Assembly (NCBI GenBank): GCA_016932855.1 | Contig: JAFGCB010000023.1 | Coordinates: 4,825 to 68,824, forward strand | Reading direction: 5' to 3' | Source of the DNA: Candidatus Omnitrophota bacterium | Lineage (GTDB): Bacteria > Omnitrophota > Gorgyraeia > Duberdicusellales > Duberdicusellaceae | DNA: 64,000 nucleotides | In this document: piece after piece, positions 1-64,000 of the stretch | Layout of the letters: every line of letters starts with the position of its first letter | How positions within the stretch are numbered: the first letter of the stretch is position 1 | Notes under the pieces: generated by a model | Databases searched by the model: none | The model's input: only the letters and a program-made list of their open reading frames with translations | Told to the model about the DNA's origin: nothing | Made by a program: the position numbers and the translations under genes

Positions 1-226
1 CTTGAATATCCTCAAGCCGTGAAGAAAGATCCTTATTCTTGGAAAGAAGAGATTTATTCTCATCTTTATATTTCTCCGCTAGCCTGGCCAAATCCTCGTT
101 ATCTTTAACAAGCTTTTCCTTCTCCTTAAATAGGTTTTGGGACTCAGTGTAAAAACGAAAAGTAAAAAAAGTGCTTCCTAAAAAGAGTAGAACTAGTATT
201 ATGATGGGGACTTTACTTTTGTCCAT
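1..226 (-). CDS. Partial CDS (3' end beyond window start): small membrane-anchored coiled-coil protein, candidate FtsB/DivIC-like septum-formation initiator
   Basis: ATG at 226..224 follows GGAGG (233-237 on the minus strand, 6-nt spacer). Translation MDKSKVPIIILVLLFLGSTFFTFRFYTESQNLFKEKEKLVKDNEDLARLAEKYKDENKSLLSKNKDLSSRLEDIQ stays open to coordinate 1. N-terminal TM helix, then a K/E/L-rich coiled coil. Absent from the ORF track because it is partial. Confidence 0.45.
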   Translation of the reverse strand, partial: MDKSKVPIIILVLLFLGSTFFTFRFYTESQNLFKEKEKLVKDNEDLARLAEKYKDENKSLLSKNKDLSSRLEDIQ

Positions 227-351
227 CAATCACCTCCTTATACTAGGATTATATACAATTCTTAAATATCTGTAAAGATATTTCTTAATCTTTACGCTTA
301 ATAGACTAAACTGGAATATTAAAATTTATATGTTAAAAACAAAATCTCTGG

Positions 352-1542
352 CTAAGCGTAAGCAAAGATATTTCTTACTACAAGATTAGCCGCGCCTAAA
401 GCAACGGCCTCTGTGCCTAAAGAAGAAGGGACAACTTTCAGATTATTAACCATTTCATCAAAGGCGTGATTTTTAATATTTTTATAAATGCTCTCTACAA
501 AATCGAAGCCTCCCTTCTCCAGGCCCCCTCCTATTATAACCACCTGGGGATTAAAAATATTTATCAGCATTGCTATTTTTATCCCTAAGGCCCTGGCGGC
601 TTCATTAATCAGCTCTTTTACTTTTGCATCTTTCCCGGCCCAGGAAAAAACATCATCTAGATTATGGACGCTTTCCGCGGTCTCTTTATTTAAAACTTTT
701 CTCGTTCTTTCGACGAGGCCTAAATCGTAAGACCATTGTTTAAAGAAAGAATAGCTTCCCAAGTAAGAAGCCTCTTCCTGAGGCTGGGAATTTATAAAAA
801 GCTCGCCTGCGCAGCCGTCGTTACCGGTATAAAGCTCGCCGTTAATCATCATTCCGCAGCCTACTCCCGAAAACATATATATCACGTTCTTTACCTCGGG
901 ATCCAGAGAAAGCCAATATTCGGCGAAACAGGCAAGGTTGGCGTCATTGCCGATAAACACGGGTATTCCGAACTTCTCCTCCAAAAACCCCTTAAGCGGC
1001 ATGGATATATAAGAATAAAAAAGCTGGCCGTTCTCTTTCTGGGGCCAGCGAATAACCCCTTTTTTATTGTCCACCACTCCGCCGATGCCGACGCCTATAC
1101 CCCGGACCTTTTCTTTATCGCCCTTGGCGAAGTTAAATAATTCCTCTCCTATTGAAAGAACGGTATCTATAATTTCGTTGGGCATGCGGGTGGGTTTTTC
1201 ACGCTTGTATTTATATACGACTTTTCCCTCTAAATCCGTAATCACACCGATGCTGCTGAAAAGATTTACGCCTATTCCGAAAGAATAGGCTGCCTTAGAG
1301 TTAATATCCAAAAGCATAGGCGGCCTTCCTCCGGAGGAAGTATCATACTCCTTCTCATAAACTATATTCTGGGCTATGAGCCGATCCAGATAATGAGATA
1401 TCGTAACCGGGTTAATCCCTGAAGCCTTGGAAATGTCCGCCCTGCTTAAAGGGCCTTTTCTTCTTAAGATCTCTAAGATCAAGAAACTCCTTCTTGAACG
1501 CTCGGTCATTTCCTCTTCAAATAATGGCCGCTCTTTATCCAT
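352..1542 (-). CDS. ROK-family transcriptional regulator (NagC/XylR-like: N-terminal winged-HTH plus sugar-kinase-like domain)
   Basis: N-terminal HTH (SFLILEILRRKGPLSRADISKASGINPVTISHYLDRL). ROK glycine-rich ATP-fold motifs (GIGVGIGGVVD, DANLACFAEYW). Cys/His zinc motif region GVGCGMMINGELYTGNDGCAGELF. GGGAGG RBS about 6 nt upstream of the ATG. Confidence 0.85.
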   Translation of the reverse strand: MDKERPLFEEEMTERSRRSFLILEILRRKGPLSRADISKASGINPVTISHYLDRLIAQNIVYEKEYDTSSGGRPPMLLDINSKAAYSFGIGVNLFSSIGVITDLEGKVVYKYKREKPTRMPNEIIDTVLSIGEELFNFAKGDKEKVRGIGVGIGGVVDNKKGVIRWPQKENGQLFYSYISMPLKGFLEEKFGIPVFIGNDANLACFAEYWLSLDPEVKNVIYMFSGVGCGMMINGELYTGNDGCAGELFINSQPQEEASYLGSYSFFKQWSYDLGLVERTRKVLNKETAESVHNLDDVFSWAGKDAKVKELINEAARALGIKIAMLINIFNPQVVIIGGGLEKGGFDFVESIYKNIKNHAFDEMVNNLKVVPSSLGTEAVALGAANLVVRNIFAYA

Positions 1543-1818
1543 TAACTATAACCTCCCTAAATAATTCAATATCTGACTAAAAAAACAGATTGCTTTACAA
1601 TCCAGGGCTCTTAAGCTAAATATACCTAACCAGCCAACACACACCCTTTTAAAAATTTTACCAAAACAATACGTTTTTTCAATATTAAAATTAAATTTGA
1701 TGCCTTTATGCCAAACCGGCTCCGCAAAGAAACATAAGCCTAAAATTGATTAAATCTGAGAATACTCTATATTTTGGAATGATTAAAAGGGGCTTTTAGT
1801 AAGACGCCTAAGGCGGGT

Positions 1819-3474
1819 CTACTTAACAACAAGAGGGACTCTTTGGGTATAGATTTCTCTGCCCAGGAAAAAGATAGATAAATCAAGAGCGTAATCACCG
1901 GATCTCTCGAAGGAACGAGAAAATTGCCTTTCCTGCACCTCAGCTATCATCATATTGTCTTTTTCTATCCTCCAAGAAAAGCCTAAAAGAGCCTCCGGTA
2001 AGCTAGGTTCTATAACAGCCTCAAAAGTAATGTTTTTATCCTTATCATCCTTAAAAGATATATCCAAGCCATAAATATTGATAAGTGCGGCGTCAGCACC
2101 CAGTATGCCCTTGGGTATTCTTTCCGCCAGACTCAATACTTTAAAACCTTCTTTTTTAAAAGAGGTGAAAAAAGCAGGCACATTTGTGGTTATCTTTACC
2201 TCGCCTAAGTCTCCTGACCATAAAAAAAGCCCTTCCGGAGCTAAACAGCCTGTTTCCGGTAAGAAAGAAGTGCTTTTAATCTCTATTTTTTCTCCTATAA
2301 AAGCCTTAAAAGGCCTGGCTTCCACCTGCAAAACCCCGTCTGCGCAGGTCTCTTCTTGAGACAAAAAATCCCAAAATGCTCTCTGGCTGTAATCAAACTC
2401 GCTTAAGGCCTGATCTTTATTAATAATCTCAAGCTGTTCAGCTGCATGGGTATTTCTTTTGGCTACCTTATTGAAATAAATCTTGGCTTTATCGAAATCT
2501 TTAAGTTTATACATATATATGAATCCCGAACGCAAGGCCACCTCGTCAAAAAGTAAAGACCCAGGATAAGCCTTAAGAAATTCTTCATAAATTTTTAAGG
2601 CCCTCTCATACTCAAAAGCCCTCTCAAGATTATAGCCTCTAATGTATAACAAATCCTCATTTAGAGAAAAGTCGAAATCCTTATCCAGCTTGTCAAAGAG
2701 CTCTTCTGCGAAATAGGGAGCGCACTGCTGATTAAATCCGTCACAGGATGTCCTGCCGATAAGGTTTAGAATATTTCTCTTGAGTTGGTTCTTATCTTCG
2801 ATTAAAGAAAGACAAGCTTTAGATAAAACTACGAAATTATCCAAATCTTCATTAAGATAAAAACTTTCGGCCTCTGATTTTAGAAAATATTCCGAGCCGG
2901 AACTTTTAAGAATCTTTATGTACAAAGAGGACAGCTTGCGCTTTATGTCTCTTTTCGGCTCGGCGCTTAACTCTGAAATTGCTGTTTTAAGAAAGGAAAG
3001 GGTCTTAGGGGTAGCTGACTTTATAGCGCTTACCTGGCTTAAGAAGCTTTCAAAAATATCTTTTTTCGATTTCTTTCCCAAGAATTCTTTTAGCCTGAAA
3101 AGAAGGTATTCCGCCTTAAGCCTTAAATGCTGAGGCTCTTTTATCTGGGCGGCTAATCTCTCTACTTCCTCTTCATAGGAATCCCGGAAAGTAAAGAAAT
3201 TCTCCCAGTCTTTCTCGTCCTGCCACTTCTTAAGCTTCGAAAATAACTCCTCGGCCCTCTCGATGTTTTTCTCGGAAGATGCCTCTAGCTTATCTAGCTC
3301 TTGGGCCCTAAGAGGCGCAAAAAACACCGTCCCTAAAAGCAACAAAAAGCCTAAGCTTAATGCCTTAAAGAAAAATCCTGAATTGTTTTTATGTTTTACG
3401 GCTTTTGACTTTTGGCTTTTGACTTTTGACTTGACTGGCTTATTCATCTTCCAAGAATTTCTGGGGGCTGGCAA
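1819..3474 (-). CDS. Hypothetical membrane-anchored/secreted protein with Lys-rich N-terminus (alternative start at Met10, coordinate 3447)
   Basis: KSKVKSQKSKAVKHK n-region, then a hydrophobic helix FFFKALSLGFLLLLGTVFFAPLRAQE and a roughly 480-aa helical/coiled-coil-rich body. No enzyme motif recognised. Overlaps the upstream GH gene by 8-35 nt depending on the start used. Confidence 0.5.
   Translation of the reverse strand: MPAPRNSWKMNKPVKSKVKSQKSKAVKHKNNSGFFFKALSLGFLLLLGTVFFAPLRAQELDKLEASSEKNIERAEELFSKLKKWQDEKDWENFFTFRDSYEEEVERLAAQIKEPQHLRLKAEYLLFRLKEFLGKKSKKDIFESFLSQVSAIKSATPKTLSFLKTAISELSAEPKRDIKRKLSSLYIKILKSSGSEYFLKSEAESFYLNEDLDNFVVLSKACLSLIEDKNQLKRNILNLIGRTSCDGFNQQCAPYFAEELFDKLDKDFDFSLNEDLLYIRGYNLERAFEYERALKIYEEFLKAYPGSLLFDEVALRSGFIYMYKLKDFDKAKIYFNKVAKRNTHAAEQLEIINKDQALSEFDYSQRAFWDFLSQEETCADGVLQVEARPFKAFIGEKIEIKSTSFLPETGCLAPEGLFLWSGDLGEVKITTNVPAFFTSFKKEGFKVLSLAERIPKGILGADAALINIYGLDISFKDDKDKNITFEAVIEPSLPEALLGFSWRIEKDNMMIAEVQERQFSRSFERSGDYALDLSIFFLGREIYTQRVPLVVK
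3401..3428. repeat. Heptanucleotide tandem repeat (GCTTTTG/ACTTTTG)x4 in the 5' coding region of the 1819..3474 gene
   Basis: gcttttg acttttg gcttttg acttttg read directly. Encodes the KSKVKSQKSK n-region. Unit length is not a multiple of 3. Confidence 0.9.
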
Positions 3475-4666
3475 AGAAATCCCTCAAAACATAGTAGGCT
3501 TTACGGGGTTTTTTAAGGAAAGTTCCTTCTTCGTCTTTGCTGAAAGCTGTTATTCCGAACCATTCTTCGTTCATATTTAAATTCCTGGACACTTTTATGT
3601 CAAAATAATAAGAGCCGTTTGACCACCCGCCCAGGGTATCGTGATATACCCATCGGCAGCTGTCCGAAGGGTTATATTTCCACCATTCATCGTTCCATTC
3701 AAAAATAATCCCTCCCAGGCAGTTACCTTCGGGGATCCTCTCGAAAGTATTCTTGTAGATGTCTAACCACTGAAAAAGCAAGAATTCAGCCTGGATATCC
3801 TGGTCTTCCTTGTTGCGATAGGCATCATAAGCATCGCAGCCCATCTCGGCGATAAGAACAGGTTTATCAAAAATGCTCTTTACTGAGTTAAAAATATTCC
3901 CGAATCTTTTTCCTCTATAAAAAATCAAAGCCAGCAAATCCACGTCTTTGGCATATTTTGCGGCGATATCCAAAGTAATCAGCTCCCCGTTTCCTAAGGC
4001 TACGGGATGGCCTTGGTCTATTTCTTTTATACCTTTACTGATATCATTCATTAAGCTGTAATAAATCTCCGCCTTCTTGCATATCTTCTGGGAAGGATCC
4101 TCTATGGCATCAGCTTGGGGACAAGGCCAGGGATTTACCTTGCCTGAAAAAGAATAGTTGTTTTCATTGCCAAGAATCCACATCAAAAGCCCTTCCTCGT
4201 CTTTTAAGGCTTCTACCATCTCCAAAACTTCTTTTTTAACCTCTTCTCTGAACTTCTCGTCGCCGTAAAAAGGGCAAGGATAATTCCAGAAACCTACCCA
4301 ATGACCCATTACAGTGTAAATGCCGTTCTTATAAAACTGTCTGATTACTTTCTTGGTCTTCTCTAAATCCGGACTGGGAACATAAAGCCGCACTACGTTA
4401 AAGCCCGCTTCCTTTAGCAACTTGGCGTCTTTATCTATCGCATCTAAATCCTGCCAAAAGTCGTAATTATAGTCGCTTCCCGGCGGGACAGGGTGATAGA
4501 CAACTCCTTTTACCAGAAAAGGCTGGCCGTCTACAATAAGCTTGTAGCCTTTTTCCGGGGTGCTTTTAATCTCTACTTTAACAGCCCGGGCGTCATTGCA
4601 AAATGCAAAATGCAAAATGCAAAATGCAAAGGCTGCAAGAAATAGTAATTTTCTCATAGCTATCAC
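3440..4666 (-). CDS. Secreted glycoside hydrolase, clan GH-A (beta/alpha)8 barrel (GH5/GH2-like); probable true start ATG 4657..4655
   Basis: Signal peptide MRKLLFLAAFAFCILHFAFCNDARA. LMWILGNENNY fits the GH-A acid/base NE(P) motif. VLIAEMGCDAY is a nucleophile-strand candidate. Aromatic-rich GGIIFEWNDEWWK. Paralogous to the C-terminal half of 6034..8355. Confidence 0.7.
   Translation of the reverse strand: MIAMRKLLFLAAFAFCILHFAFCNDARAVKVEIKSTPEKGYKLIVDGQPFLVKGVVYHPVPPGSDYNYDFWQDLDAIDKDAKLLKEAGFNVVRLYVPSPDLEKTKKVIRQFYKNGIYTVMGHWVGFWNYPCPFYGDEKFREEVKKEVLEMVEALKDEEGLLMWILGNENNYSFSGKVNPWPCPQADAIEDPSQKICKKAEIYYSLMNDISKGIKEIDQGHPVALGNGELITLDIAAKYAKDVDLLALIFYRGKRFGNIFNSVKSIFDKPVLIAEMGCDAYDAYRNKEDQDIQAEFLLFQWLDIYKNTFERIPEGNCLGGIIFEWNDEWWKYNPSDSCRWVYHDTLGGWSNGSYYFDIKVSRNLNMNEEWFGITAFSKDEEGTFLKKPRKAYYVLRDFFASPQKFLEDE
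4597..4631. repeat. Heptanucleotide tandem repeat (TGCAAAA)x4 plus one imperfect unit in the signal-peptide coding region of the GH gene
   Basis: tgcaaaa x4 then tgcaaag. Encodes AFAFCILHFAFC. Confidence 0.9.
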
Positions 4667-4712
4667 TTGCTATACTAAAGCGGATATTTAAGGCTGTCCA
4701 CCGCCTTAATTC

Positions 4713-4747
4713 TATACGCTACCCGCTATCCGCTATACGCTAAACAC
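4713..4747. repeat. Degenerate heptanucleotide tandem repeat (TAYMCGC)x5 in the intergenic/promoter region upstream of the GH gene
   Basis: tatacgc tacccgc tatccgc tatacgc taaacac, 56-92 nt upstream of the ATG at 4657. The last unit overlaps the stop codon of the 4747..5892 gene. Confidence 0.8.
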
Positions 4748-5892
4748 TACTGCCCTTCGTACTTTATCTCATCCAGATAAAAGGTTGCTCCTTCGGGATT
4801 AACATCGGCATTGGTAGTCCAGCAAAAACCTCCGATAACATAGGATAAATCCTTGCCTCTTAAATCAATGGTGTATTGCTTCCAGTCTTTAGTCAAAACA
4901 ACCGGGCCGATTCCCGCTGAGTCGGAATCGGAATATTCACCCATGATTCCGCCCATCTTGAACTCTTCAATTCTTTCACCGCCGTTTTCACCCTTAGCCC
5001 AGAAAGTAAGCTTGGTTGCGCCTGATAAATCAAAGCCGCCGTCTCTAGAACCCCAGTTATTTACCGGGTTCTGCCAATAAATACCTGACCAACGGGCACC
5101 CTGAGTTCCTTCAGCGGTATAGACAACTTTCATACAGGAAGAACCTGAATAGGCGCTGCCTTTGTAATTTACATTTATCCTTACGTCTCCGAAATCACCC
5201 ATGTAACCGGAAGGAATATAGTGGTTATCTAAAGAGCTTCCGTCGGCGTAGACATAGAAAGGAAACCCGATTTTCATGGATTCCGGCTCAAGAGTAGGAT
5301 CAAAGAGGTAATAGATATCGTCTAAGTAAACAGTTGCCCCTCCGACAGTCTGGTCAGCTGAAAACATCACGCAGAAGCCGCCGCTTATGTAAGATAAATC
5401 CAATCCGGCTAAATTCACCGAGTATTCCTGCCAGGTGGATGTAAGCTGAATCGGGCCTGCCTCTTTTTCTCCTGAATCAGGAAAAGCAACCTCTGTCCCT
5501 AGGCCCATGCCTCCAACTTTTACTTTGTTTATTACTTCTGTGCCGTTCTGGCCTCTGGCCTTAAAAACCAGCTTGTTAAAACCGGTTAAATCGAATCCGC
5601 CTTTGCGGTTACCCCAGTTGTTAGGCGGAGACTGCCAGTAAATGCCTGCCCACGCCCGGCCTTGAGTTCTCTTTCCGGAATAAACTATTTTTATACAAGT
5701 AGCTCCTGAAGCGGGTTCCTCCATATTCTGGTCATCCAGGCTTAAATCTCCCACATCTCCCATCCAGCCGCTCGGCGCGTAATGATTGGAAGGAGAATTT
5801 CCGTCGGTGTAAACGTCGAACTTCTTATCTTCCTGAGCATAACCTAAAGAAACAATCCCTGAGATTAACAAGAGAATCAAAATTCGCTTCAT
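4747..5892 (-). CDS. Secreted protein with two tandem ~170-aa beta-sandwich repeats (carbohydrate-binding-module-like)
   Basis: Signal peptide MKRILILLLISGIVSLGYAQ. Two internal repeats: YTDGNSPSNHYAPSGWMGD..GIYWQSPPNNWG..GGFDLTGFNKLVF..ATVYLDDIYY and YADGSSLDNHYIPSGYMGD..GIYWQNPVNNWG..GGFDLSGATKLTF..ATFYLDEIKY. Sits between the two GH genes. Confidence 0.6.
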   Translation of the reverse strand: MKRILILLLISGIVSLGYAQEDKKFDVYTDGNSPSNHYAPSGWMGDVGDLSLDDQNMEEPASGATCIKIVYSGKRTQGRAWAGIYWQSPPNNWGNRKGGFDLTGFNKLVFKARGQNGTEVINKVKVGGMGLGTEVAFPDSGEKEAGPIQLTSTWQEYSVNLAGLDLSYISGGFCVMFSADQTVGGATVYLDDIYYLFDPTLEPESMKIGFPFYVYADGSSLDNHYIPSGYMGDFGDVRINVNYKGSAYSGSSCMKVVYTAEGTQGARWSGIYWQNPVNNWGSRDGGFDLSGATKLTFWAKGENGGERIEEFKMGGIMGEYSDSDSAGIGPVVLTKDWKQYTIDLRGKDLSYVIGGFCWTTNADVNPEGATFYLDEIKYEGQ

Positions 5893-6033
5893 ACTCTGCC
5901 TCCTTTCGTGTTTTTAACATCTGGCTTAAGCTCCTAATCTTTGGATTATTTTGCTCACCCCCTTACCTATATAATATATAAACGCCTCCCAAATTGATAA
6001 TTTTAAATTGCTAATTTTACATTTTAACTTTTA

Positions 6034-8355
6034 TTATCTATTCCAAAGAGCTTTATAGGCAAAATAAGCCTTTTTAAGCTGGCGCAAGAAGGGAGAGTTT
6101 CTTCCGTCTCCTTGACCGACTAAGCCTAACCATTCCTCATGCATGTGTCCGTCTAAGAAAGGTCCGGTAAATAACCCTTCCTTATCATGGTATCCGGGCT
6201 CGTAAGCCTTCCACCACTCATCAAGCCACTCAAAGACTACCCCGCCCAGGGCCGAGCCGGCTCCTGAACCGGCAAGGTTGTTTTCAATATCTTGCCAGCA
6301 GCCCCGGTGATACTCCTCCTGAAAACCTTCGGCCTCCTCAAGAGTGTAACCTTTAGCGATGCTGGCAGCCCCATATTCAGTTACCAAACAAGGCTTGCCT
6401 GTATAATCTCTTACGTCCTGCCAGAAAGAGCCAAATCCGTATTTTCCTCTGTAAATATTAGCTCCGAATATATCTACATTGCCGCTGTGCTCGGCGAATA
6501 AATCTAAATAGAGCGTATCGCCTGAACAGATACCCACCGGCCGGCGGCCCGAATCTTTTTCTTTTACGAACTGCGCGGCCTTATCTACAAACTTAAAAAA
6601 ACTTGCCGGGTCTTTATCGGCATTACAAGCAACTCCGTAAACGTTCTCATTGCCTAAGAGCCACATAAGAATATAGGGTTCATCCTTAAACTCCTTAAGC
6701 ATCTCTTCTATGTTCTTTAGCATATTAGCCTGGTGTTCAGGATTGGAGTAATCCGTGCCTTTCTCCCATGAGGCGCCGCTTCCGAAGGCGTATTTTCCCA
6801 AAAAATTCCCCATTATGGTCATTATCCCGTAATCCTGGTAGAGCTTTCTTAGAATTTTTTTATCGGGCGTATTGGGCTGGTAATAGACTCTTATGCAATT
6901 TACACCCATTTCCTTAAGAAGCTTAAAATCGCCGACCGTTTTCTCGTCGGGGTCTTTTTCATTATCACGGTTTTTATCGACCCAGGCTTCGAACGGCGCG
7001 TCGATTATATTGTTATCATTGGTGTCCTGAAGCGTCCAGTTAGCCATGGTCTGTTCATCCGGGGACTCACCCACCCGGGTAGGAAAATAAGTTATGGCTT
7101 TAATGATAAAAGGCTTGCCTTCAACCAGCAGCCTCCAGTCTGAATTCTTGTACTTAACAAGCTTTACCTTATCGCCTTTTTCTTCTACGACCGGGCCTAA
7201 GAAATATTTCCTTTTAAGGCCGCGCAGGCTGTCAAAGATACTTTTCCTTACGAACTTCCCCGGGTCCACTATAAAAACATCGTTTCTTATATCGGAATCA
7301 AACCCGTTTTCTATCTTAATACTGGCCCCCTCAAGCCTAAGCCCCAGTTCAGTATGCCTTCTTAAAAGATACTCAATCCTGCTTAAGGCGGCCGGGGCCA
7401 CATACCAGGGAGTCGACCAGTAAGTCCAGGCATAGGTTTTAGGAAAATGCACCACCACCGCATAATAAGCTTTTATCGCCTGGGTGATAAGACCGCTTCT
7501 TTCCAATAGATCACCGAGATAAAACTGCTTTACTCCCCAGGGCTCACCGCAGATATTCCATTTATAAAAAGCAAGGCTTAAATCCCGGCTGTTTAGGACC
7601 TGCCAGTGATCAACCTTAAAAAGCTTCTTCTTAAGCTTTATGAACTCCGGGTCATACCTAAAAGATGTGGTATTGGGATATACCCCTTCCCCGCAGGCCA
7701 TGGATAAACCTTCCTGGTCTCTTATTTCGTATTTGTAATCTTTAGTCCCTGCTCCTTTAAATTCCCCGTATTTCTCATAATCAACCGGGAATTGGCCCTT
7801 TCCGTCAGATAAAACAATGTCGGTTATGACCATTTCTTCTTCTTCTTTCTCTTTAATTTCGCCGGTAGTAAGTTTGCTTAAAGTAGCTTCTGCCTTCTCT
7901 TTAATGGACCAAAACCAACCCCGGGGATCCCAGGCTAGAGCATAAGGATATTTATCGATTAAAGTCTTAAATAATTCTTTAGCCTCGGAGATTTTTACCT
8001 CTCTCATAAGAGCCTCGCCCTTAATAAAATAACAAGTGGCCACGTCATTCATTGCCTTGCATGCATCAGCGCTTTCTTTGGAAGGCAAGCTGCTTAACCC
8101 CGAGGCTATACTGTCAGCTTCAGCCTCAAACTTAAGCATACATTCATCGGTGATTTGATAAACTGCGCTAAAATTCTTCTTGCCCAGCTCATCCCAGCCC
8201 CTCTTTACATAATCCGATGAATCCTGGCCAAAACAGACTAAAGACCAAACCTTGCCTGCCGGCAGGCAGGGACTAAAGACCAAAAAGAAAACAAAGACAG
8301 CCAGTCCTATATTTACCTTTGATTTTATTAACATTTTCGCTTTGAACTTAAGCAT
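6034..8355 (-). CDS. Glycoside hydrolase, clan GH-A paralog with ~380-aa N-terminal extension
   Basis: N-terminal hydrophobic anchor/signal. C-terminal half aligns by eye with 3440..4666: NCIRVYYQPNTPD vs NVVRLYVPSPD, YILMWLLGNENVY vs LMWILGNENNY, LVTEYGAAS vs LIAEMGCDA, GGVVFEWLDEWWK vs GGIIFEWNDEWWK. Confidence 0.7.
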   Translation of the reverse strand: MLKFKAKMLIKSKVNIGLAVFVFFLVFSPCLPAGKVWSLVCFGQDSSDYVKRGWDELGKKNFSAVYQITDECMLKFEAEADSIASGLSSLPSKESADACKAMNDVATCYFIKGEALMREVKISEAKELFKTLIDKYPYALAWDPRGWFWSIKEKAEATLSKLTTGEIKEKEEEEMVITDIVLSDGKGQFPVDYEKYGEFKGAGTKDYKYEIRDQEGLSMACGEGVYPNTTSFRYDPEFIKLKKKLFKVDHWQVLNSRDLSLAFYKWNICGEPWGVKQFYLGDLLERSGLITQAIKAYYAVVVHFPKTYAWTYWSTPWYVAPAALSRIEYLLRRHTELGLRLEGASIKIENGFDSDIRNDVFIVDPGKFVRKSIFDSLRGLKRKYFLGPVVEEKGDKVKLVKYKNSDWRLLVEGKPFIIKAITYFPTRVGESPDEQTMANWTLQDTNDNNIIDAPFEAWVDKNRDNEKDPDEKTVGDFKLLKEMGVNCIRVYYQPNTPDKKILRKLYQDYGIMTIMGNFLGKYAFGSGASWEKGTDYSNPEHQANMLKNIEEMLKEFKDEPYILMWLLGNENVYGVACNADKDPASFFKFVDKAAQFVKEKDSGRRPVGICSGDTLYLDLFAEHSGNVDIFGANIYRGKYGFGSFWQDVRDYTGKPCLVTEYGAASIAKGYTLEEAEGFQEEYHRGCWQDIENNLAGSGAGSALGGVVFEWLDEWWKAYEPGYHDKEGLFTGPFLDGHMHEEWLGLVGQGDGRNSPFLRQLKKAYFAYKALWNR

Positions 8356-8360
8356 AATTC

Positions 8361-8470
8361 CTATGATTTCTCTTCTCCTCTTCTTTCTTCTCCTCTTCTT
8401 TCTTCTCCGCGTCTTTCTATTGTTCTTCTTTCTTCTTTTCGTCTTTCTTCTCTTCGTCTTTCGACCTGCA
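8361..8470. repeat. About 110-nt polypyrimidine (CT-rich) tract with 15-nt periodicity, encoding the EERR-repeat tail of the MFS transporter
   Basis: ttctcctcttctttc repeated, with variants. The plus strand is almost pure C/T from 8361 to about 8470. Confidence 0.85.
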
Positions 8471-9980
8471 TGCGGATATCATATGCTTTAGCCGCGGTGA
8501 GGCCGATCGTTCGAATGATAAAAATAGCAACGATCGAGGTCACAATTGGAATACAAACATCAAGAATTCTCATCCATAATAAGGTGTCCGCTGCTTGGGC
8601 AATGCCAAGCTCCTGTTTAAAGCCAGTCCATACCAGGAGTGCCCCACCGATTAATGAAGCGAGAGCTAATCCCAGTTTGACCGTCCACCAGTAAACCGCA
8701 CTGAATATTCCTTCCCGGCGTTCACCAGTTTTGAGTTCATCAATATCACAGACATCAGCCACCATTGAAAGGATTATCGTGAAGAGAGATCCCAGGCCAA
8801 ATACAATAAACGGTGCGCAGGCTAAAAGTAAATAATGCTCCCTGACTACTAACGCACAAATCTTTAAAAAGTTGAAAAAACCATGGCCGTCAAACAATTG
8901 CCATAGTTCGCTATTGGCGGGGTGGGTTTGATTGTATCCGACCCACTTCATTGCATAACCGATAATCGAAATGGGAATGGTGACAAAAAAAGCATTGCGT
9001 TTCCCCAGCTTCTTTGAAAGCCACGGGATTCCGGAAACGATACAAACAGTACAAATCGCGCTAAACGTTCCGTAGATACCGAGCAATTTTCCTCCTGCGG
9101 CATAAGCGACATCCGTTGAAGGGGCATTCTGAAAAACATAAAAGAAGATCACGAAAGCAATAAAAGTTGAACTTAACATAAACCCGTTGAAGATCAAAAA
9201 TGTTACCGCGCAGATCTTAACAAAAAGTTTATTTTTAAAAGTAGTAACAATACCTTTAAATAAATTTTTTACAGGGTTCTTTCTTTCGGGTTTGGGCAAA
9301 TCAGCAAAATGCTCTTTGTTAAAAATCGCAGGCAAAATACCGCAGCCGATAATCACCAATCCGATAATAATCGAGACAATCCGTGCGCCAAGAACAGGAT
9401 CCGCGTTTCCTGTCTCAGGATCTTTAAAACTGTACATAATCGCCCAGCACCAAGGAGCAAGCAACCAGGGCACTTGCGCAAAAACTCTGCTCCAACTTTG
9501 CAGGCTCGTACGTTCATGGTGGTCCGGCGTCATTTCATAGCCGAGTGCGATCCAGGGAATCGAGTAACAGGTAAAAGCAACGAAGAAGATAATCTGAAAT
9601 ATTAAAAAATACCAGCTATTAAAAGTAGGGCCGTTGTGCCGGTAAAGCTGAAACATTAATGCATAGCAAATTCCCGCACCAATCGCGCCAAAAAAGATAA
9701 ACGGCCTACGGCGTCCGTATCGGGTGCGCGTATTATCTGAACTGTAGCCGACAATCGGATCTAAAATCGCATCAAAAATACGCGGAATACATCCGATCAG
9801 GCCCACCCAAAGCGGGTTAATGCCTAAACCAAGAATTAAAATAATCACCATCTGCCCGATCCAGGCAGCTTGGCTGTCATTACCCAACGATCCCATACTG
9901 TAGATGAATTTCTGAAAAATCGGAATTCGGTCTTTCTGGGCTGTTATATGGTGGGTTGATTTTTCCTTTGCCTGTTCCAC
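8361..9980 (-). CDS. MFS transporter, glycoside-pentoside-hexuronide (GPH):cation symporter family, with C-terminal Arg/Glu-repeat tail
   Basis: GPH signature DAILDPIVGYSSDNTRTRYGRRRPFIF. About 12 hydrophobic helices. C-terminus QVERRREERRKEERRTIERRGEERRGEERRGEEKS is encoded by a 15-nt periodic polypyrimidine tract. Confidence 0.8.
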   Translation of the reverse strand: MEQAKEKSTHHITAQKDRIPIFQKFIYSMGSLGNDSQAAWIGQMVIILILGLGINPLWVGLIGCIPRIFDAILDPIVGYSSDNTRTRYGRRRPFIFFGAIGAGICYALMFQLYRHNGPTFNSWYFLIFQIIFFVAFTCYSIPWIALGYEMTPDHHERTSLQSWSRVFAQVPWLLAPWCWAIMYSFKDPETGNADPVLGARIVSIIIGLVIIGCGILPAIFNKEHFADLPKPERKNPVKNLFKGIVTTFKNKLFVKICAVTFLIFNGFMLSSTFIAFVIFFYVFQNAPSTDVAYAAGGKLLGIYGTFSAICTVCIVSGIPWLSKKLGKRNAFFVTIPISIIGYAMKWVGYNQTHPANSELWQLFDGHGFFNFLKICALVVREHYLLLACAPFIVFGLGSLFTIILSMVADVCDIDELKTGERREGIFSAVYWWTVKLGLALASLIGGALLVWTGFKQELGIAQAADTLLWMRILDVCIPIVTSIVAIFIIRTIGLTAAKAYDIRMQVERRREERRKEERRTIERRGEERRGEERRGEEKS

Positions 9981-10147
9981 TAATTAGCTCCTTACTAATT
10001 CTAAAGTAAATAGTATTTTACTAATCAATGATAATGCGCATATTATAACAGAAAAAGCTATTGGCACAATATCATTTTCAAAACCCCTCATATGATTCAA
10101 TACTGAATTTACGGGCCTGCCTTAAGACAGGCCTTCTTATTCACAAA

Positions 10148-10981
10148 TCACCCTAACAATACTTCGGCGGTTAAACCTTTAATGATGAATTTCTGCATAA
10201 ACAAATATATGAAAACTATCGGGATTATAGTAATAGTTATACCGGCCATAAGAACAGGATATTCGGTAAAATGCGCCCCCTGAAAAACCATAAGCCCTTT
10301 CTGCAAAGGCATAATACTCTTTGACTGAAGGATTATTAAAGCCAGGATATACTCATTCCAGACATTCAAAGTATTAAAAATAGTTACTACTGCTATTGCC
10401 GGCTTGGCCATTGGGAGGGCTACGTTCCACCAAATCCTTAGCCTTCCGCAACCGTCGATTCTGGCTGAATCTTCAAGATCACGCGGCAGCTTATCAAAAA
10501 ATGTTTTAAGAAGATATATGCTTAGGGCCAAGCCTACGTTTATCATCGAAAAGATGTAGCCGGTACGGGTATTAGCCAAGCCTAATTTTACCAACAAAAC
10601 ATACAAAGGAACAAAACTTCCCGGGAGAGGTATCATCATTGCCGCTAAAAACATGTAAAAGATAAAATTCTTACCCGGAAACTTAAGACGGGAAAAAGCA
10701 TAGGCAGCCAAAGAAGAAATAAAAACAATCCCAAAAACTACGCTTAGAGCATACAGGACGCTATTGAAGAAATACATGGAAAAGTTTCCTTTAGTCCAGG
10801 CAATATAGAAATTACTCCAGCAAGGGCTATTTACCAAAAGACTCATATCTTTAAATACTGTCTGCTGGGTCTTTAAGGCTGATGCCAGCATCCACAATAA
10901 AGGAAAAATACAGATTAGACCTACGAAAATCAAAAAGGAATGGATTACGGTATTTATAAATATTTTATTTAATCTATTCAT
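10148..10981 (-). CDS. Sugar ABC transporter permease (MalG/UgpE-like)
   Basis: Six hydrophobic segments. EAA loop EDSARIDGCGRLRIWWNVALPMAKP. 1-nt overlap with the upstream permease gene. Confidence 0.85.
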   Translation of the reverse strand: MNRLNKIFINTVIHSFLIFVGLICIFPLLWMLASALKTQQTVFKDMSLLVNSPCWSNFYIAWTKGNFSMYFFNSVLYALSVVFGIVFISSLAAYAFSRLKFPGKNFIFYMFLAAMMIPLPGSFVPLYVLLVKLGLANTRTGYIFSMINVGLALSIYLLKTFFDKLPRDLEDSARIDGCGRLRIWWNVALPMAKPAIAVVTIFNTLNVWNEYILALIILQSKSIMPLQKGLMVFQGAHFTEYPVLMAGITITIIPIVFIYLFMQKFIIKGLTAEVLLG

Positions 10982-11865
10982 CAGGCTTGTTTAAAAAATT
11001 TAGAAACTCTGTTAAGCATAAAAGATATACAGACCAGGATAAAACCAAAAATAAGCGCCTGACAACAGGCATAGCCGAAGCGTCTGTACTTTATCATGGA
11101 AAATAAAATTCTTATAACCGGCACTTCCGTATGTCCTGCCGGGCCTCCTCTGGTCATGGCTAAGATAAGGGCAAACCCTTGCATTGTGCCTAAGATAGTT
11201 AAGATAACCACCAGCACAAAGACAGGTATCATCATCGGGACTGTAACATTAGTAAATCTTTTTAAGGCATCTGCGCCGTCAACAGTTGCGGCTTCATAGA
11301 GCTGGCGGGGAATAGTCTGTAAGCCCGCCAAAAGAATAATAAAAGCCCATCCGAATCCTTTCCAGCAATGAACTAAAGCTATGGCCGTAAGGGCGGTTGA
11401 GCTGTCGGAAAGCCAATCCCGGGCAAGATACCCTAAGCCTACCATAGAAAGCCAGTGGTTTAAAAGCCCGAAATCTCCGTTATAGATCCATTTCCAGACT
11501 AAACCTACGACTATCTCGGAAAGAATCGGGGGAAGAAAAAATATAACCCGGTACACCGAGCCGGCACGTATTGCCCGGTCACAGGCTAAAGCCAGCAATA
11601 AAGCTAAGAAATTCTGAAAAGTAAGAGCCCATAAGGTTATGTAGCCGGCTTGAGCCATGGAAGACCACCAGGCTTTGTCGTCAAAGATGACCTCCTTAAA
11701 GTGGGCAAAGCCTACGAACTTCATGGTCGGATCTATCCCGTTCCAGGAATGCATGCTTAAATTAAAGACCTTAAAGAAAGGGTAGATATAGAACACCGAG
11801 AAGATAATAAGCGCGGGTAATACGAATAAGAAATTTGTAAACTCTCTTGTGCCTTTTTTCATCAA
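10981..11865 (-). CDS. Sugar ABC transporter permease (MalF/UgpA-like)
   Basis: EAA loop YEAATVDGADALKRFTNVTVPMM. Multi-TM. 4-nt overlap with the substrate-binding protein gene. Confidence 0.85.
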   Translation of the reverse strand: MMKKGTREFTNFLFVLPALIIFSVFYIYPFFKVFNLSMHSWNGIDPTMKFVGFAHFKEVIFDDKAWWSSMAQAGYITLWALTFQNFLALLLALACDRAIRAGSVYRVIFFLPPILSEIVVGLVWKWIYNGDFGLLNHWLSMVGLGYLARDWLSDSSTALTAIALVHCWKGFGWAFIILLAGLQTIPRQLYEAATVDGADALKRFTNVTVPMMIPVFVLVVILTILGTMQGFALILAMTRGGPAGHTEVPVIRILFSMIKYRRFGYACCQALIFGFILVCISFMLNRVSKFFKQA

Positions 11866-13175
11866 TTCCGCCTTTGGATCTCTTTTTCCTTTATCCTCTG
11901 GACCTCTTCGACCAGCTCTTGGGCAGTCTTTTCGCCGATGATTATACTCTGGACACCTTTAGTAAAGGCCTCGATGACTGCCGGGTATTCCTGGAAAGGC
12001 CACATATTAGGATGAGTAATACTGTCGGAATCATCGGCAAACTCGGACAACTCTTTAGGTATGCCTGATAAAGCTTGCCTGTTGGAAGGCAAATTCTTAG
12101 TCTTGTTTACTAAAAATACCTGCTGTTCTTTATCAGTAAGCCACTTAAGAAACTCTACCGCCTCTTTCGAAAGAAACGACCTGGCGTTTACGTAGAAAGA
12201 GCTGCCGGCTCCGCCCCAGATCTTCATTGGATATGCATCAGATGCTTCGGGAGGAAGAATAACTGAATAATCCAGCTTGGGATTCATCCCCTGGTAGACA
12301 TTAACGCACCAGCTTCCGTTAAAAGCAAAAGCGACTTTTTCATTGGCAAAAAGCTGTTCAGCGTATTTATTATCCATAGTGACCACGCCGCTGGCCAGCC
12401 CCCCGCTATCGCGCAACTCTTCAAAAAGCTTAAATACCCTAAGCCAGTCACTGTCAGTGTAGGGAGCTTCTGCCTTTATCGTCTTTATGACTTTATCTTC
12501 TCCCATAATATTAAAGGCGTAATTAGAAACCATGCAATCAATCATCCAGGTCTCGGCCCAGCCGGAAACAAGCCCCTTAATGCCTTTTTCCTTTAGGGTC
12601 TTTAAATCGGCAATGAACTCCTCCCAGGCCTGGGGAGGTCTTTGAATGCCGGCTTGCCTAAGAAGCTTATTATTGCAGACCATTTGAATATTCATCAAAT
12701 CTATAGGTATGGCATAAGTGCCCTCGGTTACGCCGAAAGCATTGTCCTTCTCAAAAGAAGTGACTGCCAGGGCACTGGTAAAAAACCGGCTTTTCCACTC
12801 AGCCTCATTCTCTTCCAAATATGGCGTAAGATCCACAACATGCCCGGCCTTGATAAAGGAAGCAACATCTATTTTTTCGCCTAAAACACCGAATATATCA
12901 GATAAAGTCTTGGCCTGGGCTGCGGCAAGTATCTTCTGGGAATAGGAATCAGGAGGGCTAAAAAGCTCAAAATTTACTTTTATCCCGGTTAAATCTTCAT
13001 ATTTTTTAGATAATTCTTCGAAAGCTTCCTGACGGTCAGTCATCCAGTGCCAGACAACTATCCGGTCCTTCTTTACAGCTTTATCTTTAGAAGCACAGCC
13101 CCCAAAAATAAGCGTAAATGCTATAAAAACGCCTAATAAAAGCCTCATTATTTCTACCCTCTTAATCTTAGACAA
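11862..13175 (-). CDS. ABC transporter extracellular solute-binding lipoprotein (carbohydrate family)
   Basis: Lipobox LIFGGCAS after the signal peptide. Size and composition fit carbohydrate ABC binding proteins. Reads as an operon with the two permeases. Confidence 0.8.
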   Translation of the reverse strand: MSKIKRVEIMRLLLGVFIAFTLIFGGCASKDKAVKKDRIVVWHWMTDRQEAFEELSKKYEDLTGIKVNFELFSPPDSYSQKILAAAQAKTLSDIFGVLGEKIDVASFIKAGHVVDLTPYLEENEAEWKSRFFTSALAVTSFEKDNAFGVTEGTYAIPIDLMNIQMVCNNKLLRQAGIQRPPQAWEEFIADLKTLKEKGIKGLVSGWAETWMIDCMVSNYAFNIMGEDKVIKTIKAEAPYTDSDWLRVFKLFEELRDSGGLASGVVTMDNKYAEQLFANEKVAFAFNGSWCVNVYQGMNPKLDYSVILPPEASDAYPMKIWGGAGSSFYVNARSFLSKEAVEFLKWLTDKEQQVFLVNKTKNLPSNRQALSGIPKELSEFADDSDSITHPNMWPFQEYPAVIEAFTKGVQSIIIGEKTAQELVEEVQRIKEKEIQRRN

Positions 13176-13179
13176 TATA

Positions 13180-13260
13180 ATATAATATGAAGTTCCTTAA
13201 TATTATATATGGCAAAAGGACTTAGATTATACCATAAAGAAAAGTGAATATTCAATACCA
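13180..13260 (-). promoter_or_regulatory. Candidate promoter/RBS region for the ABC-transporter operon
   Basis: AT-rich, with TATAAT-like hexamers (tataatataat) on the minus strand and an AGAGGG RBS just upstream of the 13175 ATG. Confidence 0.3.
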
Positions 13261-13342
13261 AAATATGGGCCTAAAAAGCCTTCTAAACCGGCTTCCAAGG
13301 CTTGAATTTCAAGGTATTTTAAGAACTTTTCCTTAAATCCTG

Positions 13343-13708
13343 TTACTCGGCCTTATCCCGGAATAACCTGGACATGCCAAAAAGTTCAGGCTTATTCAGG
13401 TCCACGCCTAATCTCCAGTCTCCGGAAAATTGCCGCTCTACCCAGGCAACTCTTCCTTCCACTGTCAAAGGCTTCTTCTGGTCGGGAAAATGAAGCCATA
13501 TACGTAAAGGCGCTGCCTCGGGTATTCCTTCTTTGCTTACTATACCCAGTCCCTGAGCGCTTATATCGCAGGTTGAAGCCTGGGTAATTCTACCGTCCAT
13601 CAGGTCTAAACACCTTACAGGAAGATTGGCCTTAAACCTCTGAAACCGCCTTCTGTCTTCTTTTTCCTCAAACGCCGCTACTGACGCCATATTTATCACC
13701 TCCTTCAA
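13343..13708 (-). CDS. PilZ-domain protein (candidate c-di-GMP effector)
   Basis: RRRFQRF (RxxxR) and DISAQGLG (D/NxSxxG) motifs with PilZ spacing. GGAGG RBS upstream. Confidence 0.7.
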   Translation of the reverse strand: MKEVINMASVAAFEEKEDRRRFQRFKANLPVRCLDLMDGRITQASTCDISAQGLGIVSKEGIPEAAPLRIWLHFPDQKKPLTVEGRVAWVERQFSGDWRLGVDLNKPELFGMSRLFRDKAE

Positions 13709-13714
13709 CGACGA

Positions 13715-13749
13715 CTAGACTTACGGAGGTCGTAGACCGACGTAAGTCT
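13715..13749 (-). promoter_or_regulatory. Second hairpin (10-bp stem) directly upstream of the PilZ RBS
   Basis: tagacttacg ..15 nt incl. ggtcgtagacc.. cgtaagtcta. On the minus strand the sequence aggagg lies immediately 3' of it, then the PilZ ATG at 13708. Confidence 0.3.
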
Positions 13750-13763
13750 ATGTCGGAGTTGAA

Positions 13764-13788
13764 CCCTTGACATCGAAGATGTCAAGGG
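13764..13788 (-). terminator. Perfect 11-bp-stem/3-nt-loop hairpin overlapping the GIY-YIG gene stop codon (candidate terminator or attenuator)
   Basis: cccttgacatc gaa gatgtcaaggg. No clear U-tract follows on the minus strand. Confidence 0.3.
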
Positions 13789-14060
13789 CTAACATAAACT
13801 GACTTAGAAAATAAATTAATCATCCTCTCTATGGTTCTCTTCCTTGTCTTTCCGCCTTTAAATTGTCTTTCTCGTCTAAGGGCCTTCGATCGCGAATCAA
13901 ACTCCTCATAATAGACTAACTCTAGAGGCCGCCTATCCTTAGTAGATAAAACCTGGCCCTTTGAATGCCTATAAAGACGCTGGGTTAAATTGTTTGTATG
14001 ACCGTAATATTTCATGCCATCAGCGCATTGTAAAATATATAAATAATAAATTGATTTCAT
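13782..14060 (-). CDS. Small GIY-YIG nuclease-domain protein
   Basis: SIYYLYILQCADGMKYYGHTNNLTQRLYRH matches the GIY..YIG..R..H core, followed by a conserved E. 92 aa. Starts 26 nt after the giant-gene stop. Confidence 0.85.
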   Translation of the reverse strand: MKSIYYLYILQCADGMKYYGHTNNLTQRLYRHSKGQVLSTKDRRPLELVYYEEFDSRSKALRRERQFKGGKTRKRTIERMINLFSKSVYVSP

Positions 14061-14086
14061 AGCAAACTATTGCGGTTTTTCTTCCT

Positions 14087-17000
14087 TTACTTCATCCCCG
14101 GCACCCTCAATTCATCTCCCGGCCGGATTAAAGCAAAAAGATATTCCCGGCCATTCCTGGTCCTCGTCTCTATTTCTATCCCGTTAGCCTCGGCAATATC
14201 TCCGAAAGTAACTCCCTCAAAACTCTGAGCAATATCCCACAGAGTATCGCCTTTATTGACTGAATATTCCCTTGTATCGTACTGCGTACCGGGTACTGCG
14301 TACCGCGTTGAATTTAATACTCCACATTCGTCACCCGGCGCCTCCCTTAAAACTGCCTCAGGGGACAACCGACTAGTGATACCCGGTACACGATCAGACG
14401 CCAACGGCGAAATGAATTCTTGTTCAGTCCCCGGCACCCGGTCCGTTGCATTCTTTACAAAACTGCTTGAATCAATTTTGTAAACTTTGGACAGGGGTGA
14501 GCTGGAAATAACATTTGCCCCGTCAGCCGGACTAAATAACTGCTTAAGTTCCCACGGCAGATCGCCAAGGATATCTTTAATTAAAGATTCATTTATCTTC
14601 AAGAATTCTTCAACTCTCGGCTTTTCTTCATTTCGAAATTTCAAATACGCTTTTGATGGAGGCCAGACTAACTGATATATATTCTCCTCTTCTAGAACAG
14701 CTAAGTAATGCGTTACTCCCAACCCACCCCATCGAGGTGAAAAACATAACTGCTCTAACTGCTTTGCTTTAAGTTGCGGATAGTCATCGCGCAATCGAAA
14801 GACATTTTTTACTTCCAGGAATTCATGTAATAATACATATAGCCAATCCGAAGGTGTAAAATAAAAGTGGTCTCTTAGATTAAAACGCATACCCACAATA
14901 TTAATTATAGTACCTTTGGAAGCATCTACGAATTTAACTTTACAAATGGCTGGACCGGCTGGTGTTTCTGATAATAAATCACTCGAACTTGTGCCTTCTT
15001 CTTCTATTCTCTTTTTCTCTTGACGAATACGCTCCCTGTAATCAAAACCGTTCTCCTTTAACCTATCTAAGGTTAAAATAATCAATTTATTTAGTATTTC
15101 TGCTGTTACTTTAATAATTATTTCTTTATCTTCAACAGCAATTGATTTTCTTGTCTGAATTTTTCTATATGCAGTAAAATAGCTGTCCCATTCTTTTTCA
15201 GAAAATTCTAATTTTTCCCAGAGGCCCAATTCTGTTAATTCCTTACGTACCACCGGCGAGCTCATGGTTCGACTACCGCTCAACACTAGCCCTGAGCTTG
15301 TCGAAGGACTTCCCCCTTTCTTTACAAATCTGCTTGAAACAGATTTGTAAACTTTAAGAGGGGAGCTGACCATATTAGAAATACGTATATAAATATCCAA
15401 AATCTTGGTAGGCACATTTTCTGTAAATCCCTTTTCTGAACTAAACAGAAAATAAGCTTGATGCAGACTGTGATCCCATAAATCTAACAACTCCAAAGTC
15501 TCCTCTTTTGCTTCACTAAAAATAACAAACCCGTATTGACTTTCAACAAGTTGTCCCGCTTTATTTTTATCTAAAAAATATTTTATGTCCGCTAAAGGAT
15601 AACCTAGAATAAACCCTTGTAATATATCGCGGTCAAACCCGGGTTGTTTATGCGAATTCAAGGCAGTAACTATAATATCTATTTTACTCTTTACCTCTTC
15701 AGATTGACGCACTCTAGCGGTAAGAAAGTCGAGTTGCCCCTTAGTAATAAGGTCGTTTTCTACCAAGAAAGAACCCTCGTATTTTAATCTCGAAATAATG
15801 TTAGGCCATAAGATAATCTCGTTATTGGTAAAAACTAACCCTAAATTCTCCTGAGCTTCCGGAATGTTGCTTATCTCGCAAGCTAACTGCACTATATCTA
15901 TATCAGGCTCATAAGTATATTTTATATATGCGGACTTCACGCCTAAAAAAACAGACAAAGCATCCGGATACAATAACTGCTGTTTAGCTTTGTCACTAAG
16001 CTTAGTGAAGGCTCTCTTAACAATTAACGACCTTTCCTGCAAGGCACTATGCGCCGGCGAGCTGATTGGTTTCTTCTCAACCGGATAAATAGAAGCGTCC
16101 CCTTTTTCACCATCTGTCATTATTTGTTCCCGTAAAGCCTGCGGGTTTAGTTTCCACCTCCTCAATTGAGCGTATAAGGACTCTTTAGATATACCCAATA
16201 TCCCGGCTGCCTGTGTAAAATTACCCTTTGCTTTAAAAATAGCCGCAAATAATCTCTGCTTTCGAAGCTCCTCTATCTTTATACCGTAATATCTTAATTT
16301 TCGATATACTTCGTTTTTGTGCCATCCCAATTCAGCAGCTACCCGGGGGATATCACACTCCATTCTGATTACAAGCTCTTTTAATTCATCTGCCTGGCTT
16401 TTTTTAGTCGGCCGGGAATTTTGAGCTTCTTCTTTTATTCCGTATTTATCTAACTTTCTATAAAAAGTCTCAATGGGCATTCCTAATATCCTTGCTGCCT
16501 TCCTAAAGTTATAATTTACATTAATAAGAGCTTTTTCAATCATCTGCCTTTCCCGTTCTTCAAGGGTATCCCATACTACAGGAACTTGCAGTTTTTGATT
16601 ATTATTTATAATTAAAATGTCTGGAATTCCGCCGGACCAGCTGTATATCTGGATCTTAAAGCTAAGTATGGTTTTTGTAACCGCGTACCAGCCTTTTGAA
16701 ATCTCTTTTATTCTACCGCTTGCGATAATTTCTAATGTCCTATCCTTACTCCTTTTATCGGCTATAAGAAAAGGTATGTTTAATAAAGCATGAAGGCACA
16801 GTCCGGAATAACATCTTATAGCTCCGGCCTCAACTGCTGCCCTTATAGCGGTACCCATACGCTGTCCGGAAAGCGCGTTCTCCCGAAAATAACCTCTCAT
16901 CTGCGGAATGGACTTATCCAACATATTCAATACCTCGGAACCCGATAGAACATCTTGGGAAGTTTTTAAAGGAAATTCTCTAAGGACCGCCTTTTTTAAC

Positions 17001-20000
17001 TCATCAGTAAATACATTCCCTTGCAGGTTAAAACATTCGGGATTTTGACTTAAAAACCGTATTTGCTCATCCAAAGTTAATTCCTGCATTGCTTGAGCAA
17101 ATTCTTTCTCCTGAACAATACAGATTTTTCTTTGCTGCCATTCTCCCTTATCAAATAAAAGTCTTTCCTCCTTAGTCTCGTTTAATGTATATATACTTCC
17201 GACTTCGCTTAAATTAGAAAAATATAAATACCCTTTGCTACCCATAATAAATGCTTTACAGCCAAGACTAAGTCTGGTAAAGGCCGCGGGCATAATAATG
17301 TTCTCCCTTACCAGCATAGAAATGATGGATTCCATGCGAAAATCATTACCTCTAAAGACAACTATGGACTCCTGCCTTTTACCCCTTAAGCCTAGGTTCT
17401 TAATCCAGAACATACCTTTATCGATACGGGCGGGCGCGATAACTTCCGAGTCTTTTTCTGCCCATAACAGTTCTGCTGCCTCAATGCAAGATACTCCTCG
17501 GCTACTCCCTTTGAAGCTTCTAACTTTCAATCCGCTATTGTAAGGAAACCGGAAACGCGCGCCGCCGGTTTTCGGACATCCGATGCAAAAATCATTCTTA
17601 ATTAATTGCTTTATCTGCCAAGCCTGAGGAGGAGCGTTTCTTACCAAAATATCGTCAAGAAAGGTTTTTAAATAAATATTTTCTTCAGCGCCTACGCTTT
17701 TTTCCAAACAAGTTTCATATCTTGCAAGAACATAACCCTTATGGTATACAAAGATTTCATCTAGGGTGCGTAAGAAAAATAGGTAATTGGCATTCCTATT
17801 CTTTTTAATTGACCTACCCAAGGTCTTTCTCTCAGCTAAAACAGTAAAAAGATTTCTTCCGAAACCATCATCTTGATCCATCCTTACAACTAAATCCTTA
17901 ATAAGAGTATAATTTCTACTGTGTAAATGAGGTATTAAGAATGTAATGGGCCTAAGCTTAATACTACTTGTTTTTCGAATCCCTTCGATACGGGTATTCC
18001 TGACTCTCTCGGCAATAACCCTAAGTTGATCTTCTCTAGTTCCAAAATGATTTCTTAAAACCCTGTTTACAAAAGTTTTTGCCGGCGGATGAGAAAATAA
18101 CTCGTCACCGCTTAATATGCCGTGTTCTGAAAAAGATACACCGCCTTTTGTAGACTCGCAGAACACAAAATCTCCTTCGGAGTAAACAATCAAAAGAAAA
18201 TTGCCTTCATCTTTTATATCGATCAATGCCTTTACCGCGTATTCTCTTTCTTTATCCGGAGCGTCAAAAGAAATACTTACAGCCCGGCCCCTTAGAGCTT
18301 CTCCGAAATTAAGACTGCCCCCTAACTCAGATCCGAAAACTATACTTCCGCTATCCATTGCATATTTTTTAACATCCTCTGGACTAAGCCCCTTTCTGAT
18401 AAATCCCCTCACAGCGCTTCTGTATACTTGTAATAAACCTGGATCTATTGATACCGGCGAACTTAAACCATCAGACACATGCCTTGCCTCAGAGTTGTTT
18501 TTCCTTACATCACATTCAAAGCGAACAGTAACCAGACCTCTTTGCGATTGAATACCTAGATGGGCGGCTTGATCACCAATTAACTTGTTAAGTTCTGCGA
18601 GGCTCCCATACATTAAGGTTTTGCCACGGCCATATTGCCTGAAAAACTCAGATTTGCCGGTCTTAGCGTATAAAAGCAAGAGCTCCACGGGATCGGGTAT
18701 TTTAGCAGGGTCAAATTCACCCTGATTTTCAATGGTAAACACAAGATGGCCTTGCCGTCCAAGCTTACCTGGTGTAAAAAAGTAGCTCATCACTACATCA
18801 CCTCTGTCGTCTTTTCTGTGTTTTATCGCGTTCTCAATCATTTCACCTAGTATATTTTCTATGGGCCCGGCAACATCATCACCAAACACTCTATTGAGGC
18901 TATTTCTAAATGCTACCTGCCAAAGAGCACTCACTGCAGTCATATCTTTTTTAGGAGCTTCGTTAATCACTATTCTTCTCTTTATTGAAATTTTTCCTTC
19001 TTCCGACTCCCGACCCAAGACTAAAGACTCAAAACCTTCAACTGGAGAATTTAAAGAACGCCTGATTTTTTCCAGTTCTCTGCCCGCCCGGTCGAGATAA
19101 CCACTGTTTCTCAAATCAGACAGTGCTTTCTGGTAATAAATTTCGTTGACTTCAAACGTACCTTCATACTCATCGCATTCATCGTCGTAAGGTTCTATAT
19201 CCCTTTTTCCCCATTTCTCCGTCAATACCACGTATTGAAAAGGCATATCTTCGTTCTTCCGGAACATTCCCCCAAGGATAGCTTCCTCGCCCAAAGACCT
19301 CAAGAAATATATCAACATCGCGGAGTTAGCCAAGCACGTATCCAGCCTAAAACTCCTGATGACAGCTTCGATATGCAAAACATCGATTGTATCAACCGAA
19401 GAACTAGCCGATATTAGACTTCTTGTTTTCGCATTATAACTATTTCCCAGTTCTCTAAAAGCGGCTCCAACCAAAGAGTCTCTGTTTTTACAATAGAAGA
19501 CTCTAGCCGGATCAACGCCTAACCTTTCGGCAACTAGTTTTTGAGTTATCCGCCTTACTTTTTGAGACTTAAAATATTCTATTGCCTGCAGGATTCTACC
19601 GCCGATAAGAAGGCTATATACTGCTTTCTCCACCTCGGTATTAGCTAGGCGGCGTAAGCGAAGGGTCTCATGGCTTACCCCCGCTTTGTTACAAATTGTA
19701 GTTATACTAATCGGTTTTACTGTCGTAAGCCAAAGTATTTCCACTGCCTTAAGGATAAAAAAATCGCTTTTATTGCCGGTAGGCAATGTATCCATCACTT
19801 TACCAACCTCAGGATTGGCACGCCTGCGCCGGCTAACAGTAGATTCAGAAAGCCCGGTTCTTTGAGTAACTAAAGCTTGACCGCCTGGCATGCCTTCAGA
19901 TGCAATATATGCCGCTTCCTTAATAATAAGACGACCGGCTCTGGTAAATTTAATAACCTGGCTATTTACGGAACCCTTGCGATTTGTACCGTCCAGTGGC

Positions 20001-23000
20001 GAGCTCAACCCATCTTCCGACACCCCAAGCTCGATGCCCGTAACTGCCTCTTCTCCAATAGAATCTGAGCTTTGATTATTTCCTGGAAATTTCCTAAAAC
20101 CCCATAAGACCGCTGGTACATATAGAGCCACACCTAACAAAAATCCTTCTATGCTTGCATGCCATGGTAAATAAAATAAGTTATAGGAAATACCAATCGG
20201 CAATAATATCTTCGCCCAATTTCTTACTTTCGTCTTCTCTGCCGAGTTAGGTTTCTTATATGTCATATAAAGTGAATAGACCATAAAAGGAGGGCCTAAG
20301 GCTCCTACAAGAAGGTTTTGGGTAGTAAAACTTAAGGGAAGAGAGAATATTATGCTCAAACCTATACCATAATACGGCCAAGCTGTGATAATTGTTTTAC
20401 GCATGTTAGGAATCTTGTCTTTTAATATAGTTACAACCCCTCTGTTTTTATTTTCCGGTAAGCTTTTCTCAACTAAACTTTGCATAGAAAAAATAAGAAA
20501 AAGAGAGACTACTGCTGTAGTAATCTGATCAGCACCGCCAAGCAAAACGCAAGGCAAAGAACTTTTTAGCCATATATTATAAGTACAAGGCCAAAACCAA
20601 CCAAAGAAAAAGAAGGTTAATCCAATAGTAGCACCTAATCCCTTAAAATTAAACCTCTTTAGATTTAACAGCTGGCCGGAAATATCTGCTATGGCTCTAA
20701 AAGTAAGAAAACTAACAAAGGTCCTCAAATTAACAAACCCTATAAATCCTGGAATATTCACTGAAGCAAATAATTCACCTAATGGTATTTTAGGCACGTA
20801 CTGTAAAAGATAGAATGAAATACCTATAACTGCAGTTGTTATAGCAACTACGGGGATAGTTTTACGTAATCGCGTTAGCTGGTTAGAATTATAGTCAATT
20901 TTTTTAAGGGGCGAGCTGATGATTCTCTCGGTTTGCGGTTTGCGGTTTGCGGTTTGCGTAAAGGATTCATTTCCGGAAATTGGGCTTGAGGCATTTTTGT
21001 TTTTATCCCAAAACTTAGATTTTATTGGTGAAGAAGTTAATCCTTTTATGGATTTGGCAGGGCTTGATAAAGATATGCTTATTGGCGGAGCATTGCCAGA
21101 TAAACCTCTTTTAACAAACCAATTATTTAAAGGAGAGCTGATTATTCTTGTTTTATTTGATAGCTTTTTTCGGCTAAACACATAAGGAACTTCTACTACA
21201 TCACCCTCACTTAGCGTCTCATGGTTTAAATCATCACCATCTCTACCAATGGACGCATCTAAAGAATAACTTCTTAATATAGGAAACTTCTTTTTAATTG
21301 CATAGCTTTCTCTGGCTAAAGACGCCCAAGCACCTCTACGAAGAGCTTTTTCAAGCGGAACAGTAAAATCGTAATCCATTACTGCCTGATAAAATCCGAC
21401 TAATATAAAGGCTCTTCTATCTTCCGGTCTAAAACATCTATACCTATATGCACTCATCCAAACAAGTCTTTCTATAAGGCTTCTATGAATTCTACATAAA
21501 ACATCAAAAGCTCTGTGTTCGTTTTGCTTAATAAGTAAAATTAATTGGTGCGATTGCTTACTTAATATTCTATCAAAATTAAGAAAAGGATTTTCTAAGA
21601 TGGATGTATCTATTTTTCTACTGCGTAGAGAATTATTCAACTTCTCGATTCTAAGTTGCCTTGTCCTAGGAGAAGGAGATTTTTTCTTCAAAGAAACCCA
21701 ATCAGCATTATCTTCGAGATTAACAAACCATATACCTGAAAATTCACGAGTTCCTCCGCCGCCGCCACCAAAGAGAGTAACTTTTTGCCCTGCTAATTTC
21801 TTGTCGTGTAAATCGTAAACAATTGTATTAGGACTATGATTAAACTTACTTGCCACTTCAGATGTAGTTAAGTAACTAGGATTAGTATAGATTTCATACT
21901 GCCTGTGGATTTCTTTTACGATTTTAAGAAAATCATATATATCTATTCCCTTAAATCTAGACTCAGAAGAACTTAAGCTTAGTAACGTATCTTTTAAGAT
22001 ATTTCTTCGCTTGCCGAATTCTTGATTTAGTATTTCAGAAAGTATGTAACGTTTAGGGTTTTTCACCAATTTATAAAAAACTGCCTTATAAATATCGCAA
22101 ACACCATATTCATTTATAGCTTTCTTAGCTTGCGGCAAAGGGATAATCAAAGCCTGTTCTTTATTCAAACTATTCAAGGCATCTACTGATATGTACCATC
22201 TTCTGCCCGACTTCTTTACTCCCAATCTTTTCCTCATCGAACGTTTTCTGTTTAACATATTAGAAAAAACGCTTCTGTTAACTCCCAGCACCAAGGCAGC
22301 TCTAGAAAGAGTAACAAACCCAGAAGCATTATCATCCTTAACAACTTCTGGCTGTAGAGCGCCTATCCACTCTTGATCAATTGATAAATTTCTTATAACA
22401 GCCTCCAAAACATTAATTCTTTGCCCCTTAACCCTAACCCAAAAATTCTTGTTATACCTCTTATCTGGTATACTTCTTAATGGTGAACTAACTATAGATG
22501 CTTCATCGAATAACTCAGCGGCCGTATATCCTGCTTCAAAGATTATTTTTTTTCTAGTAGAGCTAATACGTTTTGCTAATATTTCTTCTGGCTGGGATAA
22601 AGATCCTTCTCCGTCAAGCTCATGAACTAACCATTTATCCATAAGCGCTTTTGTTTTGCTAGAAACTTCATTTTCAAATCTCTTTAGCACTCCTTCAAAA
22701 TAAAAACCATTTAAGTTATCTAGAATTCTAACACGCAAATCTCTATTCAAATCCTTTAGAAAATCTATAAGAGCAAACTCTAACCAAAGAGGCGCTCTCC
22801 TAGCTCTAGTTCTTAGAGTATTAATAACCATAGATACCCAATCAAAGGCAATCCAATCTTTACTACCAATAACCTTATGTATAAGCGCATTAAGCGCGAC
22901 AGTTTCTTTATCTTCTCTAAAATAAATTTTCTCTAATAACGACATAAGCTCTTCTTTCTTTTGCGATTTATTCCAGCTGGGATTAAACAACATAGACATA

Positions 23001-26000
23001 TATCCACAAACAAGCTTAAATATGACTTCAACCGCGCTTAAATAAGCTTTGGATTCTTTCCCCGGGTTAACAATGTGTTTAATAAACTGTATCTTACTCT
23101 CTAGGATTTCAATTAATACTAAAGTATGCTCTCCAGATTCAGAATTTATATTTAAATTATTAATTATGTAATTTAAATAGTGCTCGCCACCTGAACCACT
23201 ATAATCTAATAAAAGATCTCTTAAAATACCTCTTTGGGTTTTTACTCCATTACCAAAAATAGCAACTGGTGTAGTTAAATCAAAAAATTCTTGCTCTCCT
23301 ATATCATCACTAGCTATGTCCGGCATGCCCTCTTCGTTGGTCCAAAGCATTGCTTTCTCTAACATAGACTTACCAAGATAGTACTTTCTTCTTTTACCTC
23401 TAACATTTAAAGACAACCGTTTCTTTACAAGAGGAATCCCTTTTATCATTAAATCAGGACCAAACCGTGCCCTAAGCTCCTCTAAAGATATTGTTAAACT
23501 TGCACAGTTAAAAACAATTTCTTCAGTTATTGGTTGGTGCACTGTAATGCGCGAAAACTTCTTTGGGCTTCCTTGCTGACCAAATTCACTAGCATTTTCT
23601 GAAAGTTCATTCCTTTGCTTATACTCAAGCAATATAACCTCTGACCCATTAACAGCAAAATTCGCCTCTAATAAGCTCCCTTCTTTAAGGCTAACTGATA
23701 CAGGATAAACTTTACAGAAATTAATAAGATTCCAAGTCTTATTGTGCCTTACGGGAAGATGTCTAACTCTTACCCGCTTAGCCCCAGCCTCTTTTAACAA
23801 CTTAAACATCTTTTTGCTTTTAATGTTAACTGTGCCTGGATTCTCTCTGCTGATAGTCATAAGTAGTTTCCATTCGTTAGAACTATTGGTTGTATATTCA
23901 ACGCGAATAAAATCATCGAAAGTTGTAAAATCAGAATCTACCCCAAGAGAAACTACTCTTATCGGCCAGCCATCTATTAACCAAACAAGCAAACGAGCGT
24001 TACTAAATGGTGTAAAGAAACCTTCATCTCTACCAGCATCTATAAGAAATTTTCCGTTTGAATCAGTTGGCACTCCGGCAACAAACCCAGTCCAAGCTAT
24101 GCGTCGTAAATAAGAAATACTGCTAAAATCTAATTTATAGATGTTTCCTTCGCGATCATACACTTCAAAAGCAATCTCTAACCTTGGATTGCTTCGATCA
24201 AAGGCAGACTTTGACATAGCCCTTAAAAGTGGGGGTTGACCATTGTCTTTTTTCGCTAAGAATAACCGAACTGGCCCAGGAGATTGATGATACACTCCGT
24301 AGTTATGATTAAAAAGCCAAACGGTACTGACTGAAGTCGACTTACTAGCAACCGTAGTTGATTTTCCTTCAAGTACCAATAAATCATGTTCTCCAAAAAA
24401 TTTATTTAAGTAAAACTTTAACAACGCCACTGCTTCTTTTTTCTTTTTTCCTGCATATTGATAATCCCGCTGATGATAAAGAATATTTCCCTTCATGTCT
24501 AGAATTAAATGGTGCCCCCTGGCAACCAAATCTTGTCGCTTAGATACCTCGCCTCTTCTTCCTATTCCGGAATAATTAGAACGTGGACGATTATGATGGG
24601 TATCTTTTAAAACCTTAATGAAATTTCTCTCCCAAGGTTTAACGTCAAACTTATCAGATAGAATATTCTTGGCGCTTGTCGTAACTATCGGACTAGAAGC
24701 TTTCTCGCTTTTATCGCTAAATAATTTCGCTGTAAGTTTTTCATAATCATCCGGCCTAGGATTTACAAAATGCCAATTCATAACAGCTAAGATATCATCT
24801 GCCTGCTCTTCGGTAGCACCAACAAATACTACACCCAACGTATCCCCGATCTCTAAGTCGCGTAATGCTGAAAAGCCTTGCCTTTCAATATTTTTAAATA
24901 CAATCTCTGAAGATTCAGGAAAGACTGTCTTACACGACAGAAGAGTTATTTTTATACCCCATTTTATTTTTATCCTTTCTGATAAGTAACCTAAGCCCTG
25001 GGATATGCAGAAACGTTCATCGGTTAAATCCCTTTCCACTGTAATCTGCCTAAATTCTTGCTGCTCTAAATCTAAAGTTACAAAAGTGTTTGAATCACTT
25101 TTGTAACTTTGTGCCAGGGGCGAGCTGATTGGCTTGCCATCAACGAAATAAATAGAAGGGTCCCTTTTTTCCAATCTATTAAGCACTTCGCCTGCCCTTT
25201 TGACTACAGATTGGGGCAAATCTCCACTTAATCTCCATATCTTATTAAAAGACGCTAATCTCTCTATTTTTGCTGTACAAAAGCAATTACCTATATCTTC
25301 CAACACAGCAAGCGAAAATAGGATAACTTCAGAGCTCGTATCATCCAAAGCTTTACGGTAGAATACATTTCTTACTCTACTCAGGTAAATTTGCCTATCT
25401 GCATCCGGCAATTTATTATAAACATTCCATATAACCTGATATAACTTTAACCTTCTTTGACTTGTAAGTATAGCTTTGCCGTAATGGAATTTTTCATGCG
25501 AAACTTCTATGCCTTCAGCTACCGTTAACAATAACTCTAGGGCTTGCCGGCAAGGATGCTCTAAAGAATCATTAAGGTAAAGATCTACTACCTCCCATTT
25601 AGACTTTTCTAAAGAAGGCAGAAATACTTTCCCCATAACTTCAGTAAAATCACCTAATTCTGTCTGTATGCTGGTTAGCTTAAAGACCAAAGACTCTGAA
25701 ACCTTTTGGCCCAAAAAACTATCAACTATTATTCCTAACCAGGCAACAAAATCTTTTCTTAAAGAGCTGTCTATTGGAAGCTGCTCTATTTTATTGGACA
25801 AAGAAATGGCTAACTTGCAGAAATATAGCTTTTCAACAAGGTTAACATCTTTCTTTCCGGAATTAGATTTTATGCCGGAAAAAACCTTATTTAGTTCCGG
25901 CTCATCTTGAGCAATAATCACAGCTTCTTTCATACACATAAAAGACAAACGAATAAAAAAGTTCTTAAAATCTACTGCTTTTAGTAGGTGCTCTATTAAA

Positions 26001-29000
26001 CTTAACCTCTCCTCCTGCGATTTAGCCATAGAGCCTGCTACCTGCAAGCATCTATCGGCCATAGATAAATCACTTGCTGAATACGCTTTATCGGAATAAA
26101 CAAAAGCTATTAGTTTATCCGCTACCTTGTCTCTGTATATCTTCTCTAATTCTAATCCCTTCAACACCTTAAGAGCCTTAATTCTTATGAGCCTATCTGC
26201 TGGTTTATATGCATACTTGTTAAATCCCAATATACCTAAACTTCCTGCTATGGCCTCAAAACAGCCGAACAATATTTCCCTACTATAACCAGTAAGCCAC
26301 CCTATAAGCCTGGCTTCCTTAAAAGCAGGTAATAATGAGTCTTGAATAACAAGCAGGCTCAATTCTCCTAAAATGGCTACTCCGGATAAAACAATAAAAG
26401 TTTTACATATGATTTGCGTGAGCCTATCCAGCGATTGAATAAAACGGGAACGAATTAAGAGGCTTGAGCCCTTATCAAGATAATCTAAATAAAAAAGCAT
26501 TTTGGCGTAATTCGTCGCTCTCTTTACCACCGCTTCTTTACGGTAAACTTTATTACCTAAATTATTTGTAATTGAATTGACTATTCTTTCTATGTTTCCA
26601 TCGTAAATCACAGACAGTCTGTTTAAACCGAGCTTGTTTACATACCCCTTAAGCGTAGAATCGGAAGTTTTCTCATTCGCAGTCCAACCCGTCCTTAAAA
26701 TATCAACAAGGGTAAAAAAGTTTGCAAGAACCTCGAGTATGTTTTGGTTTTTAAGATACGGGAGCTCTCTTTTTACATACTCACTATTCGAACTAAGTAG
26801 CCCCGCTAATTGATCTTTTCCGTCTAAAGCATTATTCTTCTTGAGCAGGGGCGAGCTGATTGGTTTATCCTCGAGTGAGAAAATAAAAGCGTCCCCTTTT
26901 ACTGAACTTAATTTAATCGGGCTTGAAAACTTACCTTCGGAACTTACCTGTGCTTGCTCAATTGTAACCTCTGTCAATAATACAAGCTCACCGAATTCCT
27001 TGAATCCCCTCAAGGAACCGATATCGCGGAGCTGGCCAAAATGATTATCCTTTTCGTCTTTTGCTCTCCGGTTAAATTTAGTCCTGGGTTCAAAAACAAG
27101 AAAAATCACATTATTGCCGATAAGCCTTGCATAACCCTTGAAAGACCTTTTGGCAAAATAAAGACGCTTAACATCTGTGCCCCAAGCTGGCGGAATTTTA
27201 TGCCTGTAGTGCGGTTTATCAGGGCCTTCAATAAAACTTTTTACCTTTACTTCAATCTCTCTAATCGGAAATTTCTCTAGGACTTTCGCTTCAGTCCAAT
27301 TGCTATCAATAAACCAAACCTTGTATTCCTGCCTAATAGGCTGCTTTCGAGTTATTTCTTTTTTAGCCTTATACGAAGTCTCTAGATTTTTCTTATAATC
27401 CAGCAATGTCTTGTTATTTGCAATGTGATAGTTAAGCTTAAGCCAATTACTTATCACCTCAAACACAGTCTTAGAAAAAATATCAGCAACCTCCTCAACT
27501 TCTATCTCTTTCCCAAGCGCCTGGATTAAGCTCGTATAAGAAGGTGCTTCGCTGATTATCTCCTGCATTTTATCCTCAGTTATCCTTTTTAGCTTAGCTT
27601 TGACTTTCGCCTGCGCAGCCTTTTCTTCCCTGCTTACTACATGAATAACTGCGCTTTTGGGACTGCCTATGACAAATTCTGGCTTCTTTATAGTGGGCAT
27701 TATTGAAGCAGGCTTTACCTTAATAGACGACTTTATTAAAGGTCCCTCGCAACTTTTATTTTTACGAAGCATAAAAATTCTGATGAGCACTATTCCTGCG
27801 GCAAGGCCGCCGATTGATAAAATAAGTATTGGCCAAGTCTTAGAATCAGCGTGCTTCTCAGGCCCTTTCTCTTCCTGCATTAACCTAGCTTGTTCTGCTA
27901 CTAATGGTATTCTGTCCAACAAAATCGCCAACGATCCGATCGCTTGAGCAGGATTTTCTTTAAAAAGGTTGATATATTCCTTCATATATGAATACCTAAT
28001 ACAAAGTAAACATCCCTGCTCAGCGGTCATAACCATTCTCTCCCCGTCTATAACAAGACTCTGGTCATTGACAATCACAACCGCGAGGAGTTTCTTCAAA
28101 GATGCAGGCTTAGCTATAAGAATTGCCTCGGAGAGTAATTCAATCGGGTTTAGCTCTTTTACATATTGCTGATGTTCCTGGAACATTTGCTTAAGCACCG
28201 GACCGATAGGAAGACCTGTTGTCTTGCCGAAATAATTTTCCTTTTTGCTTCCTAAAAGCCAGTAATGATTCTCAATGCTGGAATCAGGCAAAATAATAAG
28301 TTGCTTAGCCTTTTTTACTGCGCCATCCTTACTCACCTGAATATTCAAAGTAGAAGGCGCAAGCAGGATAAGTGCTGATACTATGGTCAAAACCCTTGTA
28401 CAGCCTTTAATAGACGGGAAATGTTTGGCTCTAAACGAAGAGAGCGGCGAGCTGATCCCGTTATTAGCGGATAGTAGATTATCGTTATGAGCTTCACTGA
28501 ACGCTAAACGTCCTTCAACAAGTTTATGATTATCTACAGAAGGACCCTGAGTATTCCCGAAGGGCTCTTCGCTAACCGCTAAAGAAGCCACCGGCGAGCT
28601 TAAACCTTTATCGTCGTGCGTACCGCTCGTCCCGTGTCCCGAGACTTCGGGATTTACGGGACGTACTGCGTACCGTGAAGGTAAGCCGATAAAGGCAATT
28701 TTTCCACCAAGCCAAACAAATAATCCTAAGCCCGTAAGAAGACCGGGTAGTGGAATACAGCCGTACATACCGGACAAAAACCATTCCACAAGAGGACCAA
28801 AGCTAAGGGCAAATAAAATAGTGACTCCTAAAAAGCCAACAGTTTTATTCAATATCCTTGGATGGCTTAAGCTTTCCCAGATTAATCCGCCTATCCCAAC
28901 CGCCGTAGCTATATCAGCTATGTTTATAGAATAAGGAGAATTATATATATTCTTAAATATCTCCAGGTAATCTACCTGATAACCCAACGAAAGTGTTATC

Positions 29001-32000
29001 AAATGCGCAGTAAGCCCGCCTACAAGCAATCCGAATATCGCTTTTGCCTTGCCCTGGCCGATAAATTCCTTAACCTTATTCACCGTCCAAGCTGAAATAA
29101 TTAATACCCCGGCTGTAGCCAGAACATCGGCCAAGCTGATATGGCCTGAAAAAATATGGGTATTTATCTCAAGCCAGTTCTTTGCTAGTCCAAAATGCGG
29201 TTTGAATAAAGCTACCGTTAATTTTGTAATTAAATCAACACTTGCAACGACTGCAGCTATTACTCCGCCCTTTCTTATCCATCCATTGCTTCCAACCGGA
29301 CTGCTATCTATTGAGCTTGTCACCGGACTGCTGGATCTAGACTTAACTGCGATAGAAAAGTCGGTTTGTTTTTGACCTTCTTGAAAATAAGTAACTCCGC
29401 TATGAAACTCATCTTTGGACCAGAAGATTGCGTCGCCTTCGCCTTCATTGTATATAAATAGGCCGCCGTCTTTATTAGTGTTGCGAATAATCTTCCGGAC
29501 GAGCCCCTGATTAAGCTGAGGCTCTTTTCTAAAGAAATCCGTCAAACCGCGCATGGAAATAATGTCGTATTTTTCTTTAAAAACAAGGGTCCATTGCTCT
29601 TTACCAAATAAATCAACATATCTGTATTCAAAGCTAAAATCAATGCTTTGGTGTTTCCTGTTCTCTTTAAAAAGCCGGGCCTCTTGAAGATGCCACAAAG
29701 ATACATCATGCCCGATTACATCAACTTTCCAGTTTATCTTATCGATATCACCTTCTTTAAGTAGTGAATTTTTAATTACCCTCTCAAAGAATGAAAACTC
29801 ATAAAATTTAATTTTTCTATCATTTCCCACCCCGATAATTTTCAGCGATATATTAAAATCATTCCGTTCTTTCTTTATTTTTATTAGTTGCCCGATAAAT
29901 TTTTCAAGTTTCTTATCAGTTCTTGCCTCAATAGGCCAGGCATCACCGGACCAGCCTTTATTTAGTGCTAACCCCAGCCTTAAACCCAATAAAGTTAGCT
30001 CTCTCTCAATTTCTTCACCAGAAGGCTGCATAAGAAAATCCCTATATTCCTGCAAGTTAGCTTTTTGAGAATTCTCAGCTTTTAGTAACAGATAAGGCAG
30101 AAAATGGACTTCTGAAAACTCAGGAAAATATTCCACGCTTCTTCGAACATTGCCTGAATCTACAAGATACTCCATAATCTCTCTGGCTGTCTTTTCTTCT
30201 TCTGTAAGCGTCCTGCCTAAGTCAGCCCATAATATGTCCTTACCTAGCGGCGAGCTTATACGGCACGGATATCTGTAAACTATCGTAGCGGCGATGATAT
30301 TTTCGGATATGATTAGCTTGCCTATAGCAATTTTTTCTGACGGACTCTGCAAGACAACAGCAAAACGAGCCCCCGGTCTTGCCTGCCTCAGTAATACCAT
30401 TCTTAAATAGTGGTTTAAATCACTCTCTGATGGACAGCAATCAGAAAGAGTAAACCAATTCCTGGGACGACCCTTAAGTTCAAAGTTCCTAGAAGAAATA
30501 ATGCCGATAGAGTCGATTTTTCCCTCACGATACAATGAAAGCACTTTTCTAACAACCTCATCCAGACTTAAATTACATACGGGCTTACCCTGTTCCCCAT
30601 ACAATTTCAACGGCGAGCTTACCCCTTTTCCTAGAGTTACAAAAGTGTTTGAATCACTTTTGTAACTTTGTGCCAGGGGCGAGCTGATTGGCTTGCCATC
30701 AACGAAATAAATATAAGCGTCCCCATCTGTTACATAACTGCTTGAATAAGTTATGTAACAGATAGCGCACATAGTCAACCTTCCAGCAAACTTTGTTAAT
30801 GCGGTCTTAAGCGGGCTACTTACACTAATGCCTGTAATATCTACAATAACAGTAGCCATACCTATCTCCGTATCAGGTAAAACATCTTGATGCGGCTTTG
30901 TATAGCTAACGGTAAAACCGAAACGTATCTTGTCCTTGGCATACCCCGGAGTGGTACCGTAAAAAGCCGCTAACATCGCTATTTGACCACGTAACTCTGA
31001 ATCCAGGAAATCTCTGAAAAGCAGTGGATTATCTTCAACCTCAAAAACAAGCGGTGGTTCCGGCTCAAATAAATCATCTTTATACCTGTAGATAATCCGC
31101 ATTACATGGAACGGTTTTCTGCGATAGGAATCAAATAATTCTTGGACTATTCTTCCAAATGTAAAATCTGCTTCTGGAATACCGCTTTTACCACGCAGCT
31201 TCATAGGAGAGCTAGCGAAGGAATCTTTTAAGTATTTCGGCTTTAGCGGCTCCTCAGACCTACTAAGTGACGAGCTGATTGGCTTGCCATCAACGAAATA
31301 AATAGAAGCGTCCCCTTTTTTAAGCGAAATTCCGGTATCTATCTTTCTGCAGACAGCCCAGGAACTTGCATAACTCAATGAAGCTTGTCCTTGTGAAATT
31401 AATAGGCCCTCCCAGGAATTACTACTTAAGCCTAGCCTAGCCAGGTGCGACAGCTGAAAATACTTCTTAACAACAGCAACATCGAATTTGATGCCGGTCA
31501 TAAGCATAAACCCTTGCTCAGAGACATCAGTGTTAAGCTTGCTCCAAAACTTCTCCTCTTCAGCCATTACGCCCAGCCAGCCGGGGAAACTGACAAACGT
31601 CAAATCAACTTCTTCATCATCTCTAACAGCTTCCCGGCAAAAATAATCTAAGGGACGTAAGGCCAAATAAATCTGTCTGTTTGAACTTACTCTGACCGTC
31701 AAAACGCAAGTTTCTGTTTTCGTAAGCTTGTCTTTTATATTGGACGGTGTCTCAATAAGCTCAAAACCATAACCACTGGAAATAAGCGCGGGGAAATTCT
31801 GCCAGTCTTTACATATAGGGTCTACTAAAATAATCTTCTCAAGACTAGGAAACAAATTGACGATTATCCGCAAGTAATCTTTTCTCGGACCGTGCGCTAC
31901 TGACAAGGCGAGCTTGGGCTGAAACTTCTCTTTCTCAAAGAATCCCTGCAAGGATTGGTACCAGGGAAAATCAGAAAAGAAGTCCCAAATATAACCGCTA

Positions 32001-35000
32001 TTTGAATAATCCTGAAAACCGACTTGCCCTGCCGCTTTTTCGCCCTTTAAAGAAGACGAAATAATATTTTTCATTGGTGAACTGAAGCCGTTTCCGGATA
32101 AGGCTTTCTTTAGAATAATGGTGTAAGCTCCGGGCAAGCTTTTTCCGATTACATCAATACCACTAATATCAAAATTCAATTCTTGGGCTCTTTTGTATGC
32201 ATCATAGGGCTGATTATTTTGAAAACTGGCTCCGGCAAGAACAAAAAAACCTCCTTCTTCAATAATCTCCCAGCTATGCCTAAGACAAATTAAGAAAATT
32301 TTATCCATTTTCTGAAAAGGATAGCCGTAAACCCTATCCCAAAGGTTAGTTTTCTTAGCATGCAGACGGATAAAAAACGGCAAATTATACCAAATAGCGA
32401 CTGAACATTTATTATCTATCTCCGCTATCTGGGCTTTTATAAACTTAGCTTTTACTTTCTCTGCCTCTTTTGATGCCTGCCAGCTAATATGGCCGGAAGT
32501 TTCAGCCGGAAAATCAGCATCGAAGTTTATAACCTCATAATTATCGAATGAAAGAAGAGGCATAAAACCGCTACAGAGATTAAATACCGATGCCTTACCG
32601 GCTAGCCCCTCTTTAAAAGAAGGCATATTAAAAATAAGCTGGATATTAGCCTGCTGTTCGAATCTCTTAAGGTCTGGGTTTTTGATAAAATAATCATAAA
32701 AAGAAGCGCCTCGGCCATAATAGGTTATCGGCACTGCCCTACGTATTGCTGGAGCACCCCCGAGCAGTGTCTTCATCGGACTTGAGGCCTTCTTAGGCCT
32801 GACTATTATACATTTCTTGCCATTTGCACTATCCGGACGAATGCTAACTCTGGCATCCAGAATATCAAAATTAGGGTTCAAAGAATTAACCCCTCCTGAT
32901 TTGATCAAATGCTTACCTAAGTTATGGCATATATCCAGCTGACCAACCCCCTTAATTCCCCAGAAAAATTTTATCCGCCAAAACATAATACTACCGATGC
33001 CGAACTCCTCTGCCATTTCAACCAACTTATCAGGAAAGGAATGAAACATATAATCTAAAGGATCAACTGATTCTCTAAGAAACGACCAGATATCACCAAG
33101 GCCGTCTTTTTTTCGCAGGGACTGCCGAACCATAGCAGCGAATCCCGGCAAAGAACCTTCATTCTTCACCAACATTTCAATAAGAGTATGGTTATCGGTA
33201 TGTCCTCTAAAACATACGTCTACCTTCTTTTTGCGAGTAAAATCTAAGACGATAATCGTCCTTTGCTTTTGCCTATGAATTCTTACTGTTCGGCCAGAAT
33301 CCGCTGTTATATCCTGAACCTTAAGATTCCGATACCAGAGAATTCTTGACGCCCTCTGGATAGCCTTGATAATCTCCCTTATATCTGCATATCCGCTAGG
33401 ACTTTCAAGGAAACTCTTCTTTTTAAAAAGGCTTACAAGCTTTTTAAGAAGCCTTTGAAGCAATCCCCTAACCTCAGTAAAATAATTCAATATTTCCAAC
33501 TGCAATTCTTTCTTATTAATCGGTGAACTGCAAACGCCCTTAGAGGCTTTGCCCTTATTTATCCATTCATATGAAATAACCGGCAGCAATAAATCCTTGG
33601 CTCCTTTAGTCGCCAGCCATTGACCGCCAGGGCCAAGAGAACATATATTCCAATCTTGACCTACGGTTATGCTCTCCTTCTGTTTTCCGCCCCTTGCTAT
33701 TGTTATTGATAAAAATTTTACTTTGTAGCTGCGGCCCATCCTGTACATACCTTCAGTGCCATAGACACAGGGGATAACCACTGCGCCAAGGCCTCCCTTT
33801 TGGTTACAGGCAATGACCAATAGTTGGTCGATATTAATATTTCTGCAAACTTCGTTTATAATGTCTCGTAGTGCAACCTTCGATGCGCTCAGCTTTCTAT
33901 TATTTGTGGTTCCGTGTATTGCTATGGCAGGGCCTTCATAAAAATAGATCTTCTTTATTTTTGCTCCCCTTCCTTGGCTTTTCCATTCCACTAAAATAAA
34001 TCTGCCAAAAGGTAGATATTCGATAACACCATTTGGACGAAGATTCCCTGGACTAAGGCGTTCTACTTCATTGAGATAAAATCTAGTGGCCTTCTTTGCG
34101 TCTACAACAATAGTTGTAAGCTCGTTTCGACTAATATATTTATCCATGCTTATGCGGCCTGTTCTATTAGCTGACGTGTTTCTATTATTAAACTTTCGAT
34201 ACGCCTTATTCTTCAGCGGGGAACTGATCTCTTCCTCGGTCTTCTGCGCGCGATCCGTTGCAATCTTTACAAAACTGTTTGAATCAATTTTGTAAAGTTT
34301 AATCAGGGGCGAGCTGATTGGCTTGCCATCAACGAAATAAATAGAAGCGTCCCCTTTTTTAATAATCTCGCCGAGCTTTAATAAATCTTCTACCGAAACC
34401 GTTATGAACTTTATCTTTCCTCTTATATTTAAATTGAAAAATACTTTATCGGAACAAGATAAAATGCTGGGCTTCTCATAAAGATACCTTACCGCTTCTA
34501 TGTACCTTCTTAATTGCTTAATTTGGGACAAATACCTGTACGGACTCGTTAAGAACAGATTTCTACCCGTCTGGCCATAACACAGAGTCGACTTAACAAA
34601 GTCTCTTCGCAGCCTTTTAACCGGATAGCCGTAGCGTATGGCTATGGCTGCGTGGTTATCAAATTCGCCTCCGAAAAATATCTTACCTTCACTGGGATTT
34701 ATCAATACTGCCGTACCGGGCTCCGGAAAAGAATCATCAATAACTTTCCTTTCTTCAAGCCAATCGAATATTTTGCCTATAGAAAATTTGAAATTGGCCG
34801 GGCTTGAAGATTCTTGCCGGTCAAAGCTCTTTATCTTTCTTTTAACCTCTTTTAAAGTACGCTTCTGCCATCTCTTTACGCGATTTGTCTCTAAGTCCTC
34901 GTCGGAGAAAGCTCCGAATGTCTCTGAACACAAGACATCTTTTCCCAATACCTCTGCTGTGAATATCGCCCTTTCTTTTGTAAAGACTCCTTCAACCGTA

Positions 35001-38000
35001 ACTCTTACAAAGTTGCCCTTTTCAATGCATAATTGCAATATACCCATTGGAGTATTGGCCGGTTGCAAGACCGAAGATTGATCGATATCCGATAAATTCG
35101 TAAGAAAAATTCGAAGTTTACTCTTAGCTTCCGCCAATTCTAGTTTCTTAAAAATATAACTGAATGCCCTGCTTTCTAAGGCATGAATCATGAAAGGCGC
35201 TTTAAAAATAAAAGTTGATTGTCTAAAGGGGGCTCTTTCGTATTTCTTTGCCGGGCTTGAGGCTTTTTCCACCCGTAAAAATAATTGGCCGTTTACCGTC
35301 ATCTCCAGCGAGGAAAGCCCGTCTAAAACAAAAAGAGGCGATCTATAAAGGTCGCAAAAATAAACCCTTGCTTTCAGCTGGTTCTCTAACTTATAGGCTC
35401 TTAGTATATAACCTTTGTTATATACCTCTTCGCGCATGGCAAATAAAAAATCTCTTATCTCGATTAGATGAGTGTTTTTGTCATCCAGGTTAGCGAGAAA
35501 ATACTCGGGCTGATCCTCGGGGAACTTGACAGCCTCGAGGGTCTTTACAAAACGCATATCGCTAGACTCTTTCTCGATGTCTTTTATCTTCTTCCAGTAT
35601 TTTTCTACAAGATCAGGATTTGCGTCTATTAAGGCCTGAGTATACAGTGCCCCCGCGATGCCCAATTCGTCTTTAAGCGTATGAATTAGCCTTTTTTCTT
35701 CGGAACTGTATAAATAATCCGGATAAGAATGTAAATCATATTCCAACGGCCAGTCAAATATCTTGAAATCAAAAGGCAATACCGGCAAAACCTCACTTGC
35801 TTCATCCCAGCCCATTTCAATAACTACCGGAAAACTGGAAGAAGTCGTCTTCTGAACTAAACGCATTCCTTCTGTTTTGATGGCTATATCGACCTTTCTA
35901 TTAAAATACAAACTTCTAAGTTTTAATATACGATGAGAAAGATAAACCCGCTGCCAGTAATCCGGGGTGTTGAACAAATTAGTAAATAAATTCAAGAAAT
36001 CCAGGATTAAGGATTTAAAATCCGCTAAAGAAATATCTTCTTTAATAAATGATTTCCTTAAACCTGGTGTTAATTCTATGGGAAACGTCTGATTAAAAGC
36101 AGAACTTACTTTATATCTCCTGAAACCCCGCCCAATCGGGCTTGACAAAGTAGGAGAAAAGAGGTCGGGGCGCGCCCCGTAAATACCGATTTCTCGGGAA
36201 ACGAGGCAAGCTGGAGCACCTGCAACCCTGCCTGGCCGGCAGGCAGGCACGTAGAGGCTACTCCGGGGAATTACGCGCCCGAACCAAATAAAGTCAAAAA
36301 TAGAGGCAGCCCTCACCAACCAAGATAAAGACTGCCTCGGGACGTGGTGAAACTTTACGTCCCTGCTTACAGGGTAAATGAAAGGAAATACATTTGAGCT
36401 TACGCCAAGCTTGGCTAGCCGGCTCCCTAAAGGTGAGGAATTCTGCCCAGCAGGAAAAATAAGTATTTGGACTCCCGGAATTAAAGACTCTCCTGCCTCC
36501 CAAAATGTGTGTTTAATACCCAAAATATATCTATCCGGGGATTGCAAGATTCTCCAATCATGAGAAAGTGAATTATAATCAGGCAGATTCTCAAATGCAT
36601 TTAAAGCAACTTTCTGTGCGATTTTGTCTTTTCCTTGAAGCTTTAAAGGATTTGGCAGAAAATCACCGATCAAAGTTTTTTCTTTTACAACAAATCGGCC
36701 AATACCTAAAAAGGTTCCACTGGCCAGCAAATCCTTGTCTCCATCAAAAGAAGCAAGTGAAACTGTATAACGGCCGGGCTTAGTCTCCTCTCTTGCCCCG
36801 TATTCACTAAAGATACGTCCTAATCTAATTCCAAGCATCGATGCTTCTTCAAGTTCCGCAAGGCAAGGCGTCACTACGGTCAACTCTTCTTGCAAGCCTT
36901 GTCTATCCCAAATTAATTTAAGCATCCTGAAGCTTTTACTCTCAGGATGTAAGGGGTCAAGCCGGGCATATTCAATAGAGGAAAACCCTCCGTCATTTCC
37001 CATGGGCCTTATCGGGCTCGAGGACTCAGAAGTTTTACCATTGAGCATAAATCTTATATACAAGACTCCGGTCTTAAAAGTATCGCCGGGATTTTTAAAG
37101 TAATCGTAAAGATAAAAATCTCCTCTTTTAATAACCTCTTTAGGGCTGTTAACCTTGGTATAGCTCTGCTCCCTTAATGCTTCTCCTAAAACCGCGCCCC
37201 AGATATGGGCCTTTTGGACAAAGCCGTCAGGTAACTCAATTCTTATTCTCTTACCTAGCTTAGCCCAATAAAATCGGAATGGATTTTTAATCAAAAATGT
37301 GTCTAGTCCGAAACATTCCAGCCCTTTGGGAAAAGAACCCCTGTTTACCATAAAAGGCAAGTTAAATAAAGTCCTCACCTTAGCTTCTTTCTTGCTGCAC
37401 TCTGAAAGCGATATGTTAGGCTTATCTTTCCTGGAGTTAGCAATTATCTCGCCGTCGTTTACAGGATAGAAAAATCCGGAGGTTACCTTCTCGGAAAGAG
37501 GGCTTGAAGAAACAGCCTCTGCCTGACTAAGATATAATTTATACTTTTCTCTGATTTCTTGTGCTTTAGGGTGTTTAGCCCAAAGCATCCTAAGACGGTT
37601 TTCTACTTCCGGATCCGAGATGTCGAAATTTTCTAACATTACACTGCGGAAATACTTGACCACTTCGGGGCATGAAAGCTTATTTATTTTCCTGGAAGCC
37701 GTGCTTATTTTTCTATCCGCTGAAGCACCTATGTGGATAAGAGCGTCTTCTAGCGAACTTGGAAAGTACCAATCTCCGGCATCGTAGTGTCCACCCTTGC
37801 CCGAAACTTCACAAAAGTTATTCATTGTAAAAGCACTAAGCACAATACCTAAATCCCAGAACGAAAGCTTAGCTTCAACTACATAGTCGATTATTGTCTT
37901 TGCCTCAGCTACAGAGAATGAGCTTCTCTGTTTTAAAAAAGATAAGGCTTTACTTGATGGTATAATAGCAGCCTGAAGGACTTTCCTGCTTTTGGTATTC

Positions 38001-41000
38001 TTATAGCTAACTCCTAACCTTTTGATTAATACGGGAAAATTAAGCAAAATTTTTGTTTCCGGGCAAATACCTTCAAATACTATATACTCTTCTGCTATTC
38101 GATAAGCAGCTAAAAATCTTCTTTTCTCTTTAAAGGCGCCTGATAGACTGCTCATTGGTGTAGTAAACAAAATCCCTAAGAATCTTAAAAACATTATTCC
38201 TAATATTTTTAATTTAGAAAAAGATGATATTTTTTCCAAATCAGCAATATTAATATGGCTGGCCTTCTCTCTTATCAGAGAATCAAAATATTTTTTTGAT
38301 GCACCCAGTTTAAAAATCCTGTTACATAAAGATACATAGCTTTGTCGCATGCTGCTCAACCAAAATGCAAATACTGAGCGCTTTATCTTAACCACAATAC
38401 CCTCGCCCTCAAGAAGCCAAGCCGAACATTCCCAGCCTTTGCCTATAAATACAAGTGGCTTTTTAGAGGTAATCTTTAAAGGCGAAGAGGTAATATCATT
38501 GGCTGAAGACAGCCGTGATAATCTTATCGCATAAGTGCGTATATTGCTATTGTCCGGGGCAAGCATGTAGGCTTGCTGTGAATACTTTATCATCGGAGCA
38601 AAAAATACAGGATCGTTTGTTAAAACTAAGGCATGAGAAAATCCTCCTGATATTCCATATAACAAGTGACCTAGAATGCGGCCCAATGCTTTTCGATCCC
38701 TGTGTATTCCAAAACCAGCATCTACTAGCACCTTCTCGTCCACAGCTGTTTCGGCATCCCCGCTTAACCCTAAAAATTTATGCACATCTTCCCTGTGAAT
38801 GCTAAAATCCAAAATCTCAATCTTTGCATTGGCCAACAGACGGCCTAAAAATACATGGGGACTACCTTTCGGATTCGCAAAGTCTATAGAGGCTAAGCTG
38901 GAGCCATTGTTATACCCAAGTCGATCTAAGAGAAAATAGCCGAATAAATGACTCATAGCGCAGTGAGATAAGAAATGTTTAGTAAGCCATTTCCCTCCTA
39001 TCTCCATACCCCTTCCAAAAAGCTTGGCATCCTCATCTTCCAAGATGTTTAATAAAATCCCTAAATTATCGGCAAAAATGCTCTTAGCTTCCGGACTCTC
39101 GTCTTCAAAATAGTCTATTCCGCATCTGTAAGTACTGGCTTCGACAACGCTTGCTATATGGCCGTCTAAGCTATAATCCATAATAAAGGAATCGATAATT
39201 CCCAAGATTAAACCTGATTCATAGATTCTTTTTTTGTATTTTTTTATAAGCTCGGCGGGATTCTGATCAACGACAATTAATTTGGTAGGGCTGCAAAGAG
39301 CCAACGATATATTACTGACTACCGGCGGGCCGTTAATGACTCCTCTTTTAACAAACCAGTTATTTAAAACTGTATGTATATTTATAAATCTTAAAATTCC
39401 CCTATTGCTGCAAAATACCGCCTGCCTTACAGGTTCTCCTTTAAGTAGGCCGGAAAATAAGCCAGGGCTCTGTAAATTCAGACTCATCTTCTTAAACACT
39501 ATATCCGGCACAGGTAAGGGAGAATTTGACTGGTAAGGAATCTCACTTATTAGAATCTCCTGCGGCTTCTGTTTAAACCGGAAATGAAAACCGCAAAATT
39601 GCACATGTTCGTCTCTTACGGCTAGAGACCTTTCTATGGGCACAATCCGGATTACCTGAACAGGGATAGATGCTGTTGGCGAAGCGGATTGACTGTTTTG
39701 GATATCTTCCAGAAGAGAAATTACTGCATTAAATTTGTCATTATAAGATTTTGCTTTCTCCCGGCTGATATTGATTAATCTAGCCCAGGCCTGTATGCCG
39801 TTTTGAACTTTTTCCTTCTCCTCTAAATCTGTGATTGATTCAATCTTTCCTAAATTAGGAATCACCTCTTCTTTAAAAGGAATATGGTCAAGACATAACA
39901 CATGCCTAATTGAAAAAATCTCTCTTGTAATATCTCTGTAATCCTTAATAATACCTCGCTCAATTAAGCTACGTAAAGTCGTTAAAGCAGTCTCTACCTG
40001 CTCTTCTAGCTGTGTAATTATTCGATCTTGCGCTGGAGAAGAAAAGGTTGGGGATTCGGATTCTAGACTACCAGAAGACCAGCGGATAACAACCTCCCGA
40101 AAAAGAGCACGCAGAGCCAGAATCGCATCACGACGACTTACGAAATTAAGGGTATTTATAGCCTCCATGAAATTCTTATTTCTGGCTTGAGATTCACTAA
40201 GTCTATCAATTATCATTAGAATACGGTCTCTGCCGGAGCCTTTAAATTTCATAAAAGAACTAACTCTGGCTGATCCCATGATGATTTCAATGGCTGCCTT
40301 AATATCATCTCTATTGCCGGGTAAATTTATCAATTCATCCCCTAGTTCGTCTATATCTTTTATCCCGGAATACTTCTGCCGATAGGCCTGTTCTCCATCC
40401 CAGGGAGCAGACGTCCGTAAATCGTAGTCCCCAAGATTCTTTTGCGGAAAAAAGAGCAACGTCTCTTTCATCGACGGTATTATTCTTCTAAAGAATTGGT
40501 CGTAATCTTCTCCCTGACTGGTTACAATTTGACCTATCCGCCCAAGCCAATTATCCCTCCATATCACTTTATCAGCTGGAGAACTGGCAACCGGGGTTAA
40601 TTGATACAAAACACCCCGCTTTGTTCCCAGCGAACAAGGCACTGAAACAAACTTACAAGAAGTAGGCAAAACTTTACCGCCCTCAATAACCCTTTGTATC
40701 ATGACATACAAGAAAGGAATCTGGTCTGAATAGAAAATTTCTCCTGTTTTCGGGTTTCTTCCTCCCATAAATTCCGGCACGCTGAAAAGAATCGTCCCCT
40801 CGGCTCTATTTTTAACCCTGGCTATTCCTTCGACAATCTTGCCGATCTTATCAGGCCGCCAGGTAGGAGGAGCTTTAGAGGAAAGCTGGGCGTTAAGTTG
40901 ACTCGGAGTTATGACATCCGTAGCAACTACATGCGTAAATGCGCCTTTAAGAGTGTTTTGAATTTCGAATCTTGAAAAATCTCCCTCAATAAGATGAAAA

Positions 41001-44000
41001 CTGCCGCCTGCCGCCGAGATAGAAGATTTAAGCTCGCTATATCTTAGCTTCAATGCTGCTATGACTTCGGGTTTTTTCTCAACGCTTACGGCATTCGCTC
41101 CGAAAAGTGCAGCGATAAAAGAAAAACCGCCAAATAAGCCGCTTCCTATATCAAGTAAAGTATCCTTGGGTTTTATTCCCATGCTCTGCACAGTGTATCT
41201 GCCTCTTTCAAAAAGAAGCCCCTCATAGAAATGGCCGCCACCGTCAAATACCAGATCTTTCTTTTGCCATTCTTTCATCCAAGCCGCACCGGAAGGGATA
41301 TGCTGCACGAATACCCGGCGTATCTCTTCTTGAGCAGCCCTGCTGAGAGGCGAAGAACTTGCACCCGAAGTGCCCCATGCCGGTTCGTCTAACCCACCCG
41401 GTCTATAAGCCCTGCCGGTAAGTTCATCGATAGCGTAACCTTGACTTATTAAATCCTGCCGGGTCTGCGTGGATACGTATCTTTCAAATGGCCTTATCTT
41501 ATCAATATTATCAATCGGCGGCGGATTCCTATAAATACGGTCATCTCTATTCCTGTAAAACTCTTTCTCTATTTCCTTAAAACTTAAAGGAATACCTGCT
41601 TTAGCTAAATCCTCTTTGGTAAAAATCGGCTCATTAACTCCTATGGCCTTAAAGCAGTTTTCGCTTTCCGGATGTAATCCGGCTAAGACCAAGGCTGCGT
41701 ACTGGGTAAGATAAAGACGCGTTTCCGGATATTGCAGGGCCAAAGACCAGTAATCAGGGGGTGAAACTCCTACACGCAGAGGCCCAAGCACTTCTCCGGC
41801 TGCCCTCCTAATTACCGCCGGATCAAACATACGCAAGATATTTAAAGGATCATCATATACAGCGGTAACGCCCCTGGATATCTCCTCCTTAACAAGATTT
41901 CTTGCCCTATTAAGGTCCTCTTCTCCGTCTGCCTCCAGAATTCCGCGCACAAAACGATTGCTGGAAACTTTTATCAGCGCTTCATCCTCGTAGAGAAACC
42001 CGTCATAGAGAAAAGTCATAGGCATTTTAATTCTGTTCTTTGACTTAGGATGCTTATTGAACCTTTCATACAAATTAGGATGCAATAAAGGATTTAATAA
42101 TATATCCCTATCCGTAAGAAGAAGACCTCTGCCTATTTTTTGTACCGGCTGGTTAAGAAGAAGCACTTCGTAGCTGCTGTTTTTGAATCTAATGCGGCCT
42201 TCTAATAAAACCTCAAAGGACCCCCCTGAGTCCGAAGTCACCTTAACGGATTCTTTGGTGTATAATAGCGGCTTTAAGGAGCGGTTAGCAAGCTCCTTAA
42301 GCAATTCATCTAATGTATCAAGGGGCATCGATAAATGCAGATTCATTCCGACTTTAATCTCGGGGAATTCCTGAACTACGACCTGTATAATATTTGCAAG
42401 ATATTTTATCGGTAAGGTATCTACGATTTGCCCGTCGCTATTCATATGTCTATTTCTATGGAAAGCATCGCCGGTAAAACTTAAGATTATAAAAACCGGC
42501 TTTTTGCCCCTGGTTTTTCGCTGTAGGTTAGTTTGCCAGATTTCAGATATATTATCTCTTGCATCATCTAATGTTTTTGCCCAGAAACCGCTTGTGCCCA
42601 TGGTCAGAAAATCCGTTTTCGTTTCCAAAATAGCCAACTTGATAAGATCTTTTAAAAGCCAAGGGTCACCGCCGGTAAGAAGAGGCGGAATTCCTGCCTC
42701 ATAAGCCCAATCCAGGGCTCCCAACAACTCAGCCTTGCTTAAAACACCTCTTCTATACAAAAATCCGAGTTGACAATGCCGGCAGGGAAGAACGCAGCGG
42801 CCGGTAAGAACTATTACAAATGGCTCAAAATTGCCGAACATTGAATCTTTAAATCTATTGTTGAGTAAACCGATTATCTTTAATCTCTTCCTATCTAACC
42901 GGCTGTCAATGAAAGAATAGACGTACTTTTCTTTGGCGACTACGCGTTCTTTTTCATGCAAGTATTCCTGCCGGTTCCAGAGCTGATAATTATGCTGGAT
43001 GAGCTTGACTAAAGGATAGACTTGGGCCGCCTCGCAACCTGCGAGATATTCGCCAGCTTGAACAAACATCTCAAACCCTTCCGCGTTATCGATAATATGC
43101 TGGCCGATATAAACAAATCTCTGAAAATCGGAATCGATTTCGGCGATAGGGATCAACCATCGTAAATGAAAAGATCCCTCAAAACTTATCGAATCGATGA
43201 ATTCCAACTGCTTAGATCTGGGGATTTCTTCCCGCAAAAAGTTTACTGCATATAATAGCAAGGCTAAATTAGTAAAGGCTGGCTCTAATAAATCATCCTG
43301 CCCAATATTATGATTGACCATATCATTGAAAATTAAAAACGCCGAAGAAAAAACCCTATTCTTTTCAGAAAGGTATTGGTCTAAAGGATCCTGAATGGGT
43401 CCGGGTAATATTTCCTTTCCGGAAGCCCCGCTTGTACTTTTTGCTTTAATAATGGGTTCTACTGTTTGACCGGACTGGTAAAGTTTAATAAGCTCTCTTA
43501 AGCCTAAAGCCTTCTCACGCGGCTTTCCCATCTGCTTTCTAAGCTCTTGCTTTTTGTGTTCCTTTCTCTGAGTTCTAAGCTTCATCTGTTTCTGGGCTCT
43601 TCTTTTTGCCGCCTGCTTATTCTTCTTCTTAGCCGGGGAGCTTAAGGCCGTATCCTGGAAAATGGAAGATAGTGAGCTTTCTGCCTTAATCATACGGGAA
43701 GTTATTATTGTCTTTCTTATAAACTTTTTTATCTCTCTTAAGCTTGTTACTGCTTCCTGATGGTTCGGTATTACTATAATATCCTGGCCGCTGTTTATAA
43801 GCCTGGCGACCATTAACATTTCTTCGCTCTCTCTTCTTAGATACAGAAGCCCAAGACTTTTCGGACCTTTATAGGGCTGTAAAAACAACCTGCCGCTTGC
43901 TTTTTCAATCTTATTTTCTATCCGCTGTGTTGAAGAATAAAAAACAAAGCAGTCTCTTCCGCCTTCGCTTTTCAGACTGACTCCTCTTATCGAAAGTATG

Positions 44001-47000
44001 GAATTAGTAATAAAATCTGCATGCCGATTTTTTTTAAGAGGACTAGAAGATAAATTCCGTATTTGAGGAAGAATATTATTGAAGGAAAGTCTATTTTTAT
44101 CAAAAACATATATCCTCGTTATCGCACTTAAAGGAACGTCTTCTGCGGCCCTGTTGCAATCATCATACCAACCGGTTATTCTTCGCTTATCAAGCTTAAC
44201 GACAACAGATATAAAGTTTTCCGTTGGGTATTCTCCTTCCGGCTCAAAGGCATAGGGTAAAGCTTTTATCGGAGAAGGATCAGTATCTATAAACGGCCTT
44301 ACTGCATGGGCAGTTACCCTTGAAAGAAGTAATCCTACTTTGGCAACCTCAAGTAAGTCTTTAATCGTTATCCTCATTCCCCGGTATCTTATATCTTGGC
44401 CTGTTTCCATTGAAGCCACAAGGCCTTTTCTTACCTTAAGTGAATTGGGCGGATTAAAATATTCCATATCCCATAAAAGTCTTCTTAATTCTTTCTCATC
44501 AGAAAAAATGCTGTCTTTTAATAATACTGAGGCTGATTTTAAAGCCTTTCTTCTTTTTCCCAAAGGAGAGCTGCCAGATGATGAAGCGGGGATTTCCGGA
44601 TATCGATATGAAAGATGGCTGGGGTTTCTATTCCGGTCGTATTTTGTAGCCTTAACCTCATTCTTTATAGCTATTAAAACTAAATCCGGTGCCCTATCCA
44701 CAAAGAAAATTCCCTGCGTTACTACGCCCGGGGTTATCTTAAGCATCCGCGCTGTCTTGGCAGGATTTATTATCATCTTCCTTGAGAAATCGGCATCGAC
44801 AATAATCCTTCTTTCACGGTCGCCGGGCCTGAATATAGAGCTATCATCGTTTCTTCGTATAGACACCTTACCTGCCCCCATAATCTTTAACATAAACTTA
44901 ACCAGATAAAAATAAGGCTGTTTTACCTCAAAGGGCAAAGAAAACTTGCCGAGAAATTCTTTCGACTTTTTACTTTCAGCGATAATAATTATCTGCCCTT
45001 CATCCTTTACCGCCCGCATATTTGCCAATTCATCGGTAAGGGCTCCTCCGCCGCCTTTGATTGCGTAGCCGTGACTGTCAACTTCATCTGCTCCGTCTAC
45101 GATAATATCTATGCCCAAACCTTTCGCTTTAAGCTCTTCAAGCTCCATTATTTCAAATCCAAGGTTTCCAAGTAATTCTCTGGTCCTTGGCGAAGAAGAA
45201 ATAACAATGATACTGTCCTTTATATCGCCGCAGAATATGTCTAATTCTTCAATAAAATGATTCCAGACATTTGTCCCGCTTCCCGCACCTAAGATCAATT
45301 TCTCGTTTAAATTCTTCTTTTTTAGGGCGGCCTCAAAGACGAGCTCAGCGGCATACTGCGAGACAAGGCGTTTCTCCTGCTCATAGTCTGAGAATTTTAA
45401 AACCCTCTTTGTTCTCTGAAAAACACTTGTTGCGTCCAAGGGCGATGAAAAAGCCTGAAGAATTATGACATCTTTATTTACTTTGCGAATATAACTTTCG
45501 GGGTAAAGACGGCGGGTTGGAGTATCTGTAAGAAAAGAAGATAAAGCGGCCCGGACACGGCTGAGGGACCATCCAGCCACGGAAGAGGTTACCCTCGGGG
45601 AATGACCGCGTCCGAACCGATTCAATACTATATTAAGATTGTTTCTTAGAAAATTAGGCAAGGAATATTTAAAGAAGAGGCCCGGGAGCGCTGGAGTACC
45701 ACCAGCCACGGTGAGGCCACTCCGGGGAAAAACGCTCCCGAACCAATCTAATACTATTTTAAAACTATTATTAAAAAAAGCAAAAGGAAGAATGACTAGG
45801 GCAGGAAGGGCGAAAGGGATAGAAGAATCAATATTAATTTGAGGTGGACTGTTTATTGATAAAGAAAGCCACTCGGAAACCTGAGCAAGACTTGCTGCCG
45901 TAAGTCCAGTGCCTATCCGGTTGCCTCTGTTATGCAACATTTTTGTTTGAAACAAAAGTGTTGCATTAAAATCGCCGCCCAGAGGAGAACTGCCGGAATT
46001 ATCTTCCGTCGGCAAGAGATAATCCTCAAGCTCAGGCCAGTCTTTTAAACAATGTTCAAAGAAATCTACAAATCGATTGCTTTCCATTCTCTCTCCGAAG
46101 GGCCCAAGCCAAGATTTTTCCAGTAAATACTGAAAATAGGCGCCGTCAACATAACCTCTTCTTTTACTGCCTATCTCCTTATCTATACCTAATAATCTAA
46201 AAGTATTTCTTACATCGCCTCTTACGGCAATATCATGCAATAAAACCATAAGATAAGCGTTGATGCTGTCAATCTTTACTGATCTTTTCTTGTTAAGAAA
46301 TTCGGATATTTTTTCAGTAAATGCAGTATTGTCAAACAGGAAAAATAAAGGCCTTAGCAGAAGCTCAGACTCTGATAAAGCCTTCAAAATATGCGGATAG
46401 AAGTGGTACAAAGCCATAAAACAGGCGTATTCATAAGGCACTAAGTCGGCAAGAAGAACCGCCTGGATATGGTGGGTGTCACTGGCTTCATCATAACGTA
46501 TGGAAGGCTTATTTCTTTCAATCGAATCGATGACGATATTTGTCTTAAGCTCTTTCTTCAACTTCGGCCGCCTGGGGAAGTTCTTAACTCTTGTATCCGA
46601 TTGCAGGAACAAATTCCTCGAAAGAAAATCAAAAATTCCCTCAAGCCGTGCCTTAAGCTGACCCTGCGCAAACTCGCCAAGGCTTTTCAGGTTTTGATTA
46701 TCCTTAAACTGAAATCCCTCTTCTGTAATAATAGCTTCGCCCAAATCAACCGATTCAAATTTAACTACTTTTTCGAAGACAGCAAATTCTTTATCCTCAT
46801 AAACTCTATCAATTATCACAAAAGCCGTCCGGTCGATTCCATCGATGACTATCGTTATCGTGGGAGTAAAAATAATATCCGGGGTATGCTTAAAAACGCT
46901 GAGCATTGACGGCCAGCCGGTCTGTTTATCTAATTCAATCGAGACGGTGGGATTAATTATGCCTCCGTGGGGCTGGGAAAAATGACAGACTTCTATGGGA

Positions 47001-50000
47001 AGCAGCTGACCAGCCTTAGATTTTAAACCAATCTCTTTTATAAAGGCCGAGCGTAAGCTATCCCAGAATCCCTCGATAGCCGGCCATTTGTTGATAAACG
47101 AACGGCTAGGCTCCCAGCGGGCCCAGTCTATTATAGCCCTGTATCTACCGTTCTGGATCTCATCAAAAATTAAAGTATGATTTTTTAAAATCTTGAAAAT
47201 TCTCTCTTGGCAGCCATCGATGTTTTCCACCTCCGGCATAATACGAGAAATATTTACGGTAACAGCTATAAATTCAGTAAAGAAGCTACCCACAAATCTT
47301 TTATTAACCTCCTCCTTTACAAACCTCTCTGATTTTACTCCCGGGCCGAAGTGGAAAATCCAATGGCTGCGATCACGCTTCTTTATCTCGGAGCGCAAGT
47401 CATAGGCTATCGATTCTAGTCTTTCCTCAAACCTCCTTAATAACCACAAAGCGATTTTTTCTCCGTAGACAGAATCGTAGCTTAGGCCGTTTACAGGGTC
47501 TATGGAGACTATAAAATCTGAATTCCACCAGGGCATAAACTCCATCTTAACCGGAGAACTGGAAAAACCTTCAGAAATCGTGAATTTGTCGCGATTTTTG
47601 AGCAATCTTGATGCTATCCTTGAGACCGGACCGTCATTTTCAAGGTCAGCTCTGTATTTCAAGCTTACTTCCACAGGCGGAGCTGAAACAATATCAAGCA
47701 CCTGAACGGAAAAATTAAAGATATTATCGAGGCTACCTAAATCCCGGCCATGCTCAGCCATAATAAATATTCTCTGCAAGTAATCTTCAACCAGAAAGTT
47801 AATCCTGTCTATCTTTGTAACTTTCTCCATATCTGCCTTTTGGGTCCACCAGTTATAAAAGAAATCATAAGCCTCGCTGGAAGCCATCTCAGACAACTGA
47901 AGCAATATTTGCCTTACCTGCGCCAGCTCAGAAAATAAAGGCACAACTACTGACACAGCGACTCCCTTATTCTCTGCGGCAATTGGGGGCTTAAGAAACC
48001 CTAGCCGATTTTCAAAGCTTTGACTCCAGCCTTTAAGAAAAACCTCAAGGCCGTGAACAAGAAAAACTTTAGGCGACAATAAATCTGTCTTATATATTGC
48101 GCGGTATTCTTTCAATTCATAAGGAACAACTATACGCAAAGCCGGAGCTAAAACCGGGGAAAGAACTGATATACAACGGTAAAGTTTAGATTGCTTATCT
48201 GGATATCCCATGGAAATAAACTCTTTAAAGTCTACTGTAAGCATATTTAAGAAAGAATCTAGCCAGGCTCCTAGTTCTTTTGCGGACTTAACGCTATTAT
48301 CCTTTTCAAAAACCTGCTTAAGCCTTCCCGCCCAAAACGCGCCCAGAATATAAACTGCTCTTTGGGCTTCAAGCCCTGACACCAGTCTGGAACGCTCCTC
48401 CTCTTTCAATTCCGGCTTATCAAGAATAAACTGGATTATAGCCCTATGCCCAGCTGAAGTACCTTTTCCTTCAAAAATATTATTTGGGTATTCGCCGCTA
48501 AGGGTCGAGTTTAAATAATCTATATCGCCATTAATCTCTTCAACCGAATCATTATCTTGTAAAAATCTATAGACAGCCCGCATGCTCGACTCAAGAGACT
48601 TAAGAGGGGAGCTTATTTCTTTCCAGGTACCGGCTAATACATATACTTCCTTAATATAGTCTCTGGTGTGTTTGCCTGATTTTCTTCCTTGCAAAAGTTC
48701 CTCCATTAAATTCAGCACTTCCTCGGCTACCCTCTCGTCTTTAACTCCAACCACCTTAACATCTGCCCTAACCCCGTCAACCAAACAAAGCTCTATTAAA
48801 CTTACAATGTTACTCGGTGCTATTCTTATATATTTATCCGGGCCTGTCTCTGCGCGCTTAATCCAAATATCAGCATTGAGCTCGCTTTCGACCGTACCAG
48901 CAAAGTCCGTTATATATACGGCGTTTCCAGCGTGCTTTCCTTTTATATCTGCCTTTACAATAATCCTTCTACTGGCTTGAACCAAAGGCGAGCTGGTTGG
49001 CTGTTGCTTAATCGAAAAAACAGAAGCATCCCCTTTTTCTCTACCTTGCTTCATCGATGCTGTGGAGGAATTTTTTATTGTTATTATCCTTTCTTTGTTT
49101 ACCGGGCTTGAAGACTTCTTTTTCTCCACAAGATGGATAATGCCTCTTAGTCCGTTTATGCGCCAGTCGGGGTCTTCAGCAAACAGCTTATCCACCATAT
49201 TATCAGTAAGTCCGACAATAAGCTCAAACTTTAAGGTCCGCAAGGCCGCAAAGCTTGTCGGAAAATAATCGGCTAATTTTTCCAGCTTCTGGGTATAGGA
49301 CCAACACCTGTCACCTATAAGCTTGCGGTAATTAAGATCACCCTTTATTATAACCAGGTCTGATTGAGCCAAATCCTGCTTTAAAGGCCGGGGCATCATC
49401 CTGAAAGATAGCGGCCTTGTCCAGAATAATTCGTCCTTAAGAACAAGCTTATCTGTACGAATATATTCCCTTAAACGCCGGGCGAAATTCCTAGAAACAG
49501 GACTATCAAAGTATTCCAAGGCTTCCAAGAAGATGTAGACGTCTTTAACCAAAGCATCGGAAATAAACTGCGGCCTGTCCTTAAGATGTACGAAAACCTT
49601 TTCCACAAGCCTCAGTTTAAGAAGAAAATCAACCATGAATAAATCAAACATCAGTTCATGACCGAAATTATCGACTATAATATCAAGGCGTTTAATGCGG
49701 CCCGATACTAAAATCCGGGCAAGCCTCCAGGCATGGTTTTTAACCAAGTTCCTACTCCATGCCTTGGCTAGAATAAATCTCTTGGTTTTTTCTTCCATGT
49801 CTTTATCACTGCCGAAAATAAAGGAAGTGCTGCACAAATCAATACGGTTGCCCCAAAGCATGCAATTTACCAGATAAAAAGCGGCGTCAACGTCTTGTAT
49901 TCCCCTCTGAGAGGTAAGATTTTCGTAAGCATTGATAAAAATATTTATCGCACCTGTCTTACCCGGCAAAGTCTCTAATTTCCGCTTTTCAAAAGGATCT

Positions 50001-53000
50001 TTTTTATTCTGAAAATATCCTATGGCTTCGGCTACGCGTATAAAAAAATAATTCTCGGCAAAAAACGACGGTAAATCCCCCCAGCTTAAACCCCCAAAAA
50101 AACCGATAAATCCGTTCCATAACCGCCTATCAGGAATATCATGCATGAGAGGCTCGGGGTCCATCCCGCTCATTAGCTCTTTAAACAAGCGGCCCAAATT
50201 CCTGACCACGTCTCTAGGATATATATTGTCTATAACAATGGTTTCGATCATCGCAGGTAAATACTCAGTTACTATCTTTTTAGCAAAAGAGCCCGGCTCT
50301 GAACACATTATTAACGGTGGCTCTCCCATAGTATCATATGGCCAAACAGTTGCTTGACGGAAGTCCACAATCTCTTCCATTGACAGCAAAACCTTTTCAA
50401 AAGAAATAAGATTCTTAACATGTTTATAGCCTTTTTCTCTTATCTGCGTCTGGGTTATGTGATTGGATAAAGATATGAAAAGTGAATTCGCCTTTTCAGG
50501 ATCATGGCCTTGATAAGGAGAGATGAAGGCTGCCTGATAGAAAATAGCCCACCAGAGATTAGGAGAACCTCGTACGCTATTATGGCGGCGATAATATTCC
50601 ATGAATGTACGCAAGAAAGCATCATCTCTCGAATGTATGCCAAAAACTGTCTCAATTTGGGACTTAACAAATAAATTCCTGTAATCCTGCATGAATTTCG
50701 CAAGAAGCTTAGCAGCTACAACCTTATCTACCAAAAAGCTAAAAACTTCTTTTACAACCTCAAGATTTTCCGCACTTATAACCCCACCCTCTAAAATAAG
50801 GCTAACCTCATTAAGAGGCCCTAAAAGAATTGCAAACTCAGGCTCGTGAAAATAAAGGTAATCTCTGTGCTCGGGGTTTAAAAAATCCTCTTTAAGTATT
50901 TTCCTGGCAAGGAACCACTTATTGTTTTTTAGATTATGCAAAATTTTTGCCGCTTTTGTGATAAACTCTTCATTTCTATTATCAACGCTCTCCCGCAAGA
51001 CCGTAAGCCTTCCCCTCTGAAGACTTTCAACTATTGCCCTGCTTTGAACCATCCGCCTATCCAAAAATTTCCCGCTAAGCCTTAAAAGGCCTTTTGTCTG
51101 ATCTAACCGCCCAAGGCTTATCAATTCCCGGGCGTATTTAATAGTAGTCCTGGCCAGGCGTTTGTGCCTTATCCTTACCCTCTTTAGCTGCTTAACCAAG
51201 GAATCCAAGTCTTTTTCAATCGGCCCCGTTATGAACTGAATATCCCTAATATGGGTAAAAACTTCTTGGCAATCGCTAAGCCAGTTTATTTCCTTAAGTT
51301 CGCTGTCAATCTGATGGTCTACTGTTCTAAAAGCCTGCCATATACTTTGATAGGAAGCATATATATAGGTAAGCACCCAGGTGCCCCAAGGCTTAATCCA
51401 TTTGTAGCGCATCTGGCGCACTCGATACTGCCCGCTCCTTACGGCCACGCCCAAAAATCTAAATCTTTCCGAATCCCGGCTAACTTCAACTCTGTCATTT
51501 TCAGCATCAAGAGAAAATATTGCTGAAACCAATAGAGAATTGGTTACTGTTGCCGGAATAGCGTTAAGGCTTTTGTTCTCTTTAGCGGCAGTAATAAGGG
51601 CCGGTAGATTTTCCGGCTTAAGGGCTCTTTCCATTTGAACAACGACTTTATCGGGAATGGCTTTTTTATAACACTCGTCGTCTTCAATCCTATCTAGCTC
51701 ATCTTGAATTTTCCCGGCTAGGTTCTGAAGCATATTTCCTATTCTCCGCTGGGATTTTCCTCTTCTTTGCAGATAAGTCCGCTTAAAATCCAGGTAATAA
51801 ATCTTTAAGTTCCATTCCATAAGCAGTTCCTCAAGACGGCCAAGGCAGGCCAGACGTTTTAATGTTGAAACCGGGCTGGAAGATAACCCAGGCGTATCCA
51901 AGGAAGCCGGGCTTGAGAAGATAAAATTATTACCGAAACCGGATAAAGCCCTTCCGCTCATAAGCCCCACAAGGCTTAACTCTCTTATAAGCAACCCATA
52001 ACCGTAATCCAGGCTTCTATCCCATGTATCAAATAATTGACGTGTCCTCTCTTTTCCTTGGCTAAAAATCCTAAATCCATAACGGCTGACAATCCCGGTA
52101 TAAGTCTCAGGAAATGTCAGGACGTATTCTATATCTTCAAAAGGGTATCCCACGATAAACCCGCAAGCTTTAACCAAGTCAGGATTATTTACATCATCTT
52201 CATTTTCATCACACCACTGAAGAATATTGGTAATATTGTCTATCCCTTCGGGTTTATCGCCATTAGAGATTAAATCAAAGATTGAACTCCTAAGCCCTGA
52301 ATCGCTAATTCCGCTTTCCAACAAAAGATTACCTTCCTGCTTAAATTTCTCCGTAAGGCCTGGCAGAAAAACCGTAAATGAAGGAAGATAAAACAATAAC
52401 TCCAAATCTTTCTGCTCGTTTTGCAAAAGACCATGTTCATCGGTTAAAGGCGTTATATCAGGATCGTTATTTTTTTCATCCACGCACTGTATGTATCCCG
52501 GCTTTATGCCTAAGAAGACCGGAAGAACATCAGGATAAAGAATTAGCTGTTTTCTTTCTCTGTCAAGGCGGTTAAAGACTTGTTTTATGCTGTTCTGCCT
52601 CGACTGCGATATGCCCAGACTAATCCTCAACTCCTCCAGGTTTATTGGGCTGGAAGTCTTCGACTTGGGACTGCTTCCAGCCACAGGAAGGTTATTACGG
52701 GAAAAACCTCTGCCAAAACGATATGGCATAGCTTGCTTAAGAGGAGAAGAAGCTGTCTTCTGGATATCCTCTGAGGATAGAGATGATCCGGAATCAGGGG
52801 CAGGATTTTTTCTTCTGCCGGAAATTAGCTTTTGTATTAAATAAATAATACCCAAGGGCAAAGGCAAGAAAGAAAGGTCTGCTTTTGATGCCCGGCTAGA
52901 CTGTATGCTTTCACTTATAGCTTCTATGGTTTGTTTAAGAAATATACCGATCTGGCCGAGGCCTATAGCCTGAATTATATGGGCAGTAAGCATTGCGAAG

Positions 53001-56000
53001 AATATACTGTAATTTACCGCCAGAAAAAGGCGCCCTATATTTGTTTTTTTCTTTAAATAGATATAGGAAATCGCGGCACAAGTAAACCCTGTAATCACTA
53101 TCGGATTAAGGTCAGTCCAGTCGTAATGGTGAGGAATAGCAAAAAATCCGGTAAGGTATATAACCGTAGCCCAGAAACCTGCTGCCCAGTAATTAAACCA
53201 CTTCTTAAGCCGTTTAGTGAAAAACCTGGCTGTAAATACGAACAAAGGAATTGCTTTAAGAATAATAATTTCCCAGGTTTTAGCCTTAATACCGGCAACA
53301 GCCTCTTTTAGCCAGAGCAAACGGTCCTGCCTTATCTGGGGAGAATTTTCCTTTATGACCTCGATAGCCTGGTTTGAATTGTCAATATTTTGAATAATAA
53401 CATAAATCAGAAATCCTGCAACAGAAGCGAAGAAGACAAAACTAAAGAGGCGGCCTAAATTCCATTTAGTCTTCATCTTGAAGACCTGTTTTGCATTAGC
53501 CCGGGTTTTCTCATTAAGTAACTTCTTAGTCCCGGCCCTATACTCTAATTTCAACCTGACTTTATTAAAAAGTAGGCCTAAAAATCCTAATCCCAGCAAA
53601 GCCAAGGAAGACAAAACCAATGCCAGGCTGAAATTAAAAGATGGATAAATATTCGATAGGCCTATTGATCCGGCATATTTAGATAAATATAAGGCTATGC
53701 CTGCCAAGCCGATGGTGACAATAGAAATAATCTTGAGTTTACTTATCCCTTTATTAACCTCTTGGTTAGCTCTTTCTCCTTTCTTCTGGTGCCATTTAGC
53801 GTCATCTACCCCGGATCTTGTTTTGCGCAGAAACTCTTCGCTGCCGATCGCGAATCTTGCGTTTGCTTTTCCCCGGCGGAACAACCGCCAACACCAATAT
53901 AATAATAAAACTTCTGCCGGCCAAAGAGCATGTATGAACGCTGCCTTGGTTGCTATAGCCACTGCCAGCAAAACACTGCTGGCAAGAAGGACTATTACGC
54001 TTACTATTTTGATAGTTCCGTAGGCGCCTTCTGCCCAGGCTCTTTCTTTTCGCGAGGCATGCCTGAATCTGGCATTAATGTCATCATCTAAAGGCCATAA
54101 ATCTTTTGTCCTTACTCCGCCCACTGGACCTACCCTGGGAAAGACAAGAAGAAATCTTCTGCCCATGGTACCTTTACGCAGACCGAACTCTCTGCTCACA
54201 TTTTTCGTATGCTCTGACGTACGGCTGTTAAAGGCGAATTTACGCAGCAATAAGGCAAAACATACCCCCATAGTTAAGAGTGTATAGACAATATTACTCT
54301 GGATAAAAGCAACTATCGCAACAGGCAAACCAACATAGAGAACAGTCTGGCCCAAGACCCAGGCAATACCCCAGCTTCTATTGTCCCTAATCTCAATGGG
54401 GAACCGGCCGCCGCTAGTGTAATCACTGCGTTTTTTTGCCATATTTTCGGCATCCACGCTAATCCTTTTATTAAGCTTTCCCACAACCAAAGCAAGTAAG
54501 CTTAAGCCTCCTACTACTGTAGCCAATATCTTTGCTGCCTGAACAGCCCAAGATACCTTAATAGCATCAACCGCCGGCTGAACCTGGCTAATGCCTTCAG
54601 CAATACCTTCAGCCCCTCTAACCAGGGCCTCGGTTGATGTTTGCACCTCAGTGACCATCTTAGGGGATTCCAAACCGAAAATAAAATATAAAGCTGTTAA
54701 TATTCCCAGGCCCAAAATCACTATGCTTAATACCTTAAAGGCACTGGTAAAACCATCTCGTCTGCCGGCTTCTTCTCTGCCTTGAGATAAAGCATTAAGC
54801 GCGCCTACATCTCCTAGCCTCGCAGTCCTGCGCCAGGCTTCCTTAAGCCCAAGCTTCCTGAACAATTTTGCAATGGGGTCTAAAATCCCGAAAGTAACGC
54901 GCTTCTTAACAAAGCCCGCCTGGACCGAAACCGTACGCTTGAATATCCAGTTAATATATATGGAAAGAAGAAGAAATACTGTACCCAGGGCAATAAATCC
55001 GACCGGACTGGTTATAAAAGCTAAGAGTTTCTGCGGAGACTGAACGTGTAAGATTGCTAATCCCGATATAATCCCCAAAGTAAACAAGAAAGGTAAACCC
55101 GCAGGGTGCTTAAAGAACTTATACAGGTTAACAAATATCTTCTTAACGCAAAAATCAGAAAAACTTCCCAGGCCCTGCCTTAAGCTAGGAAGGCTTATCT
55201 GTACTTTGGGTATATTAATTGATGGCCGCGATGTTTTTGGTTTCCGGATTTTTGGAGCAGTATAGACCTGTTCTGTTTTAACTTTTACCACGGGAGTTTT
55301 CTTAATCTTTCTTGCAGAGACAGTTTTTTCTCTTGCCGGCTTATAAACTTTAGACTTCCGAGCTATATCAACTTTGTAATCTGAAGGTAAACTTATTATC
55401 AGCCTAAGACAGGTTTTAATCGATTCGATCTGGGCTGCGTAAGGCTGGCTGACCCCAAGGGTAATTTCTATCTCCAGCCCGGATTCTTCGAAAATCTTAC
55501 TTGTTCCTCTGAGCACGCCTTGGGCTTCCTTAAATACATCGCTTTCGTATATTGCCCAGGCAAGCTCTCCAAGCCTATTGGACAAATTGCGCCTTATTTC
55601 TATGGCATCTTTGCCCGAGGAAACTTTAAATAAAGAACTCTTCAAGGACATGAAACTGTCCCGGAAATCATCATAATCAGAATTATAAGAAAAACTTCCT
55701 TTATAAGACCTTTTACTAAGCTCAAGTAAAGGCATAAGATACCAGATAGCTTCCAACATGCTCTCTATGCGCCATAAGTCGGAAAATTCCGGACCCTGCC
55801 CCAGCTCAATGTTCCTAAAGTCAGCGGCTACTTTTTCGCTGCTAAAACTTATCTTAAAAAGAATGAATTCCGCAAGCTCCCGGTAAGAGCTGAAGACACG
55901 CAGATGAAAACAATCCTTTTCTCCAAACCGGCTGTATGCGCTTTCCTTAACTGTTAAGGATTTTAAAAGCCGCTCGCTCATCTGTCTGTTTAGCGAATCT

Positions 56001-59000
56001 CTGAAACTACGGGTTTTCATCAAATGCCTAAGGCTCAGGCTTTGGCTTGTATCGACTATTACAGCTACCTCAAGCCGGTTAATAGCTTCCTCTTGCCGAA
56101 TAAAAATACCCTCGCCTTTAAGATAGGCGGTCTTTCCGACAAGTAATGCCCTTATAGCCGGAACATCAACTCCTCCTAGCTTATCGTGCCATACGGTATA
56201 AACTCTGCCTGTACGTCCTGCAAGGGCATTATTTATAAATCCGTTAAGTTCTGCCACATTTAGACCGCTCTTATTCTTTAAAGCAGAAAACCTGCTTTTA
56301 TTTTCCGAGATGATCCGGGAAGTTTTCATAGTATCTTTTTTCCGGAATTTTAAAAGGAATTGTTTTGTCGGTGAGCTTAAAGAAAGGCGGGCATTTTCAG
56401 GAGAGGATATCGCGACGCAAGACCTATCCGGCGGGCTGTTTCCTGATATGCCTCTTTTTATAAACCAACTTCGCAATATATCGCTAGTAAAAGAATTTTC
56501 GCTGTTTCTCTGCGCAGGGGAAGACAAGAATCCATCCTCAATCCTGTCAATTACTCTCGGGCCGTAGTCGCTTTTAATATCAGAGCCGCCAGTAATTAAA
56601 TATACCGGGATCTCTAAAGATAAGGCCTTATGAAAAAGTTCTGCCATATCCAAAGGCATGGGCTTATGCAGTAAAGCCACGCAGCCGTCGACATCAGAGA
56701 TAATAGCTCTTATTATTATATCTGACTGTTCATGTCTTCTAAGAGCCTCGTCTAAAACCGGATAAACACCCTTAATCCCCGGATGCTCGGTAATTTTAAT
56801 CGAAGGAATATTTAATACATCAGCAGGGTCGCCGGCATAATAAGGCCGGTAATCAACGCTGTCTGAGGTAATCCGTAAAAAAGGAATATCAACCGGGGAA
56901 TCCCCGAAAGCAAATACCGCTCCTCCGTCAAAATTATCAAACAAAGGCCTTACAATATCCAACTTATCGTTTAAAGTCACCTTGCAATAATCCTTTCCAG
57001 TAAAGACGGCATAATTTTTATTATTTAGAATACTTTGGGCGCCGGTTAAAGAATTTAGTAGGTCGGATTCAAAACCTACAGCGGAAAGAGAGCCGAACCT
57101 ATTTACAAAATCCTGACAAATCCTTATCTCAAGCTCTGATAATTTATTAAAAAATTCAATCTTAAATCCTAAGCCCTTACCGAAGCAAGAAAGAAGTTTC
57201 TCTATATCTTGCAAGTGGGTTACCGGAGAAAAGAATTTATCACGCCAATGAGTTCTTACTAACACGGCCGGATTCTTTAGATATATACCCGCAACAAGGT
57301 TATGCTCCCAGGAATTATAAAGATAGATAAGACTGCTGGCTGAGATGCCAAGTTTACGGCTAGTCAATTTCCAGAAAGCAGCTGAAAGACTCTGGCCGAT
57401 AATCAGCTGATCCTTAAGATTAAACTTCTCTGCCTTAAGCTCCTCTACCTTTCTTTCGCCCTTTGGAGTATAGTAAACCCTGCCTTTTCCTGATATATAG
57501 TAAAAATCAAAGTTCCTAAGATACTGGCGAGAGGCCTTAAGGCTTGAGGAAGAACCAAAAATATTATCTTGCCTCAACAATACTGCTATCTCTTCGGTCT
57601 TTTTAGAATATTTACCGGCTATGGATTCATACCGGCTGGCCTTTGTAAACTCATACATTAATTCGAAAGCCAGCCCTATATGGCTTAATACATATGCAAC
57701 AATAATCCCTAATGCCTGCTCGTCTTTATATATTCTAAACCCATGCTCAACCAGCTGTTCTGCGTTCACATATCTTCCATTATTTTGAATTCCTAAAATA
57801 TTTGCTACTTGATCTTTTTCCTCTCCTGCGTCCAAAAGGTCAAAGCCGCCATTGTTTTCAACGCCCAAAAATACATGCTGCCGCTTTCTATCCTCTGAAT
57901 CCTTTAAGTCTAGGTCTATTGCAGCTAAATTGCCGTAATATCCCATAAAGCTAAGAGAAAGATAGCCGAATAGTGAACGCACGCCGCACAAAGAAAGCCA
58001 GGTAATTATAGCCTGGACTTGTAAAGGCACTTCTTCTATGCTTGATAAACTCTCAGGATCAGGAACTAACTCATTAAGATAACTTGTAATAATAGCGGCG
58101 TCTTCTGCGTCCATCATCGCGCAGGAAGCATTAAACATATCAGCTGTAGTCGACTCGTTTCTAATCCAGTTCTCGACCCTTTCGATTACACCCGGCGTAT
58201 CCTGGGGAAGATGGCTTACTCTTACAAAAGGCTGGATATACTGGGGGATAATATTGTTAAGAAAATTGTTTTTCTTGTAATGGCTTAAAATAGATGCTAG
58301 GTCTGTTTGTTTATTACTTTCCACAATATTAATCTTAGATTCAAAAGGAGATGAGGCGCCCGAAGAACTACCAAAGCTTTCTTTAGCATCTATACGGTGG
58401 TCCATCTTCAACATATACTTGGCAAAGTAGGCAGAAAATATGGGAGCAAGCATCTTGCGGGTAAGGTCTTTTCGTATCCTACTCGGCACGCCCGGCAAGC
58501 GGCCATTCAAACTAGCATCACTTGACCTATGCATTATGTCCCTAACATCCATGTATTCTTTTCTCTTTTCGATAAGCCGCTGTCTGTGAAAAGCGTCGTT
58601 AAAGTAAAATGAACGGTAGTTAAGTATCCCGCTATTAGGATCAACCAGAATACTCCTGTATTCCTGGGGTATATTATCCAAACCACCCAGCCTTCTTATG
58701 ATTTCCCGGCGTGTCTTACGGGCGTTTAGAATAACTTCCTGAGAAAAATGAAACGGCCCTTCCAAGCCTGAATCAGGAACAGGCGGAGGTGCCTGGGAAG
58801 GAAAGAAAAAGCGGAAACCTCTGTCCATTGCTTCCAATTCCTCGGCTGAAAGCACAATCATAAACTGGGCGTATTCGCTTCTGATCCTTTCCCACACTCC
58901 GGCGTATTGATCAATCAGAAAATTAATATCTATATCCCCGTGTTCCTCGGCTATAAGAAGAGCGGCGATTACCGTAGCTTCGGTTATGAAATGGGCCCCT

Positions 59001-62000
59001 GCAGGAAACCCTTCACCGTTGAACATGAGCAGAGAAAAGACATATCTTTTAAGAAGCTTAACCACCTCCAAAATATCGGTATCCTCTGATGACTTTGTCC
59101 TTCCAGCTTTATACCAGGTAGAATCAAAAGGCATATAAATATCTTCCCAGACCGCGCCTAAGTAAATCATTGATGAACGCTCCTCGGTAACCCTTATATA
59201 GGTCTTTATGTGCTCTACCACATCCAGATCATCAGAGCCCCAGCGGGGCTTCATTTTAGATATGCCGTTAATATATCTTAGCCCGGCCTGTATCTGCTTC
59301 TGGGTTAAGGCCCTTCTTCCGAACTCTCCATATAAATACAGGTAAAGAGCCTCGGCTCTTAGGCGCCGCTCCCTGGGAGTCATATCTTTCCATACATTGT
59401 AATCAGAAGGGTTCTCATGCTGGCTGGGCCGATTAAGCTTTTCGTATAGAGCAGCGATTTCTTCTTCTACCTCTTTTATACTCTTTTTTCTTATTAAGGT
59501 AAGTTGACGATCCGAAAACCGAGCTATCCTCTTTAAGATATCCAACATATATCTGTCTGTAACCGCGGTAAATCCTTTGGCAAGATAACAGAATACACCT
59601 CTTGCGCCTGCCTGATGAAGGGCCAGTATCTTAGCCTGCTCTGCCAGCCAATCATCATCAAGATGAGGGTTTATTGCTCCAAAAACATCCCCTTCTTTAA
59701 TCCCTGTCTTTTCAACCCATTCTCCGGGAGTCGTAAGACCTTTTAGATGGTGGCGAAAAGCAACTTTCCTTGCCCGGCCCCAAGTCCCGTATGCCTGAAC
59801 TAAGTAAAGCATGTTACCGAAAGCTATTAAAACCATAGACAAAACAGAAATAGCGCCCCTAACAAACATGGGCTGGCCAAGATTTTCTTTCTTAAGCCAG
59901 TTCTTGCCTTTAAGACCTTTAAATAAATTGTAATAATAGTCTATTAGCCTCAAAGAAGAAATCTCTTTACCTAAATCATCGGAAAGCATGCTAAAAAGCC
60001 GTGTTACTGCCTGGTCATTCCATTGTTTGATAACTGAAAACTCCCAGGGATGAGTAAATAGCCTGAGTTTCTCTGCGGCTGTCTTATCAAGAAAGAAGAA
60101 GCCTTGGCTAAGTTGAAATCCTGACATCGGAAATACTTCATTTAAGCTTGCCTCGATTCCCATTTTCATCGACATATCTTTGGCGTTGCCGGTAGCAATA
60201 ACCATGGTAGTAGCATTTTCCCCTGGCTGGCGATCCCTAAAAAGAACCTCATGCCAACTGGAAGTAATGAAACCGTATCGAGGCTTGCCGTGTTTTGTAA
60301 AGAAATTATCGATTCCTCCAATTTCTTTAGCGTGACCGGCGGCAATATGATAGGTGGCAAGCTTACGGGGATCACTGTTCCTAACTTTTTTATAATCTAT
60401 GGCATCAATAAAAGCATTTTGGGTAAACGGCGTTCGGGTCTCGCAAAAACCCTCATGGCCTTTTCCTGAATAATCAGGCCCGGTTCCGTTTAAAGATACG
60501 CAGAATCCTCCGAACTTCTCGGTAATAATATAGGACATTCGCCAAGCACTCTGTTGCATAGTTACAAAATACTGATATTGAACAGGACTCTCTTTTCTCC
60601 TAAGTCTTCCTTTCAAATATTTGTCAAGCAACAAACCTTTCTTTTCAATATCAGCAAGTAAGGCTTCATAGTCGCGGTCATTCATGGGATTTTCCTGTAT
60701 CTGATGATGCTGGCTCAAAAGCTCATCTTTACTGTCAAGCCTTTTAAGATATCTTCGATATTGTCTTTGGGACATGCGCTTTGCGTTCTTATCGAGTATA
60801 TCTGAGTAATATAGATACTTGTTCTGATCAGATATACCCAAATCATTGAAGAAATTATTTAATATATTGGCAAAAGCATGGTAATCAGTCCTTTTCTGGG
60901 GAAAAATAGCATCAAGAGCAAAAACCGCAATCTTCTCTACCGAAGGCATCATTTCTTTGCGGACATCAACCCCGTGCGCCCGCAATATCATTTTCACCCG
61001 GGGGTCATCCCAGCCTTCGAATATTTCTCTTTTAGATAGGCTGCCGCGTAACCTTTCGGGTGTTCCAACTACAAAATCAACTATTCGGGCATAAGCCATC
61101 CAAGGAGTCTCTCCGGTGCAAGTCTGGGTAGGTATTAAATTAAAATTTTTGCTGTACTCCCAGTGCTGCCAGGCTTTTATAATCTCACAGGCAACCGAAA
61201 TAGCCGTATCCTTTACATTACTGTCGATTATAGGCCGCATATTCAAGGCATTTGAATAAGTACGGCTATAGCGCTCTACCGCTTTATCCCAGCTGCTTTC
61301 TTTAATTTTTATTCCCAGCATGGAGATGAAATCCGCCAAGGCCGGGCCCACGGGAAGAGGCGAACTGCTTGATATTTTAATTCCAGCCAGACTTCCTAAT
61401 GTGCTTGTGTTTCTATCTTCTATAACCCTACCCTCCTGAGTAACCATAAATATTTTAACTTCACTACTTAAGTCAAAGATATTTTCACTGATTCTTACCG
61501 GCTTTAGGTTATCGTCTAACAATGTAACTTTGTGTTTAACCTTAAGCATTCCCCTCGCCAAATCTTTAAGAGTTGAACGGGCCTCTTCCTGAGAAGACGA
61601 AAGAGCTAAAACTAATGCTATCCTGCCCCGCTCAAGTTCGGCAATCCCCAGGTTGTAGCTGTAGTAAAGGCTGTCTTTGTCTATGCCGTTATTCTCGGCC
61701 AATTCCGCTAAGCTAAGATGATCGAGACTGTAAACAAAAGGCTTAGCATTTACTCCGGCAATAAAAGAAAGATTGTTTCTAAATAGCTTATCTTTAAGAT
61801 GATGACCTATAAAGTCACTGTGGGCGATAATCTGCGGTCGCGGCGGAATATACTCTATGTTTTCTTTCCTAAACAAAAAGTTTAGCTTCAACGGACTTGC
61901 CGAGCCGATATCGAAAGAATCTTCATCCTTGAAAGAATAGACCAGAACCCGGGAAAAATCATACGCACCTACAAGATTATCGGCCCGGTCTATCTGTTCC

Positions 62001-64000: not shown

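Follow-up and report, generated by a model that had tools for sequence, protein, structure and literature searches.

Heptanucleotide arrays at gene 5' junctions in Omnitrophota: a widespread ~32-nt repeat class without signs of on/off switching

Three heptanucleotide tandem arrays lie close together in the stretch of DNA analysed here, a 64-kb window from a metagenome-assembled genome (MAG) of a Candidatus Omnitrophota bacterium. These arrays are members of a phylum-wide class of ~32-nt heptamer arrays at gene 5' junctions, within which the trio is not special. Comparison with relatives gives no sign that the arrays work as on/off switches. Literature searches on heptamer repeats in Omnitrophota returned nothing, and we could not find an earlier description of this array habit at Omnitrophota gene starts.

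All genes of the array locus are on the minus strand. A secreted two-domain protein of 381 aa, without a Pfam match, is encoded at 4747..5892, upstream of the gene for a secreted (beta/alpha)8 glycosidase of 405 aa (3440..4657, ATG at 4657; NCBI protein JW734_02345). The glycosidase is clan-A-like, with weak domain matches to the GH72 and GH2_C TIM-barrels. Downstream lies the gene for an N-terminally anchored or secreted TPR protein of 542 aa (1819..3447, ATG at 3447). The conserved C-terminus of the 381-aa protein, ...FYLDEIKYE, provides an overlapping glycosidase start codon in many relatives; in the window the gene stops at once (ATGAGATAA) and has no such overlap. A peptide-like element seen upstream of many glycosidase orthologues, KAxICxILSAV...SIWMRLSTNK, was rejected as an out-of-frame reading of the upstream gene's conserved C-terminus.

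Array 1 (3401..3435, minus strand) has the top-strand units GCTTTTG, ACTTTTG, GCTTTTG and ACTTTTG at 3401-3428, followed by a degenerate fifth unit, ACTTGAC, to 3435; TRF reports it at 3402-3432 with period 7, 4.4 copies and 91% matches. On the coding strand it is (GTCAAAA/GCCAAAA)x4 plus the degenerate unit, within the Lys-rich n-region of the TPR protein (VKSKVKSQKSKAVK), where it encodes KSKVKSQKSKAVK ahead of the hydrophobic anchor or signal segment. The alternation of its G and A units suggests growth through duplication of a 14-mer. Array 2 (4597..4631, minus strand) consists of four TGCAAAA units at 4597-4624 and TGCAAAG to 4631 (TRF: 4597-4630, 4.9 copies, 100% matches). Its coding-strand unit, TTTTGCA, forms a perfect 34-nt run that codes for FAFCILHFAFC, the hydrophobic core in the signal peptide of the glycosidase. 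Array 3 (4713..4747, no strand assigned) is a (TAYMCGC)x4 array with the units TATACGC, TACCCGC, TATCCGC and TATACGC at 4713-4740 and a degenerate TAAACAC to 4747 (TRF: 4712-4742, 4.4 copies, 83% matches). It is noncoding, begins at the stop codon of the 381-aa gene (4749-4747) and spans 56-90 nt upstream of the glycosidase ATG. Direct reading and TRF confirm the three 7-nt arrays reported by an earlier, sequence-only reading of the window, and shuffles exclude chance.

That reading had put two of the arrays in the 5' coding regions of adjacent genes, as is the case, and the third in a promoter between those genes, where none is expected. There is an 8-nt overlap between the glycosidase and TPR genes (ATGAATAA), with the TPR ATG over the glycosidase stop; thus, there would be no promoter between them, they would be co-transcribed, and array 3 lies upstream of both. 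The sole sigma-70-like match upstream of the glycosidase (4672..4700, minus strand), a consensus match only, comprises a -35 element, TGGACA (4700-4695), a spacer of 17 nt and a -10 element, TAGTAT (4677-4672). Array 3 is located upstream of this candidate -35 and outside the -35/-10 spacer, contrary to the expectation that its length would alter promoter spacing. Between array 3 and the glycosidase start there is a small hairpin, TTAAGGC-N8-GCCTTAA (4688..4709, minus strand), with no T-tract after it. The other junction is compositionally constrained: in many species, the glycosidase C-tail directly before the TPR start is rich in K/N/Q, and it is often made of different A-rich heptamers.

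Over the whole 64-kb window, perfect tandem runs reaching 2.5 copies or more number four at period 7, two of them exceeding 4 copies, and none at period 6 or at periods 8-14. Further repeats are present. An AT-rich 7/14-nt array (5991..6033, no strand assigned) occupies the spacer that separates the 773-aa gene from the 381-aa gene, another heptamer-type gene junction. A purine-rich 15-nt/7-nt repeat (8371..8463, minus strand) encodes the R/E/K-rich C-terminal tail of an MFS transporter and sits directly upstream of the start of the 773-aa gene (8355), where the Logan contig L161 also ends. Two heptamer arrays are found within the giant ORF on the minus strand: CGTACCG x4.4 (14278..14308), ~70 codons from the C-terminus, of the same repeat class in an atypical position, and the perfect CGGTTTG x4.3 (20929..20958).

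For the wider census, TRF was applied to 161 related sequences (1.94 Mb, duplicates included), which represent loci around one gene cluster and not whole genomes. In this set, 123 arrays had period 7, 8 had period 6, 27 had period 8 and 16 had period 9. With duplicate loci removed, 116 period-7 arrays were distributed over 57 of 143 loci in 1.70 Mb of Omnitrophota sequence; neither the 129 kb from loci outside the Omnitrophota nor dinucleotide-shuffled versions of 1.8 Mb of related sequence contained any. The arrays have a median of 4.6 copies (~32 nt) and a maximum of 10.3, and 28 of the 116 (24%) are perfect. Perfect-run lengths are bimodally distributed, with a mode at 30-34 nt and few arrays of 3 or of more than 5 copies, and median length is alike, at 32 nt for coding arrays and 33 nt for noncoding ones. 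Position is strongly biased: 81% of array midpoints fall within -100..+150 nt of an ORF start, compared with 15% for random positions. Inside ORFs lie 72 of the 116 non-redundant arrays, mostly in the first 160 nt and in N-terminal signal sequences, and the other 44 are noncoding. Within the first 45 nt of an ORF the arrays are rich in A/G, and at 45-160 nt they are 47% T, a composition that fits the order of n-region and then h-region. The units are diverse, with 82 canonical units among 117 arrays; the unit of array 2, TTTTGCA, recurs in the h-region of an unrelated lipoprotein (L023). Both secreted and cytoplasmic genes carry arrays near their starts, including the leaders of cytoplasmic genes, housekeeping genes among them, e.g., those for phosphoglycerate mutase and GH116.

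At orthologous sites the arrays are sporadic and their units almost always different. Occupancy of the 5' zone is 31% for the 773-aa gene, 19% for the TPR gene, 14% for the SBP, 12% for the glycosidase and 8% for the 381-aa gene, and is zero (0/17) for the polytopic MFS. The closest glycosidase homologues (60-70% identity) possess ordinary signal peptides of similar length without array 2. The place of an array also floats across start codons at one junction, being before the ATG in L127, L084 and L094 and after it in the window.

Changes in array length could be followed between strains that are 1-6% divergent. Their arrays differ by 7, 14 or 21 nt, and the coding arrays by 0 or 21 nt only. 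For example, L155 and L156 (98.9% identity) differ by -21 nt in one coding array, L163 and L172 (97.9%) by -21 and -7 nt in noncoding arms and by 0 in coding arrays, and L021 and L090 (93.5%) by -14 and -14 nt. In another pair, L009 and L090 (95.7%), two coding arrays are equal in length yet carry point substitutions. One strain is represented by nine independently assembled contigs from several projects (JGI, Logan, ENA), and its arrays are identical throughout. The predicted unit-number variation among relatives is therefore present as 7-nt steps between such strains and absent from the nine single-strain assemblies. Multiples of 7 do not dominate the overall indel spectrum between close pairs, so array slippage would be one of several indel processes. 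Searches of genomes, metagenomes, proteins and exact proteins for a second strain of the window's own species yielded nothing beyond the source MAG and one Logan run; the closest relative in public data has 69% protein identity.

We hold with moderate confidence that the arrays are heptamer microsatellites that arose by slippage and were retained in tolerant 5' junction sequence, and not demonstrated contingency switches. Replication slippage would repeatedly create heptamer arrays at gene 5' junctions, and the arrays would persist there, probably through tolerance, since such sequence appears constrained in composition and not in exact order (A-rich leaders or Lys-rich n-regions, then T-rich signal-peptide cores). 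Those in the window would now be ordinary gene parts, i.e., the TPR n-region, the signal-peptide h-region of the glycosidase and an intergenic spacer. Their length may change now and then by 7-nt steps, with only frame-preserving changes (0 or 21 nt) kept in coding arrays; on that account they would provide slow raw material for N-termini and leaders instead of rapid ON/OFF switches, and the switching rate in the window organism is probably low. Passive slippage and tolerance leave unexplained why 7 nt is so sharply preferred to 6, 8 or 9, why the bimodal perfect-run lengths have a mode at 30-34 nt and coding and noncoding arrays share one median length, and why neighbouring arrays are specifically reverse-complementary.

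A role as functional nucleic-acid elements is possible, if somewhat doubtful. The arrays would then be selected mRNA or DNA cis-elements at gene junctions, their coding accommodated by tolerant signal peptides. They might act as stem-loops of complementary arrays (REP-like stabilisers, processing sites or translational gates) or as repeated A/G-rich standby or binding sites for an RNA-binding protein with a 7-nt register. In the related loci, ~45% of arrays have a reverse-complementary partner better than all six cross-controls. Neighbouring arrays match in their reverse-complement units at 4.47 vs 3.49 (permutation p = 2e-4), beyond composition, and their duplex energy is -25.5 vs -12.2 kcal/mol (p = 1e-5). 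In the V. archaeovorus clade, a hairpin at the TPR-like/GH116 junction keeps its layout of stop, arm, T-rich loop, arm, ~10 nt and ATG. In strain LiM a different unit has replaced both arms, and between L021 and L090 both arms have changed by 14 nt. The ~32-nt length common to coding and noncoding arrays and the floating across start codons also favour such a role, which has a precedent in the TAACTGA heptamers near start codons, proposed as regulator binding sites (PMC4679880). However, none of the window's five arrays has a complementary partner that exceeds controls, duplex energies with their flanks being no better than cross-controls, and local folds are unremarkable (z = +0.93 and -2.0); a hairpin role for the window arrays was rejected on these grounds. 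One complementary unit (TATCCGC) downstream of array 3 pairs with it in the predicted RNA fold. Rfam gave no match for the window and four loci. An occupancy of 8-31% with differing units at orthologous sites is likewise unlike a conserved regulatory element, and arrays show no consistent geometry with respect to the start codon.

It is unlikely that an Omnitrophota-specific process or selection keeps writing ~32-nt heptamer arrays, often as reverse-complementary pairs, onto gene 5' junctions. If this were true, signal peptides (a charged and then a hydrophobic arm) and leader hairpins would be continually rebuilt from new 7-nt units. A new cis-element or mutational engine would be implied, such as heptamer-biased slippage coupled to copying from hairpin templates, or a factor reading a 7-nt register. 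The window trio would then be fresh, unpaired products, and the perfect glycosidase tract might still switch.

Still less probable are true contingency loci, in which slippage would reversibly frameshift the glycosidase and, via translational coupling, its TPR neighbour, with the upstream tract modulating transcription, so that exported proteins would be expressed in a heritable ON/OFF or graded manner. In silico, gain or loss of one or two units leaves truncated products of 16-32 aa for the glycosidase and 14-21 aa for the TPR protein, and gain or loss of three keeps both in frame; the claim that a single-unit change frameshifts arrays 1 and 2 is thus upheld, with truncation to 14-32 aa. The glycosidase tract is perfect over 34 nt, and the proteins encoded are exported or at the surface. 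Coding arrays of this class lie overwhelmingly at N-termini, and a strong N-terminal bias of frameshifting SSRs is read as a selection signature for phase variation (PMC3315296). The 7-nt-step polymorphism between related strains also fits, and analogues are known in the 7-bp promoter repeats of hmw1A/2A (PMC2651432, PMC8262952) and in the opa CTCTT leader-peptide repeats. Nevertheless, of the contingency-locus architecture proposed earlier, the frameshift geometry of arrays 1 and 2 is borne out and the long pure tract is absent, at 4.4, 4.9 and 4.4 copies against 13-38 in proven heptamer switches. Neither the 116 arrays nor ~150 glycosidase orthologues (all in frame, 16 of them with arrays) included an OFF-phase allele, which speaks against the suggested ON/OFF switching of the glycosidase and its neighbour. 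None of the 44 noncoding arrays becomes an N-terminal extension when shifted by +/-7 or 14 nt. Protein-length polymorphism (401-466 aa, 90% clusters) was considered as a source of ON/OFF alleles and rejected, as it reflects start-codon calling and variable C-tails on in-frame DNA; the 411- and 447-aa glycosidase classes are such gene-calling differences. Moreover, the majority of class arrays are degenerate, the nine assemblies of one strain are identical in the noncoding arms as well, and genomes 4% apart retain array length while substitutions accumulate. Units are not conserved at orthologous genes, the class extends to the leaders of cytoplasmic genes, and array 3 is outside the promoter spacer. 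The Logan assembly of run SRR13394437 breaks inside the perfect array 2, with contig ends at 4602/4624, which could reflect length heterogeneity. Modelling with k=31 graphs covered alleles of -3..+5 copies, all single-base variants and foreign arrays, and neither the simple one-variant models of +/-n copies nor any other reproduced these exact ends; the break is therefore uninformative. Were the arrays true switches, an uncultured, ultra-small, probably host-dependent bacterium would phase-vary its secreted glycosidases. Phase variation has so far been documented mainly in host-adapted pathogens.

Chance likeness or an assembly artefact has a negligible probability and is effectively refuted already: MAG assemblies in general may mis-resolve repeats, with nothing further in favour, whereas period-7 arrays are absent from the dinucleotide shuffles, the independent Logan assembly matches the window base for base on both flanks of the tracts, the same array class is present in the closed V. 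archaeovorus LiM chromosome, and same-class arrays are identical across JGI, ENA and Logan assemblies.

Even on a sober reading, the arrays represent a strongly non-random genome habit, with one preferred length in 57 of 143 sampled Omnitrophota loci. They supply signal peptides with charged and hydrophobic segments and frequently fold into hairpins. They therefore bear on the origin and turnover of signal peptides and leaders, on the reasons that several bacterial phyla favour heptamers among long microsatellites, and on start-codon calling in Omnitrophota genomes, in which gene callers differ by 36 codons at such arrays.

Among known systems, hmw1A/hmw2A and other heptanucleotide SSRs of H. 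influenzae share the 7-nt unit and slipped-strand change, and their tracts lie ~60-100 nt upstream of the start of an exported-protein gene, like array 3, or inside ORFs (PMC2651432, PMC8262952). The H. influenzae tracts consist of 13-38 perfect copies, the range given for the hmw1A/2A switches (PMC2651432), differ in almost every strain and include frameshifted alleles (PMC2651432, PMC8262952). In contrast, the arrays described here have 4-5 copies, belong to a mostly degenerate class, are stable within a strain and show no OFF alleles, and array 3, unlike the H. influenzae promoter repeats, does not lie between promoter elements.

Stern et al. reportedly described, in 1986, CTCTT repeats in the signal-peptide coding region of Neisseria opa genes. 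The opa repeat is a pentamer of 7-28 copies, with one unit in every opa gene and strain and with ON and OFF alleles side by side in every genome. The opa repeat is non-triplet and itself codes for a signal peptide's hydrophobic core; it is the closest architectural analogue of array 2, and in both cases unit changes shift the frame of the mature protein. Unlike in opa, the Omnitrophota units are many and are not conserved at orthologous genes. Enterobacterial REP/BIME elements are short imperfect palindromes at cistron junctions, copied from a genome-specific consensus. Their hairpins resemble the paired arrays of related loci in place and size; however, each hairpin in Omnitrophota is built from its own heptamer unit, and the window arrays are unpaired.

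TAACTGA repeats, located upstream of start codons in Beggiatoaceae, cyanobacteria and Bacteroidetes and proposed to be regulator binding sites, are likewise heptamers of 2-6 copies, only a few nucleotides from start codons, with no functional pattern among the genes downstream (PMC4679880). Their single conserved unit suggests a sequence-specific binder, whereas those of the Omnitrophota vary widely, frequently continue into coding sequence and, among 117 arrays, never include TAACTGA. According to a passage in PMC4692102 quoting Mrazek 2007, heptameric SSRs are over-represented in many bacteria, and the polymerase footprint is a proposed reason for their size. The STRR heptamers of cyanobacteria, GGGAATC of Xanthomonas and GGGGA(T/C)T of Nostoc show a lineage-wide period-7 excess, as found in the sampled loci here, and are intergenic or near ORFs, vary in length among close relatives and occasionally form inverted pairs, again as here (PMC4692102). 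STRR/GGGAATC-type genomes carry one or a few unit families in intergenic positions; the Omnitrophota loci, by contrast, carry 82 units among 117 arrays, with 72 of 116 arrays inside ORFs.

The window derives from a Candidatus Omnitrophota MAG, and its glycosidase (NCBI protein JW734_02345, on a contig of 73 kb) has relatives that are nearly all from Omnitrophota. The glycosidase belongs to a sugar-utilisation cluster at 1–14 kb of the window, where every gene lies on the minus strand; the other members encode an ABC sugar transporter, an MFS_2 transporter, a 773-aa TPR + GH2-type protein, a ROK regulator, a secreted 381-aa protein and a 542-aa TPR protein, the glycosidase itself being a 405-aa clan-A-like enzyme. 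Direct reading and a tandem repeat finder (TRF) recovered three heptamer arrays exactly as the sequence-only reading had described them. Array 1 (3401–3435) codes for KSKVKSQKSKAVK, which lies within the TPR protein's n-region. Array 2 (4597–4631), with a perfect run of 34 nt, specifies the core of hydrophobic residues, FAFCILHFAFC, in the signal peptide of the glycosidase, for which A-x-A cleavage after ARA is likely from the sequence. Array 3 (4713–4747) extends from the 381-aa gene's stop codon to 56 nt upstream of the glycosidase ATG. The gene for the glycosidase overlaps that for the TPR protein (ATGAATAA), and the two thus form a single unit of transcription and translation. Chance cannot account for the arrays, since perfect runs of at least 2.5 copies are present in the window at period 7 but at none of the remaining periods between 6 and 14, and shuffles yield zero period-7 arrays.

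Heptamer-type repeats are found at five consecutive junctions of the window (8371–8463, 5991–6033, 4713–4747, 4597–4631 and 3401–3435). The first, on the minus strand, is a purine-rich 15-nt/7-nt repeat that gives the MFS transporter a C-terminal tail rich in R/E/K (ERRREERRKEERR...GEERRGEERRGEEKS) and adjoins the start of the next gene on its upstream side; an independent contig of the public Logan assembly (L161) also terminates there. In many relatives, the upstream gene ends in conserved codons (...CTGGATGAGATTAAGTACGAATAA) that contain the glycosidase ATG and are read from it as MRLSTNK...; at 4747–4790 of the window, that alternative start frame hits a stop immediately (ATGAGATAA), and the glycosidase start is shifted 90 nt downstream. 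Most of the window is taken up by one ORF of 16,626 aa (14087–63967, minus strand), in which Pfam identified only an ARMT1-like phosphatase domain, HTH_8, HTH_17 and a C-terminal LysM (10,000 residues scanned). This ORF has two internal heptamer arrays (14278–14308 and 20929–20958), and a 7-nt slip at either would truncate it. Giant genes of Omnitrophota are already known (bioRxiv 10.1101/2023.11.21.568195; 10.64898/2026.06.07.730766).

The arrays belong to a class seen across the phylum. TRF was run on 160 fetched loci around glycosidase orthologues and, with duplicates included, returned 123 arrays of period 7 and 48 of period 14, alongside 8, 27 and 16 of periods 6, 8 and 9, respectively. 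Removal of duplicates left 116 period-7 arrays in 57 of 143 loci (1.70 Mb), and zero were found in 129 kb of non-Omnitrophota loci. Copy number is low (median 4.6, IQR 4.3–5.1, maximum 10.3), and only 28 of the 116 arrays are perfect. Median lengths are 32 nt for coding arrays and 33 nt for noncoding ones. In the related loci, the lengths of perfect period-7 runs are bimodal, with a decay from 14 to 20 nt, a gap and a second mode at 30–34 nt (4.3–4.9 copies) that does not differ between coding and noncoding arrays; runs of 3 copies or more than 5 are few. Stepwise slippage alone would not predict such a distribution, which might come from an optimum length or from doublings (7, 14, 28 nt). Arrays of four window units (at 3402, 4597, 4712 and 20929) are also present elsewhere, each in a distant species: CAAAAGT in L127 (7142), there also at the glycosidase/TPR junction, CATTTTG in L023 (1216), and CTATACG and CGCAAAC in L093 (7214 and 2270). 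The unit families TTTTCTG/CAGAAAA, AAGACAG and CGTATA-like are common to many species. Unit sharing across species exceeds the uniform expectation, for which composition bias and preferred units are both possible sources.

Placement and turnover are equally characteristic. Within −100 to +150 nt of an ORF start lie 81% of the arrays, versus 15% for random placement. Within the first 45 nt of an ORF, arrays are rich in A/G and code for charged n-regions; at 45–160 nt, they are T-rich and code for h-regions. Further arrays immediately precede start codons, in some cases those of genes for cytoplasmic enzymes. At orthologous 5′ zones, arrays are sporadic and their units almost always different, with occupancies of 23/74 for the 773-aa gene, 14/72 for the TPR gene, 6/43 for SBP, 16/133 for the glycosidase, 9/110 for the 381-aa gene and 0/17 for MFS. 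In the closest glycosidase homologues (60–70% identity), the signal peptide is an ordinary one and similar in length; array 2 is therefore young. In many species, the glycosidase/TPR junction carries an A-rich heptamer array that codes for a K/N/Q-rich glycosidase C-tail directly upstream of the TPR start codon, whereas in the window the TPR start codon lies upstream of the array. Thus, arrays track the junction and not one particular protein segment.

The best-supported account, which we hold with roughly even confidence, is that the window arrays are heptamer microsatellites born by slippage. Such arrays would persist where only the composition of the sequence is constrained, and would by now be ordinary parts of one leader and two N-terminal signal sequences.

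A functional cis-element is a tentative and rather improbable alternative; it draws on the pairing of arrays and their common 32-nt length, both left unexplained by passive slippage. Neighbouring arrays of the class are reverse complements of one another. For 17 pairs at most 120 nt apart, unit complementarity is 4.47/7 versus 3.49 in cross-gene pairings (permutation p = 2e-4), and RNA duplex energy is −25.5 versus −12.2 kcal/mol (p = 1e-5). In the full set of arrays, a partner that beats all six controls is present within 150 nt for 45% (expected 14%; Wilcoxon p = 5e-9). The n-region of coding pairs, long and charged, is encoded by their purine-rich arm, and the h-region by the pyrimidine-rich one. 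In the V. archaeovorus clade, two complementary arrays form an intergenic hairpin between a TPR-like stop and the GH116 ATG (L163, 5390–5485; L172, 5500–5562; L090, 8989–9088; L021, about 13020–13100; L009, about 13050–13125). This hairpin is an allelic series in which the arms differ by 7, 14 or 21 nt with the architecture kept; in strain LiM, both arms are swapped for another unit (ACAGNNN/NNNCTGT), the architecture again unchanged. The five arrays of the window all lack such a complementary partner, and local folds at the window arrays are unremarkable. Arrays 1 (3402–3432) and 2 (4597–4630), presumably carried by one transcript with 1.17 kb between them, are quasi-complementary at 5/7 positions (TTTTGCA versus CTTTTGA, the complement of TCAAAAG); this is probably a coincidence, as about 9% of random array pairs reach this level of match.

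The sequence-only reading had taken the three arrays for slipped-strand contingency loci. In silico, its expectation of frameshifts holds: a change of ±1 or 2 units cuts the glycosidase to 16–32 aa and the TPR protein to 14–21 aa, and ±3 units adds or removes seven residues. Its proposal that array 3 alters promoter spacing is not supported, because the sole promoter-like match has the array upstream of −35, where it is unable to alter −35/−10 spacing. The Logan assembly of run SRR13394437 holds an exact copy of the window sequence, but broken inside array 2. Since simple copy-number or single-base variant models do not reproduce the contig ends, and other species (L023) likewise carry arrays built from the array 2 unit, the break is compatible with heterogeneity or shared k-mers and proves neither.

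No second strain of the window species was found in the collections searched, and slippage was assessed instead on close locus pairs and the well-sampled V. archaeovorus clade. The anticipated unit-number variation is seen between diverged pairs and not within a strain. Between L155 and L156 (98.9% identity), a coding n-region array differs by 21 nt with the frame kept, and a second array is identical. Between L163 and L172 (97.9%), noncoding hairpin arms differ by 21 and 7 nt and coding arrays by 0; between L021 and L090 (93.5%), each arm differs by 14 nt. L009 and L090 (95.7%) have both signal-peptide arrays at the same length, with substitutions, and L098 and L099, from different samples (100%), are identical. 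One V. archaeovorus-like strain is represented by nine contigs (one from an ENA assembly, two from JGI samples and six from Logan runs), and every array is identical across them. All glycosidase orthologues checked are in frame, with zero OFF alleles (array lengths putting the gene out of frame), and no noncoding array turns into an N-terminal extension when shifted by ±7 or 14 nt. On these comparisons and the negative search for OFF alleles, slippage is real, yet slow by contingency-locus standards, and coding arrays show only frame-preserving changes. The 411- and 447-aa length classes of the protein cluster, considered as a candidate, are start-codon calling differences, with the DNA in frame throughout. 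In the V. archaeovorus clade (P0048 cluster, L163–L173, and L009), gene callers differ by 36 codons on the glycosidase start, and the 411-aa call loses the entire array-derived signal peptide; start-codon annotation near such arrays is unreliable.

Contingency loci are formally possible, the perfect array 2 above all, and the N-terminal bias of the class is the type of signal that Lin and Kussell interpret that way (PMC3315296), but we judge them quite unlikely here, as copy numbers and purity, within-strain stability, the failure to find OFF alleles and the non-conserved units are all unlike proven systems.

For slippage-born microsatellites, the heptamer excess has precedents in cyanobacterial STRR and GGGNATC of Xanthomonas and Nostoc (PMC4692102) and in TAACTGA of Beggiatoaceae (PMC4679880); a polymerase-footprint rationale for heptamers has already been proposed (PMC4692102). 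The literature searched contained no account of heptamer arrays from Omnitrophota. Over-represented heptameric SSRs, and SSRs in signal-peptide coding regions, are of a kind already known; what appears to be new is the combination of diverse units, a preferred length of ~32 nt, concentration at the 5′ junctions of genes, signal peptides among them, and frequent pairing of complementary arrays.

What the first reader, a model, noticed from the sequence alone, without database searches (positions are those of the whole stretch)
14087..64000. One uninterrupted ORF of at least 49.9 kb that continues past the window edge
Seen directly: the minus strand has no stop codon in frame from 64000 down to the TGA at 14087-14089. 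The ORF track starts it at a GTG (63967) only because the upstream 11 codons contain no start codon. The real N-terminus is therefore almost certainly outside the window and the gene is larger than 16,626 codons. In AT-rich DNA a random frame is closed about every 20 codons. Genes of this size are extremely rare in prokaryotes. Comparable giant genes have been reported mainly from Candidatus Omnitrophota, and this locus matches that description. That is an inference, not a match I can verify.
Basis: partly seen in the sequence, partly recalled or inferred. Interest (0 to 1): 0.9.

Follow-up and report, generated by a model that had tools for sequence, protein, structure and literature searches.

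The report
Giant Omnitrophota gene with punctuated units
This is a real open reading frame of at least 16,637 codons from a Candidatus Omnitrophota genome, a known kind of giant gene, but it reads like a string of complete ordinary proteins separated by a short "Ser-Ser-Pro" tag, which suggests a bacterial polyprotein and gives testable cut sites.

Summary
The minus strand is open from 64000 to a stop at 14087-14089 (16,637 codons; chance about 1e-505). Codon usage matches the neighbouring genes. The stop is TAA, not TGA.

Flanking proteins are identical to NCBI entries from a "Candidatus Omnitrophota" MAG (contig 73,476 nt). Giant ORFs are common in that phylum, so the gene is a new member of a known kind (multi-enzyme, membrane-anchored type).

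New here: the tripeptide SSP occurs 62 times (4.5 expected; SPS, PSS and TSP are at expectation). It is encoded by 39 codon combinations and followed by L/A/I/V/M in 57 of 62 sites. It sits at the ends of complete protein units (RpiA, ARMT1-like phosphatase, LspA-like, an unknown 240-aa family).

Homologues of that 240-aa unit occur in other large proteins, two of them NCBI-labelled Omnitrophota. Each of those proteins has its own hyper-enriched motif (GKSLG, ASSLG, DNGG, RSELR/RSEVR, RAETR), and that motif brackets the same unit (combined P about 5e-27).

Best reading: a polyprotein-like precursor whose lineage-specific delimiters are read by a cognate protease. Cleavage is inferred, not shown, and no protease was identified.

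Whether the ORF continues past the window edge is unresolved.

The parts
14087..64000 (-). Giant ORF, at least 16,637 codons, open to the window edge. Stop TAA at 14087-14089. First in-frame starts are GTG 63967 and ATG 63955.
14495..63433 (-). 62 SSP delimiter sites, forming about 45 linker clusters with a median unit of 250 aa. First site 63433-63425, last 14503-14495.
   Evidence: SSP 62 observed vs 4.5 expected (maximum 12 in 500 shuffles). 39 codon combinations. L/A/I/V/M follows in 57 of 62 sites. SPS/PSS/TSP/ASP at expectation. 0 in the 10 neighbouring genes.
62846..63073 (-). P-loop NTPase/kinase-like segment (aa about 311-385), beginning about 30 aa after SSP at aa 288.
   Evidence: Weak Pfam/NCBIfam hits only. 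Walker A 'GKQLSGKTT' seen in the sequence.
59915..60205 (-). Glucosamine-6-phosphate deaminase-like segment (aa 1266-1362).
   Evidence: NCBIfam NF002557, E = 7e-19, partial.
52961..55099 (-). Transmembrane block 1 (aa about 2968-3680, about 11 hydrophobic helices).
   Evidence: Kyte-Doolittle scan.
51917..52645 (-). Unit 'a' of an unnamed 240-aa family (aa 3786-4028), bounded by SSP at aa 3783 and 4029.
49130..50215 (-). Complete ARMT1-like (DUF89) damage-control phosphatase unit (aa 4596-4957). SSP at aa 4964 lies 5-6 residues after the position where free-standing homologues end.
   Evidence: Pfam 3e-53. PDB 7t7n 4e-44. 120 listed best hits, nearly all free-standing proteins of 383-439 aa, 36-42% identity, about 90% coverage. 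Alignment A2.
44639..45382 (-). Complete ribose-5-phosphate isomerase A unit (aa 6207-6454), bounded by SSP at aa 6185 and 6477. The DGADE and KGGG motifs are present.
   Evidence: Pfam 2e-27. NCBIfam PRK00702 profile 5-221 of 223. PDB RpiA chains 15-236 of 239. Sequence.
42569..42814 (-). Radical-SAM-like segment (aa 7063-7144), with a 'CxxxCxxC'-type motif 'CVLPCRHC'.
   Evidence: Weak Pfam hit, E = 9e-4, below cut-off.
27773..29263 (-). Transmembrane block 2 (aa about 11580-12076), including an LspA-like (signal peptidase II, Peptidase_A8) segment at aa 11581-11711. SSP sites at aa 11557 and 11566 lie at its projected N-terminus.
   Evidence: Pfam 1e-4 (below cut-off), NCBIfam 5e-5. TM scan. 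Boundary test.
20096..20860 (-). Transmembrane block 3 (aa about 14381-14635).
16442..16567 (-). Fis-type HTH_8 domain (aa 15812-15853), with a second HTH about 100 aa further on.
   Evidence: Pfam 1.3e-17, two stretches. PDB NtrC-family HTH.
15368..16054 (-). Unit 'b' of the unnamed 240-aa family (aa 15983-16211), bounded by SSP at aa 15980 and 16212.
14177..14266 (-). C-terminal LysM domain (aa 16579-16608).
   Evidence: Pfam 1.5e-8.
25072..25173 (-). One of 7-8 copies of the junction module 'kGDAsIYFVDGKPI-SSP-L...'. Other DNA copies: 16048-16110, 26842-26904, 30631-30732, 31261-31323, 34261-34362, 48979-49041. The 25072-25164 / 30631-30723 pair is 97% identical over 93 nt, and the Logan contig ends here.
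352..13708 (-). Co-directional downstream genes: PilZ (13343-13708), sugar ABC importer (SBP 11862-13175; permeases 10981-11865 and 10148-10981), MFS_2 sugar transporter (8361-9980), TPR-glycoside hydrolase (6034-8355), unknown (4747-5892), GH72-like (3440-4666), TPR protein (1819-3474), ROK regulator (352-1542).
   Evidence: Pfam. Exact NCBI Omnitrophota matches.

Best explanation
The ORF is a giant gene of a Candidatus Omnitrophota bacterium, of the membrane-anchored 'multi-enzyme' type. It is built as beads on a string: about 45-60 largely unrelated, complete protein units with a median length of about 250 aa. They include enzymes, HTH proteins, polytopic membrane modules and a LysM tail. 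The units are joined in one frame and separated by a short protein-level delimiter, S-S-P followed by an aliphatic residue.

The delimiter is most likely a recognition site for a sequence-specific reader. My best guess is an endoprotease that cuts the precursor, during or after translation, into individual proteins. That would make this a bacterial polyprotein.

Related large proteins, two of them NCBI-labelled Omnitrophota, use the same architecture with different delimiters (GKSLG, ASSLG, DNGG, R-x-E-x-R). This is what would be expected if site and reader co-evolve, as in viral polyproteins.

Shown: the ORF, its taxonomy label, the motif statistics, and the coincidence of motifs with unit boundaries here and in relatives.
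Inferred: Not identified: the protease.
For: 1. Real gene: open frame with P about 1e-505, and codon usage r = 0.90 with neighbouring genes. Independent assembly of the 3' part agrees. NCBI Omnitrophota labels on flanking genes.

2. SSP statistics: 62 observed vs 4.5 expected, a maximum of 12 in 500 shuffles, 39 codon combinations, L/A/I/V/M next in 57 of 62, and 0 in 4,180 aa of neighbouring genes. Ordered-tripeptide controls are at expectation (SPS 4, PSS 2, TSP 2, ASP 2, GSP 5). Flanks are not Pro-rich, and the non-module flanks are essentially unrelated to each other.

3. Units are complete proteins. The listed ARMT1 homologues are nearly all free-standing proteins of 383-439 aa at about 90% coverage, and their C-termini fall 5-6 aa before SSP 4964. 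RpiA covers profile positions 5-221 of 223 between SSP 6185 and SSP 6477. SSP sites lie at the LspA-like N-terminus.

4. Boundary test: 8 of 10 projected unit termini lie within 25 aa of an SSP (null mean 1.6, P = 0.001). Excluding the paralogous units it is 4 of 6 (P = 0.008). SSP falls inside domain envelopes once vs 5.7 expected.

5. Comparative test: a profile of the SSP-bounded 240-aa unit finds only 28 relatives among 1.84e9 representatives. Most are in 1.6-6.4 kaa proteins, and a few are free-standing 275-317 aa proteins.

6. Each large relative has its own hyper-enriched 4-5-mer. Examples: RAETR 20 times in a complete 7,793-aa protein vs 0.009 expected; GKSLG/AKSLG 19 times across two abutting ORFs of one genome.

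7. That motif brackets the homologous unit on both sides in 12 tested relatives plus both window copies (Fisher combined P = 5e-27).

8. GKSLG sites also use mixed Ser and Leu codons, so that motif is protein-level too.

9. Pfam domains in relatives lie between delimiters.

10. The mixture of cytosolic enzymes, DNA-binding HTH domains, polytopic membrane modules and a peptidoglycan-binding LysM in one chain is hard to reconcile with one functional topology. This last point is inference.
Against: - No cleavage has been observed. I had no proteomic data to test it.
- No protease with matching specificity was found. Within the window the only peptidase-like segment is a weak LspA-like hit, below Pfam's cut-off, and LspA's known site (lipobox Cys) does not resemble SSP.
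- Not every unit boundary carries SSP. The ARMT1 N-terminus is 409 aa from the nearest site. One SSP lies inside RpiA at a family-conserved position.
- 8-10 of the 62 sites belong to a recently duplicated 63-93 nt module, so they are not independent.
- About 85% of the ORF has no recognisable family, so the boundary test rests on few units.
- Structure predictions were too poor to show that SSP lies in linkers (pLDDT 33-34).
- A conserved uncleaved linker, a modification site or a docking motif would give the same sequence statistics.
Confidence: 0.5

Rival explanations
1. One uncleaved mega-protein. The chain stays intact as a membrane-anchored scaffold or 'coat', as proposed for V. archaeovorus. 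The SSP motif is a conserved inter-domain hinge. It could be a site of O-glycosylation or phosphorylation, or a docking motif for a partner, rather than a cut site.
For: - The literature treats these proteins as single membrane-associated products implicated in prey attachment and cell-wall digestion.
- Three TM blocks and a C-terminal LysM fit a surface-associated protein.
- Sugar-uptake and glycoside-hydrolase genes lie next door.
- No protease was identified.
- SSP contains two hydroxyl residues, and its flanks are enriched in Ser, Thr and Lys.
Against: - Passive linkers in known megaproteins are not strictly conserved. Here an exact pentapeptide can recur 20 times with unrelated flanks.
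- Some lineage motifs (RPEVR, RAEVR, RAELR) have no Ser, Thr or Asn to modify.
- The units equal whole free-standing proteins, including cytosolic enzymes and DNA-binding HTH domains.
- The same genome-specific motif is shared by two separate abutting ORFs.
Confidence: 0.3
2. Operon in disguise. The long frame is transcribed as one mRNA, but units are translated separately from internal start sites at the junctions. Alternatively, ribosomes skip a peptide bond at the motif, as with 2A peptides.
For: Ribosome processivity over more than 16,000 codons is a real problem (general knowledge). The units are complete proteins.
Against: - In-frame start codons with an SD-like site are not enriched after SSP (7 of 62 sites vs 6.8 expected), and neither is Met (27 vs 27.3).
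- The codon after SSP shows no start-codon preference.
- The motif is conserved at the amino-acid level, not the nucleotide level.
- The lineage motifs end in P, G or R, so they share no 2A-like chemistry.
- No Rfam RNA element was found.
Confidence: 0.05
3. Recombination scars. The delimiters are remnants of the mechanism that builds these genes, for example in-frame insertion or shuffling of cassettes through homologous junction modules. They would have no role in the protein.
For: A 63-93 nt junction module recurs 7-8 times with up to 97% DNA identity in an otherwise non-repetitive gene. The second Ser of SSP shows a TCG codon excess (20 vs 6 expected; 13 vs 5.1 outside the module).
Against: - 52 of the 62 sites lie outside the module and use many synonymous codon combinations.
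- GKSLG in another genome mixes AGY and TCG Ser codons and TTR and CTN Leu codons.
- This points to selection on the peptide.
- This reading could explain the origin of the motif, but not its maintenance.
Confidence: 0.1
4. Artefact. The frame is an assembly chimera, or a decaying pseudogene fusion of many genes.
For: The source is a short-read MAG. The Logan assembly of the same run breaks inside a 93-nt repeat.
Against: - The chance of an open frame of this length is about 1e-505.
- Codon usage is gene-like.
- The two assemblies agree at 99.99% over 12.5 kb.
- Catalytic and metal-binding motifs of RpiA and ARMT1 are intact.
- The repeat copies are in the same frame, so a mis-join would change length, not continuity.
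- The same architecture is seen in many independent assemblies, including long-read complete genomes.
Confidence: 0.03

Closest known systems
Omnitrophota giant genes. These are 'class 1, multi-enzyme metabolic clusters' in Nielsen & Lui 2026 (bioRxiv 10.64898/2026.06.07.730766), 'Archaeovorin'-type in West-Roberts et al. 2023 (bioRxiv 10.1101/2023.11.21.568195), and 'giant ORFs' in Seymour et al. 2023 (PMC10066038).
   Same: - Same phylum label.
- More than 10 kaa.
- Many unrelated domains with none dominating.
- Mostly unannotated sequence.
- Multiple TM helices.
- Signal-peptidase-II-like, methyltransferase-like, radical-SAM-like and HATPase-like content.
- Carbohydrate-import genes next door.
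   Different: - No SecA_DEAD, C39 or S8 peptidase, glycosyltransferase or NUDIX domain is detectable in the visible 16.6 kaa (the N-terminus may be missing).
- Those papers do not report recurrent delimiter motifs. West-Roberts et al. state that missing information on cleavage points prevented a per-polypeptide analysis.
Viral polyproteins (picorna-, flavi- and potyviruses). This comparison is from my own knowledge.
   Same: Complete functional proteins are concatenated in one frame. They are separated by short cleavage motifs that are conserved within a lineage, differ between lineages, and have variable flanks.
   Different: This is a cellular bacterium, the chain is 5-50 times longer, no cognate protease is identified, and no cleavage has been demonstrated.
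Multi-cassette RiPP precursors such as the cyanobactin PatE, processed by subtilisin-like PatA and PatG. This comparison is from my own knowledge.
   Same: In bacteria, repeated conserved recognition sequences flank each variable cassette and are read by dedicated proteases. S8 and C39 peptidase domains are reported in Omnitrophota giant proteins.
   Different: The cassettes there are peptides of 6-8 residues, not whole proteins of 100-1,200 aa.
Bacterial surface polyproteins processed at motifs, such as Porphyromonas gingivalis RgpA/Kgp/HagA and Mycoplasma hyopneumoniae P97/P159 adhesins. This comparison is from my own knowledge.
   Same: Large bacterial precursors are cut at short sequence motifs into several functional surface products.
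   Different: Those have few products and homologous adhesin or protease domains. They are not dozens of unrelated enzymes, regulators and membrane proteins.
Uncleaved megaproteins: PKS/NRPS megasynthases, and giant adhesins or RTX-like proteins.
   Same: Very long single chains of many domains.
   Different: Those are built from a few repeated domain types with variable linkers. This ORF is almost non-repetitive, and its junctions carry a strictly conserved motif.

Membership tests
Omnitrophota giant ORFs (Seymour 2023: ORF over 20 kb in an Omnitrophota genome) | ORF longer than 20 kb | tested here: met
   49.9 kb open frame.
Omnitrophota giant ORFs (Seymour 2023) | Encoded in an Omnitrophota genome | tested here: met
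   Ten flanking proteins are identical to NCBI MBN2119878-89, labelled 'Candidatus Omnitrophica/Omnitrophota bacterium'. This rests on the depositor's label. No marker-gene phylogeny was possible from this window.
Class 1 'multi-enzyme metabolic cluster' giant proteins (Nielsen & Lui 2026) | At least 10 kaa, with many distinct Pfam families tiling the chain and none dominating by copy number | tested here: met
   16.6 kaa. Four families score above Pfam's cut-off (ARMT1-like, Rib_5-P_isom_A, HTH_8, LysM). Sub-threshold hits include Peptidase_A8, Radical_SAM, HATPase_c, HTH_17, P-loop and HAD. No family has more than 2 copies. Self-BLAST is nearly empty.
Class 1 'multi-enzyme metabolic cluster' giant proteins (Nielsen & Lui 2026) | Inner-membrane-anchored architecture (TM helices or signal peptide; 94% of their catalogue) | tested here: met
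   About 25 hydrophobic 19-mers in three blocks. This is a hydropathy scan only, not DeepTMHMM.
'Archaeovorin' type (West-Roberts 2023) | Glycosyltransferases, glycoside hydrolases, methyltransferases, peptidases and NUDIX hydrolases on the giant protein | tested here: not met
   No GT, GH or NUDIX hit even at E = 0.5. There is only a weak LspA-like peptidase and methyltransferase-like motifs seen by eye. The test applies to the visible part only.
'Archaeovorin' type (West-Roberts 2023) | Divergent SecA DEAD / preprotein-binding domains; C39 or S8 peptidase near the N-terminus | tested here: inconclusive
   None were found in the 16.6 kaa, but the N-terminus may lie outside the window.
'Dockerin-type' giant proteins (West-Roberts 2023) | [quoted passage not shown] | tested here: not met
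   No such Pfam hits.
Polyprotein (functional sense) | Concatenated complete proteins in one frame | tested here: met
   ARMT1 and RpiA cover essentially the whole length of free-standing homologues. The 240-aa unit also exists free-standing.
Polyprotein (functional sense) | Conserved short motifs at the junctions | tested here: met
   SSP statistics and boundary tests here. Lineage-specific motifs bracket the homologous unit in relatives.
Polyprotein (functional sense) | Proteolytic cleavage at the junctions by a cognate protease | not testable with these tools
   No proteomic data were accessible, and no protease was identified.

The most novel reading that the evidence does not exclude
Omnitrophota giant genes may be true cellular polyproteins. 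Dozens of otherwise ordinary proteins (enzymes, regulators, membrane proteins) would be made as one chain and released by a lineage-specific site-specific protease. The cleavage code (SSP-aliphatic, [GA]KSLG, ASSLG, DNGG, R-x-E-x-R and others) would co-evolve with that protease. The short motifs found here would then be the missing cleavage map for the whole class. Giant 'genes' would become a form of genome organisation, an operon fused at the protein level, rather than single giant machines.
Probability: 0.4. Interest if true: 0.85.

Novelty: new member of a known kind. Interest (0 to 1): 0.62.

Why it matters
The gene itself adds one more example to a phenomenon already documented in hundreds of Omnitrophota genomes.

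What matters is the punctuation. Published work leaves open whether these giant proteins function whole or are cut, and states that the lack of known cleavage points blocks unit-wise analysis.

A short delimiter that is conserved at the protein level, specific to each genome, and located at the ends of complete protein units here and in relatives turns that question into concrete tests:
- Search existing proteomes for termini at the motif.
- Cut the sequences in silico at the motif for structure prediction.
- Correlate motif type with the phylogeny of peptidase domains.

If cleavage is confirmed, it would be an unusually large-scale use of the polyprotein strategy by a cellular organism. It would also change how protein counts, operon structure and 'the largest protein' are interpreted in this phylum.

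Tried and rejected
**Extending the ORF upstream**
- Scans of genome contigs and metagenome contigs with aa 1-400 found nothing.
- Only Logan contigs, not the NCBI contig, are retrievable.

**Finding more relatives with DNA**
- Alignments A3 and A4 were too divergent for pattern design.
- A5 gave one GTDB locus and no JGI metagenome locus.

**Structure**
- AlphaFold2 on the two-sequence unit alignment and on aa 6151-6800 gave pLDDT 34 and 33. Neither was interpreted, and fold searches were not run.

**Candidate protease**
- The conserved N-terminal domain of full-length relatives has invariant Q-x-A-H, E-G and G-G-F-H. It reminded me of TraB/TIKI-type metalloproteases.
- It has no Pfam or PDB sequence match, so that idea stays an untested recollection. 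The domain is also not in this window.
- Relaxed Pfam scans of the ORF found no other peptidase.

**Explanations tested and rejected**
- SSP as a by-product of Ser/Pro-rich low complexity.
- SSP as part of one repeated module; only 8-10 of 62 sites are.
- A DNA-level signal.
- Internal translation starts.
- RNA elements or tRNAs.
- Alternative genetic code: neighbouring genes end in TAA, TAG and TGA, and their table-11 translations equal the NCBI proteins.

**Literature**
- No paper in the held library combines 'polyprotein' with Omnitrophota.
- Neither giant-gene preprint mentions SSP or linker motifs.
Full report
**1. The observation**

The minus strand of the window is open in one frame from position 64000 to a stop at 14087-14089. 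That is 49,911 nt, or 16,637 sense codons. The next-longest open stretch in any frame is 2,442 nt.

In the other five frames of the same 49.9 kb, stops make up 3.3-9.7% of codons. From base composition, the probability of no stop in 16,637 codons is about 1e-505.

Codon frequencies correlate at r = 0.90 with those of the ten downstream genes. The ORF's own off-frames give 0.57-0.59.

A 'tga' lies just upstream but out of frame. GC content is 41%.

An independent assembly of run SRR13394437 (Logan contig, 16,666 nt) matches window 8440-20981 with one mismatch in 12,542 nt.

**2. Where it comes from**

The flanking proteins are sequence-identical to NCBI proteins MBN2119878-MBN2119889. These are labelled 'MAG: Candidatus Omnitrophica/Omnitrophota bacterium' (locus tags JW734_02325 onward) and lie on a 73,476-nt contig.

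That contig extends at least about 2 kb beyond window position 1. At most about 7.5 kb of it can therefore lie upstream of position 64000.

**3. Does the gene continue past the edge?**

This is unresolved.
- Only 11 codons precede the first GTG (63967), and 15 precede the first ATG (63955). Runs of that length stay open by chance with P = 0.46 and 0.35.
- An AAGGAG lies 11 nt before ATG 63955. Neighbouring genes have SD sites 6-9 nt upstream of their starts.
- The first 100 residues have no signal-anchor, unlike the N-termini of full-length relatives. This favours a missing N-terminus.

I put continuation at roughly two in three.

**4. What kind of protein it is**

The protein has an ordinary globular composition and is almost free of internal repeats.

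Domain hits:

| Segment | Residues | Evidence |
|---|---|---|
| ARMT1-like/DUF89 phosphatase, complete | aa 4596-4957 | Pfam 3e-53; PDB 7t7n 4e-44 |
| Ribose-5-phosphate isomerase A, complete | aa 6207-6454 | NCBIfam profile 5-221 of 223 |
| Fis-type HTH | aa 15812-15853 | Pfam 1e-17 |
| LysM, C-terminal | aa 16579-16608 | Pfam 1.5e-8 |
| Weaker segments | various | glucosamine-6-P-deaminase-like, LspA-like, radical-SAM-like, HATPase-like, HTH_17, P-loop, HAD-like |

About 85% of the protein is unannotated.

Hydrophobic helices cluster in three blocks: aa about 2968-3680, 11580-12076 and 14381-14635.

Downstream, in the same direction, lie a PilZ gene, a sugar ABC importer, an MFS sugar transporter, TPR-glycoside hydrolases and a ROK regulator.

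All of this matches the published description of Omnitrophota giant genes:
- They are common in the phylum (77 of 116 Velamenicoccia genomes; PMC10066038).
- They are membrane-associated.
- They lie near carbohydrate-import systems (bioRxiv 10.1101/2023.11.21.568195).
- One of three reported architectural classes is the 'multi-enzyme metabolic cluster' (bioRxiv 10.64898/2026.06.07.730766).

The gene is therefore a new member of a known kind. The 'Archaeovorin' hallmark domains (GT, GH, NUDIX, SecA_DEAD, C39, S8) were not detected in the visible part. I do not file it under that sub-type.

**5. The SSP punctuation**

The tripeptide Ser-Ser-Pro occurs 62 times, against 4.5 expected. The maximum in 500 shuffles was 12.

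It is a protein-level signal:
- It is encoded by 39 different codon combinations.
- L, A, I, V or M follows in 57 of 62 sites, often followed by Lys.
- It is absent from the 4,180 aa of the ten neighbouring genes.

It is not a low-complexity effect:
- The permuted or similar tripeptides SPS (4), PSS (2), TSP (2), ASP (2) and GSP (5) are at expectation.
- The flanks are not Pro-rich.
- The flanks of the 52 sites outside a repeated module are essentially unrelated to each other.

Eight to ten sites sit in a short repeated junction module, 'kGDAsIYFVDGKPI-SSP-L...', which is also conserved at the DNA level.

When sites closer than 60 aa are merged, the ORF falls into about 45 segments with a median length of 250 aa.

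**6. SSP marks the ends of complete protein units**

- The 120 best-listed homologues of the ARMT1 segment are nearly all free-standing proteins of 383-439 aa that cover about 90% of it. Their C-termini align 5-6 residues before SSP 4964.
- RpiA lies between SSP 6185 and SSP 6477.
- Two SSP sites lie at the projected N-terminus of the LspA-like segment.
- The only substantial internal paralogues (aa 3786-4028 and 15983-16211, 31% identical) are each bounded on both sides by SSP, and the SSP sites align.

Boundary statistics:
- 8 of 10 projected unit termini lie within 25 aa of an SSP. The circular-shift null mean is 1.6 (P = 0.001).
- Without the paralogues it is 4 of 6 (P = 0.008).
- Only one SSP lies inside a recognised domain envelope, against 5.7 expected (P = 0.02). 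That one is a family-conserved position in RpiA.

Exceptions exist. The ARMT1 N-terminus has no nearby SSP.

**7. The comparative test**

A profile of the paralogous unit, searched exhaustively against 1.84 billion representative proteins, found only 28 relatives. Most are embedded in proteins of 1.6-6.4 kaa. A few are free-standing proteins of 275-317 aa that begin with hydrophobic, signal-peptide-like N-termini.

None of the large relatives is enriched in SSP. Each has its own hyper-enriched short motif:

| Protein(s) | Motif |
|---|---|
| P0121/P0122 | [GA]KSLG |
| P0127 | ASSLG |
| P0129 | ASLG |
| P0125 | DNGG |
| P0131/P0132 | RSEVR |
| P0139 | R[SA]ELR |
| P0140 | R[PA]EVR |
| P0142/P0144/P0146/P0147 | RSELR |
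| P0141 and its complete 7,793-aa version P0171 | RAETR (20 exact copies vs 0.009 expected; units of 122-767 aa; unrelated flanks) |

In 12 tested relatives, and in both window copies, the homologous unit is bracketed on both sides by the host protein's own motif. Unit lengths are about 236-370 aa. The Fisher combined P is 5e-27.

By eye, P0123 ('GPGTP') and P0126 ('PEYPQSP') behave the same way.

Two of these relatives are labelled Candidatus Omnitrophota by NCBI.

In the one relative with DNA in hand (L002, a GTDB representative), two abutting large ORFs (stop and start overlap as TAATG) both use [GA]KSLG, at 11 and 8 sites. Ser and Leu codons are mixed. The motif is therefore genome-specific and under selection at the peptide level.

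Pfam domains in three relatives all lie between delimiters.

**8. Interpretation**

A short peptide that is strictly conserved, specific to each lineage, and located at the boundaries of otherwise unrelated complete proteins calls for a sequence-specific reader.

The simplest reader is an endoprotease. The architecture is then that of a polyprotein, as in RNA viruses or multi-cassette RiPP precursors.

This reading also eases the topological oddity of having all of the following in one chain:
- cytosolic sugar-phosphate enzymes;
- DNA-binding HTH domains;
- polytopic membrane modules;
- a peptidoglycan-binding LysM.

West-Roberts et al. had suggested possible autoproteolysis from the presence of C39 and S8 domains. 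They noted that cleavage points were unknown. Neither preprint mentions recurrent motifs. The held literature contains nothing combining polyproteins with this phylum.

Cleavage itself remains an inference. I found no protease of matching specificity and had no proteomic data.

The main rival is an uncleaved mega-protein in which the motif is a modified or docking hinge.

Three other readings are poorly supported:
- Internal initiation: no SD-plus-start or Met enrichment after SSP.
- RNA elements: none found.
- Artefact: see sections 1 and 9.

A recombination-scar origin for the junction module is possible. It does not explain why the peptide is maintained across synonymous codons.

**9. Assembly caveat**

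The only DNA repeats within the ORF are the 63-93 nt junction modules. The best pair (25072-25164 and 30631-30723) is 97% identical over 93 nt. The Logan contig ends at about 25105, inside it.

A mis-join there would add or remove about 5.5 kb in frame. It would not break the ORF.

**10. Verdict**

The finding is real and correctly guessed as an Omnitrophota giant gene. As such it is not novel.

The added value is the delimiter code. It appears to be undescribed, holds across the related large proteins examined here, and makes the open question 'one protein or many?' directly testable.

Noticed in passing
An out-of-frame 'tga' lies a few bases upstream.
   Followed up: yes
window 63953-63973: AAGGAG lies 11 nt upstream of in-frame ATG 63955, and GTG 63967 directly abuts it. 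Neighbouring genes have SD sites at 6-9 nt. A start inside the window cannot be excluded.
   Followed up: partly
window 25072-25164 and 30631-30723 (also 16048-16110, 26842-26904, 31261-31323, 34261-34362, 48979-49041): The junction module 'kGDAsIYFVDGKPISSPL...' is conserved at the DNA level (up to 97% over 93 nt) in an otherwise non-repetitive gene. The Logan short-read contig ends inside one copy. It may be a hotspot for recombination or gene conversion.
   Followed up: partly
window ORF, the 62 SSP sites: The second Ser of SSP is encoded by the rare codon TCG 20 times (6 expected; 13 vs 5.1 outside the repeated module). The following Leu is CTG in 8 of 27 cases, against 9% overall. This could reflect a local codon or translation-speed effect at junctions.
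   Followed up: partly
window 352-13708: Downstream co-directional cluster: PilZ, sugar ABC importer, MFS_2 transporter, two TPR/glycoside-hydrolase-like proteins and a ROK regulator. A LacI regulator lies just beyond window position 1 (L003). Several gene pairs overlap or abut (3440-3474, 10981, 11862-11865), which suggests translational coupling.
   Followed up: partly
P0171, P0132, P0142, P0143, P0144, P0146, P0147, P0127, P0140 (N-terminal about 480 aa): Full-length relatives share a conserved N-terminal domain after a signal-anchor. It has invariant Q-x-A-H, E-G and G-G-F-H and no Pfam or PDB sequence match. Its function is unknown.
   Followed up: partly
C-termini of P0121, P0122, P0123, P0127, P0129, P0131, P0141, P0142, P0146, P0171: Many relatives end in ...AA (others in SA, QA or FA) after a conserved C-terminal domain. 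This is reminiscent of an ssrA-like C-terminal signal. The window ORF instead ends in LysM followed by ...RVPGMK.
   Followed up: no
L002 9490-9560 (CAZLUT010000001.1): Two large delimiter-punctuated ORFs (2,742 and 3,076 aa) abut with overlapping stop and start (TAATG). The second begins with its own hydrophobic anchor. The same system can evidently be split into consecutive ORFs.
   Followed up: partly
P0128, P0130, P0133, P0134, P0135, P0137: Several free-standing homologues of the unnamed 240-aa unit (P0130, P0134, P0135, P0137) begin with hydrophobic N-termini that look like signal peptides or lipoboxes, judged by eye. The unit may work outside the cytoplasm.
   Followed up: no
window 1-64000: GC skew is negative in every 2-kb bin of the + strand, and every sizeable gene is on the minus strand. 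No tRNA or Rfam family is present in 64 kb.
   Followed up: yes

What the first reader, a model, noticed from the sequence alone, without database searches (positions are those of the whole stretch)
14087..63967. The tripeptide SSP[L/V/I/A/M] recurs about 50 times as a domain-junction marker with strongly biased codons (AGC-TCG-CCN)
Reading the translation, SSPL/SSPV/SSPI/SSPA/SSPM occurs at roughly 50 positions. Examples are ISSPL, GSSPL, LSSPV and FSSPM. About 4 are expected by composition. Most copies sit between recognisable domains. At the DNA level many copies use the same codons, ATC-AGC-TCG-CCC/G. The plus-strand octamer GGCGAGCT therefore occurs at least a dozen times in this gene (for example 15270, 19994, 20911, 25114, 26851, 28446, 28596, 30256, 30611, 30668, 34308, 48971), against an expectation below 1. 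The recurrence at both peptide and nucleotide level suggests one of three things. It could be a processing or recognition site, such as a protease, a proline-directed Ser kinase or a glycosylation sequon. It could mark domain-boundary linkers. It could be the footprint of repeated duplication or gene conversion of a linker cassette.
Basis: seen in the sequence. Interest (0 to 1): 0.8.

Follow-up and report, generated by a model that had tools for sequence, protein, structure and literature searches.

The report
Junction motif in giant bacterial protein
A 16,626-residue bacterial protein made of about 44 unrelated protein-sized modules carries the same four-residue tag (Ser-Ser-Pro-hydrophobic) at nearly every joint between modules, and related giant proteins carry different tags at the same joints, which looks like the cut-site system of a viral polyprotein and makes the open question of whether these giants are cut into pieces testable.

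Summary
In the ORF 14087-63967(-), SSP occurs 62 times against 4.5 expected. SSP followed by L/I/V/A/M occurs 57 times against 1.4 expected. No one-residue variant of the motif is enriched.

The gene is an Omnitrophota-type "multi-enzyme" giant protein. It contains DUF89 phosphatase, RpiA, LspA-like, radical-SAM, HTH and LysM modules and about 20 transmembrane helices. A PilZ gene and sugar-import genes lie downstream.

The motif sits at module ends. It flanks RpiA and DUF89, and it lies in low-pLDDT coil around a confidently folded domain.

The signal acts on the peptide, not the DNA. Both serine codon families are used. Omnitrophota relatives with different GC content show the same enrichment with varied codons, and SSP stays conserved inside diverged linkers.

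Other related giants carry different strict motifs at the equivalent joints: GKSLGE, RSE-hydrophobic-R, PTDM and EQSA. Many relatives carry none.

The AGC-TCG codon bias and the GGCGAGCT excess are real. They cluster along the gene and partly reflect local copying of junctions.

My best reading is lineage-specific endopeptidase sites of a cellular polyprotein. Cleavage is inferred, not shown, and I found no protease. I found no description of these motifs in the papers I could search.

The parts
14087..63967 (-). Giant ORF of 16,626 aa. Omnitrophota-type multi-enzyme giant protein of about 44 protein-sized segments.
63422..63433 (-). SSPM site, aa 179
63128..63139 (-). SSPA site, aa 277. A P-loop NTPase-like segment starts about 30 aa later.
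61355..61366 (-). SSPL site, aa 868
56513..56524 (-). SSPA site, aa 2482
52739..52750 (-). SSPL site, aa 3740. Lies in pLDDT<50 coil after the first TM cluster.
52643..52654 (-). SSPI site, aa 3772. Lies 2 residues before the first helix of module 1.
51905..51916 (-). SSPA site, aa 4018. Lies 6 residues after the last helix of module 1, in pLDDT<50 coil. GKSLG, ASLG or RSETR occupy the same alignment columns in other giants.
51869..51880 (-). SSPV site, aa 4030. Second site of a double junction that is conserved in P0001, P0012 and L008.
49100..49111 (-). SSPV site, aa 4953. Lies about 6 aa after the end of the DUF89/ARMT1 module.
48983..48994 (-). SSPL site, aa 4992 (AGC-TCG)
48602..48613 (-). 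SSPL site, aa 5119
47549..47560 (-). SSPV site, aa 5470
45980..45991 (-). SSPL site, aa 5993
45437..45448 (-). SSPL site, aa 6174. Lies about 15 aa before residue 1 of the RpiA module.
44561..44572 (-). SSPL site, aa 6466. Lies about 22 aa after the end of the RpiA module.
44036..44047 (-). SSPL site, aa 6641
43631..43642 (-). SSPA site, aa 6776
41345..41356 (-). SSPL site, aa 7538. N-side joint of the module shared with P0060, where RSEVR stands at P0060 aa 696.
40574..40585 (-). SSPA site, aa 7795. C-side joint of the same module, where RSEMR stands at P0060 aa 964.
40031..40042 (-). SSPA site, aa 7976
38477..38488 (-). SSPL site, aa 8494
37496..37507 (-). SSPL site, aa 8821 (TCA-AGC)
37010..37021 (-). 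SSPI site, aa 8983
36428..36439 (-). SSPL site, aa 9177
36134..36145 (-). SSPI site, aa 9275 (TCA-AGC)
35249..35260 (-). SSPA site, aa 9570 (TCA-AGC)
34796..34807 (-). SSPA site, aa 9721 (TCA-AGC)
34304..34315 (-). SSPL site, aa 9885 (AGC-TCG; cassette copy)
34214..34225 (-). SSPL site, aa 9915. Second site of the cassette.
33518..33529 (-). SSPI site, aa 10147
32774..32785 (-). SSPM site, aa 10395
32072..32083 (-). SSPM site, aa 10629
31202..31213 (-). SSPM site, aa 10919
30809..30820 (-). SSPL site, aa 11050
30674..30685 (-). SSPL site, aa 11095 (AGC-TCG; cassette copy)
30608..30619 (-). SSPL site, aa 11117 (AGC-TCG)
30245..30256 (-). SSPL site, aa 11238 (AGC-TCG)
29321..29332 (-). SSPV site, aa 11546
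29294..29305 (-). SSPV site, aa 11555. Lies about 10 aa before the first TM helix of the LspA-like module.
28589..28600 (-). SSPV site, aa 11790 (AGC-TCG). Lies after the LspA-like module.
28442..28453 (-). SSPL site, aa 11839 (AGC-TCG)
26915..26926 (-). SSPI site, aa 12348 (TCA-AGC)
26846..26857 (-). SSPL site, aa 12371 (AGC-TCG; cassette copy)
25115..25126 (-). SSPL site, aa 12948 (AGC-TCG; cassette copy)
24686..24697 (-). SSPI site, aa 13091
22478..22489 (-). SSPL site, aa 13827
21128..21139 (-). SSPL site, aa 14277. First of a cluster of five sites within 75 aa.
21056..21067 (-). SSPA site, aa 14301
21023..21034 (-). SSPI site, aa 14312
20978..20989 (-). SSPI site, aa 14327
20906..20917 (-). 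SSPL site, aa 14351 (AGC-TCG). Precedes the third TM cluster.
19994..20005 (-). SSPL site, aa 14655 (AGC-TCG). Follows the third TM cluster.
18452..18463 (-). SSPV site, aa 15169
16052..16063 (-). SSPA site, aa 15969 (AGC-TCG; cassette copy). N-side joint of the second copy of module 1.
15356..15367 (-). SSPL site, aa 16201. C-side joint of the second copy of module 1, in the same alignment columns as SSPA 4018.
15251..15262 (-). SSPV site, aa 16236 (AGC-TCG)
14492..14503 (-). SSPL site, aa 16489 (cassette-like copy)
45185..45196 (-). SSPR, aa 6258. Lies inside the RpiA fold. This is one of 5 SSP copies with a non-hydrophobic next residue. The others are aa 1872 SSPF (58343-58354), 2521 SSPE (56396-56407), 2531 SSPT (56366-56377) and 3765 SSPK (52664-52675). 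Their number matches chance.
51932..52639 (-). Module 1, copy 1 (aa about 3777-4012). A conserved domain of about 230 aa with no Pfam or PDB match. It also exists as stand-alone proteins of 275-317 aa.
15368..16000 (-). Module 1, copy 2 (aa about 15990-16200), 32% identical to copy 1
50366..51850 (-). Module 2 (aa about 4040-4534). Conserved in Omnitrophota giants and in stand-alone proteins of 514-634 aa, some with signal peptides.
49130..50215 (-). DUF89/ARMT1-like damage-control phosphatase module (aa 4585-4946)
44642..45382 (-). Full-length ribose-5-phosphate isomerase A module (aa 6196-6442)
28868..29260 (-). Signal-peptidase-II (LspA)-like membrane module (aa 11570-11700). Weak hit, below the curated cut-off.
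52973..55099 (-). First transmembrane cluster, about 10 hydrophobic helices (aa 2957-3665)
27773..29263 (-). Second transmembrane cluster, about 7 helices (aa 11569-12065)
20096..20860 (-). Third transmembrane cluster, 3 helices (aa 14370-14624)
34208..34393 (-). Best copy of the cassette 'KGDASIYFVDGKPI-SSPL-..YK.DSN.FV..-SSPL' (aa 9859-9920). Other copies lie at 48911-49063, 31256-31333 (SSP degenerated to SSS), 30605-30733, 26774-26926, 25055-25198, 16016-16156 and 14396-14614.
13343..13708 (-). PilZ-domain gene just downstream of the giant gene. Small pilZ genes are reported to follow Omnitrophota giant genes.

Best explanation
SHOWN. The ORF is an Omnitrophota-type multi-enzyme giant protein. 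About 44 unrelated protein-sized segments (median 248 aa) are strung together. They include complete enzymes and membrane modules. [S/A/I/L/V]-S-S-P-[L/V/I/A/M] is a strict, peptide-level signal placed in the short unstructured joints between these segments. A lineage of Omnitrophota giants shares the signal. Other lineages have different, equally strict short motifs in the equivalent joints: [G/A]KSLG[E], RSE-hydrophobic-R, PTDM[A/S/T] and EQSA[G/K].

INFERRED. Each motif is the recognition site of a lineage-specific endopeptidase. The protease cuts the giant translation product at the joints and releases the modules as separate proteins for the cytoplasm, membrane and envelope. On this reading the giant ORF works as a cellular polyprotein, the functional equivalent of a very long operon. 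Tandem sites 4-50 aa apart would add redundancy or release short spacer peptides. The position of the scissile bond within the motif is unknown.

The DNA-level AGC-TCG-CCN and TCA-AGC-CCN bias is secondary. New joints appear to arise largely by local copying of existing ones. Selection on the peptide then maintains them.

The confidence value given for this explanation refers to the full statement, cleavage included.
For: Enrichment and strictness:
- 57 copies against 1.44 expected, with every single-substitution variant at background.
- The motif is absent from neighbouring ordinary genes, both here and in related loci.

Junction position:
- Full-length RpiA (profile 5-221 of 223) lies between SSPL 6174 and SSPL 6466.
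- SSSPV follows the end of the DUF89 module by about 6 aa.
- In the AlphaFold2 model of aa 3740-4060, a folded domain (model residues 38-273, pLDDT about 85-97) is flanked by coil that is mostly below pLDDT 50. This coil holds all five SSP copies of that stretch, 2-6 residues from the first and last helices.
- Stand-alone homologues of two modules begin and end at about these joints.
- The 57 sites form 43 junction clusters and 44 segments with a median of 248 aa.

Peptide level, not DNA level:
- Both Ser codon families occur at both positions.
- In P0001 (GC 0.52) nine SSP copies use nine different codon triplets.

Cross-species evidence:
- SSP is the top tripeptide in P0001, P0005, P0007, P0027, P0030, P0059 and P0064, and the second-ranked one in L009. 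Several of these are named Candidatus Omnitrophota.
- Across 139 sites in these proteins, 88% have V/L/I/A/M at +1.
- 12 of 19 sites inside alignments between such proteins align to SSP in the partner. The flanking columns are only 33% identical and contain indels.

Equivalent motifs in other giants:
- GKSLG or ASLG in P0025, P0039, P0043 and P0047, and RSE.R in P0056 and P0060, occupy the same alignment columns at the ends of the shared module.
- Their codons also vary, with no Shine-Dalgarno or start-codon pattern.
- PTDM and EQSA types also exist.

Plausibility of cleavage:
- The chain combines cytosolic sugar-phosphate enzymes, DNA-binding HTH domains, a membrane peptidase-like module and a peptidoglycan-binding LysM domain.
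- The literature on these giants asks whether they are cleaved and states that the cleavage points are unknown.
Against: - No cleavage product has been observed and no proteomic data could be examined.
- I found no protease module in the giant or in the window. No protease family has been correlated with motif type.
- Many related giants have no detectable motif. These include the closest relative, L006, which has the same module 2 + DUF89 fusion. Cleavage at such sites therefore cannot be a general requirement for these proteins.
- Module 2 and the DUF89 module are joined here without any SSP.
- Junction position was tested for only a minority of sites, because most segments have no recognisable domain.
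- The HSP-interior depletion is only about twofold overall (30 against 61 expected) and is absent for the window protein itself (8 against 5.2).
- A strict motif in an exposed linker would fit a modifying or binding enzyme equally well.
Confidence: 0.45

Rival explanations
1. The motif is a recognition site for a non-proteolytic enzyme or partner. It marks exposed joints for a post-translational modification such as O-glycosylation or phosphorylation of the serine, perhaps to protect the linker. Alternatively it marks them for binding by a chaperone, a secretion factor or a prolyl isomerase. The giant protein stays in one piece.
For: The evidence for strictness, exposure, peptide-level selection and lineage specificity applies equally here. 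All five motif types contain a Ser or Thr. Some related giants carry protein-kinase modules. A conserved parvulin-type prolyl isomerase is reported near giant genes. Motif-less relatives show that the chain can exist without such sites.
Against: Thr never replaces either Ser: TSP+ occurs once and STP+ never, against 0.7 expected for each. This is unusual for kinases and O-glycosyltransferases. The replacement motifs contain no proline, so a prolyl-isomerase reading cannot be general. The placement exactly at the natural N- and C-ends of stand-alone homologues has no obvious rationale for a modification.
Confidence: 0.25
2. The motif is a passive structural element of uncleaved inter-domain linkers, such as a hinge or a helix N-cap (Ser-Ser-Pro followed by the first hydrophobic residue of a helix). 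Each lineage inherited its own version by descent.
For: The motif lies 2-6 residues from the first or last helix of a folded domain. The flanks are mildly enriched in S, K, T and G. Tandem copies such as SSPVSSPM resemble Ser/Pro-rich linkers.
Against: Generic linkers and N-caps tolerate S/T/D/G/A exchange. Here no variant is enriched. The motif occurs on both the C-side and the N-side of domains. Unrelated motifs such as RSEVR and GKSLGE occupy the same joints in relatives, and many relatives manage with no motif at all. SSP is conserved while the rest of the linker changes in both sequence and length.
Confidence: 0.12
3. The motif is a neutral footprint of how the gene grew. New modules were inserted at existing joints by a process that copies a short junction sequence, such as microhomology or target-site-like duplication, or local gene conversion. 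On this reading the motif marks history, not function.
For: AGC-TCG occurs 13 times and TCA-AGC 9 times, against about 1-2 expected for each. Adjacent joints share the same Ser-Ser codon pair more often than in permutations (9 against 4.8, p = 0.03). The AGC-TCG copies concentrate in the C-terminal 40% of the gene (p = 0.002), while background Ser codon use is flat. A cassette of about 50 aa that carries the motif is repeated 7-8 times.
Against: More than half of the copies use other codons, including both Ser codon families at both positions. Switching between those families requires two substitutions. Flanks are unrelated in most copies. The peptide is conserved across species with free codon choice and diverged flanks. 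No decayed variants are seen, although neutral decay would produce them.
Confidence: 0.1
4. The signal acts at the nucleotide or RNA level. It would be an RNase processing site, an internal ribosome-binding or start signal, or a pause site made of rare codons. It would divide the transcript or pace its translation.
For: TCG is the rarest Ser codon in the gene (9%) but is used at 20 of the 62 second serines. The literature leaves open whether the transcripts are cleaved.
Against: No nucleotide consensus exists across copies or species. The RSE motif is encoded CGY-TCN-GAR rather than the Shine-Dalgarno-like AGGAG. The hydrophobic position is not mainly ATG, GTG or TTG, either here or in relatives. 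There are no in-frame stops, so internal starts would still read through to the end of the gene.
Confidence: 0.03

Closest known systems
Omnitrophota giant proteins: the 'multi-enzyme metabolic cluster' class (Nielsen & Lui 2026, bioRxiv 10.64898/2026.06.07.730766) and the giant genes of West-Roberts et al. 2023 (bioRxiv 10.1101/2023.11.21.568195)
   Same: A single ORF above 10 kaa with many distinct enzyme domains. These include signal-peptidase-II-like, radical SAM, HATPase and sugar-metabolism domains. There are many TM helices, a PilZ gene directly downstream and carbohydrate import genes nearby. Most of the sequence is unique. Homologous modules occur in Candidatus Omnitrophota MAGs.
   Different: Neither paper mentions SSP, a junction motif or cleavage sites. 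West-Roberts et al. state that information about cleavage points is absent. This protein lacks the C39 and S8 peptidase, SecA-DEAD and dockerin domains that those papers emphasise.
Viral polyproteins (picornavirus 3C, flavivirus NS3, potyvirus NIa, retroviral protease sites). From general knowledge.
   Same: Unrelated functional proteins are translated as one chain. Short, strict, lineage-specific motifs lie in exposed joints. Different lineages use different motifs at equivalent joints. Spacer peptides sometimes lie between paired sites.
   Different: Here the chain is a cellular bacterial protein about 5-10 times longer, with about 43 joints. No protease has been identified and cleavage is not shown. 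Many relatives lack any motif.
Processed bacterial surface polyproteins: Porphyromonas gingipain/HagA precursors, and Mycoplasma hyopneumoniae adhesins cleaved at S/T-X-F|X-D/E. From general knowledge, not tested here.
   Same: Large bacterial precursors are cut at a short recurring motif into several functional pieces.
   Different: Those precursors hold a few related adhesin or protease domains. They do not hold dozens of unrelated metabolic, regulatory and membrane modules. The motifs are unrelated.
Uncleaved multi-enzyme fusions with linkers (AROM, CAD, fatty-acid and polyketide synthases) and Ser/Pro/Thr-rich glycosylated linkers of cellulases. From general knowledge.
   Same: Several enzymes lie on one chain, joined by short unstructured Ser/Pro-containing linkers.
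   Different: Those linkers are compositionally biased but carry no strict four-residue motif. The fused enzymes belong to one pathway. Here the motif tolerates no substitution and the modules are functionally unrelated.

Membership tests
Omnitrophota giant multi-enzyme proteins | A single ORF above 10,000 aa without stops | tested here: met
   16,626 aa
Omnitrophota giant multi-enzyme proteins | Many distinct enzyme or regulatory domains tiling the chain, with none dominating by copy number | tested here: met
   DUF89/ARMT1, RpiA, GlcN6P-deaminase-like, radical SAM (weak), LspA-like (weak), HATPase (weak), HTH_8 and LysM are present. Self-BLAST finds almost no internal repeats.
Omnitrophota giant multi-enzyme proteins | Multiple transmembrane helices | tested here: met
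   25 hydrophobic segments, most of them in three clusters. This comes from a Kyte-Doolittle scan, not a dedicated predictor.
Omnitrophota giant multi-enzyme proteins | Genomic context: small pilZ gene downstream and carbohydrate import genes nearby | tested here: met
   PilZ at 13343-13708 (E = 1.7e-12). ABC sugar transporter, GPH symporter, GH2-like genes and a ROK regulator lie downstream (description).
Omnitrophota giant multi-enzyme proteins | The organism belongs to phylum Omnitrophota | tested here: inconclusive
   No marker gene lies in the window. The homologous modules closest in name are in Candidatus Omnitrophota MAGs and a complete chromosome. Three related loci are labelled 'uncultured Planctomycetales'. 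A neighbouring gene is found only on a Logan contig of SRR13394437.
Protease-processed polyprotein | A recurrent short motif located at the joints between independently functional units | tested here: met
Protease-processed polyprotein | Sites are exposed or unstructured | tested here: met
   Tested for one region only. Four of its five SSP copies lie in pLDDT<50 coil. The fifth lies 2 residues before the first helix.
Protease-processed polyprotein | The site sequence is under selection and lineage-specific, co-evolving with its reader | tested here: met
   SSP is conserved within diverged linkers. Alternative motifs occupy the same joints in other lineages.
Protease-processed polyprotein | A cognate protease is encoded in the polyprotein or the genome | tested here: not met
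   Pfam and NCBIfam scans of the whole giant find no protease domain. A Pfam rescan of four stretches within aa 1-7794 at E <= 1 also finds none. The only hit is a weak LspA-like match whose known specificity does not fit. The rest of the genome is not available.
Protease-processed polyprotein | Cleavage products observed | not testable with these tools
   No proteomic data are accessible. Kizina et al. 2022 is not held in the library.
Generic Ser/Pro-rich flexible linker | Compositional bias with free exchange of S, T, G, A and P and variable repeats | tested here: not met
   Only exact SSP followed by a hydrophobic residue is enriched. All one-residue variants are at background.
Proline-directed Ser/Thr kinase site or O-glycosylation sequon | Ser and Thr are both accepted at the modified position | tested here: not met
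   TSP+ occurs once against 0.68 expected. STP+ occurs zero times against 0.68 expected.
Nucleotide-level element (recombination site, RNA processing site, internal RBS/start) | Conserved nucleotide sequence at the copies, within and between species | tested here: not met
   Within the window two codon flavours are over-represented, but more than half of the copies differ. There is no conservation in P0001. The alternative motifs also vary in their codons.

The most novel reading that the evidence does not exclude
Omnitrophota giant ORFs of the multi-enzyme class are true cellular polyproteins. Dozens of unrelated enzymes, regulators and membrane proteins are translated as one chain of about 2 MDa. 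Lineage-specific proteases then cut the chain at strict junction motifs (SSP-hydrophobic here; GKSLGE, RSE-hydrophobic-R, PTDM and EQSA elsewhere). This would be a mode of bacterial gene expression that replaces operon structure with post-translational processing. The motifs would give the first map of the cut sites.
Probability: 0.4. Interest if true: 0.92.

Novelty: new variant of a known kind. Interest (0 to 1): 0.78.

Why it matters
Giant Omnitrophota genes reach up to 147,000 codons and are a recognised puzzle. The papers that describe them ask whether the products act as one molecule or are cut up. They say the question is blocked because no cleavage points are known.

A strict, conserved, lineage-specific motif at the module joints supplies concrete candidate sites. 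It yields several directly testable predictions:
- It predicts the boundaries of about 44 products in this protein.
- It gives exact termini to look for in existing metaproteomes.
- It gives a trait (motif type) to correlate with protease families across the several hundred available genomes.
- It gives a principled way to split these proteins for structure prediction and annotation.

If cleavage is confirmed, this would be a polyprotein strategy in cellular life on a scale known only from viruses. If it is refuted, the motifs still mark a new lineage-specific linear signal that some enzyme or partner must read.

Tried and rejected
- Compositional artefact. Rejected by shuffles, a Markov estimate and the variant counts.
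- Repeated domain as the source of the motif. Self-BLAST finds only 16 weak internal matches. One cassette of about 50 aa explains 6-7 copies. Its resemblance to the interior of module 1 is weak (E = 0.01) and I did not rely on it.
- Hydrophobic +1 residue as a relic start codon of fused genes. Rejected, because its codons are mostly CTT, CTG, GCN, ATA and GTT rather than ATG, GTG or TTG.
- Shine-Dalgarno plus start reading of the RSE-V-R motif. Rejected, because it is encoded CGY-TCN-GAR.
- Search for a protease in the giant. Pfam and NCBIfam over the whole protein, and Pfam at E <= 1 on four stretches within aa 1-7794, find nothing except a weak LspA-like hit.
- Homologue search with aa 8001-13000. 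No hit in 5.8 billion proteins.
A 5000-aa query timed out.
A narrower alignment worked.
- A mixed alignment of whole short homologues misaligned module 1, and I did not use it.
- Foldseek of module 1 against the PDB. No match with E <= 0.001.
- PDB sequence search of aa 10001-15000. No hit.
- Kizina et al. 2022 (proteomics of the V. archaeovorus giant protein) is not held in the library.
- The test of motif sites against HSP interiors gave only a twofold depletion, and none for the window protein. I treat it as weak support only.

Full report
**1. The observation**

The window holds one enormous ORF, 14087..63967 on the minus strand. It is 16,626 codons long, has about 41% GC and contains no in-frame stop.

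- SSP occurs 62 times. Amino-acid composition predicts 4.47 and a first-order Markov estimate predicts 14.8. The maximum in 1000 shuffles was 13.
- SSP is by far the most over-represented tripeptide (z = 27; the next unrelated tripeptides have z about 6).
- 57 copies are followed by L, A, I, V or M, against 1.44 expected.
- The five copies followed by another residue match chance (3.0 expected). One of them, SSPR 6258, lies inside the RpiA fold.
- No single-substitution variant is enriched. TSP+, ASP+, STP+, SAP+ and SSx+ are all at background.
- The logo is [S/I/L/A/F]-S-S-P-[L/A/I/V/M]-[K/S/G]-[K/S], with almost no information further out.
- The seven ordinary neighbouring genes contain no SSP.

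At the DNA level, GGCGAGCT occurs 14 times on the + strand, all within the gene. On both strands it occurs 16 times against 1.8 expected. Thirteen of the 14 are in-frame AGC-TCG-CC.

**2. What the gene is**

Pfam, NCBIfam and PDB sequence searches find an odd mixture of modules:
- a DUF89/ARMT1 damage-control phosphatase (aa 4585-4946, E = 2e-51);
- a full-length ribose-5-phosphate isomerase A (aa 6196-6442, covering profile positions 5-221 of 223);
- a glucosamine-6-phosphate-deaminase-like stretch;
- weak radical-SAM, HATPase and signal-peptidase-II hits;
- two Fis-type HTH domains and a C-terminal LysM domain.

A hydropathy scan finds 25 hydrophobic segments, most of them in three clusters. 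Self-comparison shows that the protein is essentially non-repetitive.

Directly downstream lie a GIY-YIG gene, a PilZ gene, an ABC sugar importer, a GPH symporter, GH2-like genes and a ROK regulator.

A 5000-aa piece of the protein has no homologue in 5.8 billion proteins. Another piece hits a 3108-aa fragment from a Candidatus Omnitrophota MAG that mixes kinase, adenylate-kinase and glycosyltransferase domains.

This matches the published description of Omnitrophota giant genes. They have many TM helices, a pilZ gene downstream and carbohydrate import genes nearby. It specifically matches the 'multi-enzyme metabolic cluster' class.

I infer the phylum from these resemblances. No marker gene lies in the window, and the neighbouring gene is known only from a short Logan contig.

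**3. The motif marks module joints**

- RpiA lies between SSPL 6174, about 15 aa before its first residue, and SSPL 6466, about 22 aa after its last.
- SSSPV 4952-4956 follows the DUF89 module by about 6 aa.
- An LspA-like membrane module begins about 10 aa after SSPV 11555.
- In the Omnitrophota fragment P0001, SSPV stands 7 residues before the first strand and P-loop of the adenylate-kinase module.
- A HMMER search of 1.84 billion representatives with aa 3740-4560 returned 89 proteins. Many are fragments of giants 2-8 kaa long. A few are stand-alone proteins of 275-317 aa (module 1) or 514-634 aa (module 2), and their ends coincide with the joints.
- An AlphaFold2 model of aa 3740-4060, built on 14 homologues, gives a confident domain at model residues 38-273 (pLDDT about 85-97, pTM 0.75). 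The coil on both sides is mostly below pLDDT 50. All five SSP copies of this stretch lie in that coil, 2-6 residues from the first and last helices.
- Merging sites closer than 50 aa gives 43 joints and 44 segments, with a median of 248 aa and a mean of 367 aa. These are ordinary protein sizes.
- A cruder global test is only weakly supportive. Across 22 motif-bearing proteins, 30 sites fall inside alignment interiors against 61 expected, but there is no depletion for the window protein itself.

**4. The signal is read at the peptide level and is conserved**

- Both Ser codon families (AGY and TCN) occur at both serine positions.
- P0001 has 52% GC. SSP is again its top tripeptide (9 copies against 0.5 expected), and the nine copies use nine different codon triplets.
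- SSP is the top tripeptide in P0005, P0007, P0027 (30 against 1.7), P0030 (21 against 1.25), P0059 and P0064.
- In a 6774-aa open frame of a complete Candidatus Omnitrophota chromosome (OY759724.1), it occurs 15 times against 1.1 expected, and all 15 copies are followed by a hydrophobic residue.
- Across 139 such sites, 88% have V/L/I/A/M at +1 and small residues at -1.
- Where two SSP-type proteins align across a joint, 12 of 19 sites align SSP to SSP. The 24 flanking columns are only 33% identical and contain indels. One example is PSPIT-SSPV-EQGQ against ATEAF-SSPV-TDER.
- The double joint before module 2 is conserved between the window protein (SSPA...SSSPVSTL) and P0001, P0012 and L008 (SSSPVNTL) at 33% overall identity.

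**5. Other lineages use other motifs at the same joints**

SSP enrichment among the 89 relatives is bimodal. Many giants of 3-7 kaa have none. Some of those carry another strict short motif at protein-sized spacing with unrelated flanks:
- [G/A][K/A/S]SLG[E] in P0025, P0039, P0043 and P0047. P0047 and P0025 are adjacent ORFs on one contig.
- RSE[V/L/I/M/T]R in P0056 and P0060.
- PTDM[A/S/T] in P0042.
- EQSA[G/K] in P0081.

In the alignment of module 1, several motifs fall in the same columns just after the domain. These are SSPA and SSPL (the two window copies), GKSLG (P0025, P0047), ASLG and SSLG (P0039, P0043) and RSETR (P0056). The stand-alone homologues end there.

A second shared module is bracketed by SSPL 7538 and SSPA 7795 in the window protein. 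In P0060 the same module is bracketed by RSEVR 696 and RSEMR 964.

The DNA of these motifs also varies. RSE is encoded CGY-TCN-GAR, and the Ser of SLG uses both AGY and TCG. This excludes a Shine-Dalgarno, start-codon or RNA-motif reading.

Ordinary genes next to these giants lack the motifs.

Many relatives show no motif that my k-mer scans can detect. One of them is L006, the closest relative of the window protein. It is 41% identical over 927 aa and has the same module 2 + DUF89 fusion. In L006 the joint after DUF89 is a plain linker leading into a kinase module.

**6. The DNA-level bias**

- AGC-TCG (13 copies) and TCA-AGC (9 copies) are each about five- to tenfold over-represented.
- Six AGC-TCG copies belong to a cassette of about 50 aa, KGDASIYFVDGKPI-SSPL-..YK.DSN.FV. 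The cassette recurs 7-8 times, and in one copy the motif has decayed to SSS.
- The remaining copies have unrelated flanks.
- Codon flavours cluster along the gene. Adjacent joints share the same Ser-Ser codon pair 9 times against 4.8 in permutations (p = 0.03). The AGC-TCG copies sit in the C-terminal 40% (p = 0.002). Background Ser codon use is flat.
- I read this as new joints arising by local copying of old ones, with the peptide then held by selection. This is an inference.

**7. Mechanism**

The data show a strict, exposed, conserved and lineage-specific peptide signal at the natural ends of units that can exist as separate proteins.

The simplest reader for such a signal is a dedicated endopeptidase, as in viral polyproteins. 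The mixture of cytosolic, DNA-binding, membrane and cell-wall-binding modules on one chain makes separation functionally attractive (an inference).

The weak points of the cleavage reading are these:
- No cleavage has been observed.
- I found no protease in the giant or the window.
- Motif-less relatives exist.
- The same evidence fits a modifying or binding enzyme.

I put about 0.9 on 'selected junction signal read at the peptide level' and about 0.45 on 'protease site'.

The rivals are:
- a non-proteolytic recognition site (0.25);
- a passive linker or N-cap (0.12), disfavoured by the motif's strictness and by the unrelated replacement motifs;
- a neutral footprint of module insertion (0.10), disfavoured by codon diversity, cross-species conservation and the absence of decayed variants;
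- an RNA- or DNA-level signal (0.03).

**8. Comparison with what is known, and novelty**

The giant-protein class is already described. Neither of those papers mentions SSP, a junction motif or cleavage sites, nor does Seymour et al. 2023. A full-text search for bacterial giant-protein polyprotein motifs returned only viral and engineered systems. [quoted passage not shown]

The junction motifs therefore appear to be undescribed, within the limits of the library I could search. They work like viral polyprotein sites, but membership of that kind is not established, because neither the protease nor the cleavage products have been shown. I rate this as a new variant of a known kind, with high interest. 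It turns an open question into specific testable predictions.

Noticed in passing
window 51932-52639 and 15368-16000 (aa about 3777-4012 and 15990-16200): A conserved domain of about 230 aa ('module 1'; motifs L.PD.LPVFLG.KPAY and GF..GYP.EDI.Y) occurs twice in the giant. It also occurs in many other giants and as stand-alone proteins of 275-317 aa. It has no Pfam, NCBIfam or PDB sequence hit. Its confident AlphaFold model has no Foldseek match in the PDB (best E = 2.5).
   Followed up: partly
window 13343-13708 (-) and 13782-14060 (-): A PilZ-domain gene (E = 1.7e-12) and a GIY-YIG nuclease-domain gene (E = 7e-16) lie directly downstream of the giant gene. A small pilZ gene after the giant gene is a reported hallmark of Omnitrophota giant loci. 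The GIY-YIG gene may be a mobile-element remnant.
   Followed up: partly
L004 10001-18223 and 18223-27453 (JGI 3300009008 contig Ga0115649_1001107): In a GKSLG-type relative the chain is split into two adjacent ORFs (P0047 of 2740 aa and P0025 of 3076 aa), with overlapping stop and start (TAATG). The second ORF begins with a signal-peptide-like or TM segment. Loci L003, L004 and L005 share an upstream RlmN / 23S-rRNA-IVP gene pair before the giant gene.
   Followed up: no
window 14396-14614, 16016-16156, 25055-25198, 26774-26926, 30605-30733, 31256-31333, 34208-34393, 48911-49063: A repeated cassette of about 50 aa, KGDASIYFVDGKPI-SSPL-x2-YKxDSNxFV, is often followed by a second SSPL 22-30 aa later. 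Two copies are 93% identical over 30 aa (aa 11083-11112 and 12936-12965). One copy has SSS in place of SSP. Its own function, whether spacer peptide or small domain, is unknown.
   Followed up: partly
window 8361-8450 (C-terminal end of the GPH symporter ORF 8361-9980, minus strand): The sugar symporter homologue ends in a highly charged repetitive tail: RREERRKEERRTIERRGEERRGEERRGEEKS.
   Followed up: no
giant aa 4040-4946 (window 49130-51850) and L006 aa 1384-2261: Module 2 and the DUF89 phosphatase are fused without any SSP between them, both here and in the motif-less relative L006 (41% identity over 927 aa). In P0001 and P0005, module 2 is followed by an SSP site and a different module. 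The unit between joints is therefore not always a single domain.
   Followed up: partly
stand-alone module 2 homologues P0008, P0034 (and P0009, P0010): Free-standing homologues of module 2 carry N-terminal signal peptides. This suggests the module works outside the cytoplasm, although in the giant it is fused to a normally cytosolic DUF89 phosphatase.
   Followed up: no
loci L006, L007, L008, L010 (record titles): Four of the five genome loci with this giant-protein module are labelled 'uncultured Planctomycetales bacterium'. The fifth, and the protein database hits, are labelled Candidatus Omnitrophota. Either the labels are coarse or such giants also occur in the wider PVC group.
   Followed up: no

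Follow-up and report, generated by a model that had tools for sequence, protein, structure and literature searches.

An uncultured Omnitrophota bacterium, represented by a MAG contig, carries ~10 copies of a short DNA repeat, placed in frame where the protein domains encoded by one giant gene meet. The DNA of this repeat, not the peptide it encodes, is what is conserved among the copies, and the palindrome that forms its second part is a nucleotide-level feature and no accident of the peptide. The whole family looks like a small copy-and-paste element rather than a designed protein linker.

The giant gene and its repeat copies

All copies in the 64,000-nt stretch analysed here (the window) lie inside a single minus-strand ORF, 14087-63967, and are read in one frame. 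The ORF is open to the window edge and encodes at least 16,626 aa. Pfam domains in the protein include ARMT1-like, RpiA, HTH_8 and LysM, with others; radical SAM and signal peptidase II were matched weakly, and transmembrane stretches are present. With its many unrelated enzyme domains, the gene fits the class of Omnitrophota giant multi-enzyme proteins (bioRxiv 10.64898/2026.06.07.730766; West-Roberts et al. 10.1101/2023.11.21.568195).

SSP occurs 62 times in the protein versus 4.5 expected, and the repeat module is a special, extended version of this much more general linker motif. At the same domain boundaries, related giant proteins are punctuated by other motifs, RSELR, ASSA and VVPGGTSP, which are specific to their lineages. 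This punctuation context, SSP[LAIVM] here and other motifs in the related giants, appears to be new. Searched by word, the two papers above and Seymour et al. 2023 (PMC10066038) do not mention linkers, palindromes or hairpins. Of the first two papers only West-Roberts et al. has the word 'motif', in a cited title, and it states that the cleavage points are unknown. The large multidomain polypeptide with short recurring sites between domains resembles the autoprocessed MARTX and clostridial multi-effector toxins (PMC2900308, PMC11296635) by analogy only; no protease was identified here, and the bond between SSP and x is a putative cleavage site.

The repeat consists of a 51-57 nt core and a 33-39 nt palindrome, which together make a full unit of ~100 nt. 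The core DNA, AAAGGGGACGCT...CCAATCAGCTCGCCCCTG, encodes (K)KGDASIYFVDGKPISSPL. The palindrome has the layout TTACA..TTCAA..TGTAA, in which the stem base and the loop are constant and the middle of the stem is variable and always complementary; the form TACAAAAGTG-ATTCAAA-CACTTTTGTA, reported in an initial annotation of this DNA, was recovered. Copies were detected by repeat search and by nhmmer with a c2/c4/c6 profile (E 1e-36 to 1.5e-5), and the features are as follows.

14087..63967, minus strand: giant ORF with 62 SSP[LAIVM] linker motifs (ORF call, motif count, Pfam domains)
14445..14538, minus strand: c9, partial core (VDGKPI codons missing), SSPL, hairpin at 14451-14488 and KNATDR tail; 103-nt homologous span with c2 (repeat search, nhmmer, covariance model)
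15316..15369, minus strand: c8, no core; SSPL then a hairpin whose 12-bp stem is perfect (peptide VYKSVSSRFVK) (repeat search, nhmmer, covariance model, synonymous recoding)
16056..16109, minus strand: c7, core only, EKGDASIYPVEKKPISSPA (repeat search, nhmmer)
20888..20920, minus strand: weak remnant of the core 3' end, ATCAGCTCGCCCCTT, RIISSPLKK (repeat search; nhmmer E 0.043, marginal)
25069..25176, minus strand: c6, full unit, core EKRDPSIYFVDGKPISSPL and 13-15 bp hairpin; holds a 79-nt string identical to c4 (repeat search, nhmmer, covariance model, recoding)
26841..26904, minus strand: c5, core only, middle diverged, VKGDAFIFSLEDKPISSPL (repeat search, nhmmer)
30627..30733, minus strand: c4, full unit, core and hairpin c4b (30633-30670); second 79-nt identical string (repeat search, nhmmer, covariance model, recoding)
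30724..30765, minus strand: c4a, new hairpin, 15-bp perfect stem directly upstream of the c4 core, peptide ICYITYSSSYVTD (repeat search, recoding, covariation, covariance model)
31266..31323, minus strand: c3, core only, 51 nt identical to c2, SSSL in place of SSPL (repeat search, nhmmer)
34256..34365, minus strand: c2, full unit, core and hairpin (34263-34300, one U.G pair on the sense strand), KIATDR tail (repeat search, nhmmer, covariance model, recoding)
45929..45970, minus strand: h7, new candidate hairpin AATGCAACACTTTTGTTTCAAACAAAAATGTTGCATAAC, peptide NATLLFQTKMLHN (covariance model 23.6 bits, rough E 0.002; z -2.6; recoding p = 0.0007)
48976..49039, minus strand: c1, oldest and most diverged core, EKGDASVFSIKQQPTSSPL (repeat search, nhmmer)

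The nine copies listed initially are all present, within ~10 nt of the positions then given, and the perfect 12-bp stem was found at 15321-15351 as described. The assertion that every copy places a hairpin in the mRNA was wrong: only six copies contain one (14451, 15318, 25074, 30633, 34263 and 30726, with h7 a seventh), and four are core-only (16056, 26841, 31266, 48976). Decayed or partial forms comprise core-only and hairpin-only ones and c9 with its 18-nt deletion. Plus-strand shadow ORFs that had been cited as independent signs of the repeat do end as quoted, but are simply hairpins c9 and c2 read in antisense.

Conservation of the DNA and pairing of the palindrome

The string shared by c4 and c6 is truly identical and its flanks are unrelated, but it measures 79 nt (25076-25154 and 30635-30713; 0 chance matches expected), not the 80 first reported; the similarity extends to 93 nt at 97% identity. 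The core common to c2 and c3 was likewise confirmed, and proved to share at least 51 identical nt rather than 47. The cores of c2, c4 and c6 show 0 synonymous differences over ~13 synonymous sites and 3-7 nonsynonymous ones, and the 150-nt flanks of young copies are 19-33% identical, which is the random level. Across all copies identity is graded from 63 to 100%, with the frame of the 50-kb ORF kept throughout.

As the initial annotation inferred, the palindrome was not incidental to the peptide: compared with 2,000-3,000 synonymous recodings, all seven hairpins were extreme (p <= 0.0007), and each came close to or reached the highest stability that recoding allows. In the stem alignment 87.5% of cells were paired compared to 33-47% in slid controls, and 7 of 16 pairs had changed on both sides, a level reached by 0 of 500 shuffles. 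Pairing held while the peptides varied (YKSDSNTFV, YKIDSNSFV, YKSVSSRFV, YITYSSSYV, and the h7 peptide in a different frame). Complementarity of the palindrome is thus kept even at the cost of changes in the peptide, and together with the extreme recoding values this marks it as a nucleotide-level feature. The new hairpin c4a has the frame and TTCAA loop of the others, and its stem changes are compensatory. The TTCAA loop and TTACA/TGTAA stem base are invariant across six copies; taken by itself, the core does not exceed shuffles in structure.

Six of the seven hairpins start 4-13 nt 3' of the SSPL codon (4-7 nt, and 13 nt for h7, counted from the SSPL at aa 5993); h7 differs both in its stem sequence and in how the reading frame falls on the palindrome centre. 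The stems are A/U-rich, with folding energies of -10 to -17 kcal/mol. Hairpins c2, c9 and c8 fold better as the sense strand and h7 as the antisense strand; the rest are equal. Between c2 and c9, 1 of 32 hairpin nt differs, compared to 20 of the 71 nt that make up the remaining homologous span.

Origin and role of the repeat

We tentatively favour, at somewhat less than an even chance, an RPE- (Rickettsia palindromic element) or REP-like in-frame palindromic repeat that was copied at the DNA level into tolerant linkers. According to this reading, the two-part repeat family, which sits in frame within SSP-x linkers between the domains of a giant multi-enzyme gene, would spread by DNA-level copying, either by transposition-like insertion (as for RPE, REP elements and MITEs) or by short-tract gene conversion. 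Copies would survive only in linkers, and only in the single frame and orientation without stop codons. Of the six frames only one reads through the full unit, which accounts for the uniform frame and orientation by survivorship. The encoded peptide would be a tolerated passenger in an unstructured linker; it has no predicted fold (AF2 pLDDT 58) and no match among 5.8 billion proteins. In one paralogous domain pair (aa 3775-4010 and aa 15975-16200) one member has plain SSP linkers and the other has core and hairpin. P0008, the nearest homologue at 47% identity, has an unrelated linker at the end of the domain that precedes c2. A selfish palindromic insertion of the RPE kind, one of the options raised initially, fits best with the zero synonymous and 3-7 nonsynonymous differences, the unrelated flanks and the retained pairing, but membership in any known family is unproven.

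Several observations count against an element. No copy was found outside the giant gene in ~17 kb of other DNA of the host genome (window positions 1-14086 and L010), no transposase within the 64-kb window, and no target-site duplication at the copies; terminal inverted repeats are weak at best (GGGGACG / CGCCCC). The core ends in the SSPL used at ~50 other linkers, where it is written with many different codons, and the module is thus integrated with a protein-level feature and not foreign. The c2/c9 hairpin comparison suggests host-level constraint or conversion rather than free decay, and h7, which keeps its place with respect to SSPL although its stem differs, gives a hint of a positional function. 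Database searches found no relatives with the module, so insertion is indistinguishable from ancestral presence.

The hairpin could instead act in cis as an mRNA signal tied to the SSPL linker, slowing or recoding translation or marking the transcript for processing or stabilisation, a reading we consider doubtful. The stem would reach the ribosome mRNA entry site with Pro in the P site, and the ribosome may then pause, allowing folding or cleavage, or slip by +1 on CCC-C into an out-of-frame TAA/TGA of the hairpin region. The spacing from SSPL, the covarying stems with their extreme recoding values, the invariant loop and stem base, the h7 position and loop core kept despite an unrelated stem, and the c2/c9 hairpin kept far above its coding flanks are consistent with this. 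The +1 frame of full units does hit TGA/TAA at or before the hairpin 3' end, but off-frame stops are common in 40% GC DNA. Stimulatory hairpins such as that for dnaX -1 frameshifting (a class listed in PMC5009743) are likewise stable stem-loops that start a few nucleotides (4-7 here) past a defined codon string, whereas here there is no canonical slippery heptamer, no sign of an alternative product, and a hairpin in only 6-7 of the 62 SSP linkers. The other 56 have no excess RNA structure (downstream mean -7.98 versus control -7.99 kcal/mol, p = 0.40; overlapping windows, p = 0.08). Because of these two findings the pause-for-folding role first suggested for every boundary is not supported as a general design; a local pausing effect is possible at the few linkers with stems 4-13 nt after the SSPx codons. 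The strand asymmetry is inconsistent among hairpins, the stems are modest for a roadblock, no Rfam family matched, and the zero synonymous divergence with unrelated flanks still demands recent DNA-level copying.

It is unlikely, more so than an mRNA signal, that the module is an extended SSPL linker peptide of ancestral origin that serves the protein itself (e.g. as a site where a processing enzyme docks or that it recognises) and is kept uniform by intragenic gene conversion, with the palindrome a by-product whose symmetry is preserved by intrastrand template switching. The shared SSPL would fit this, as would the retention of KGDA-x-[IV]-[YF]-x-[VIL]-x-x-[KQ]-P-[IT]-SSP in the old copies c1, c5 and c7. 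Patchy identity also fits conversion tracts (the c3 core equals c2 and diverges downstream; c2/c9 have a 47-nt high-identity tract), and over-represented SSP codon sets (AGCTCGCC 13 times, TCAAGCCC 9 times) suggest that linkers share descent. Against it, differences between young copies are all nonsynonymous (G to R, A to P, S to Y), so purifying selection on the peptide is not apparent. In the hairpin, base pairing is retained while the encoded residues change freely, AF2 gives no confident fold, and the peptide is absent from every other protein searched, the related giant ones included. That the identical copies are an assembly or consensus artefact is barely credible. The window does come from a metagenome-assembled contig, but the copies of graded divergence all keep the ORF frame, and window 8440-23148, c7-c9 included, recurs with 1 mismatch in 14,709 nt in an independent Logan assembly made from the same run (SRR13394437). 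The Logan contig ends at ~25,105 (by record coordinates, the last 1,957 nt not having been read), where a de Bruijn k=31 graph would branch at the c6 repeat and palindrome.

Known repeat families and consequences for the gene

The short repeated palindromic DNA in frame within coding sequence, translated to a conserved, tolerated peptide, resembles RPEs. According to Ogata et al. 2000 as relayed in PMC10969869, these are ~150 bp, largely palindromic over their whole length and found in many unrelated genes, with 44 insertions in R. conorii. Here, the palindrome makes up only 33-39 nt of the ~100-nt unit, all copies sit in one giant gene and always at SSP linkers, and the host phylum is Omnitrophota, with no sequence relationship known. 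Intragenic MITE-type repeats (ERIC, BOX, Correia) create in-frame fusions (PMC10969869) and are likewise small, non-autonomous and readable in frame, adding peptide segments. The present repeat is much shorter, without clear terminal inverted repeats or target-site duplications, and composite, with core and hairpin also found separately.

Similarity to REP/REPIN elements, which RAYT (Y1) transposases mobilise, lies in the 30-40 nt palindrome with conserved stem base and loop and a covarying stem middle, as for a protein-recognised structure. REPs lie outside genes, are GC-rich in the classic examples, start with GTAG and usually occur as inverted doublets, whereas the hairpins here are intragenic and A/T-rich and start with GTTAC/TTTAC, and the two hairpins of the sole doublet (c4a/c4b) are directly oriented. 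In keeping with the favoured reading, the syntenic region of a close relative contains a RAYT-like Y1 transposase gene (NF047646, 62 bits, below the cutoff of 80), but none of these hairpins flank it.

The proposal that the copies act as homology tracts holds as a physical fact (direct repeats of 51-93 nt, 94-100% identical, in one frame, every spacing a multiple of 3), but nothing shows a function. Because the copies are long in-frame direct repeats, the gene is prone to in-frame deletion or duplication of domain blocks.

The two-part repeat of the giant gene

All copies seen lie within a single reading frame (GC content, 40.6%):

14087-63967, minus strand: giant ORF of 16,626 codons, open at the window edge, host to every copy seen

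The nine copies of a linker repeat listed by the initial annotation (c1–c9 here) were all confirmed in this frame. The string described there as 80 bp long and identical in two copies proved to be identical, at a length of 79 nt (25076-25154 and 30635-30713). It lengthens to 93 nt at 97% identity, and the flanks are indeed unrelated (19–33% identity). A hairpin had also been assigned to every copy; c1, c3, c5 and c7, however, consist of the core only. Core and palindrome are separable parts that also occur apart. The core (51–57 nt, peptide (K)KGDASIYFVDGKPISSPL) is present in seven copies, and the palindrome (33–39 nt) in six, including one at 30724-30765 that was absent from the initial list. 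This additional palindrome lies directly upstream of the c4 core, giving the c4 locus the order hairpin-core-hairpin. A full unit measures ~96–110 nt, with the palindromic part confined to the 33–39 nt hairpin. A covariance model built from the six hairpins identified a seventh candidate, h7, at 45929-45970 (23.6 bits, rough E of 0.002), which begins 13 nt past another SSPL and differs from the others both in stem sequence and in how the palindrome centre falls in the reading frame. The giant ORF contains all seven hairpins, and the strongest perfect hairpins of the whole 64 kb, with stems of at least 12 bp, are exclusively those of this family.

Directly after c4b, one of the two hairpins flanking the c4 core, stands 'GKGVSSPL' (AAAAGGGGTAAGCTCGCCG; window 30611-30630, minus strand; aa 11113-11119), which resembles a collapsed core, its GGGG and GCTCGCC ends brought together. 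In many plain linkers, a G stands two or three residues ahead of SSP. Together these two observations suggest that some generic SSP linkers may be decayed cores.

That the copies are an assembly or consensus artefact, which the initial annotation had named as a possible undoing of the identity, appears extremely improbable. An independent Logan assembly of run SRR13394437 reproduced c7, c8 and c9, its contig matching window 8440-23148 with one mismatch in 14,709 nt, and the graded divergence among the in-frame copies also argues against an artefact. By its record coordinates (the last 1,957 nt unread), the Logan contig ends at about window 25,105, 30 nt into the c6 repeat and palindrome. A k=31 assembly graph would branch at such a repeat or palindrome.

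Stem conservation and proposed copying at the DNA level

Each hairpin was compared with 2,000–3,000 synonymous recodings drawn with the gene's own codon usage. No recoding, or almost none, was as stable as the native hairpin (fraction equally or more stable, 0–0.0007), with z-scores of -4.0 to -5.9 for the six family hairpins and ~-4.6 for h7. The initial annotation had proposed this comparison as the one that could expose the palindrome as incidental to its peptide; the structure passes it. Among the six copies, both sides had changed in 7 of the 16 stem pairs while 87.5% of cells remained paired. None of 500 shuffles attained such values, and sliding the partner by 1–3 columns lowered pairing to 33–47%. 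The encoded peptides differ (YKSDSNTFV, YKIDSNSFV, YKSVSSRFV and YITYSSSYV), with mirrored changes of K/F to I/Y and S/T to T/S. Since these mirrored stem changes alter the protein and yet preserve pairing, it is the complementarity, not the peptide, that is retained. All six copies have the same stem base (TTACA/TGTAA) and the same loop (TTCAA).

The core was rejected as a structured RNA, as it folds no better than shuffles (z of -0.1 to -0.8), and an Rfam scan of the whole window at the gathering threshold returned no family. Hairpins c2, c9 and c8 fold better as the sense strand, h7 folds better as the antisense strand, and the others fold equally well as either. A sense-strand-specific structure through G.U pairs was rejected because of the opposite asymmetry of h7.

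Cores c2, c4 and c6 differ by 3–7 nonsynonymous changes and no synonymous change (~13 synonymous sites), in surroundings that are saturated. In the older cores c1, c5 and c7, the ends AAAGGGGAYGCTT and CCAAYCAGCTCGCC are nearly unchanged, four-fold sites included, and the middle has diverged. The c3 core is identical to that of c2 over 51 nt, and the downstream part of c3 is a faint hairpin remnant. Within the 103 nt of homology between c2 and c9, the hairpin has 1 difference in 32 nt compared to 20 in 71 nt elsewhere. Because the young cores lack synonymous change, the flanks are unrelated and identity is patchy, these patterns appear to demand copying at the DNA level, by insertion or by short-tract conversion. 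They give no apparent sign of purifying selection on the young peptide.

All copies occupy one frame of the giant ORF. Since five of the six frames of the full unit are closed, survivorship suffices to account for their shared frame and orientation. The starts of the copies are always separated by a multiple of three, so that recombination between any two copies would yield an in-frame deletion or duplication; between c6 and c4 it would remove or duplicate 5,559 nt, or 1,853 codons. The suggestion that the copies are homology tracts thus holds to the extent that they are in-frame direct repeats; as a function, it is reduced to a by-product in the explanation that we favor. Two internal paralogues (aa 3775-4010 and aa 15975-16200) differ in their linkers: those of one are plain SSP linkers, and the other is flanked by core c7 and hairpin c8. 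The domain that precedes c2 has its closest homologue in P0008 (47% identity); there it stops at the same position, and the linker that follows is unrelated.

SSP linkers, related giant proteins and neighbouring genes

The giant protein is a mosaic of unrelated Pfam domains. ARMT1-like phosphatase, ribose-5-phosphate isomerase A, HTH_17, Fis-type HTH and LysM scored above the curated cutoff, and radical SAM, signal peptidase II and HATPase_c matched weakly, below it. For one domain, the sole genome matches were Omnitrophota MAG contigs, each a single long open frame. Because of this mosaic, and because the matches are confined to such contigs, we place the host gene, as judged from its sequence, in the 'multi-enzyme' class of Omnitrophota giant proteins (bioRxiv 10.64898/2026.06.07.730766). 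Two contigs of relatives, ERZ27227317 k141_843609 and ERZ27227320 k141_988085, probably hold the orthologous giant gene.

By far the most enriched tripeptide of the protein is SSP, with 62 occurrences compared to 4.5 expected (13.9-fold); neighbouring proteins have none in 4,280 residues. The next residue is L, A, I, V or M in 57 of the 62, often followed by K. Median spacing is 181 aa (example sites, 34315, 30685 and 25126), and tandem SSPs without hairpins are frequent, 17 of 61 spacings being below 50 aa. The tripeptide is written with 39 different codon triplets, among which AGCTCGCC (13 times) and TCAAGCCC (9 times) are over-represented, and this diversity of spelling indicates selection as a peptide. 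The repeat module itself ends in SSPL, the generic linker motif. From these patterns SSP sites look like domain-boundary markers and are possible processing sites.

A HMMER search with aa 9721-10920 returned solely single-domain relatives (~200 aa, ~40% identity) within other long proteins. The relatives (long or giant proteins; loci L001-L003) are also punctuated, by a motif that differs between lineages: ASSP in P0006; ASSA, SSSA or SSSV in P0009-P0016; RSELR and RSEVR in P0020, P0025 and P0026 (6 observed compared to 0.006–0.013 expected); and VVPGGTSP in P0021 and P0022. Around the shared 'YFYEGPAIAxHG' domain, each lineage has its own motif at the same N- and C-terminal boundaries. In three Omnitrophota papers, cleavage is discussed solely as an open question (bioRxiv 10.64898/2026.06.07.730766; 10.1101/2023.11.21.568195; PMC10066038), and the lack of known cleavage points is said to block the analysis of giant proteins (West-Roberts et al., 10.1101/2023.11.21.568195). 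A search of these papers by general words alone gave no description of such punctuation and no mention of linkers, palindromes or hairpins, and a literature search on RSELR returned alginate lyase papers only. The conserved domain next to c2 (window 33563-34156; 'AIAIHG ... LLVIACN') was considered as a linker-cleaving clan-CD or CPD-like protease, which was not supported. AF2 modelled it with confidence (pLDDT 88), a Foldseek search of the PDB returned no match at E <= 0.001, and profile searches of PDB and Pfam were empty.

A ROK regulator gene lies downstream of the giant ORF. The following features were also observed in and around the gene:

13782-14060, minus strand: GIY-YIG nuclease-domain ORF, 92 aa (Pfam E 7e-16), beginning 27 nt past the giant-gene stop codon
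13764-13788: GC-rich stem of 11 perfectly paired bp closing a 3-nt loop (CCCTTGACATCGAAGATGTCAAGGG); overlaps the final codons of the GIY-YIG ORF and lies upstream of PilZ
20929-20958 and 14278-14308: period-7 tandem arrays within the giant ORF; adding or losing a unit there would cause a frameshift
3402-3432, 4597-4630, 4712-4742 and 5999-6033: period-7 tandem arrays where neighbouring genes start or end, or between these points
8371-8462, listed as plus strand: six-copy tandem repeat (period 15/30 nt), sited at the 3' end of an MFS transporter ORF (8361-9980, minus strand)

The position of a structure-specific nuclease beside a palindrome-rich gene may or may not be a coincidence. The stem at 13764-13788 is probably a terminator that closes the transcription unit of the giant gene. 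Slipped-strand switching is a possible role for the six period-7 arrays, which have 4–5 copies each and, in two cases, 100% identity; the repeat at 8371-8462 would encode a low-complexity C-terminal tail of the predicted transporter.

Known elements and competing explanations

The core DNA pattern had no match in genome, metagenome and viral contig collections that do not include the source contig, and the hairpin pattern had none in the viral contig collection. Its sole match elsewhere, an intergenic palindrome in a GC-rich metagenome contig (L005), was rejected as unrelated. No copy was found in ~17 kb of non-giant DNA of this genome, and no family hairpin in ~100 kb of fetched loci, mostly from relatives. 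The module peptide matched nothing among 5.8 billion proteins. From an alignment of the nine copies, AF2 gave it a pLDDT of 58, with two three-residue strands in the core and none in the hairpin-encoded part, which fits a flexible linker and does not support a folded mini-domain. In a relative with conserved synteny, whose ROK is 77% identical, a Y1 transposase-like gene (L006:19504-20232, plus strand; 242 aa; PF01797; HUH motif MPTHVHLIL) lies 8.3 kb beyond ROK, between phosphomutase and mnmG/gidA. Against NCBIfam this gene scored best with 'REP-associated tyrosine transposase' (NF047646), reaching 62 bits where the cutoff is 80, and the equivalent region of the source genome falls outside the window. 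We regard this RAYT-like gene as a lead to a mobilising enzyme, not as evidence for one.

The repeat is analogous to Rickettsia palindromic elements (RPEs), REP elements and intragenic MITEs (PMC10969869). Like RPEs, which the initial annotation had offered as one model, it sits in frame within a coding gene. RPEs are ~100–150 bp long and form a long palindromic hairpin, whereas only 33–39 nt of the ~100-nt unit are palindromic here. The notion of an in-frame palindromic repeat copied at the DNA level is tentatively favored; RPE membership is not. Because its host is an Omnitrophota MAG and not Rickettsia, the family is at most an RPE analogue, a distinction drawn by host. With REP/REPIN-RAYT systems it shares a palindrome of 20–40 nt with conserved and covarying positions. 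REPs, however, are extragenic and start with a 5' GTAG-type tetranucleotide, whereas all seven hairpins here are intragenic and the stems begin GTTAC, TTTAC or TGTTAC; REPINs are inverted doublets, whereas in the sole adjacent pair here (c4a and c4b, flanking the c4 core) both hairpins point the same way, 93 nt apart. When the copy ends were aligned and inspected, neither the terminal inverted repeats nor the target-site duplication of a MITE was seen; the core ends GGGGACG and CGCCCC pair only weakly. SSP motifs flank several hairpins, but tandem SSPs are frequent in their absence too. Given its intragenic position and the absence of a GTAG-type start, terminal inverted repeats and target-site duplication, the family is not a demonstrated member of the RPEs, REPs or MITEs. 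From the sequence layout and the features of those systems, an integron attC-like site (the order of conserved bases does not fit attC), a DGR (no template/variable-region pattern with adenine-specific changes) and a CRISPR-like array (no regular repeat-spacer array) were also dropped.

The initial annotation had further suggested that the hairpins are translational pause sites that aid folding of successive domains. Such a general design is not supported, because the sequence at the 56 SSP sites that lack a family hairpin has no more structure than at random positions: 54-nt downstream windows gave -7.98 compared to -7.99 kcal/mol (p = 0.40), upstream windows at the same sites gave p = 0.26, and an earlier test on 53 of them with windows overlapping the motif gave p = 0.08. 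Hairpins as a general property of linkers were rejected on this basis. The main rival is narrower, a cis-acting mRNA hairpin functionally coupled to SSPL, and we consider it possible but doubtful. In its favor, the stems start 4, 6, 6, 6, 7 and 13 nt past the end of the SSPx codon, a spacing of the kind known for hairpins that stimulate recoding or pausing (stable structures 5–9 nt downstream of the recoding site). With such a spacer, the stem sits at the mRNA entrance when the P site contains Pro. The strand asymmetry, inconsistent between hairpins, does not help this rival. No X XXY YYZ slippery heptamer was found, and a CCC-C quadruplet occurs in c2, c4, c6 and c9 only.

A further alternative, which we judge distinctly improbable, is that SSP[LAIVM] and the subset of hairpins 4–13 nt downstream are punctuation that splits the ORF of >16,600 codons into separate products. 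Co-translational cleavage or release would occur at SSP|x, with the hairpin either holding the ribosome with Pro in the P site or promoting a +1 slip on CCC-C into a TGA or TAA that lies out of frame within the hairpin or just ahead of it; RSELR, ASSA/SSSA and VVPGGTSP, at the same domain boundaries in relatives, would be co-evolving processing sites. If true, giant genes would be bacterial polyproteins with lineage-specific punctuation. A linker kept uniform by conversion and acting at the protein level is also unlikely, though less so. Best supported, though held tentatively, is the explanation that a composite palindromic repeat, lying in frame, is copied at the DNA level and so spreads into the SSP linkers of the giant gene, which tolerate it; in-frame recombination tracts would be a by-product of its spread.

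The most valuable by-product of the analysis is the lineage-specific punctuation of Omnitrophota giant proteins. SSP and the motifs of the relatives are explicit candidate boundaries or cleavage points, usable to cut these proteins for structure prediction. The repeat itself shows clearly, outside Rickettsia, a palindromic DNA element in frame within a protein, and covariation shows that the DNA or RNA structure persists and the peptide does not. Through its long in-frame direct repeats, blocks of domains could concretely be deleted, duplicated or shuffled, and these tracts thereby bear on the growth and variation of Omnitrophota giant genes.

Follow-up and report, generated by a model that had tools for sequence, protein, structure and literature searches.

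Within a giant gene of an uncultured Candidatus Omnitrophota bacterium lies a short, perfect repeat with a unit of seven nucleotides, and the question that it raises is whether gain or loss of units switches off the C-terminal end of the protein, as a first-pass annotation of the window (the whole stretch of 64,000 nucleotides analysed here) had proposed. Giant Omnitrophota genes are thought to serve prey attachment and cell-wall attack; if a repeat could take away the part that anchors one of their products, it would give the first hint of variation in the giant Omnitrophota proteins. Our analysis makes that removal unlikely for the tract at 20929-20958, and suggests that it belongs with the many short and stable heptamer tracts that characterise the phylum and is not a working on/off switch.

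Setting of the tract in the giant gene

The tract and its neighbours in the gene are listed by window position.

14087..63967, minus strand: giant ORF of 16,626 aa, GTG start, uninterrupted through the tract
20981..20989, minus strand: SSP junction motif, residues 14327-14329 in ASSPIS (SSPI 14327-14330), 7 residues upstream of the tract
20929..20958, minus strand: heptanucleotide tract, (CGCAAAC)x4.3 on the coding strand and (CGGTTTG)x4.3 on the plus strand, codons 14337-14347
20906..20917, minus strand: SSPL junction motif, residues 14351-14354 in ERIISSPLKK, 3 residues downstream of the tract
20048..20860, minus strand: hydrophobic (transmembrane-like) cluster, residues ~14370-14640, from a Kyte-Doolittle scan (first segment, 14370-14388, scores 2.02)
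18626..18865, minus strand: weak HATPase_c (GHKL)-like stretch, residues 15035-15114 (E 0.0048; 17.8 bits, under the 26.4-bit Pfam cut-off)
16442..16567, minus strand: HTH_8 (Fis-type) domain, residues 15801-15842 (E 2.5e-16)
14278..14308, minus strand: second heptamer tract of the giant gene, degenerate, encoding TRYAVPGTQYD in the linker before LysM
14177..14266, minus strand: LysM domain, residues 16568-16597 (E 3.7e-8)

On the plus strand, positions 20929-20958 are four CGGTTTG units followed by CG (period 7, 4.3 copies, 100% matches), which confirms the fourfold repeat that had been reported inside the gene. Translation also confirms the peptide given for it, TQTANRKPQT, after which 2,279 residues remain in the giant ORF. 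The tract had been placed in a linker immediately after an ISSPL junction; the setting among SSP junctions holds but the order does not, since in protein order the tract precedes RIISSPL and lies between SSPI and SSPL. Five SSP motifs occur within 80 residues around it, and the whole protein has 62, against 4.5 expected. The protein is a mosaic, with ARMT1-like, ribose-5-phosphate isomerase A, HTH_17, HTH_8 and LysM domains and three hydrophobic clusters. Among the modules said to lie downstream of the tract, the membrane cluster, HTH_8 and LysM are present, whereas the GHKL module amounts to the weak HATPase_c match listed above.

No second match to a three-unit CGGTTTG pattern (up to two mismatches) occurs in the window, where the unit itself has one occurrence, and none of 100 dinucleotide-preserving shuffles contains the pattern. 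Perfect repeats of at least 3 copies with periods of at least 6 are found at two places in the window, 20929-20958 and 4597-4630, both of period 7. That the tract arose by chance or as an assembly artefact is scarcely credible. We found no point in favour of this; besides the shuffles, the ORF is open through the tract, similar tracts are found in assemblies from many different assemblers, and the idea is effectively refuted by an independent Logan assembly (k=31) of run SRR13394437, from the same population, which reproduces the tract exactly. The Logan contig concerned, SRR13394437_393888, matches window positions 20981..8440 over 12.5 kb, gap-free and with a single SNP at window 13598, and has the same 4.3 units, unbroken at the tract, inside an uninterrupted gene fragment of 3,672 aa.

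Searches for relatives of the giant gene gave little. Residues 13801-14700 had no homologue at E <= 1e-3, the C-terminal 1,977 aa gave a single match covering 7% of the query, and tblastn against 160 Omnitrophota loci returned just three weak domain-level matches; with no orthologue in these searches, there is no orthologous giant-gene site to compare. The exact flanks of the tract, with 2 to ~9 units allowed between them, had no match in JGI metagenome contigs or viral contigs. Exact look-ups of other products of the window matched the 381-aa protein, an ABC permease and a ROK regulator, and gave no match for the PilZ, GIY-YIG, TPR and GH72-like proteins; the PilZ miss is due to one SNP and the GIY-YIG miss to the gene being uncalled.

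Heptamer tracts in the window and across Omnitrophota

The first-pass annotation had mentioned a like repeat in the neighbouring glycosidase locus. It is present, and there are more; besides 14278-14308 in the giant gene, the window holds the following.

3402..3432, minus strand: tract (GTCAAAA)x4.4, 91% matches, encoding KSKVKSQKSK in the charged n-region of a TPR protein's signal peptide (ORF 1819..3447)
4597..4630, minus strand: perfect tract (TTTTGCA)x4.9, encoding FAFCILHFAFC in the hydrophobic core of a GH72-like protein's signal peptide (ORF 3440..4657)
4712..4750, unstranded: degenerate intergenic tract upstream of the GH72-like gene, unit CTATACG on the plus strand
5991..6033, unstranded: AT-rich degenerate intergenic tract of period 7/14, between the gene for a 773-aa glycosidase (GH) and that for the 381-aa protein

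Such tracts extend well beyond this genome. Our survey of 2.25 Mb from ~150 non-redundant, related Omnitrophota loci, in which ascertainment was centred on GH genes, yielded 113 non-redundant heptamer tracts, in which ~90 unit sequences occur and about four units is the modal length; counted as canonical units, there were 91 among 123 tracts. The majority fall within sequence coding for signal peptides or shortly before a gene, with 73 of the 113 in the first 60 codons. Truly internal tracts number three (L045 2099 and the two of the giant gene). When the ascertained 5' ends of GH genes are set aside, noncoding DNA (290 kb) has 34 tracts, N-terminal coding DNA (285 kb) has 15 and other coding DNA (1.67 Mb) has 6. 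Tracts inside genes are scarce and persist only at places that the protein can accommodate. Perfect heptamer tracts of at least 21 nt were coding in 35 cases and noncoding in 2. Purely neutral birth and decay does not predict this near-confinement to coding DNA, which therefore implies selection or a local mutational mechanism acting on at least the members at 5' ends.

Period 7 predominates among the short tandem repeats of 160 Omnitrophota loci. In 1.28 Mb of GTDB Omnitrophota loci, 16 perfect tracts of at least 3 copies had period 7, against one of period 6, three of period 8 and none of periods 9-21, and the excess of period 7 was replicated in 1.09 Mb of JGI contigs. Lengths of perfect tracts are bimodal, with a mode at 30-34 nt, or about four units; period-8 tracts likewise have about four units, which fits a count of 1+3 units rather than a fixed length in bases. 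Indeed, 1+3 is the commonest unit number of 7-nt and 8-nt tracts across Omnitrophota. An upper limit of 34 nt imposed by assemblers was considered and rejected, since k went up to 141-191 in the assemblies, the ORFs are in frame and JGI perfect tracts reach 39 nt.

The giant-gene tract resembles this class in its period of 7, its unit number (~3.4-5.6 units in the class), its perfect or near-perfect repetition and its being in frame when coding, but not in position, being internal where the class occupies the first 60 codons or the ~90 nt upstream of a start. Our best reading makes it a latent truncation hotspot that belongs to the phylum-wide class of short heptamer tracts, though in an atypical position. 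Across the phylum as a whole, heptamer tracts of four units seem to build or decorate signal peptides, a pattern of which we found no description in the literature searched, and which bears on the evolution of signal peptides, on why bacterial repeats favour period 7, and on how gene callers and assemblers handle Omnitrophota genomes.

Heptameric simple sequence repeats (SSRs) are over-represented in bacterial genomes generally (Mrazek 2007, cited in PMC4692102). PMC4692102 describes heptamer families in Xanthomonas (GGGAATC), Nostoc (GGGGAYT), Calothrix (STRR) and Beggiatoaceae (TAACTGA), the Xanthomonas arrays mostly of four units, and a polymerase-footprint account proposed for the 7-nt preference. 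Omnitrophota share with these families the preference for period 7 over neighbouring periods; however, there one unit is reused genome-wide, mainly between genes, whereas here ~90 units occur, mostly in the first 60 codons. A survey of long Omnitrophota genes reported short exact tandems in 17% of them and judged these to be 'short, locally stable tandems' (bioRxiv 10.64898/2026.06.07.730766). It agrees with a stable tract in the giant gene, and is silent on a period of 7 nt, a mode of four units and a concentration of tracts at the 5' ends of genes.

One further tract bears on how the repeat arose. A second Omnitrophota genome carries the identical 30-mer (L116, 9955-9984) in a gene unrelated to the giant one, where it codes for part of a signal-peptide c-region. 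It is therefore conceivable that the 30 nt were inserted whole by a templated or mobile process rather than grown in place. The recurrence of the units TTTTGCA, TGCCATA, TTTTCTG and TAGCGTA in different genes and genomes is in keeping with this idea, as are tracts that flank small 23S_rRNA_IVP genes apparently inserted between the genes of operons. The flanks of the two identical 30-mers are unrelated, however; the 9 of 6,328 tract pairs with a common 21-mer are close to the expectation from ~1,170 possible unit classes plus orthology; and the other recurrent units vary in boundaries and lengths. Moreover, the tract at 14278-14308 has an ABAB pattern (period 14 perfect, period 7 79%), and orthologous tracts with the unit TGCCATA (L062, L075) or TGCGATA (L070) differ at the same base in every unit. 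The ABAB pattern and the concerted unit change point to stepwise slippage and probable growth in place. We consider insertion very improbable, and with unrelated flanks and unit sharing near chance a mobile insert was rejected as the main explanation.

The shared 30-mer may also be read as a sign that the tract is kept for itself, either because TQTANRKPQT is a spacer fixing how long the linker is between two processing or junction motifs or because the nucleic acid acts as an unstructured segment in translation or mRNA handling. The tract sits exactly between two SSP junction motifs in an SSP-dense region and the RNA around it is unstructured (z +0.5), both of which agree with such a role. 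In other Omnitrophota genes complementary tract pairs fold into very stable hairpins, and some of these probably act at the RNA or DNA level. The giant-gene tract, for its part, has no inverted repeat and no complementary partner within 300 nt; the ~90 unit sequences of the class argue against a sequence-specific binder, a spacer needs no perfect nucleotide repeat, and the homologue search of the region found none to show conservation. Such a role is distinctly improbable. An Rfam scan of the window found no family at gathering score. A programmed -1 frameshift site was also rejected as a candidate: CGCAAAC does not have the form X XXY YYZ, the alternative frames stop within 32 codons, and no stable structure follows.

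A broader proposal would join these observations into one phylum-wide system, in which frame-locked 7-nt (and 8-nt) tracts, concentrated in the 5' coding ends of genes for secreted proteins and often arranged as complementary pairs that form long, multi-register hairpins, are kept perfect by selection and act as low-frequency switches or translation regulators, the giant-gene tract being a member that would let lineages shed the C-terminal membrane/HTH/LysM module. We regard this as quite unlikely.

Unit number, reading frame and a possible switch

Changes of unit number were simulated in silico. Removal of 14 or 7 nt and addition of 7 or 14 nt gave products of 14,349, 14,361, 14,356 and 14,368 aa, respectively, with a stop within 13-32 codons; changes of 21 nt (three units) in either direction kept the frame, and the 21-nt deletion leaves a plausible linker, GNESFTQTERIISSPL. 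The predicted frameshift-specific tails are RESSARPLKKLTIILTS or ENHQLAP. The truncation that the first-pass annotation described is therefore correct: a slip of one or two units stops translation before the last membrane cluster (residues ~14370-14640, the first module lost), the HTH modules and LysM. It had also named an alternative in-frame continuation after a shift of 7 nt in either direction as a point to check, and no long downstream frame is present. Nor did we find a convincing restart after the frameshift stop, or one nearby with a ribosome-binding site.

It is conceivable that the tract is a true contingency locus, in which slipped-strand mispairing toggles between the LysM-anchored full-length protein and a form of ~14,350 aa, and selection keeps the repeat perfect. 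As in SSR contingency loci, the tract is a perfect repeat within an ORF and its unit length is not a multiple of 3, and a change of one or two units truncates the product. Other heptamer tracts of the window lie inside signal peptides, in two secreted proteins, which are classical positions for phase variation; in the phylum periods 7 and 8 prevail and 6 and 9 are almost missing, and perfect tracts are concentrated in coding DNA. One-unit polymorphism is known in the lineage as well: an array of ~8 units differs by exactly 7 nt between strains 99.7% identical.

There are also precedents. The neuO gene of E. coli K1 (phage CUS-3) undergoes translational phase variation through a heptanucleotide tract, (AAGACTC)n, of 3-53 units; 66% of complete genomes are OFF, and a single culture contains alleles of 20, 21 and 22 units (PMC13001214). 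The giant-gene tract is like neuO in that a 7-nt unit lies within the coding sequence and the full-length product depends on unit number modulo 3, three units of neuO adding a 7-residue peptide (PMC13001214). It differs in that the neuO tract is at the 5' end, while here four units lie at codon 14337 of 16,626, or 86% along the gene, with one allele in two sequences. In H. influenzae PittAA, hmw1A, a large adhesin gene, has (AATTTTG)14 in mid-ORF and a frameshifted allele has been observed, and the promoter repeats of 7 bp in hmw1A/hmw2A have 13-38 units (PMC2651432). Here too a heptanucleotide repeat stands mid-way in a very large gene and a change of length causes a frameshift, but hmw1A has 14 units against our four, and the two giant-gene sequences show no variant. 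Four units is the bottom of the range for proven heptanucleotide switches (3-53 in neuO, 13-38 in hmw).

Repeats in signal peptides are themselves familiar from phase-variable outer-membrane proteins such as Neisseria opa (CTCTT) and those of Helicobacter (CT), which are long and highly variable with many OFF alleles. The tracts at 4597-4630 and 3402-3432 resemble them in being non-triplet and within a signal peptide; the giant-gene tract is outside any signal peptide.

Evidence on stability comes from comparable tracts. Among tracts of 4-5 units, 7 of 7 were unchanged between strains at least 99.6% identical, in comparisons of consensus assemblies, which are blind to minority alleles. Out-of-frame alleles were absent from 157 complete orthologous GH genes, of which 155 have an in-frame ATG and a signal peptide and the remaining two TTG starts; the 5' regions of these orthologues, across ~150 non-redundant loci, contain ~58 heptamer tracts. 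This is a comparison at the level of the class. Among GTDB species representatives, the best GH relative is 66-67% identical in amino acids.

The first-pass proposal of a frameshift switch is not supported by the evidence gathered. The tract has only four units, two independent sequences from the population agree in its allele, the 7 comparable tracts are invariant, and no OFF allele occurs among the 157 GH orthologues, against 66% of genomes for neuO. An OFF state 86% of the way into a 50-kb gene would be costly and atypical for the class, and no restart or alternative frame would provide a second product. A contingency locus is therefore unlikely. The wider suggestion that the organism uses heptamer slippage generally stands as regards the habit of heptamer repeats, which extends to the phylum, and finds no backing as regards their use as switches.

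Origin of the tract

The explanation that we prefer, with a probability of about 0.6, is that slippage added three units to one seed, preserving the frame, and that the resulting tract is tolerated in its linker and is not a demonstrated switch. The ancestral sequence, ...ESF-TQT-ERIISSPL..., would have held one copy of the unit plus two bases (CGCAAACCG), to which three units (21 nt) were added, inserting ANRKPQT. A unit of 7 nt is not a multiple of 3, so the frame survives only a net gain or loss of three units, which would lock the tract at 1+3 units; it would be tolerated because its linker, with an SSP junction motif on either side, is a polar, low-complexity part of a mosaic protein. Slips of one or two units presumably still occur at a low rate and give the truncated proteins of ~14,350 aa described above; these would be deleterious or rare variants purged by selection, rather than a regulated state. 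We infer the slippage origin, the low slippage rate and the selection against truncated forms; the tract itself, its frame, the effect of slips, the distribution of the class and its stability in the comparisons made are direct results.

Several points count against the preferred explanation. The four units are perfectly identical, which implies recent origin or continuing homogenisation, so that slippage would not be ancient. Slippage is active in the lineage, as the 7-nt polymorphism between the 99.7% identical strains shows. The near-confinement of perfect tracts to coding DNA and the blindness of consensus assemblies to minority alleles weigh in the same direction. A four-unit tract in mid-gene must have arisen either in a single 21-nt step or through out-of-frame intermediates, and the latter would mean that truncated forms were viable at least temporarily. 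The 30-mer shared with L116 also counts against it.

Finally, Logan contig ends within the 34-nt tract at 4597-4630 were set aside as evidence of heterogeneity: they fall at 4602 and 4624, and none of the simple allele models that we tried reproduces them.

The giant-gene tract and the consequences of slippage

The first-pass annotation described a (CGGTTTG)x4 repeat encoding TQTANRKPQT in the giant gene, and proposed that it is a frameshift switch. The repeat itself is confirmed: positions 20929-20958 hold 4.3 units with zero mismatches, within a single open frame of 16,626 codons (14087..63967) that continues for 2,279 residues C-terminal to the tract. With up to two mismatches allowed, the three-unit pattern matches this one site in the window, and it occurs in none of 100 dinucleotide-preserving shuffles. 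Among perfect repeats of at least three copies and periods of at least 6, period 7 alone is found in the window, at 20929-20958 and 4597-4630. The elements of the giant gene that matter here are:

20929-20958, antisense to the giant ORF: heptamer tract; coding strand (CGCAAAC)x4.3, codons 14337-14347, peptide TQTANRKPQT
14278-14308: second heptamer tract of the giant gene, degenerate
From residue 14370, downstream of the tract: hydrophobic cluster
Downstream of the tract: HATPase_c match, weak and under the Pfam cut-off
Downstream of the tract: HTH_8 domain and LysM domain

The tract had been placed directly after an ISSPL junction; in protein order it instead precedes RIISSPL. The prediction that a one-unit slip removes the last ~2,300 residues is borne out by simulation, in which the product is 14,361 aa after loss of 7 nt and 14,356 aa after gain of 7 nt (14,349 and 14,368 aa for -14 and +14 nt), whereas changes of 21 nt in either direction keep the frame. 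The third hydrophobic cluster, HTH_8 and LysM would indeed be lost, while the GHKL module also listed among the losses corresponds to the weak HATPase_c match. Neither shifted frame offers an alternative continuation past the tract, as both close. The first in-frame ATG beyond it is codon 14495, and the GTG and TTG codons that lie nearer have no obvious ribosome-binding site. No complementary partner tract (within 300 nt) and no structure was found for it.

The giant protein is a mosaic that includes an ARMT1-like phosphatase domain, ribose-5-phosphate isomerase A, HTH domains, LysM and three hydrophobic clusters. Its tract region has no detectable homologue among 5.8 billion proteins and its C-terminal 1,977 residues have a single marginal match, in line with a published finding that long Omnitrophota proteins mostly have unique sequences (bioRxiv 10.64898/2026.06.07.730766). 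Around the tract the protein is polar, and 80 residues include five SSP motifs. Over its whole length the giant protein has 62 SSP motifs (4.5 expected), typically between modules and most commonly with L, I, V, A or M next. Throughout the protein it often lies inside longer recurring strings at apparent module junctions, for example DASIYFVDGKPISSPL and RIISSPL; possible roles of SSP are in processing, in modification or as a recombination junction. That the tract itself has a function at the sequence or peptide level is, in our judgment, improbable.

Heptamer tracts in the glycosidase locus and across Omnitrophota

The giant gene is followed by genes for GIY-YIG and PilZ proteins, an ABC sugar-uptake system, an MFS transporter, two GH72/GH2-like glycosidases, a TPR protein and a ROK regulator, which matches the gene set reported beside Omnitrophota giant genes (bioRxiv 10.1101/2023.11.21.568195). 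The relatives of the 773-aa glycosidase are all from Omnitrophota, and since the top match has 66-67% identity, the source species is absent from the GTDB representatives. The MFS transporter gene contains at its 3′ end (8371-8462) a repeat of 15 nt and 30 nt that codes for a tail rich in arginine and glutamate, ERRREERRKEERRTIERRGEERRGEERRGEEKS; several related loci have comparable charged tails ahead of the glycosidase gene.

Heptamers had also been noted in the glycosidase locus, correctly: beyond the two tracts of the giant gene, the window has four period-7 tracts in this locus, two of them degenerate and intergenic. The other two are in frame:

4597-4630: (TTTTGCA)x4.9, encoding FAFCILHFAFC, the signal-peptide hydrophobic core (h-region) of the GH72-like protein
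3402-3432: (GTCAAAA)x4.4, encoding KSKVKSQKSK, the charged signal-peptide n-region of the TPR protein

Two Logan contigs from SRR13394437 (L001 and L163) both end within the 34-nt tract, at 4602-4624. They overlap by 23 nt against k-1 = 30, a shortfall of one unit, and none of the simple allele models that we tried gives the observed ends. Logan contigs pass uninterrupted through the 30- and 31-nt tracts.

We surveyed loci that surround orthologues of the 773-aa glycosidase, 80 from GTDB and 80 from JGI metagenomes (L002-L161), about 2.25 Mb of non-redundant sequence. Perfect repeats of at least three copies in the GTDB set number 16 at period 7, one at period 6 and three at period 8; periods 9-21 have none. 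Tandem Repeats Finder likewise gave 35 (GTDB) and 45 (JGI) period-7 tracts, with period 8 next and periods 6 and 9 nearly absent. Perfect-tract lengths are bimodal, with a chance tail to ~20 nt and a second mode at 30-34 nt, a few tracts reaching 39 nt; period-8 tracts also have about four units. In total the class comprises 113 non-redundant period-7 tracts with ~90 different unit sequences and a mode of ~4 units. Most (73/113, 65%) fall within the first 60 codons of an ORF that is 120 aa or longer, where their usual place is a signal peptide (its n-, h- or c-region). A further 31 are noncoding, mostly no more than ~90 nt upstream of a start. Four are C-terminal and five internal, only three of the latter truly so: one in locus L045 and two in the giant gene. 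Given this distribution, the giant-gene tract is typical of its class in form and atypical in position. We found no published description of such a class of short 7- and 8-nt tracts in the literature searched.

Evidence from strains and orthologues

In mechanism the giant-gene tract comes closest to neuO, where a heptanucleotide repeat lies in coding sequence and unit number modulo 3 sets the frame; in position, to the mid-ORF heptanucleotide repeat of hmw1A; and in genomic pattern, to the over-representation of heptameric repeats in bacteria, for which a polymerase-footprint explanation has been proposed, Xanthomonas likewise having a four-unit mode (PMC4692102). The fixed-unit families STRR, TAACTGA and GGGAATC differ from the tract, whose unit is unique. 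Among proven heptanucleotide switches, neuO has 3-53 units, with 66% of complete genomes OFF in one survey and three alleles within a single culture (PMC13001214), and hmw repeats have 13-38 units, the hmw1A repeat 14 (PMC2651432). By this comparison the Omnitrophota tracts look short and stable.

The 16,666-nt Logan contig SRR13394437_393888 (L162) covers 20981..8440 of the window without a gap and crosses the tract, with the identical 4.3 units, within an uninterrupted 3,672-aa gene fragment. Its sole mismatch in 12,542 nt is at 13598 (G vs A, minus strand, within the PilZ gene), and this shows the two sequences to be independent samples of one population. SRR13394437 thus contains the window's population at a depth sufficient for a 16.7-kb assembly across the site. 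That the tract is an artefact is very improbable.

In contig pairs that share at least 99.6% identity, none of the seven tracts with four to five units differs. The sole strain-level length polymorphism that we found is in a degenerate intergenic GGTAATN array, flanked by an SBP gene and a 23S_rRNA_IVP gene, which has ~8 units in L086 (1532-1586, 55 nt) and 7 in L087 (2718-2766, 48 nt), contigs 99.7% identical. Because the two differ by exactly 7 nt, slippage does occur in the lineage, visibly in this longer array only. The 5′ regions of glycosidase genes carry ~58 heptamer tracts in ~150 non-redundant loci, and among 157 complete orthologues none is out of frame: 155 begin with an in-frame ATG and a signal peptide, and two have TTG starts. 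Where tests for a contingency locus were applicable, they gave no length variation between the two sequences of the tract and no OFF alleles in the class. The suggestion that heptamer slippage is used generally stands as regards the tracts, which are general in the lineage; for use of the giant-gene tract as a switch we found no evidence, and several indirect lines point the opposite way. We consider a switch at this site unlikely. Heptamers, frameshifts and phase variation are unmentioned in the two papers on Omnitrophota giant genes, one of which reports short exact tandems in 17% of long genes and terms them locally stable (bioRxiv 10.64898/2026.06.07.730766).

Origin of the tracts

A templated or mobile origin is suggested by an identical 30-mer, CGCAAACCGCAAACCGCAAACCGCAAACCG, at 9955-9984 of L116, a locus from another Omnitrophota genome, in the c-region of the glycosidase signal peptide (IANRKPQTANRDLFAQ). 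However, the sequences on either side of it have no relation to the window's flanks and sharing of units between tracts is close to chance, and we regard this origin as highly improbable. Growth and homogenisation of tracts in place by slippage are shown by three observations: in the giant gene, the degenerate tract alternates as ABAB and is perfect at period 14; orthologous tracts have the same base changed in every unit (TGCCATA in L062 and L075, TGCGATA in L070); and within one clade the perfect tract of L038 has degenerate counterparts in L030 and L039. Since the frame of a coding tract survives only a net gain or loss of three units, a mode of 1+3 units is accounted for at periods 7 and 8 alike. 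We therefore favour, with a probability of roughly 0.6, the reading that slippage produced the giant-gene tract with the frame preserved, adding ANRKPQT to a linker. The reading frame would lock it at four units, and it would be at most a low-rate truncation hotspot, the truncated products being removed by selection. With the ascertained glycosidase 5′ ends excluded, there are 34 tracts in 290 kb of noncoding, 15 in 285 kb of N-terminal coding and 6 in 1.67 Mb of other coding sequence. Internal tracts are rare and persist only where a seven-residue insert is tolerated, and the SSP-rich linkers of the giant protein are such places.

Some properties of the class fit poorly with pure neutrality. 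Perfect tracts of at least 21 nt number 35 coding vs 2 noncoding, one of the two probably coding across an assembly gap, whereas neutral birth and decay predict at least as many noncoding. Periods 6 and 9 are nearly absent, though frame-neutral at each step. Furthermore, in several genes a signal peptide has an n-region tract and an h-region tract that are nearly reverse-complementary (e.g., CAGAAGA / TTTTCTG), with very stable predicted hairpins in four loci:

L071 4253-4331: paired-tract hairpin, -42.5 kcal/mol, z -7.6
L018 9872-10015: paired-tract hairpin, -67.9 kcal/mol, z -7.0
L098 3239-3328: paired-tract hairpin, z -4.5
L059 9939-10027: paired-tract hairpin, z -4.9

The long hairpins could permit several pairing registers. 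Together, the coding excess, the missing periods and the hairpins suggest that selection or a local mechanism acts on 5′-end tracts, and they keep a contingency reading alive for the class. They have less bearing on the giant-gene tract, which lacks both partner and structure.

Some individual loci deserve mention. L064 (8701-8870) has a 10-N scaffold gap with a duplicated 19-nt string on either side, directly after a perfect (CAGTCAA)x4.6; it looks like an assembly problem at the tract, and with the duplicates joined a signal peptide with two tracts is again in frame. L070 (9529-9636) has three tracts, A-B-A′, in which B is ~16/21 complementary to either A copy, a value near the maximum for shuffled units; the fold lacks significance (z -1.3). 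Small genes for 23S rRNA-intervening-sequence proteins (PF05635, E ~1e-30) lie between operon genes, just upstream of the glycosidase gene or past the SBP gene, in L070 (9640-9995), L086 (1658-1975) and L075 (~2240-2596), with heptamer tracts directly upstream. In L070, insertion of this gene apparently left a second copy of the start of the glycosidase gene, together with its tract.
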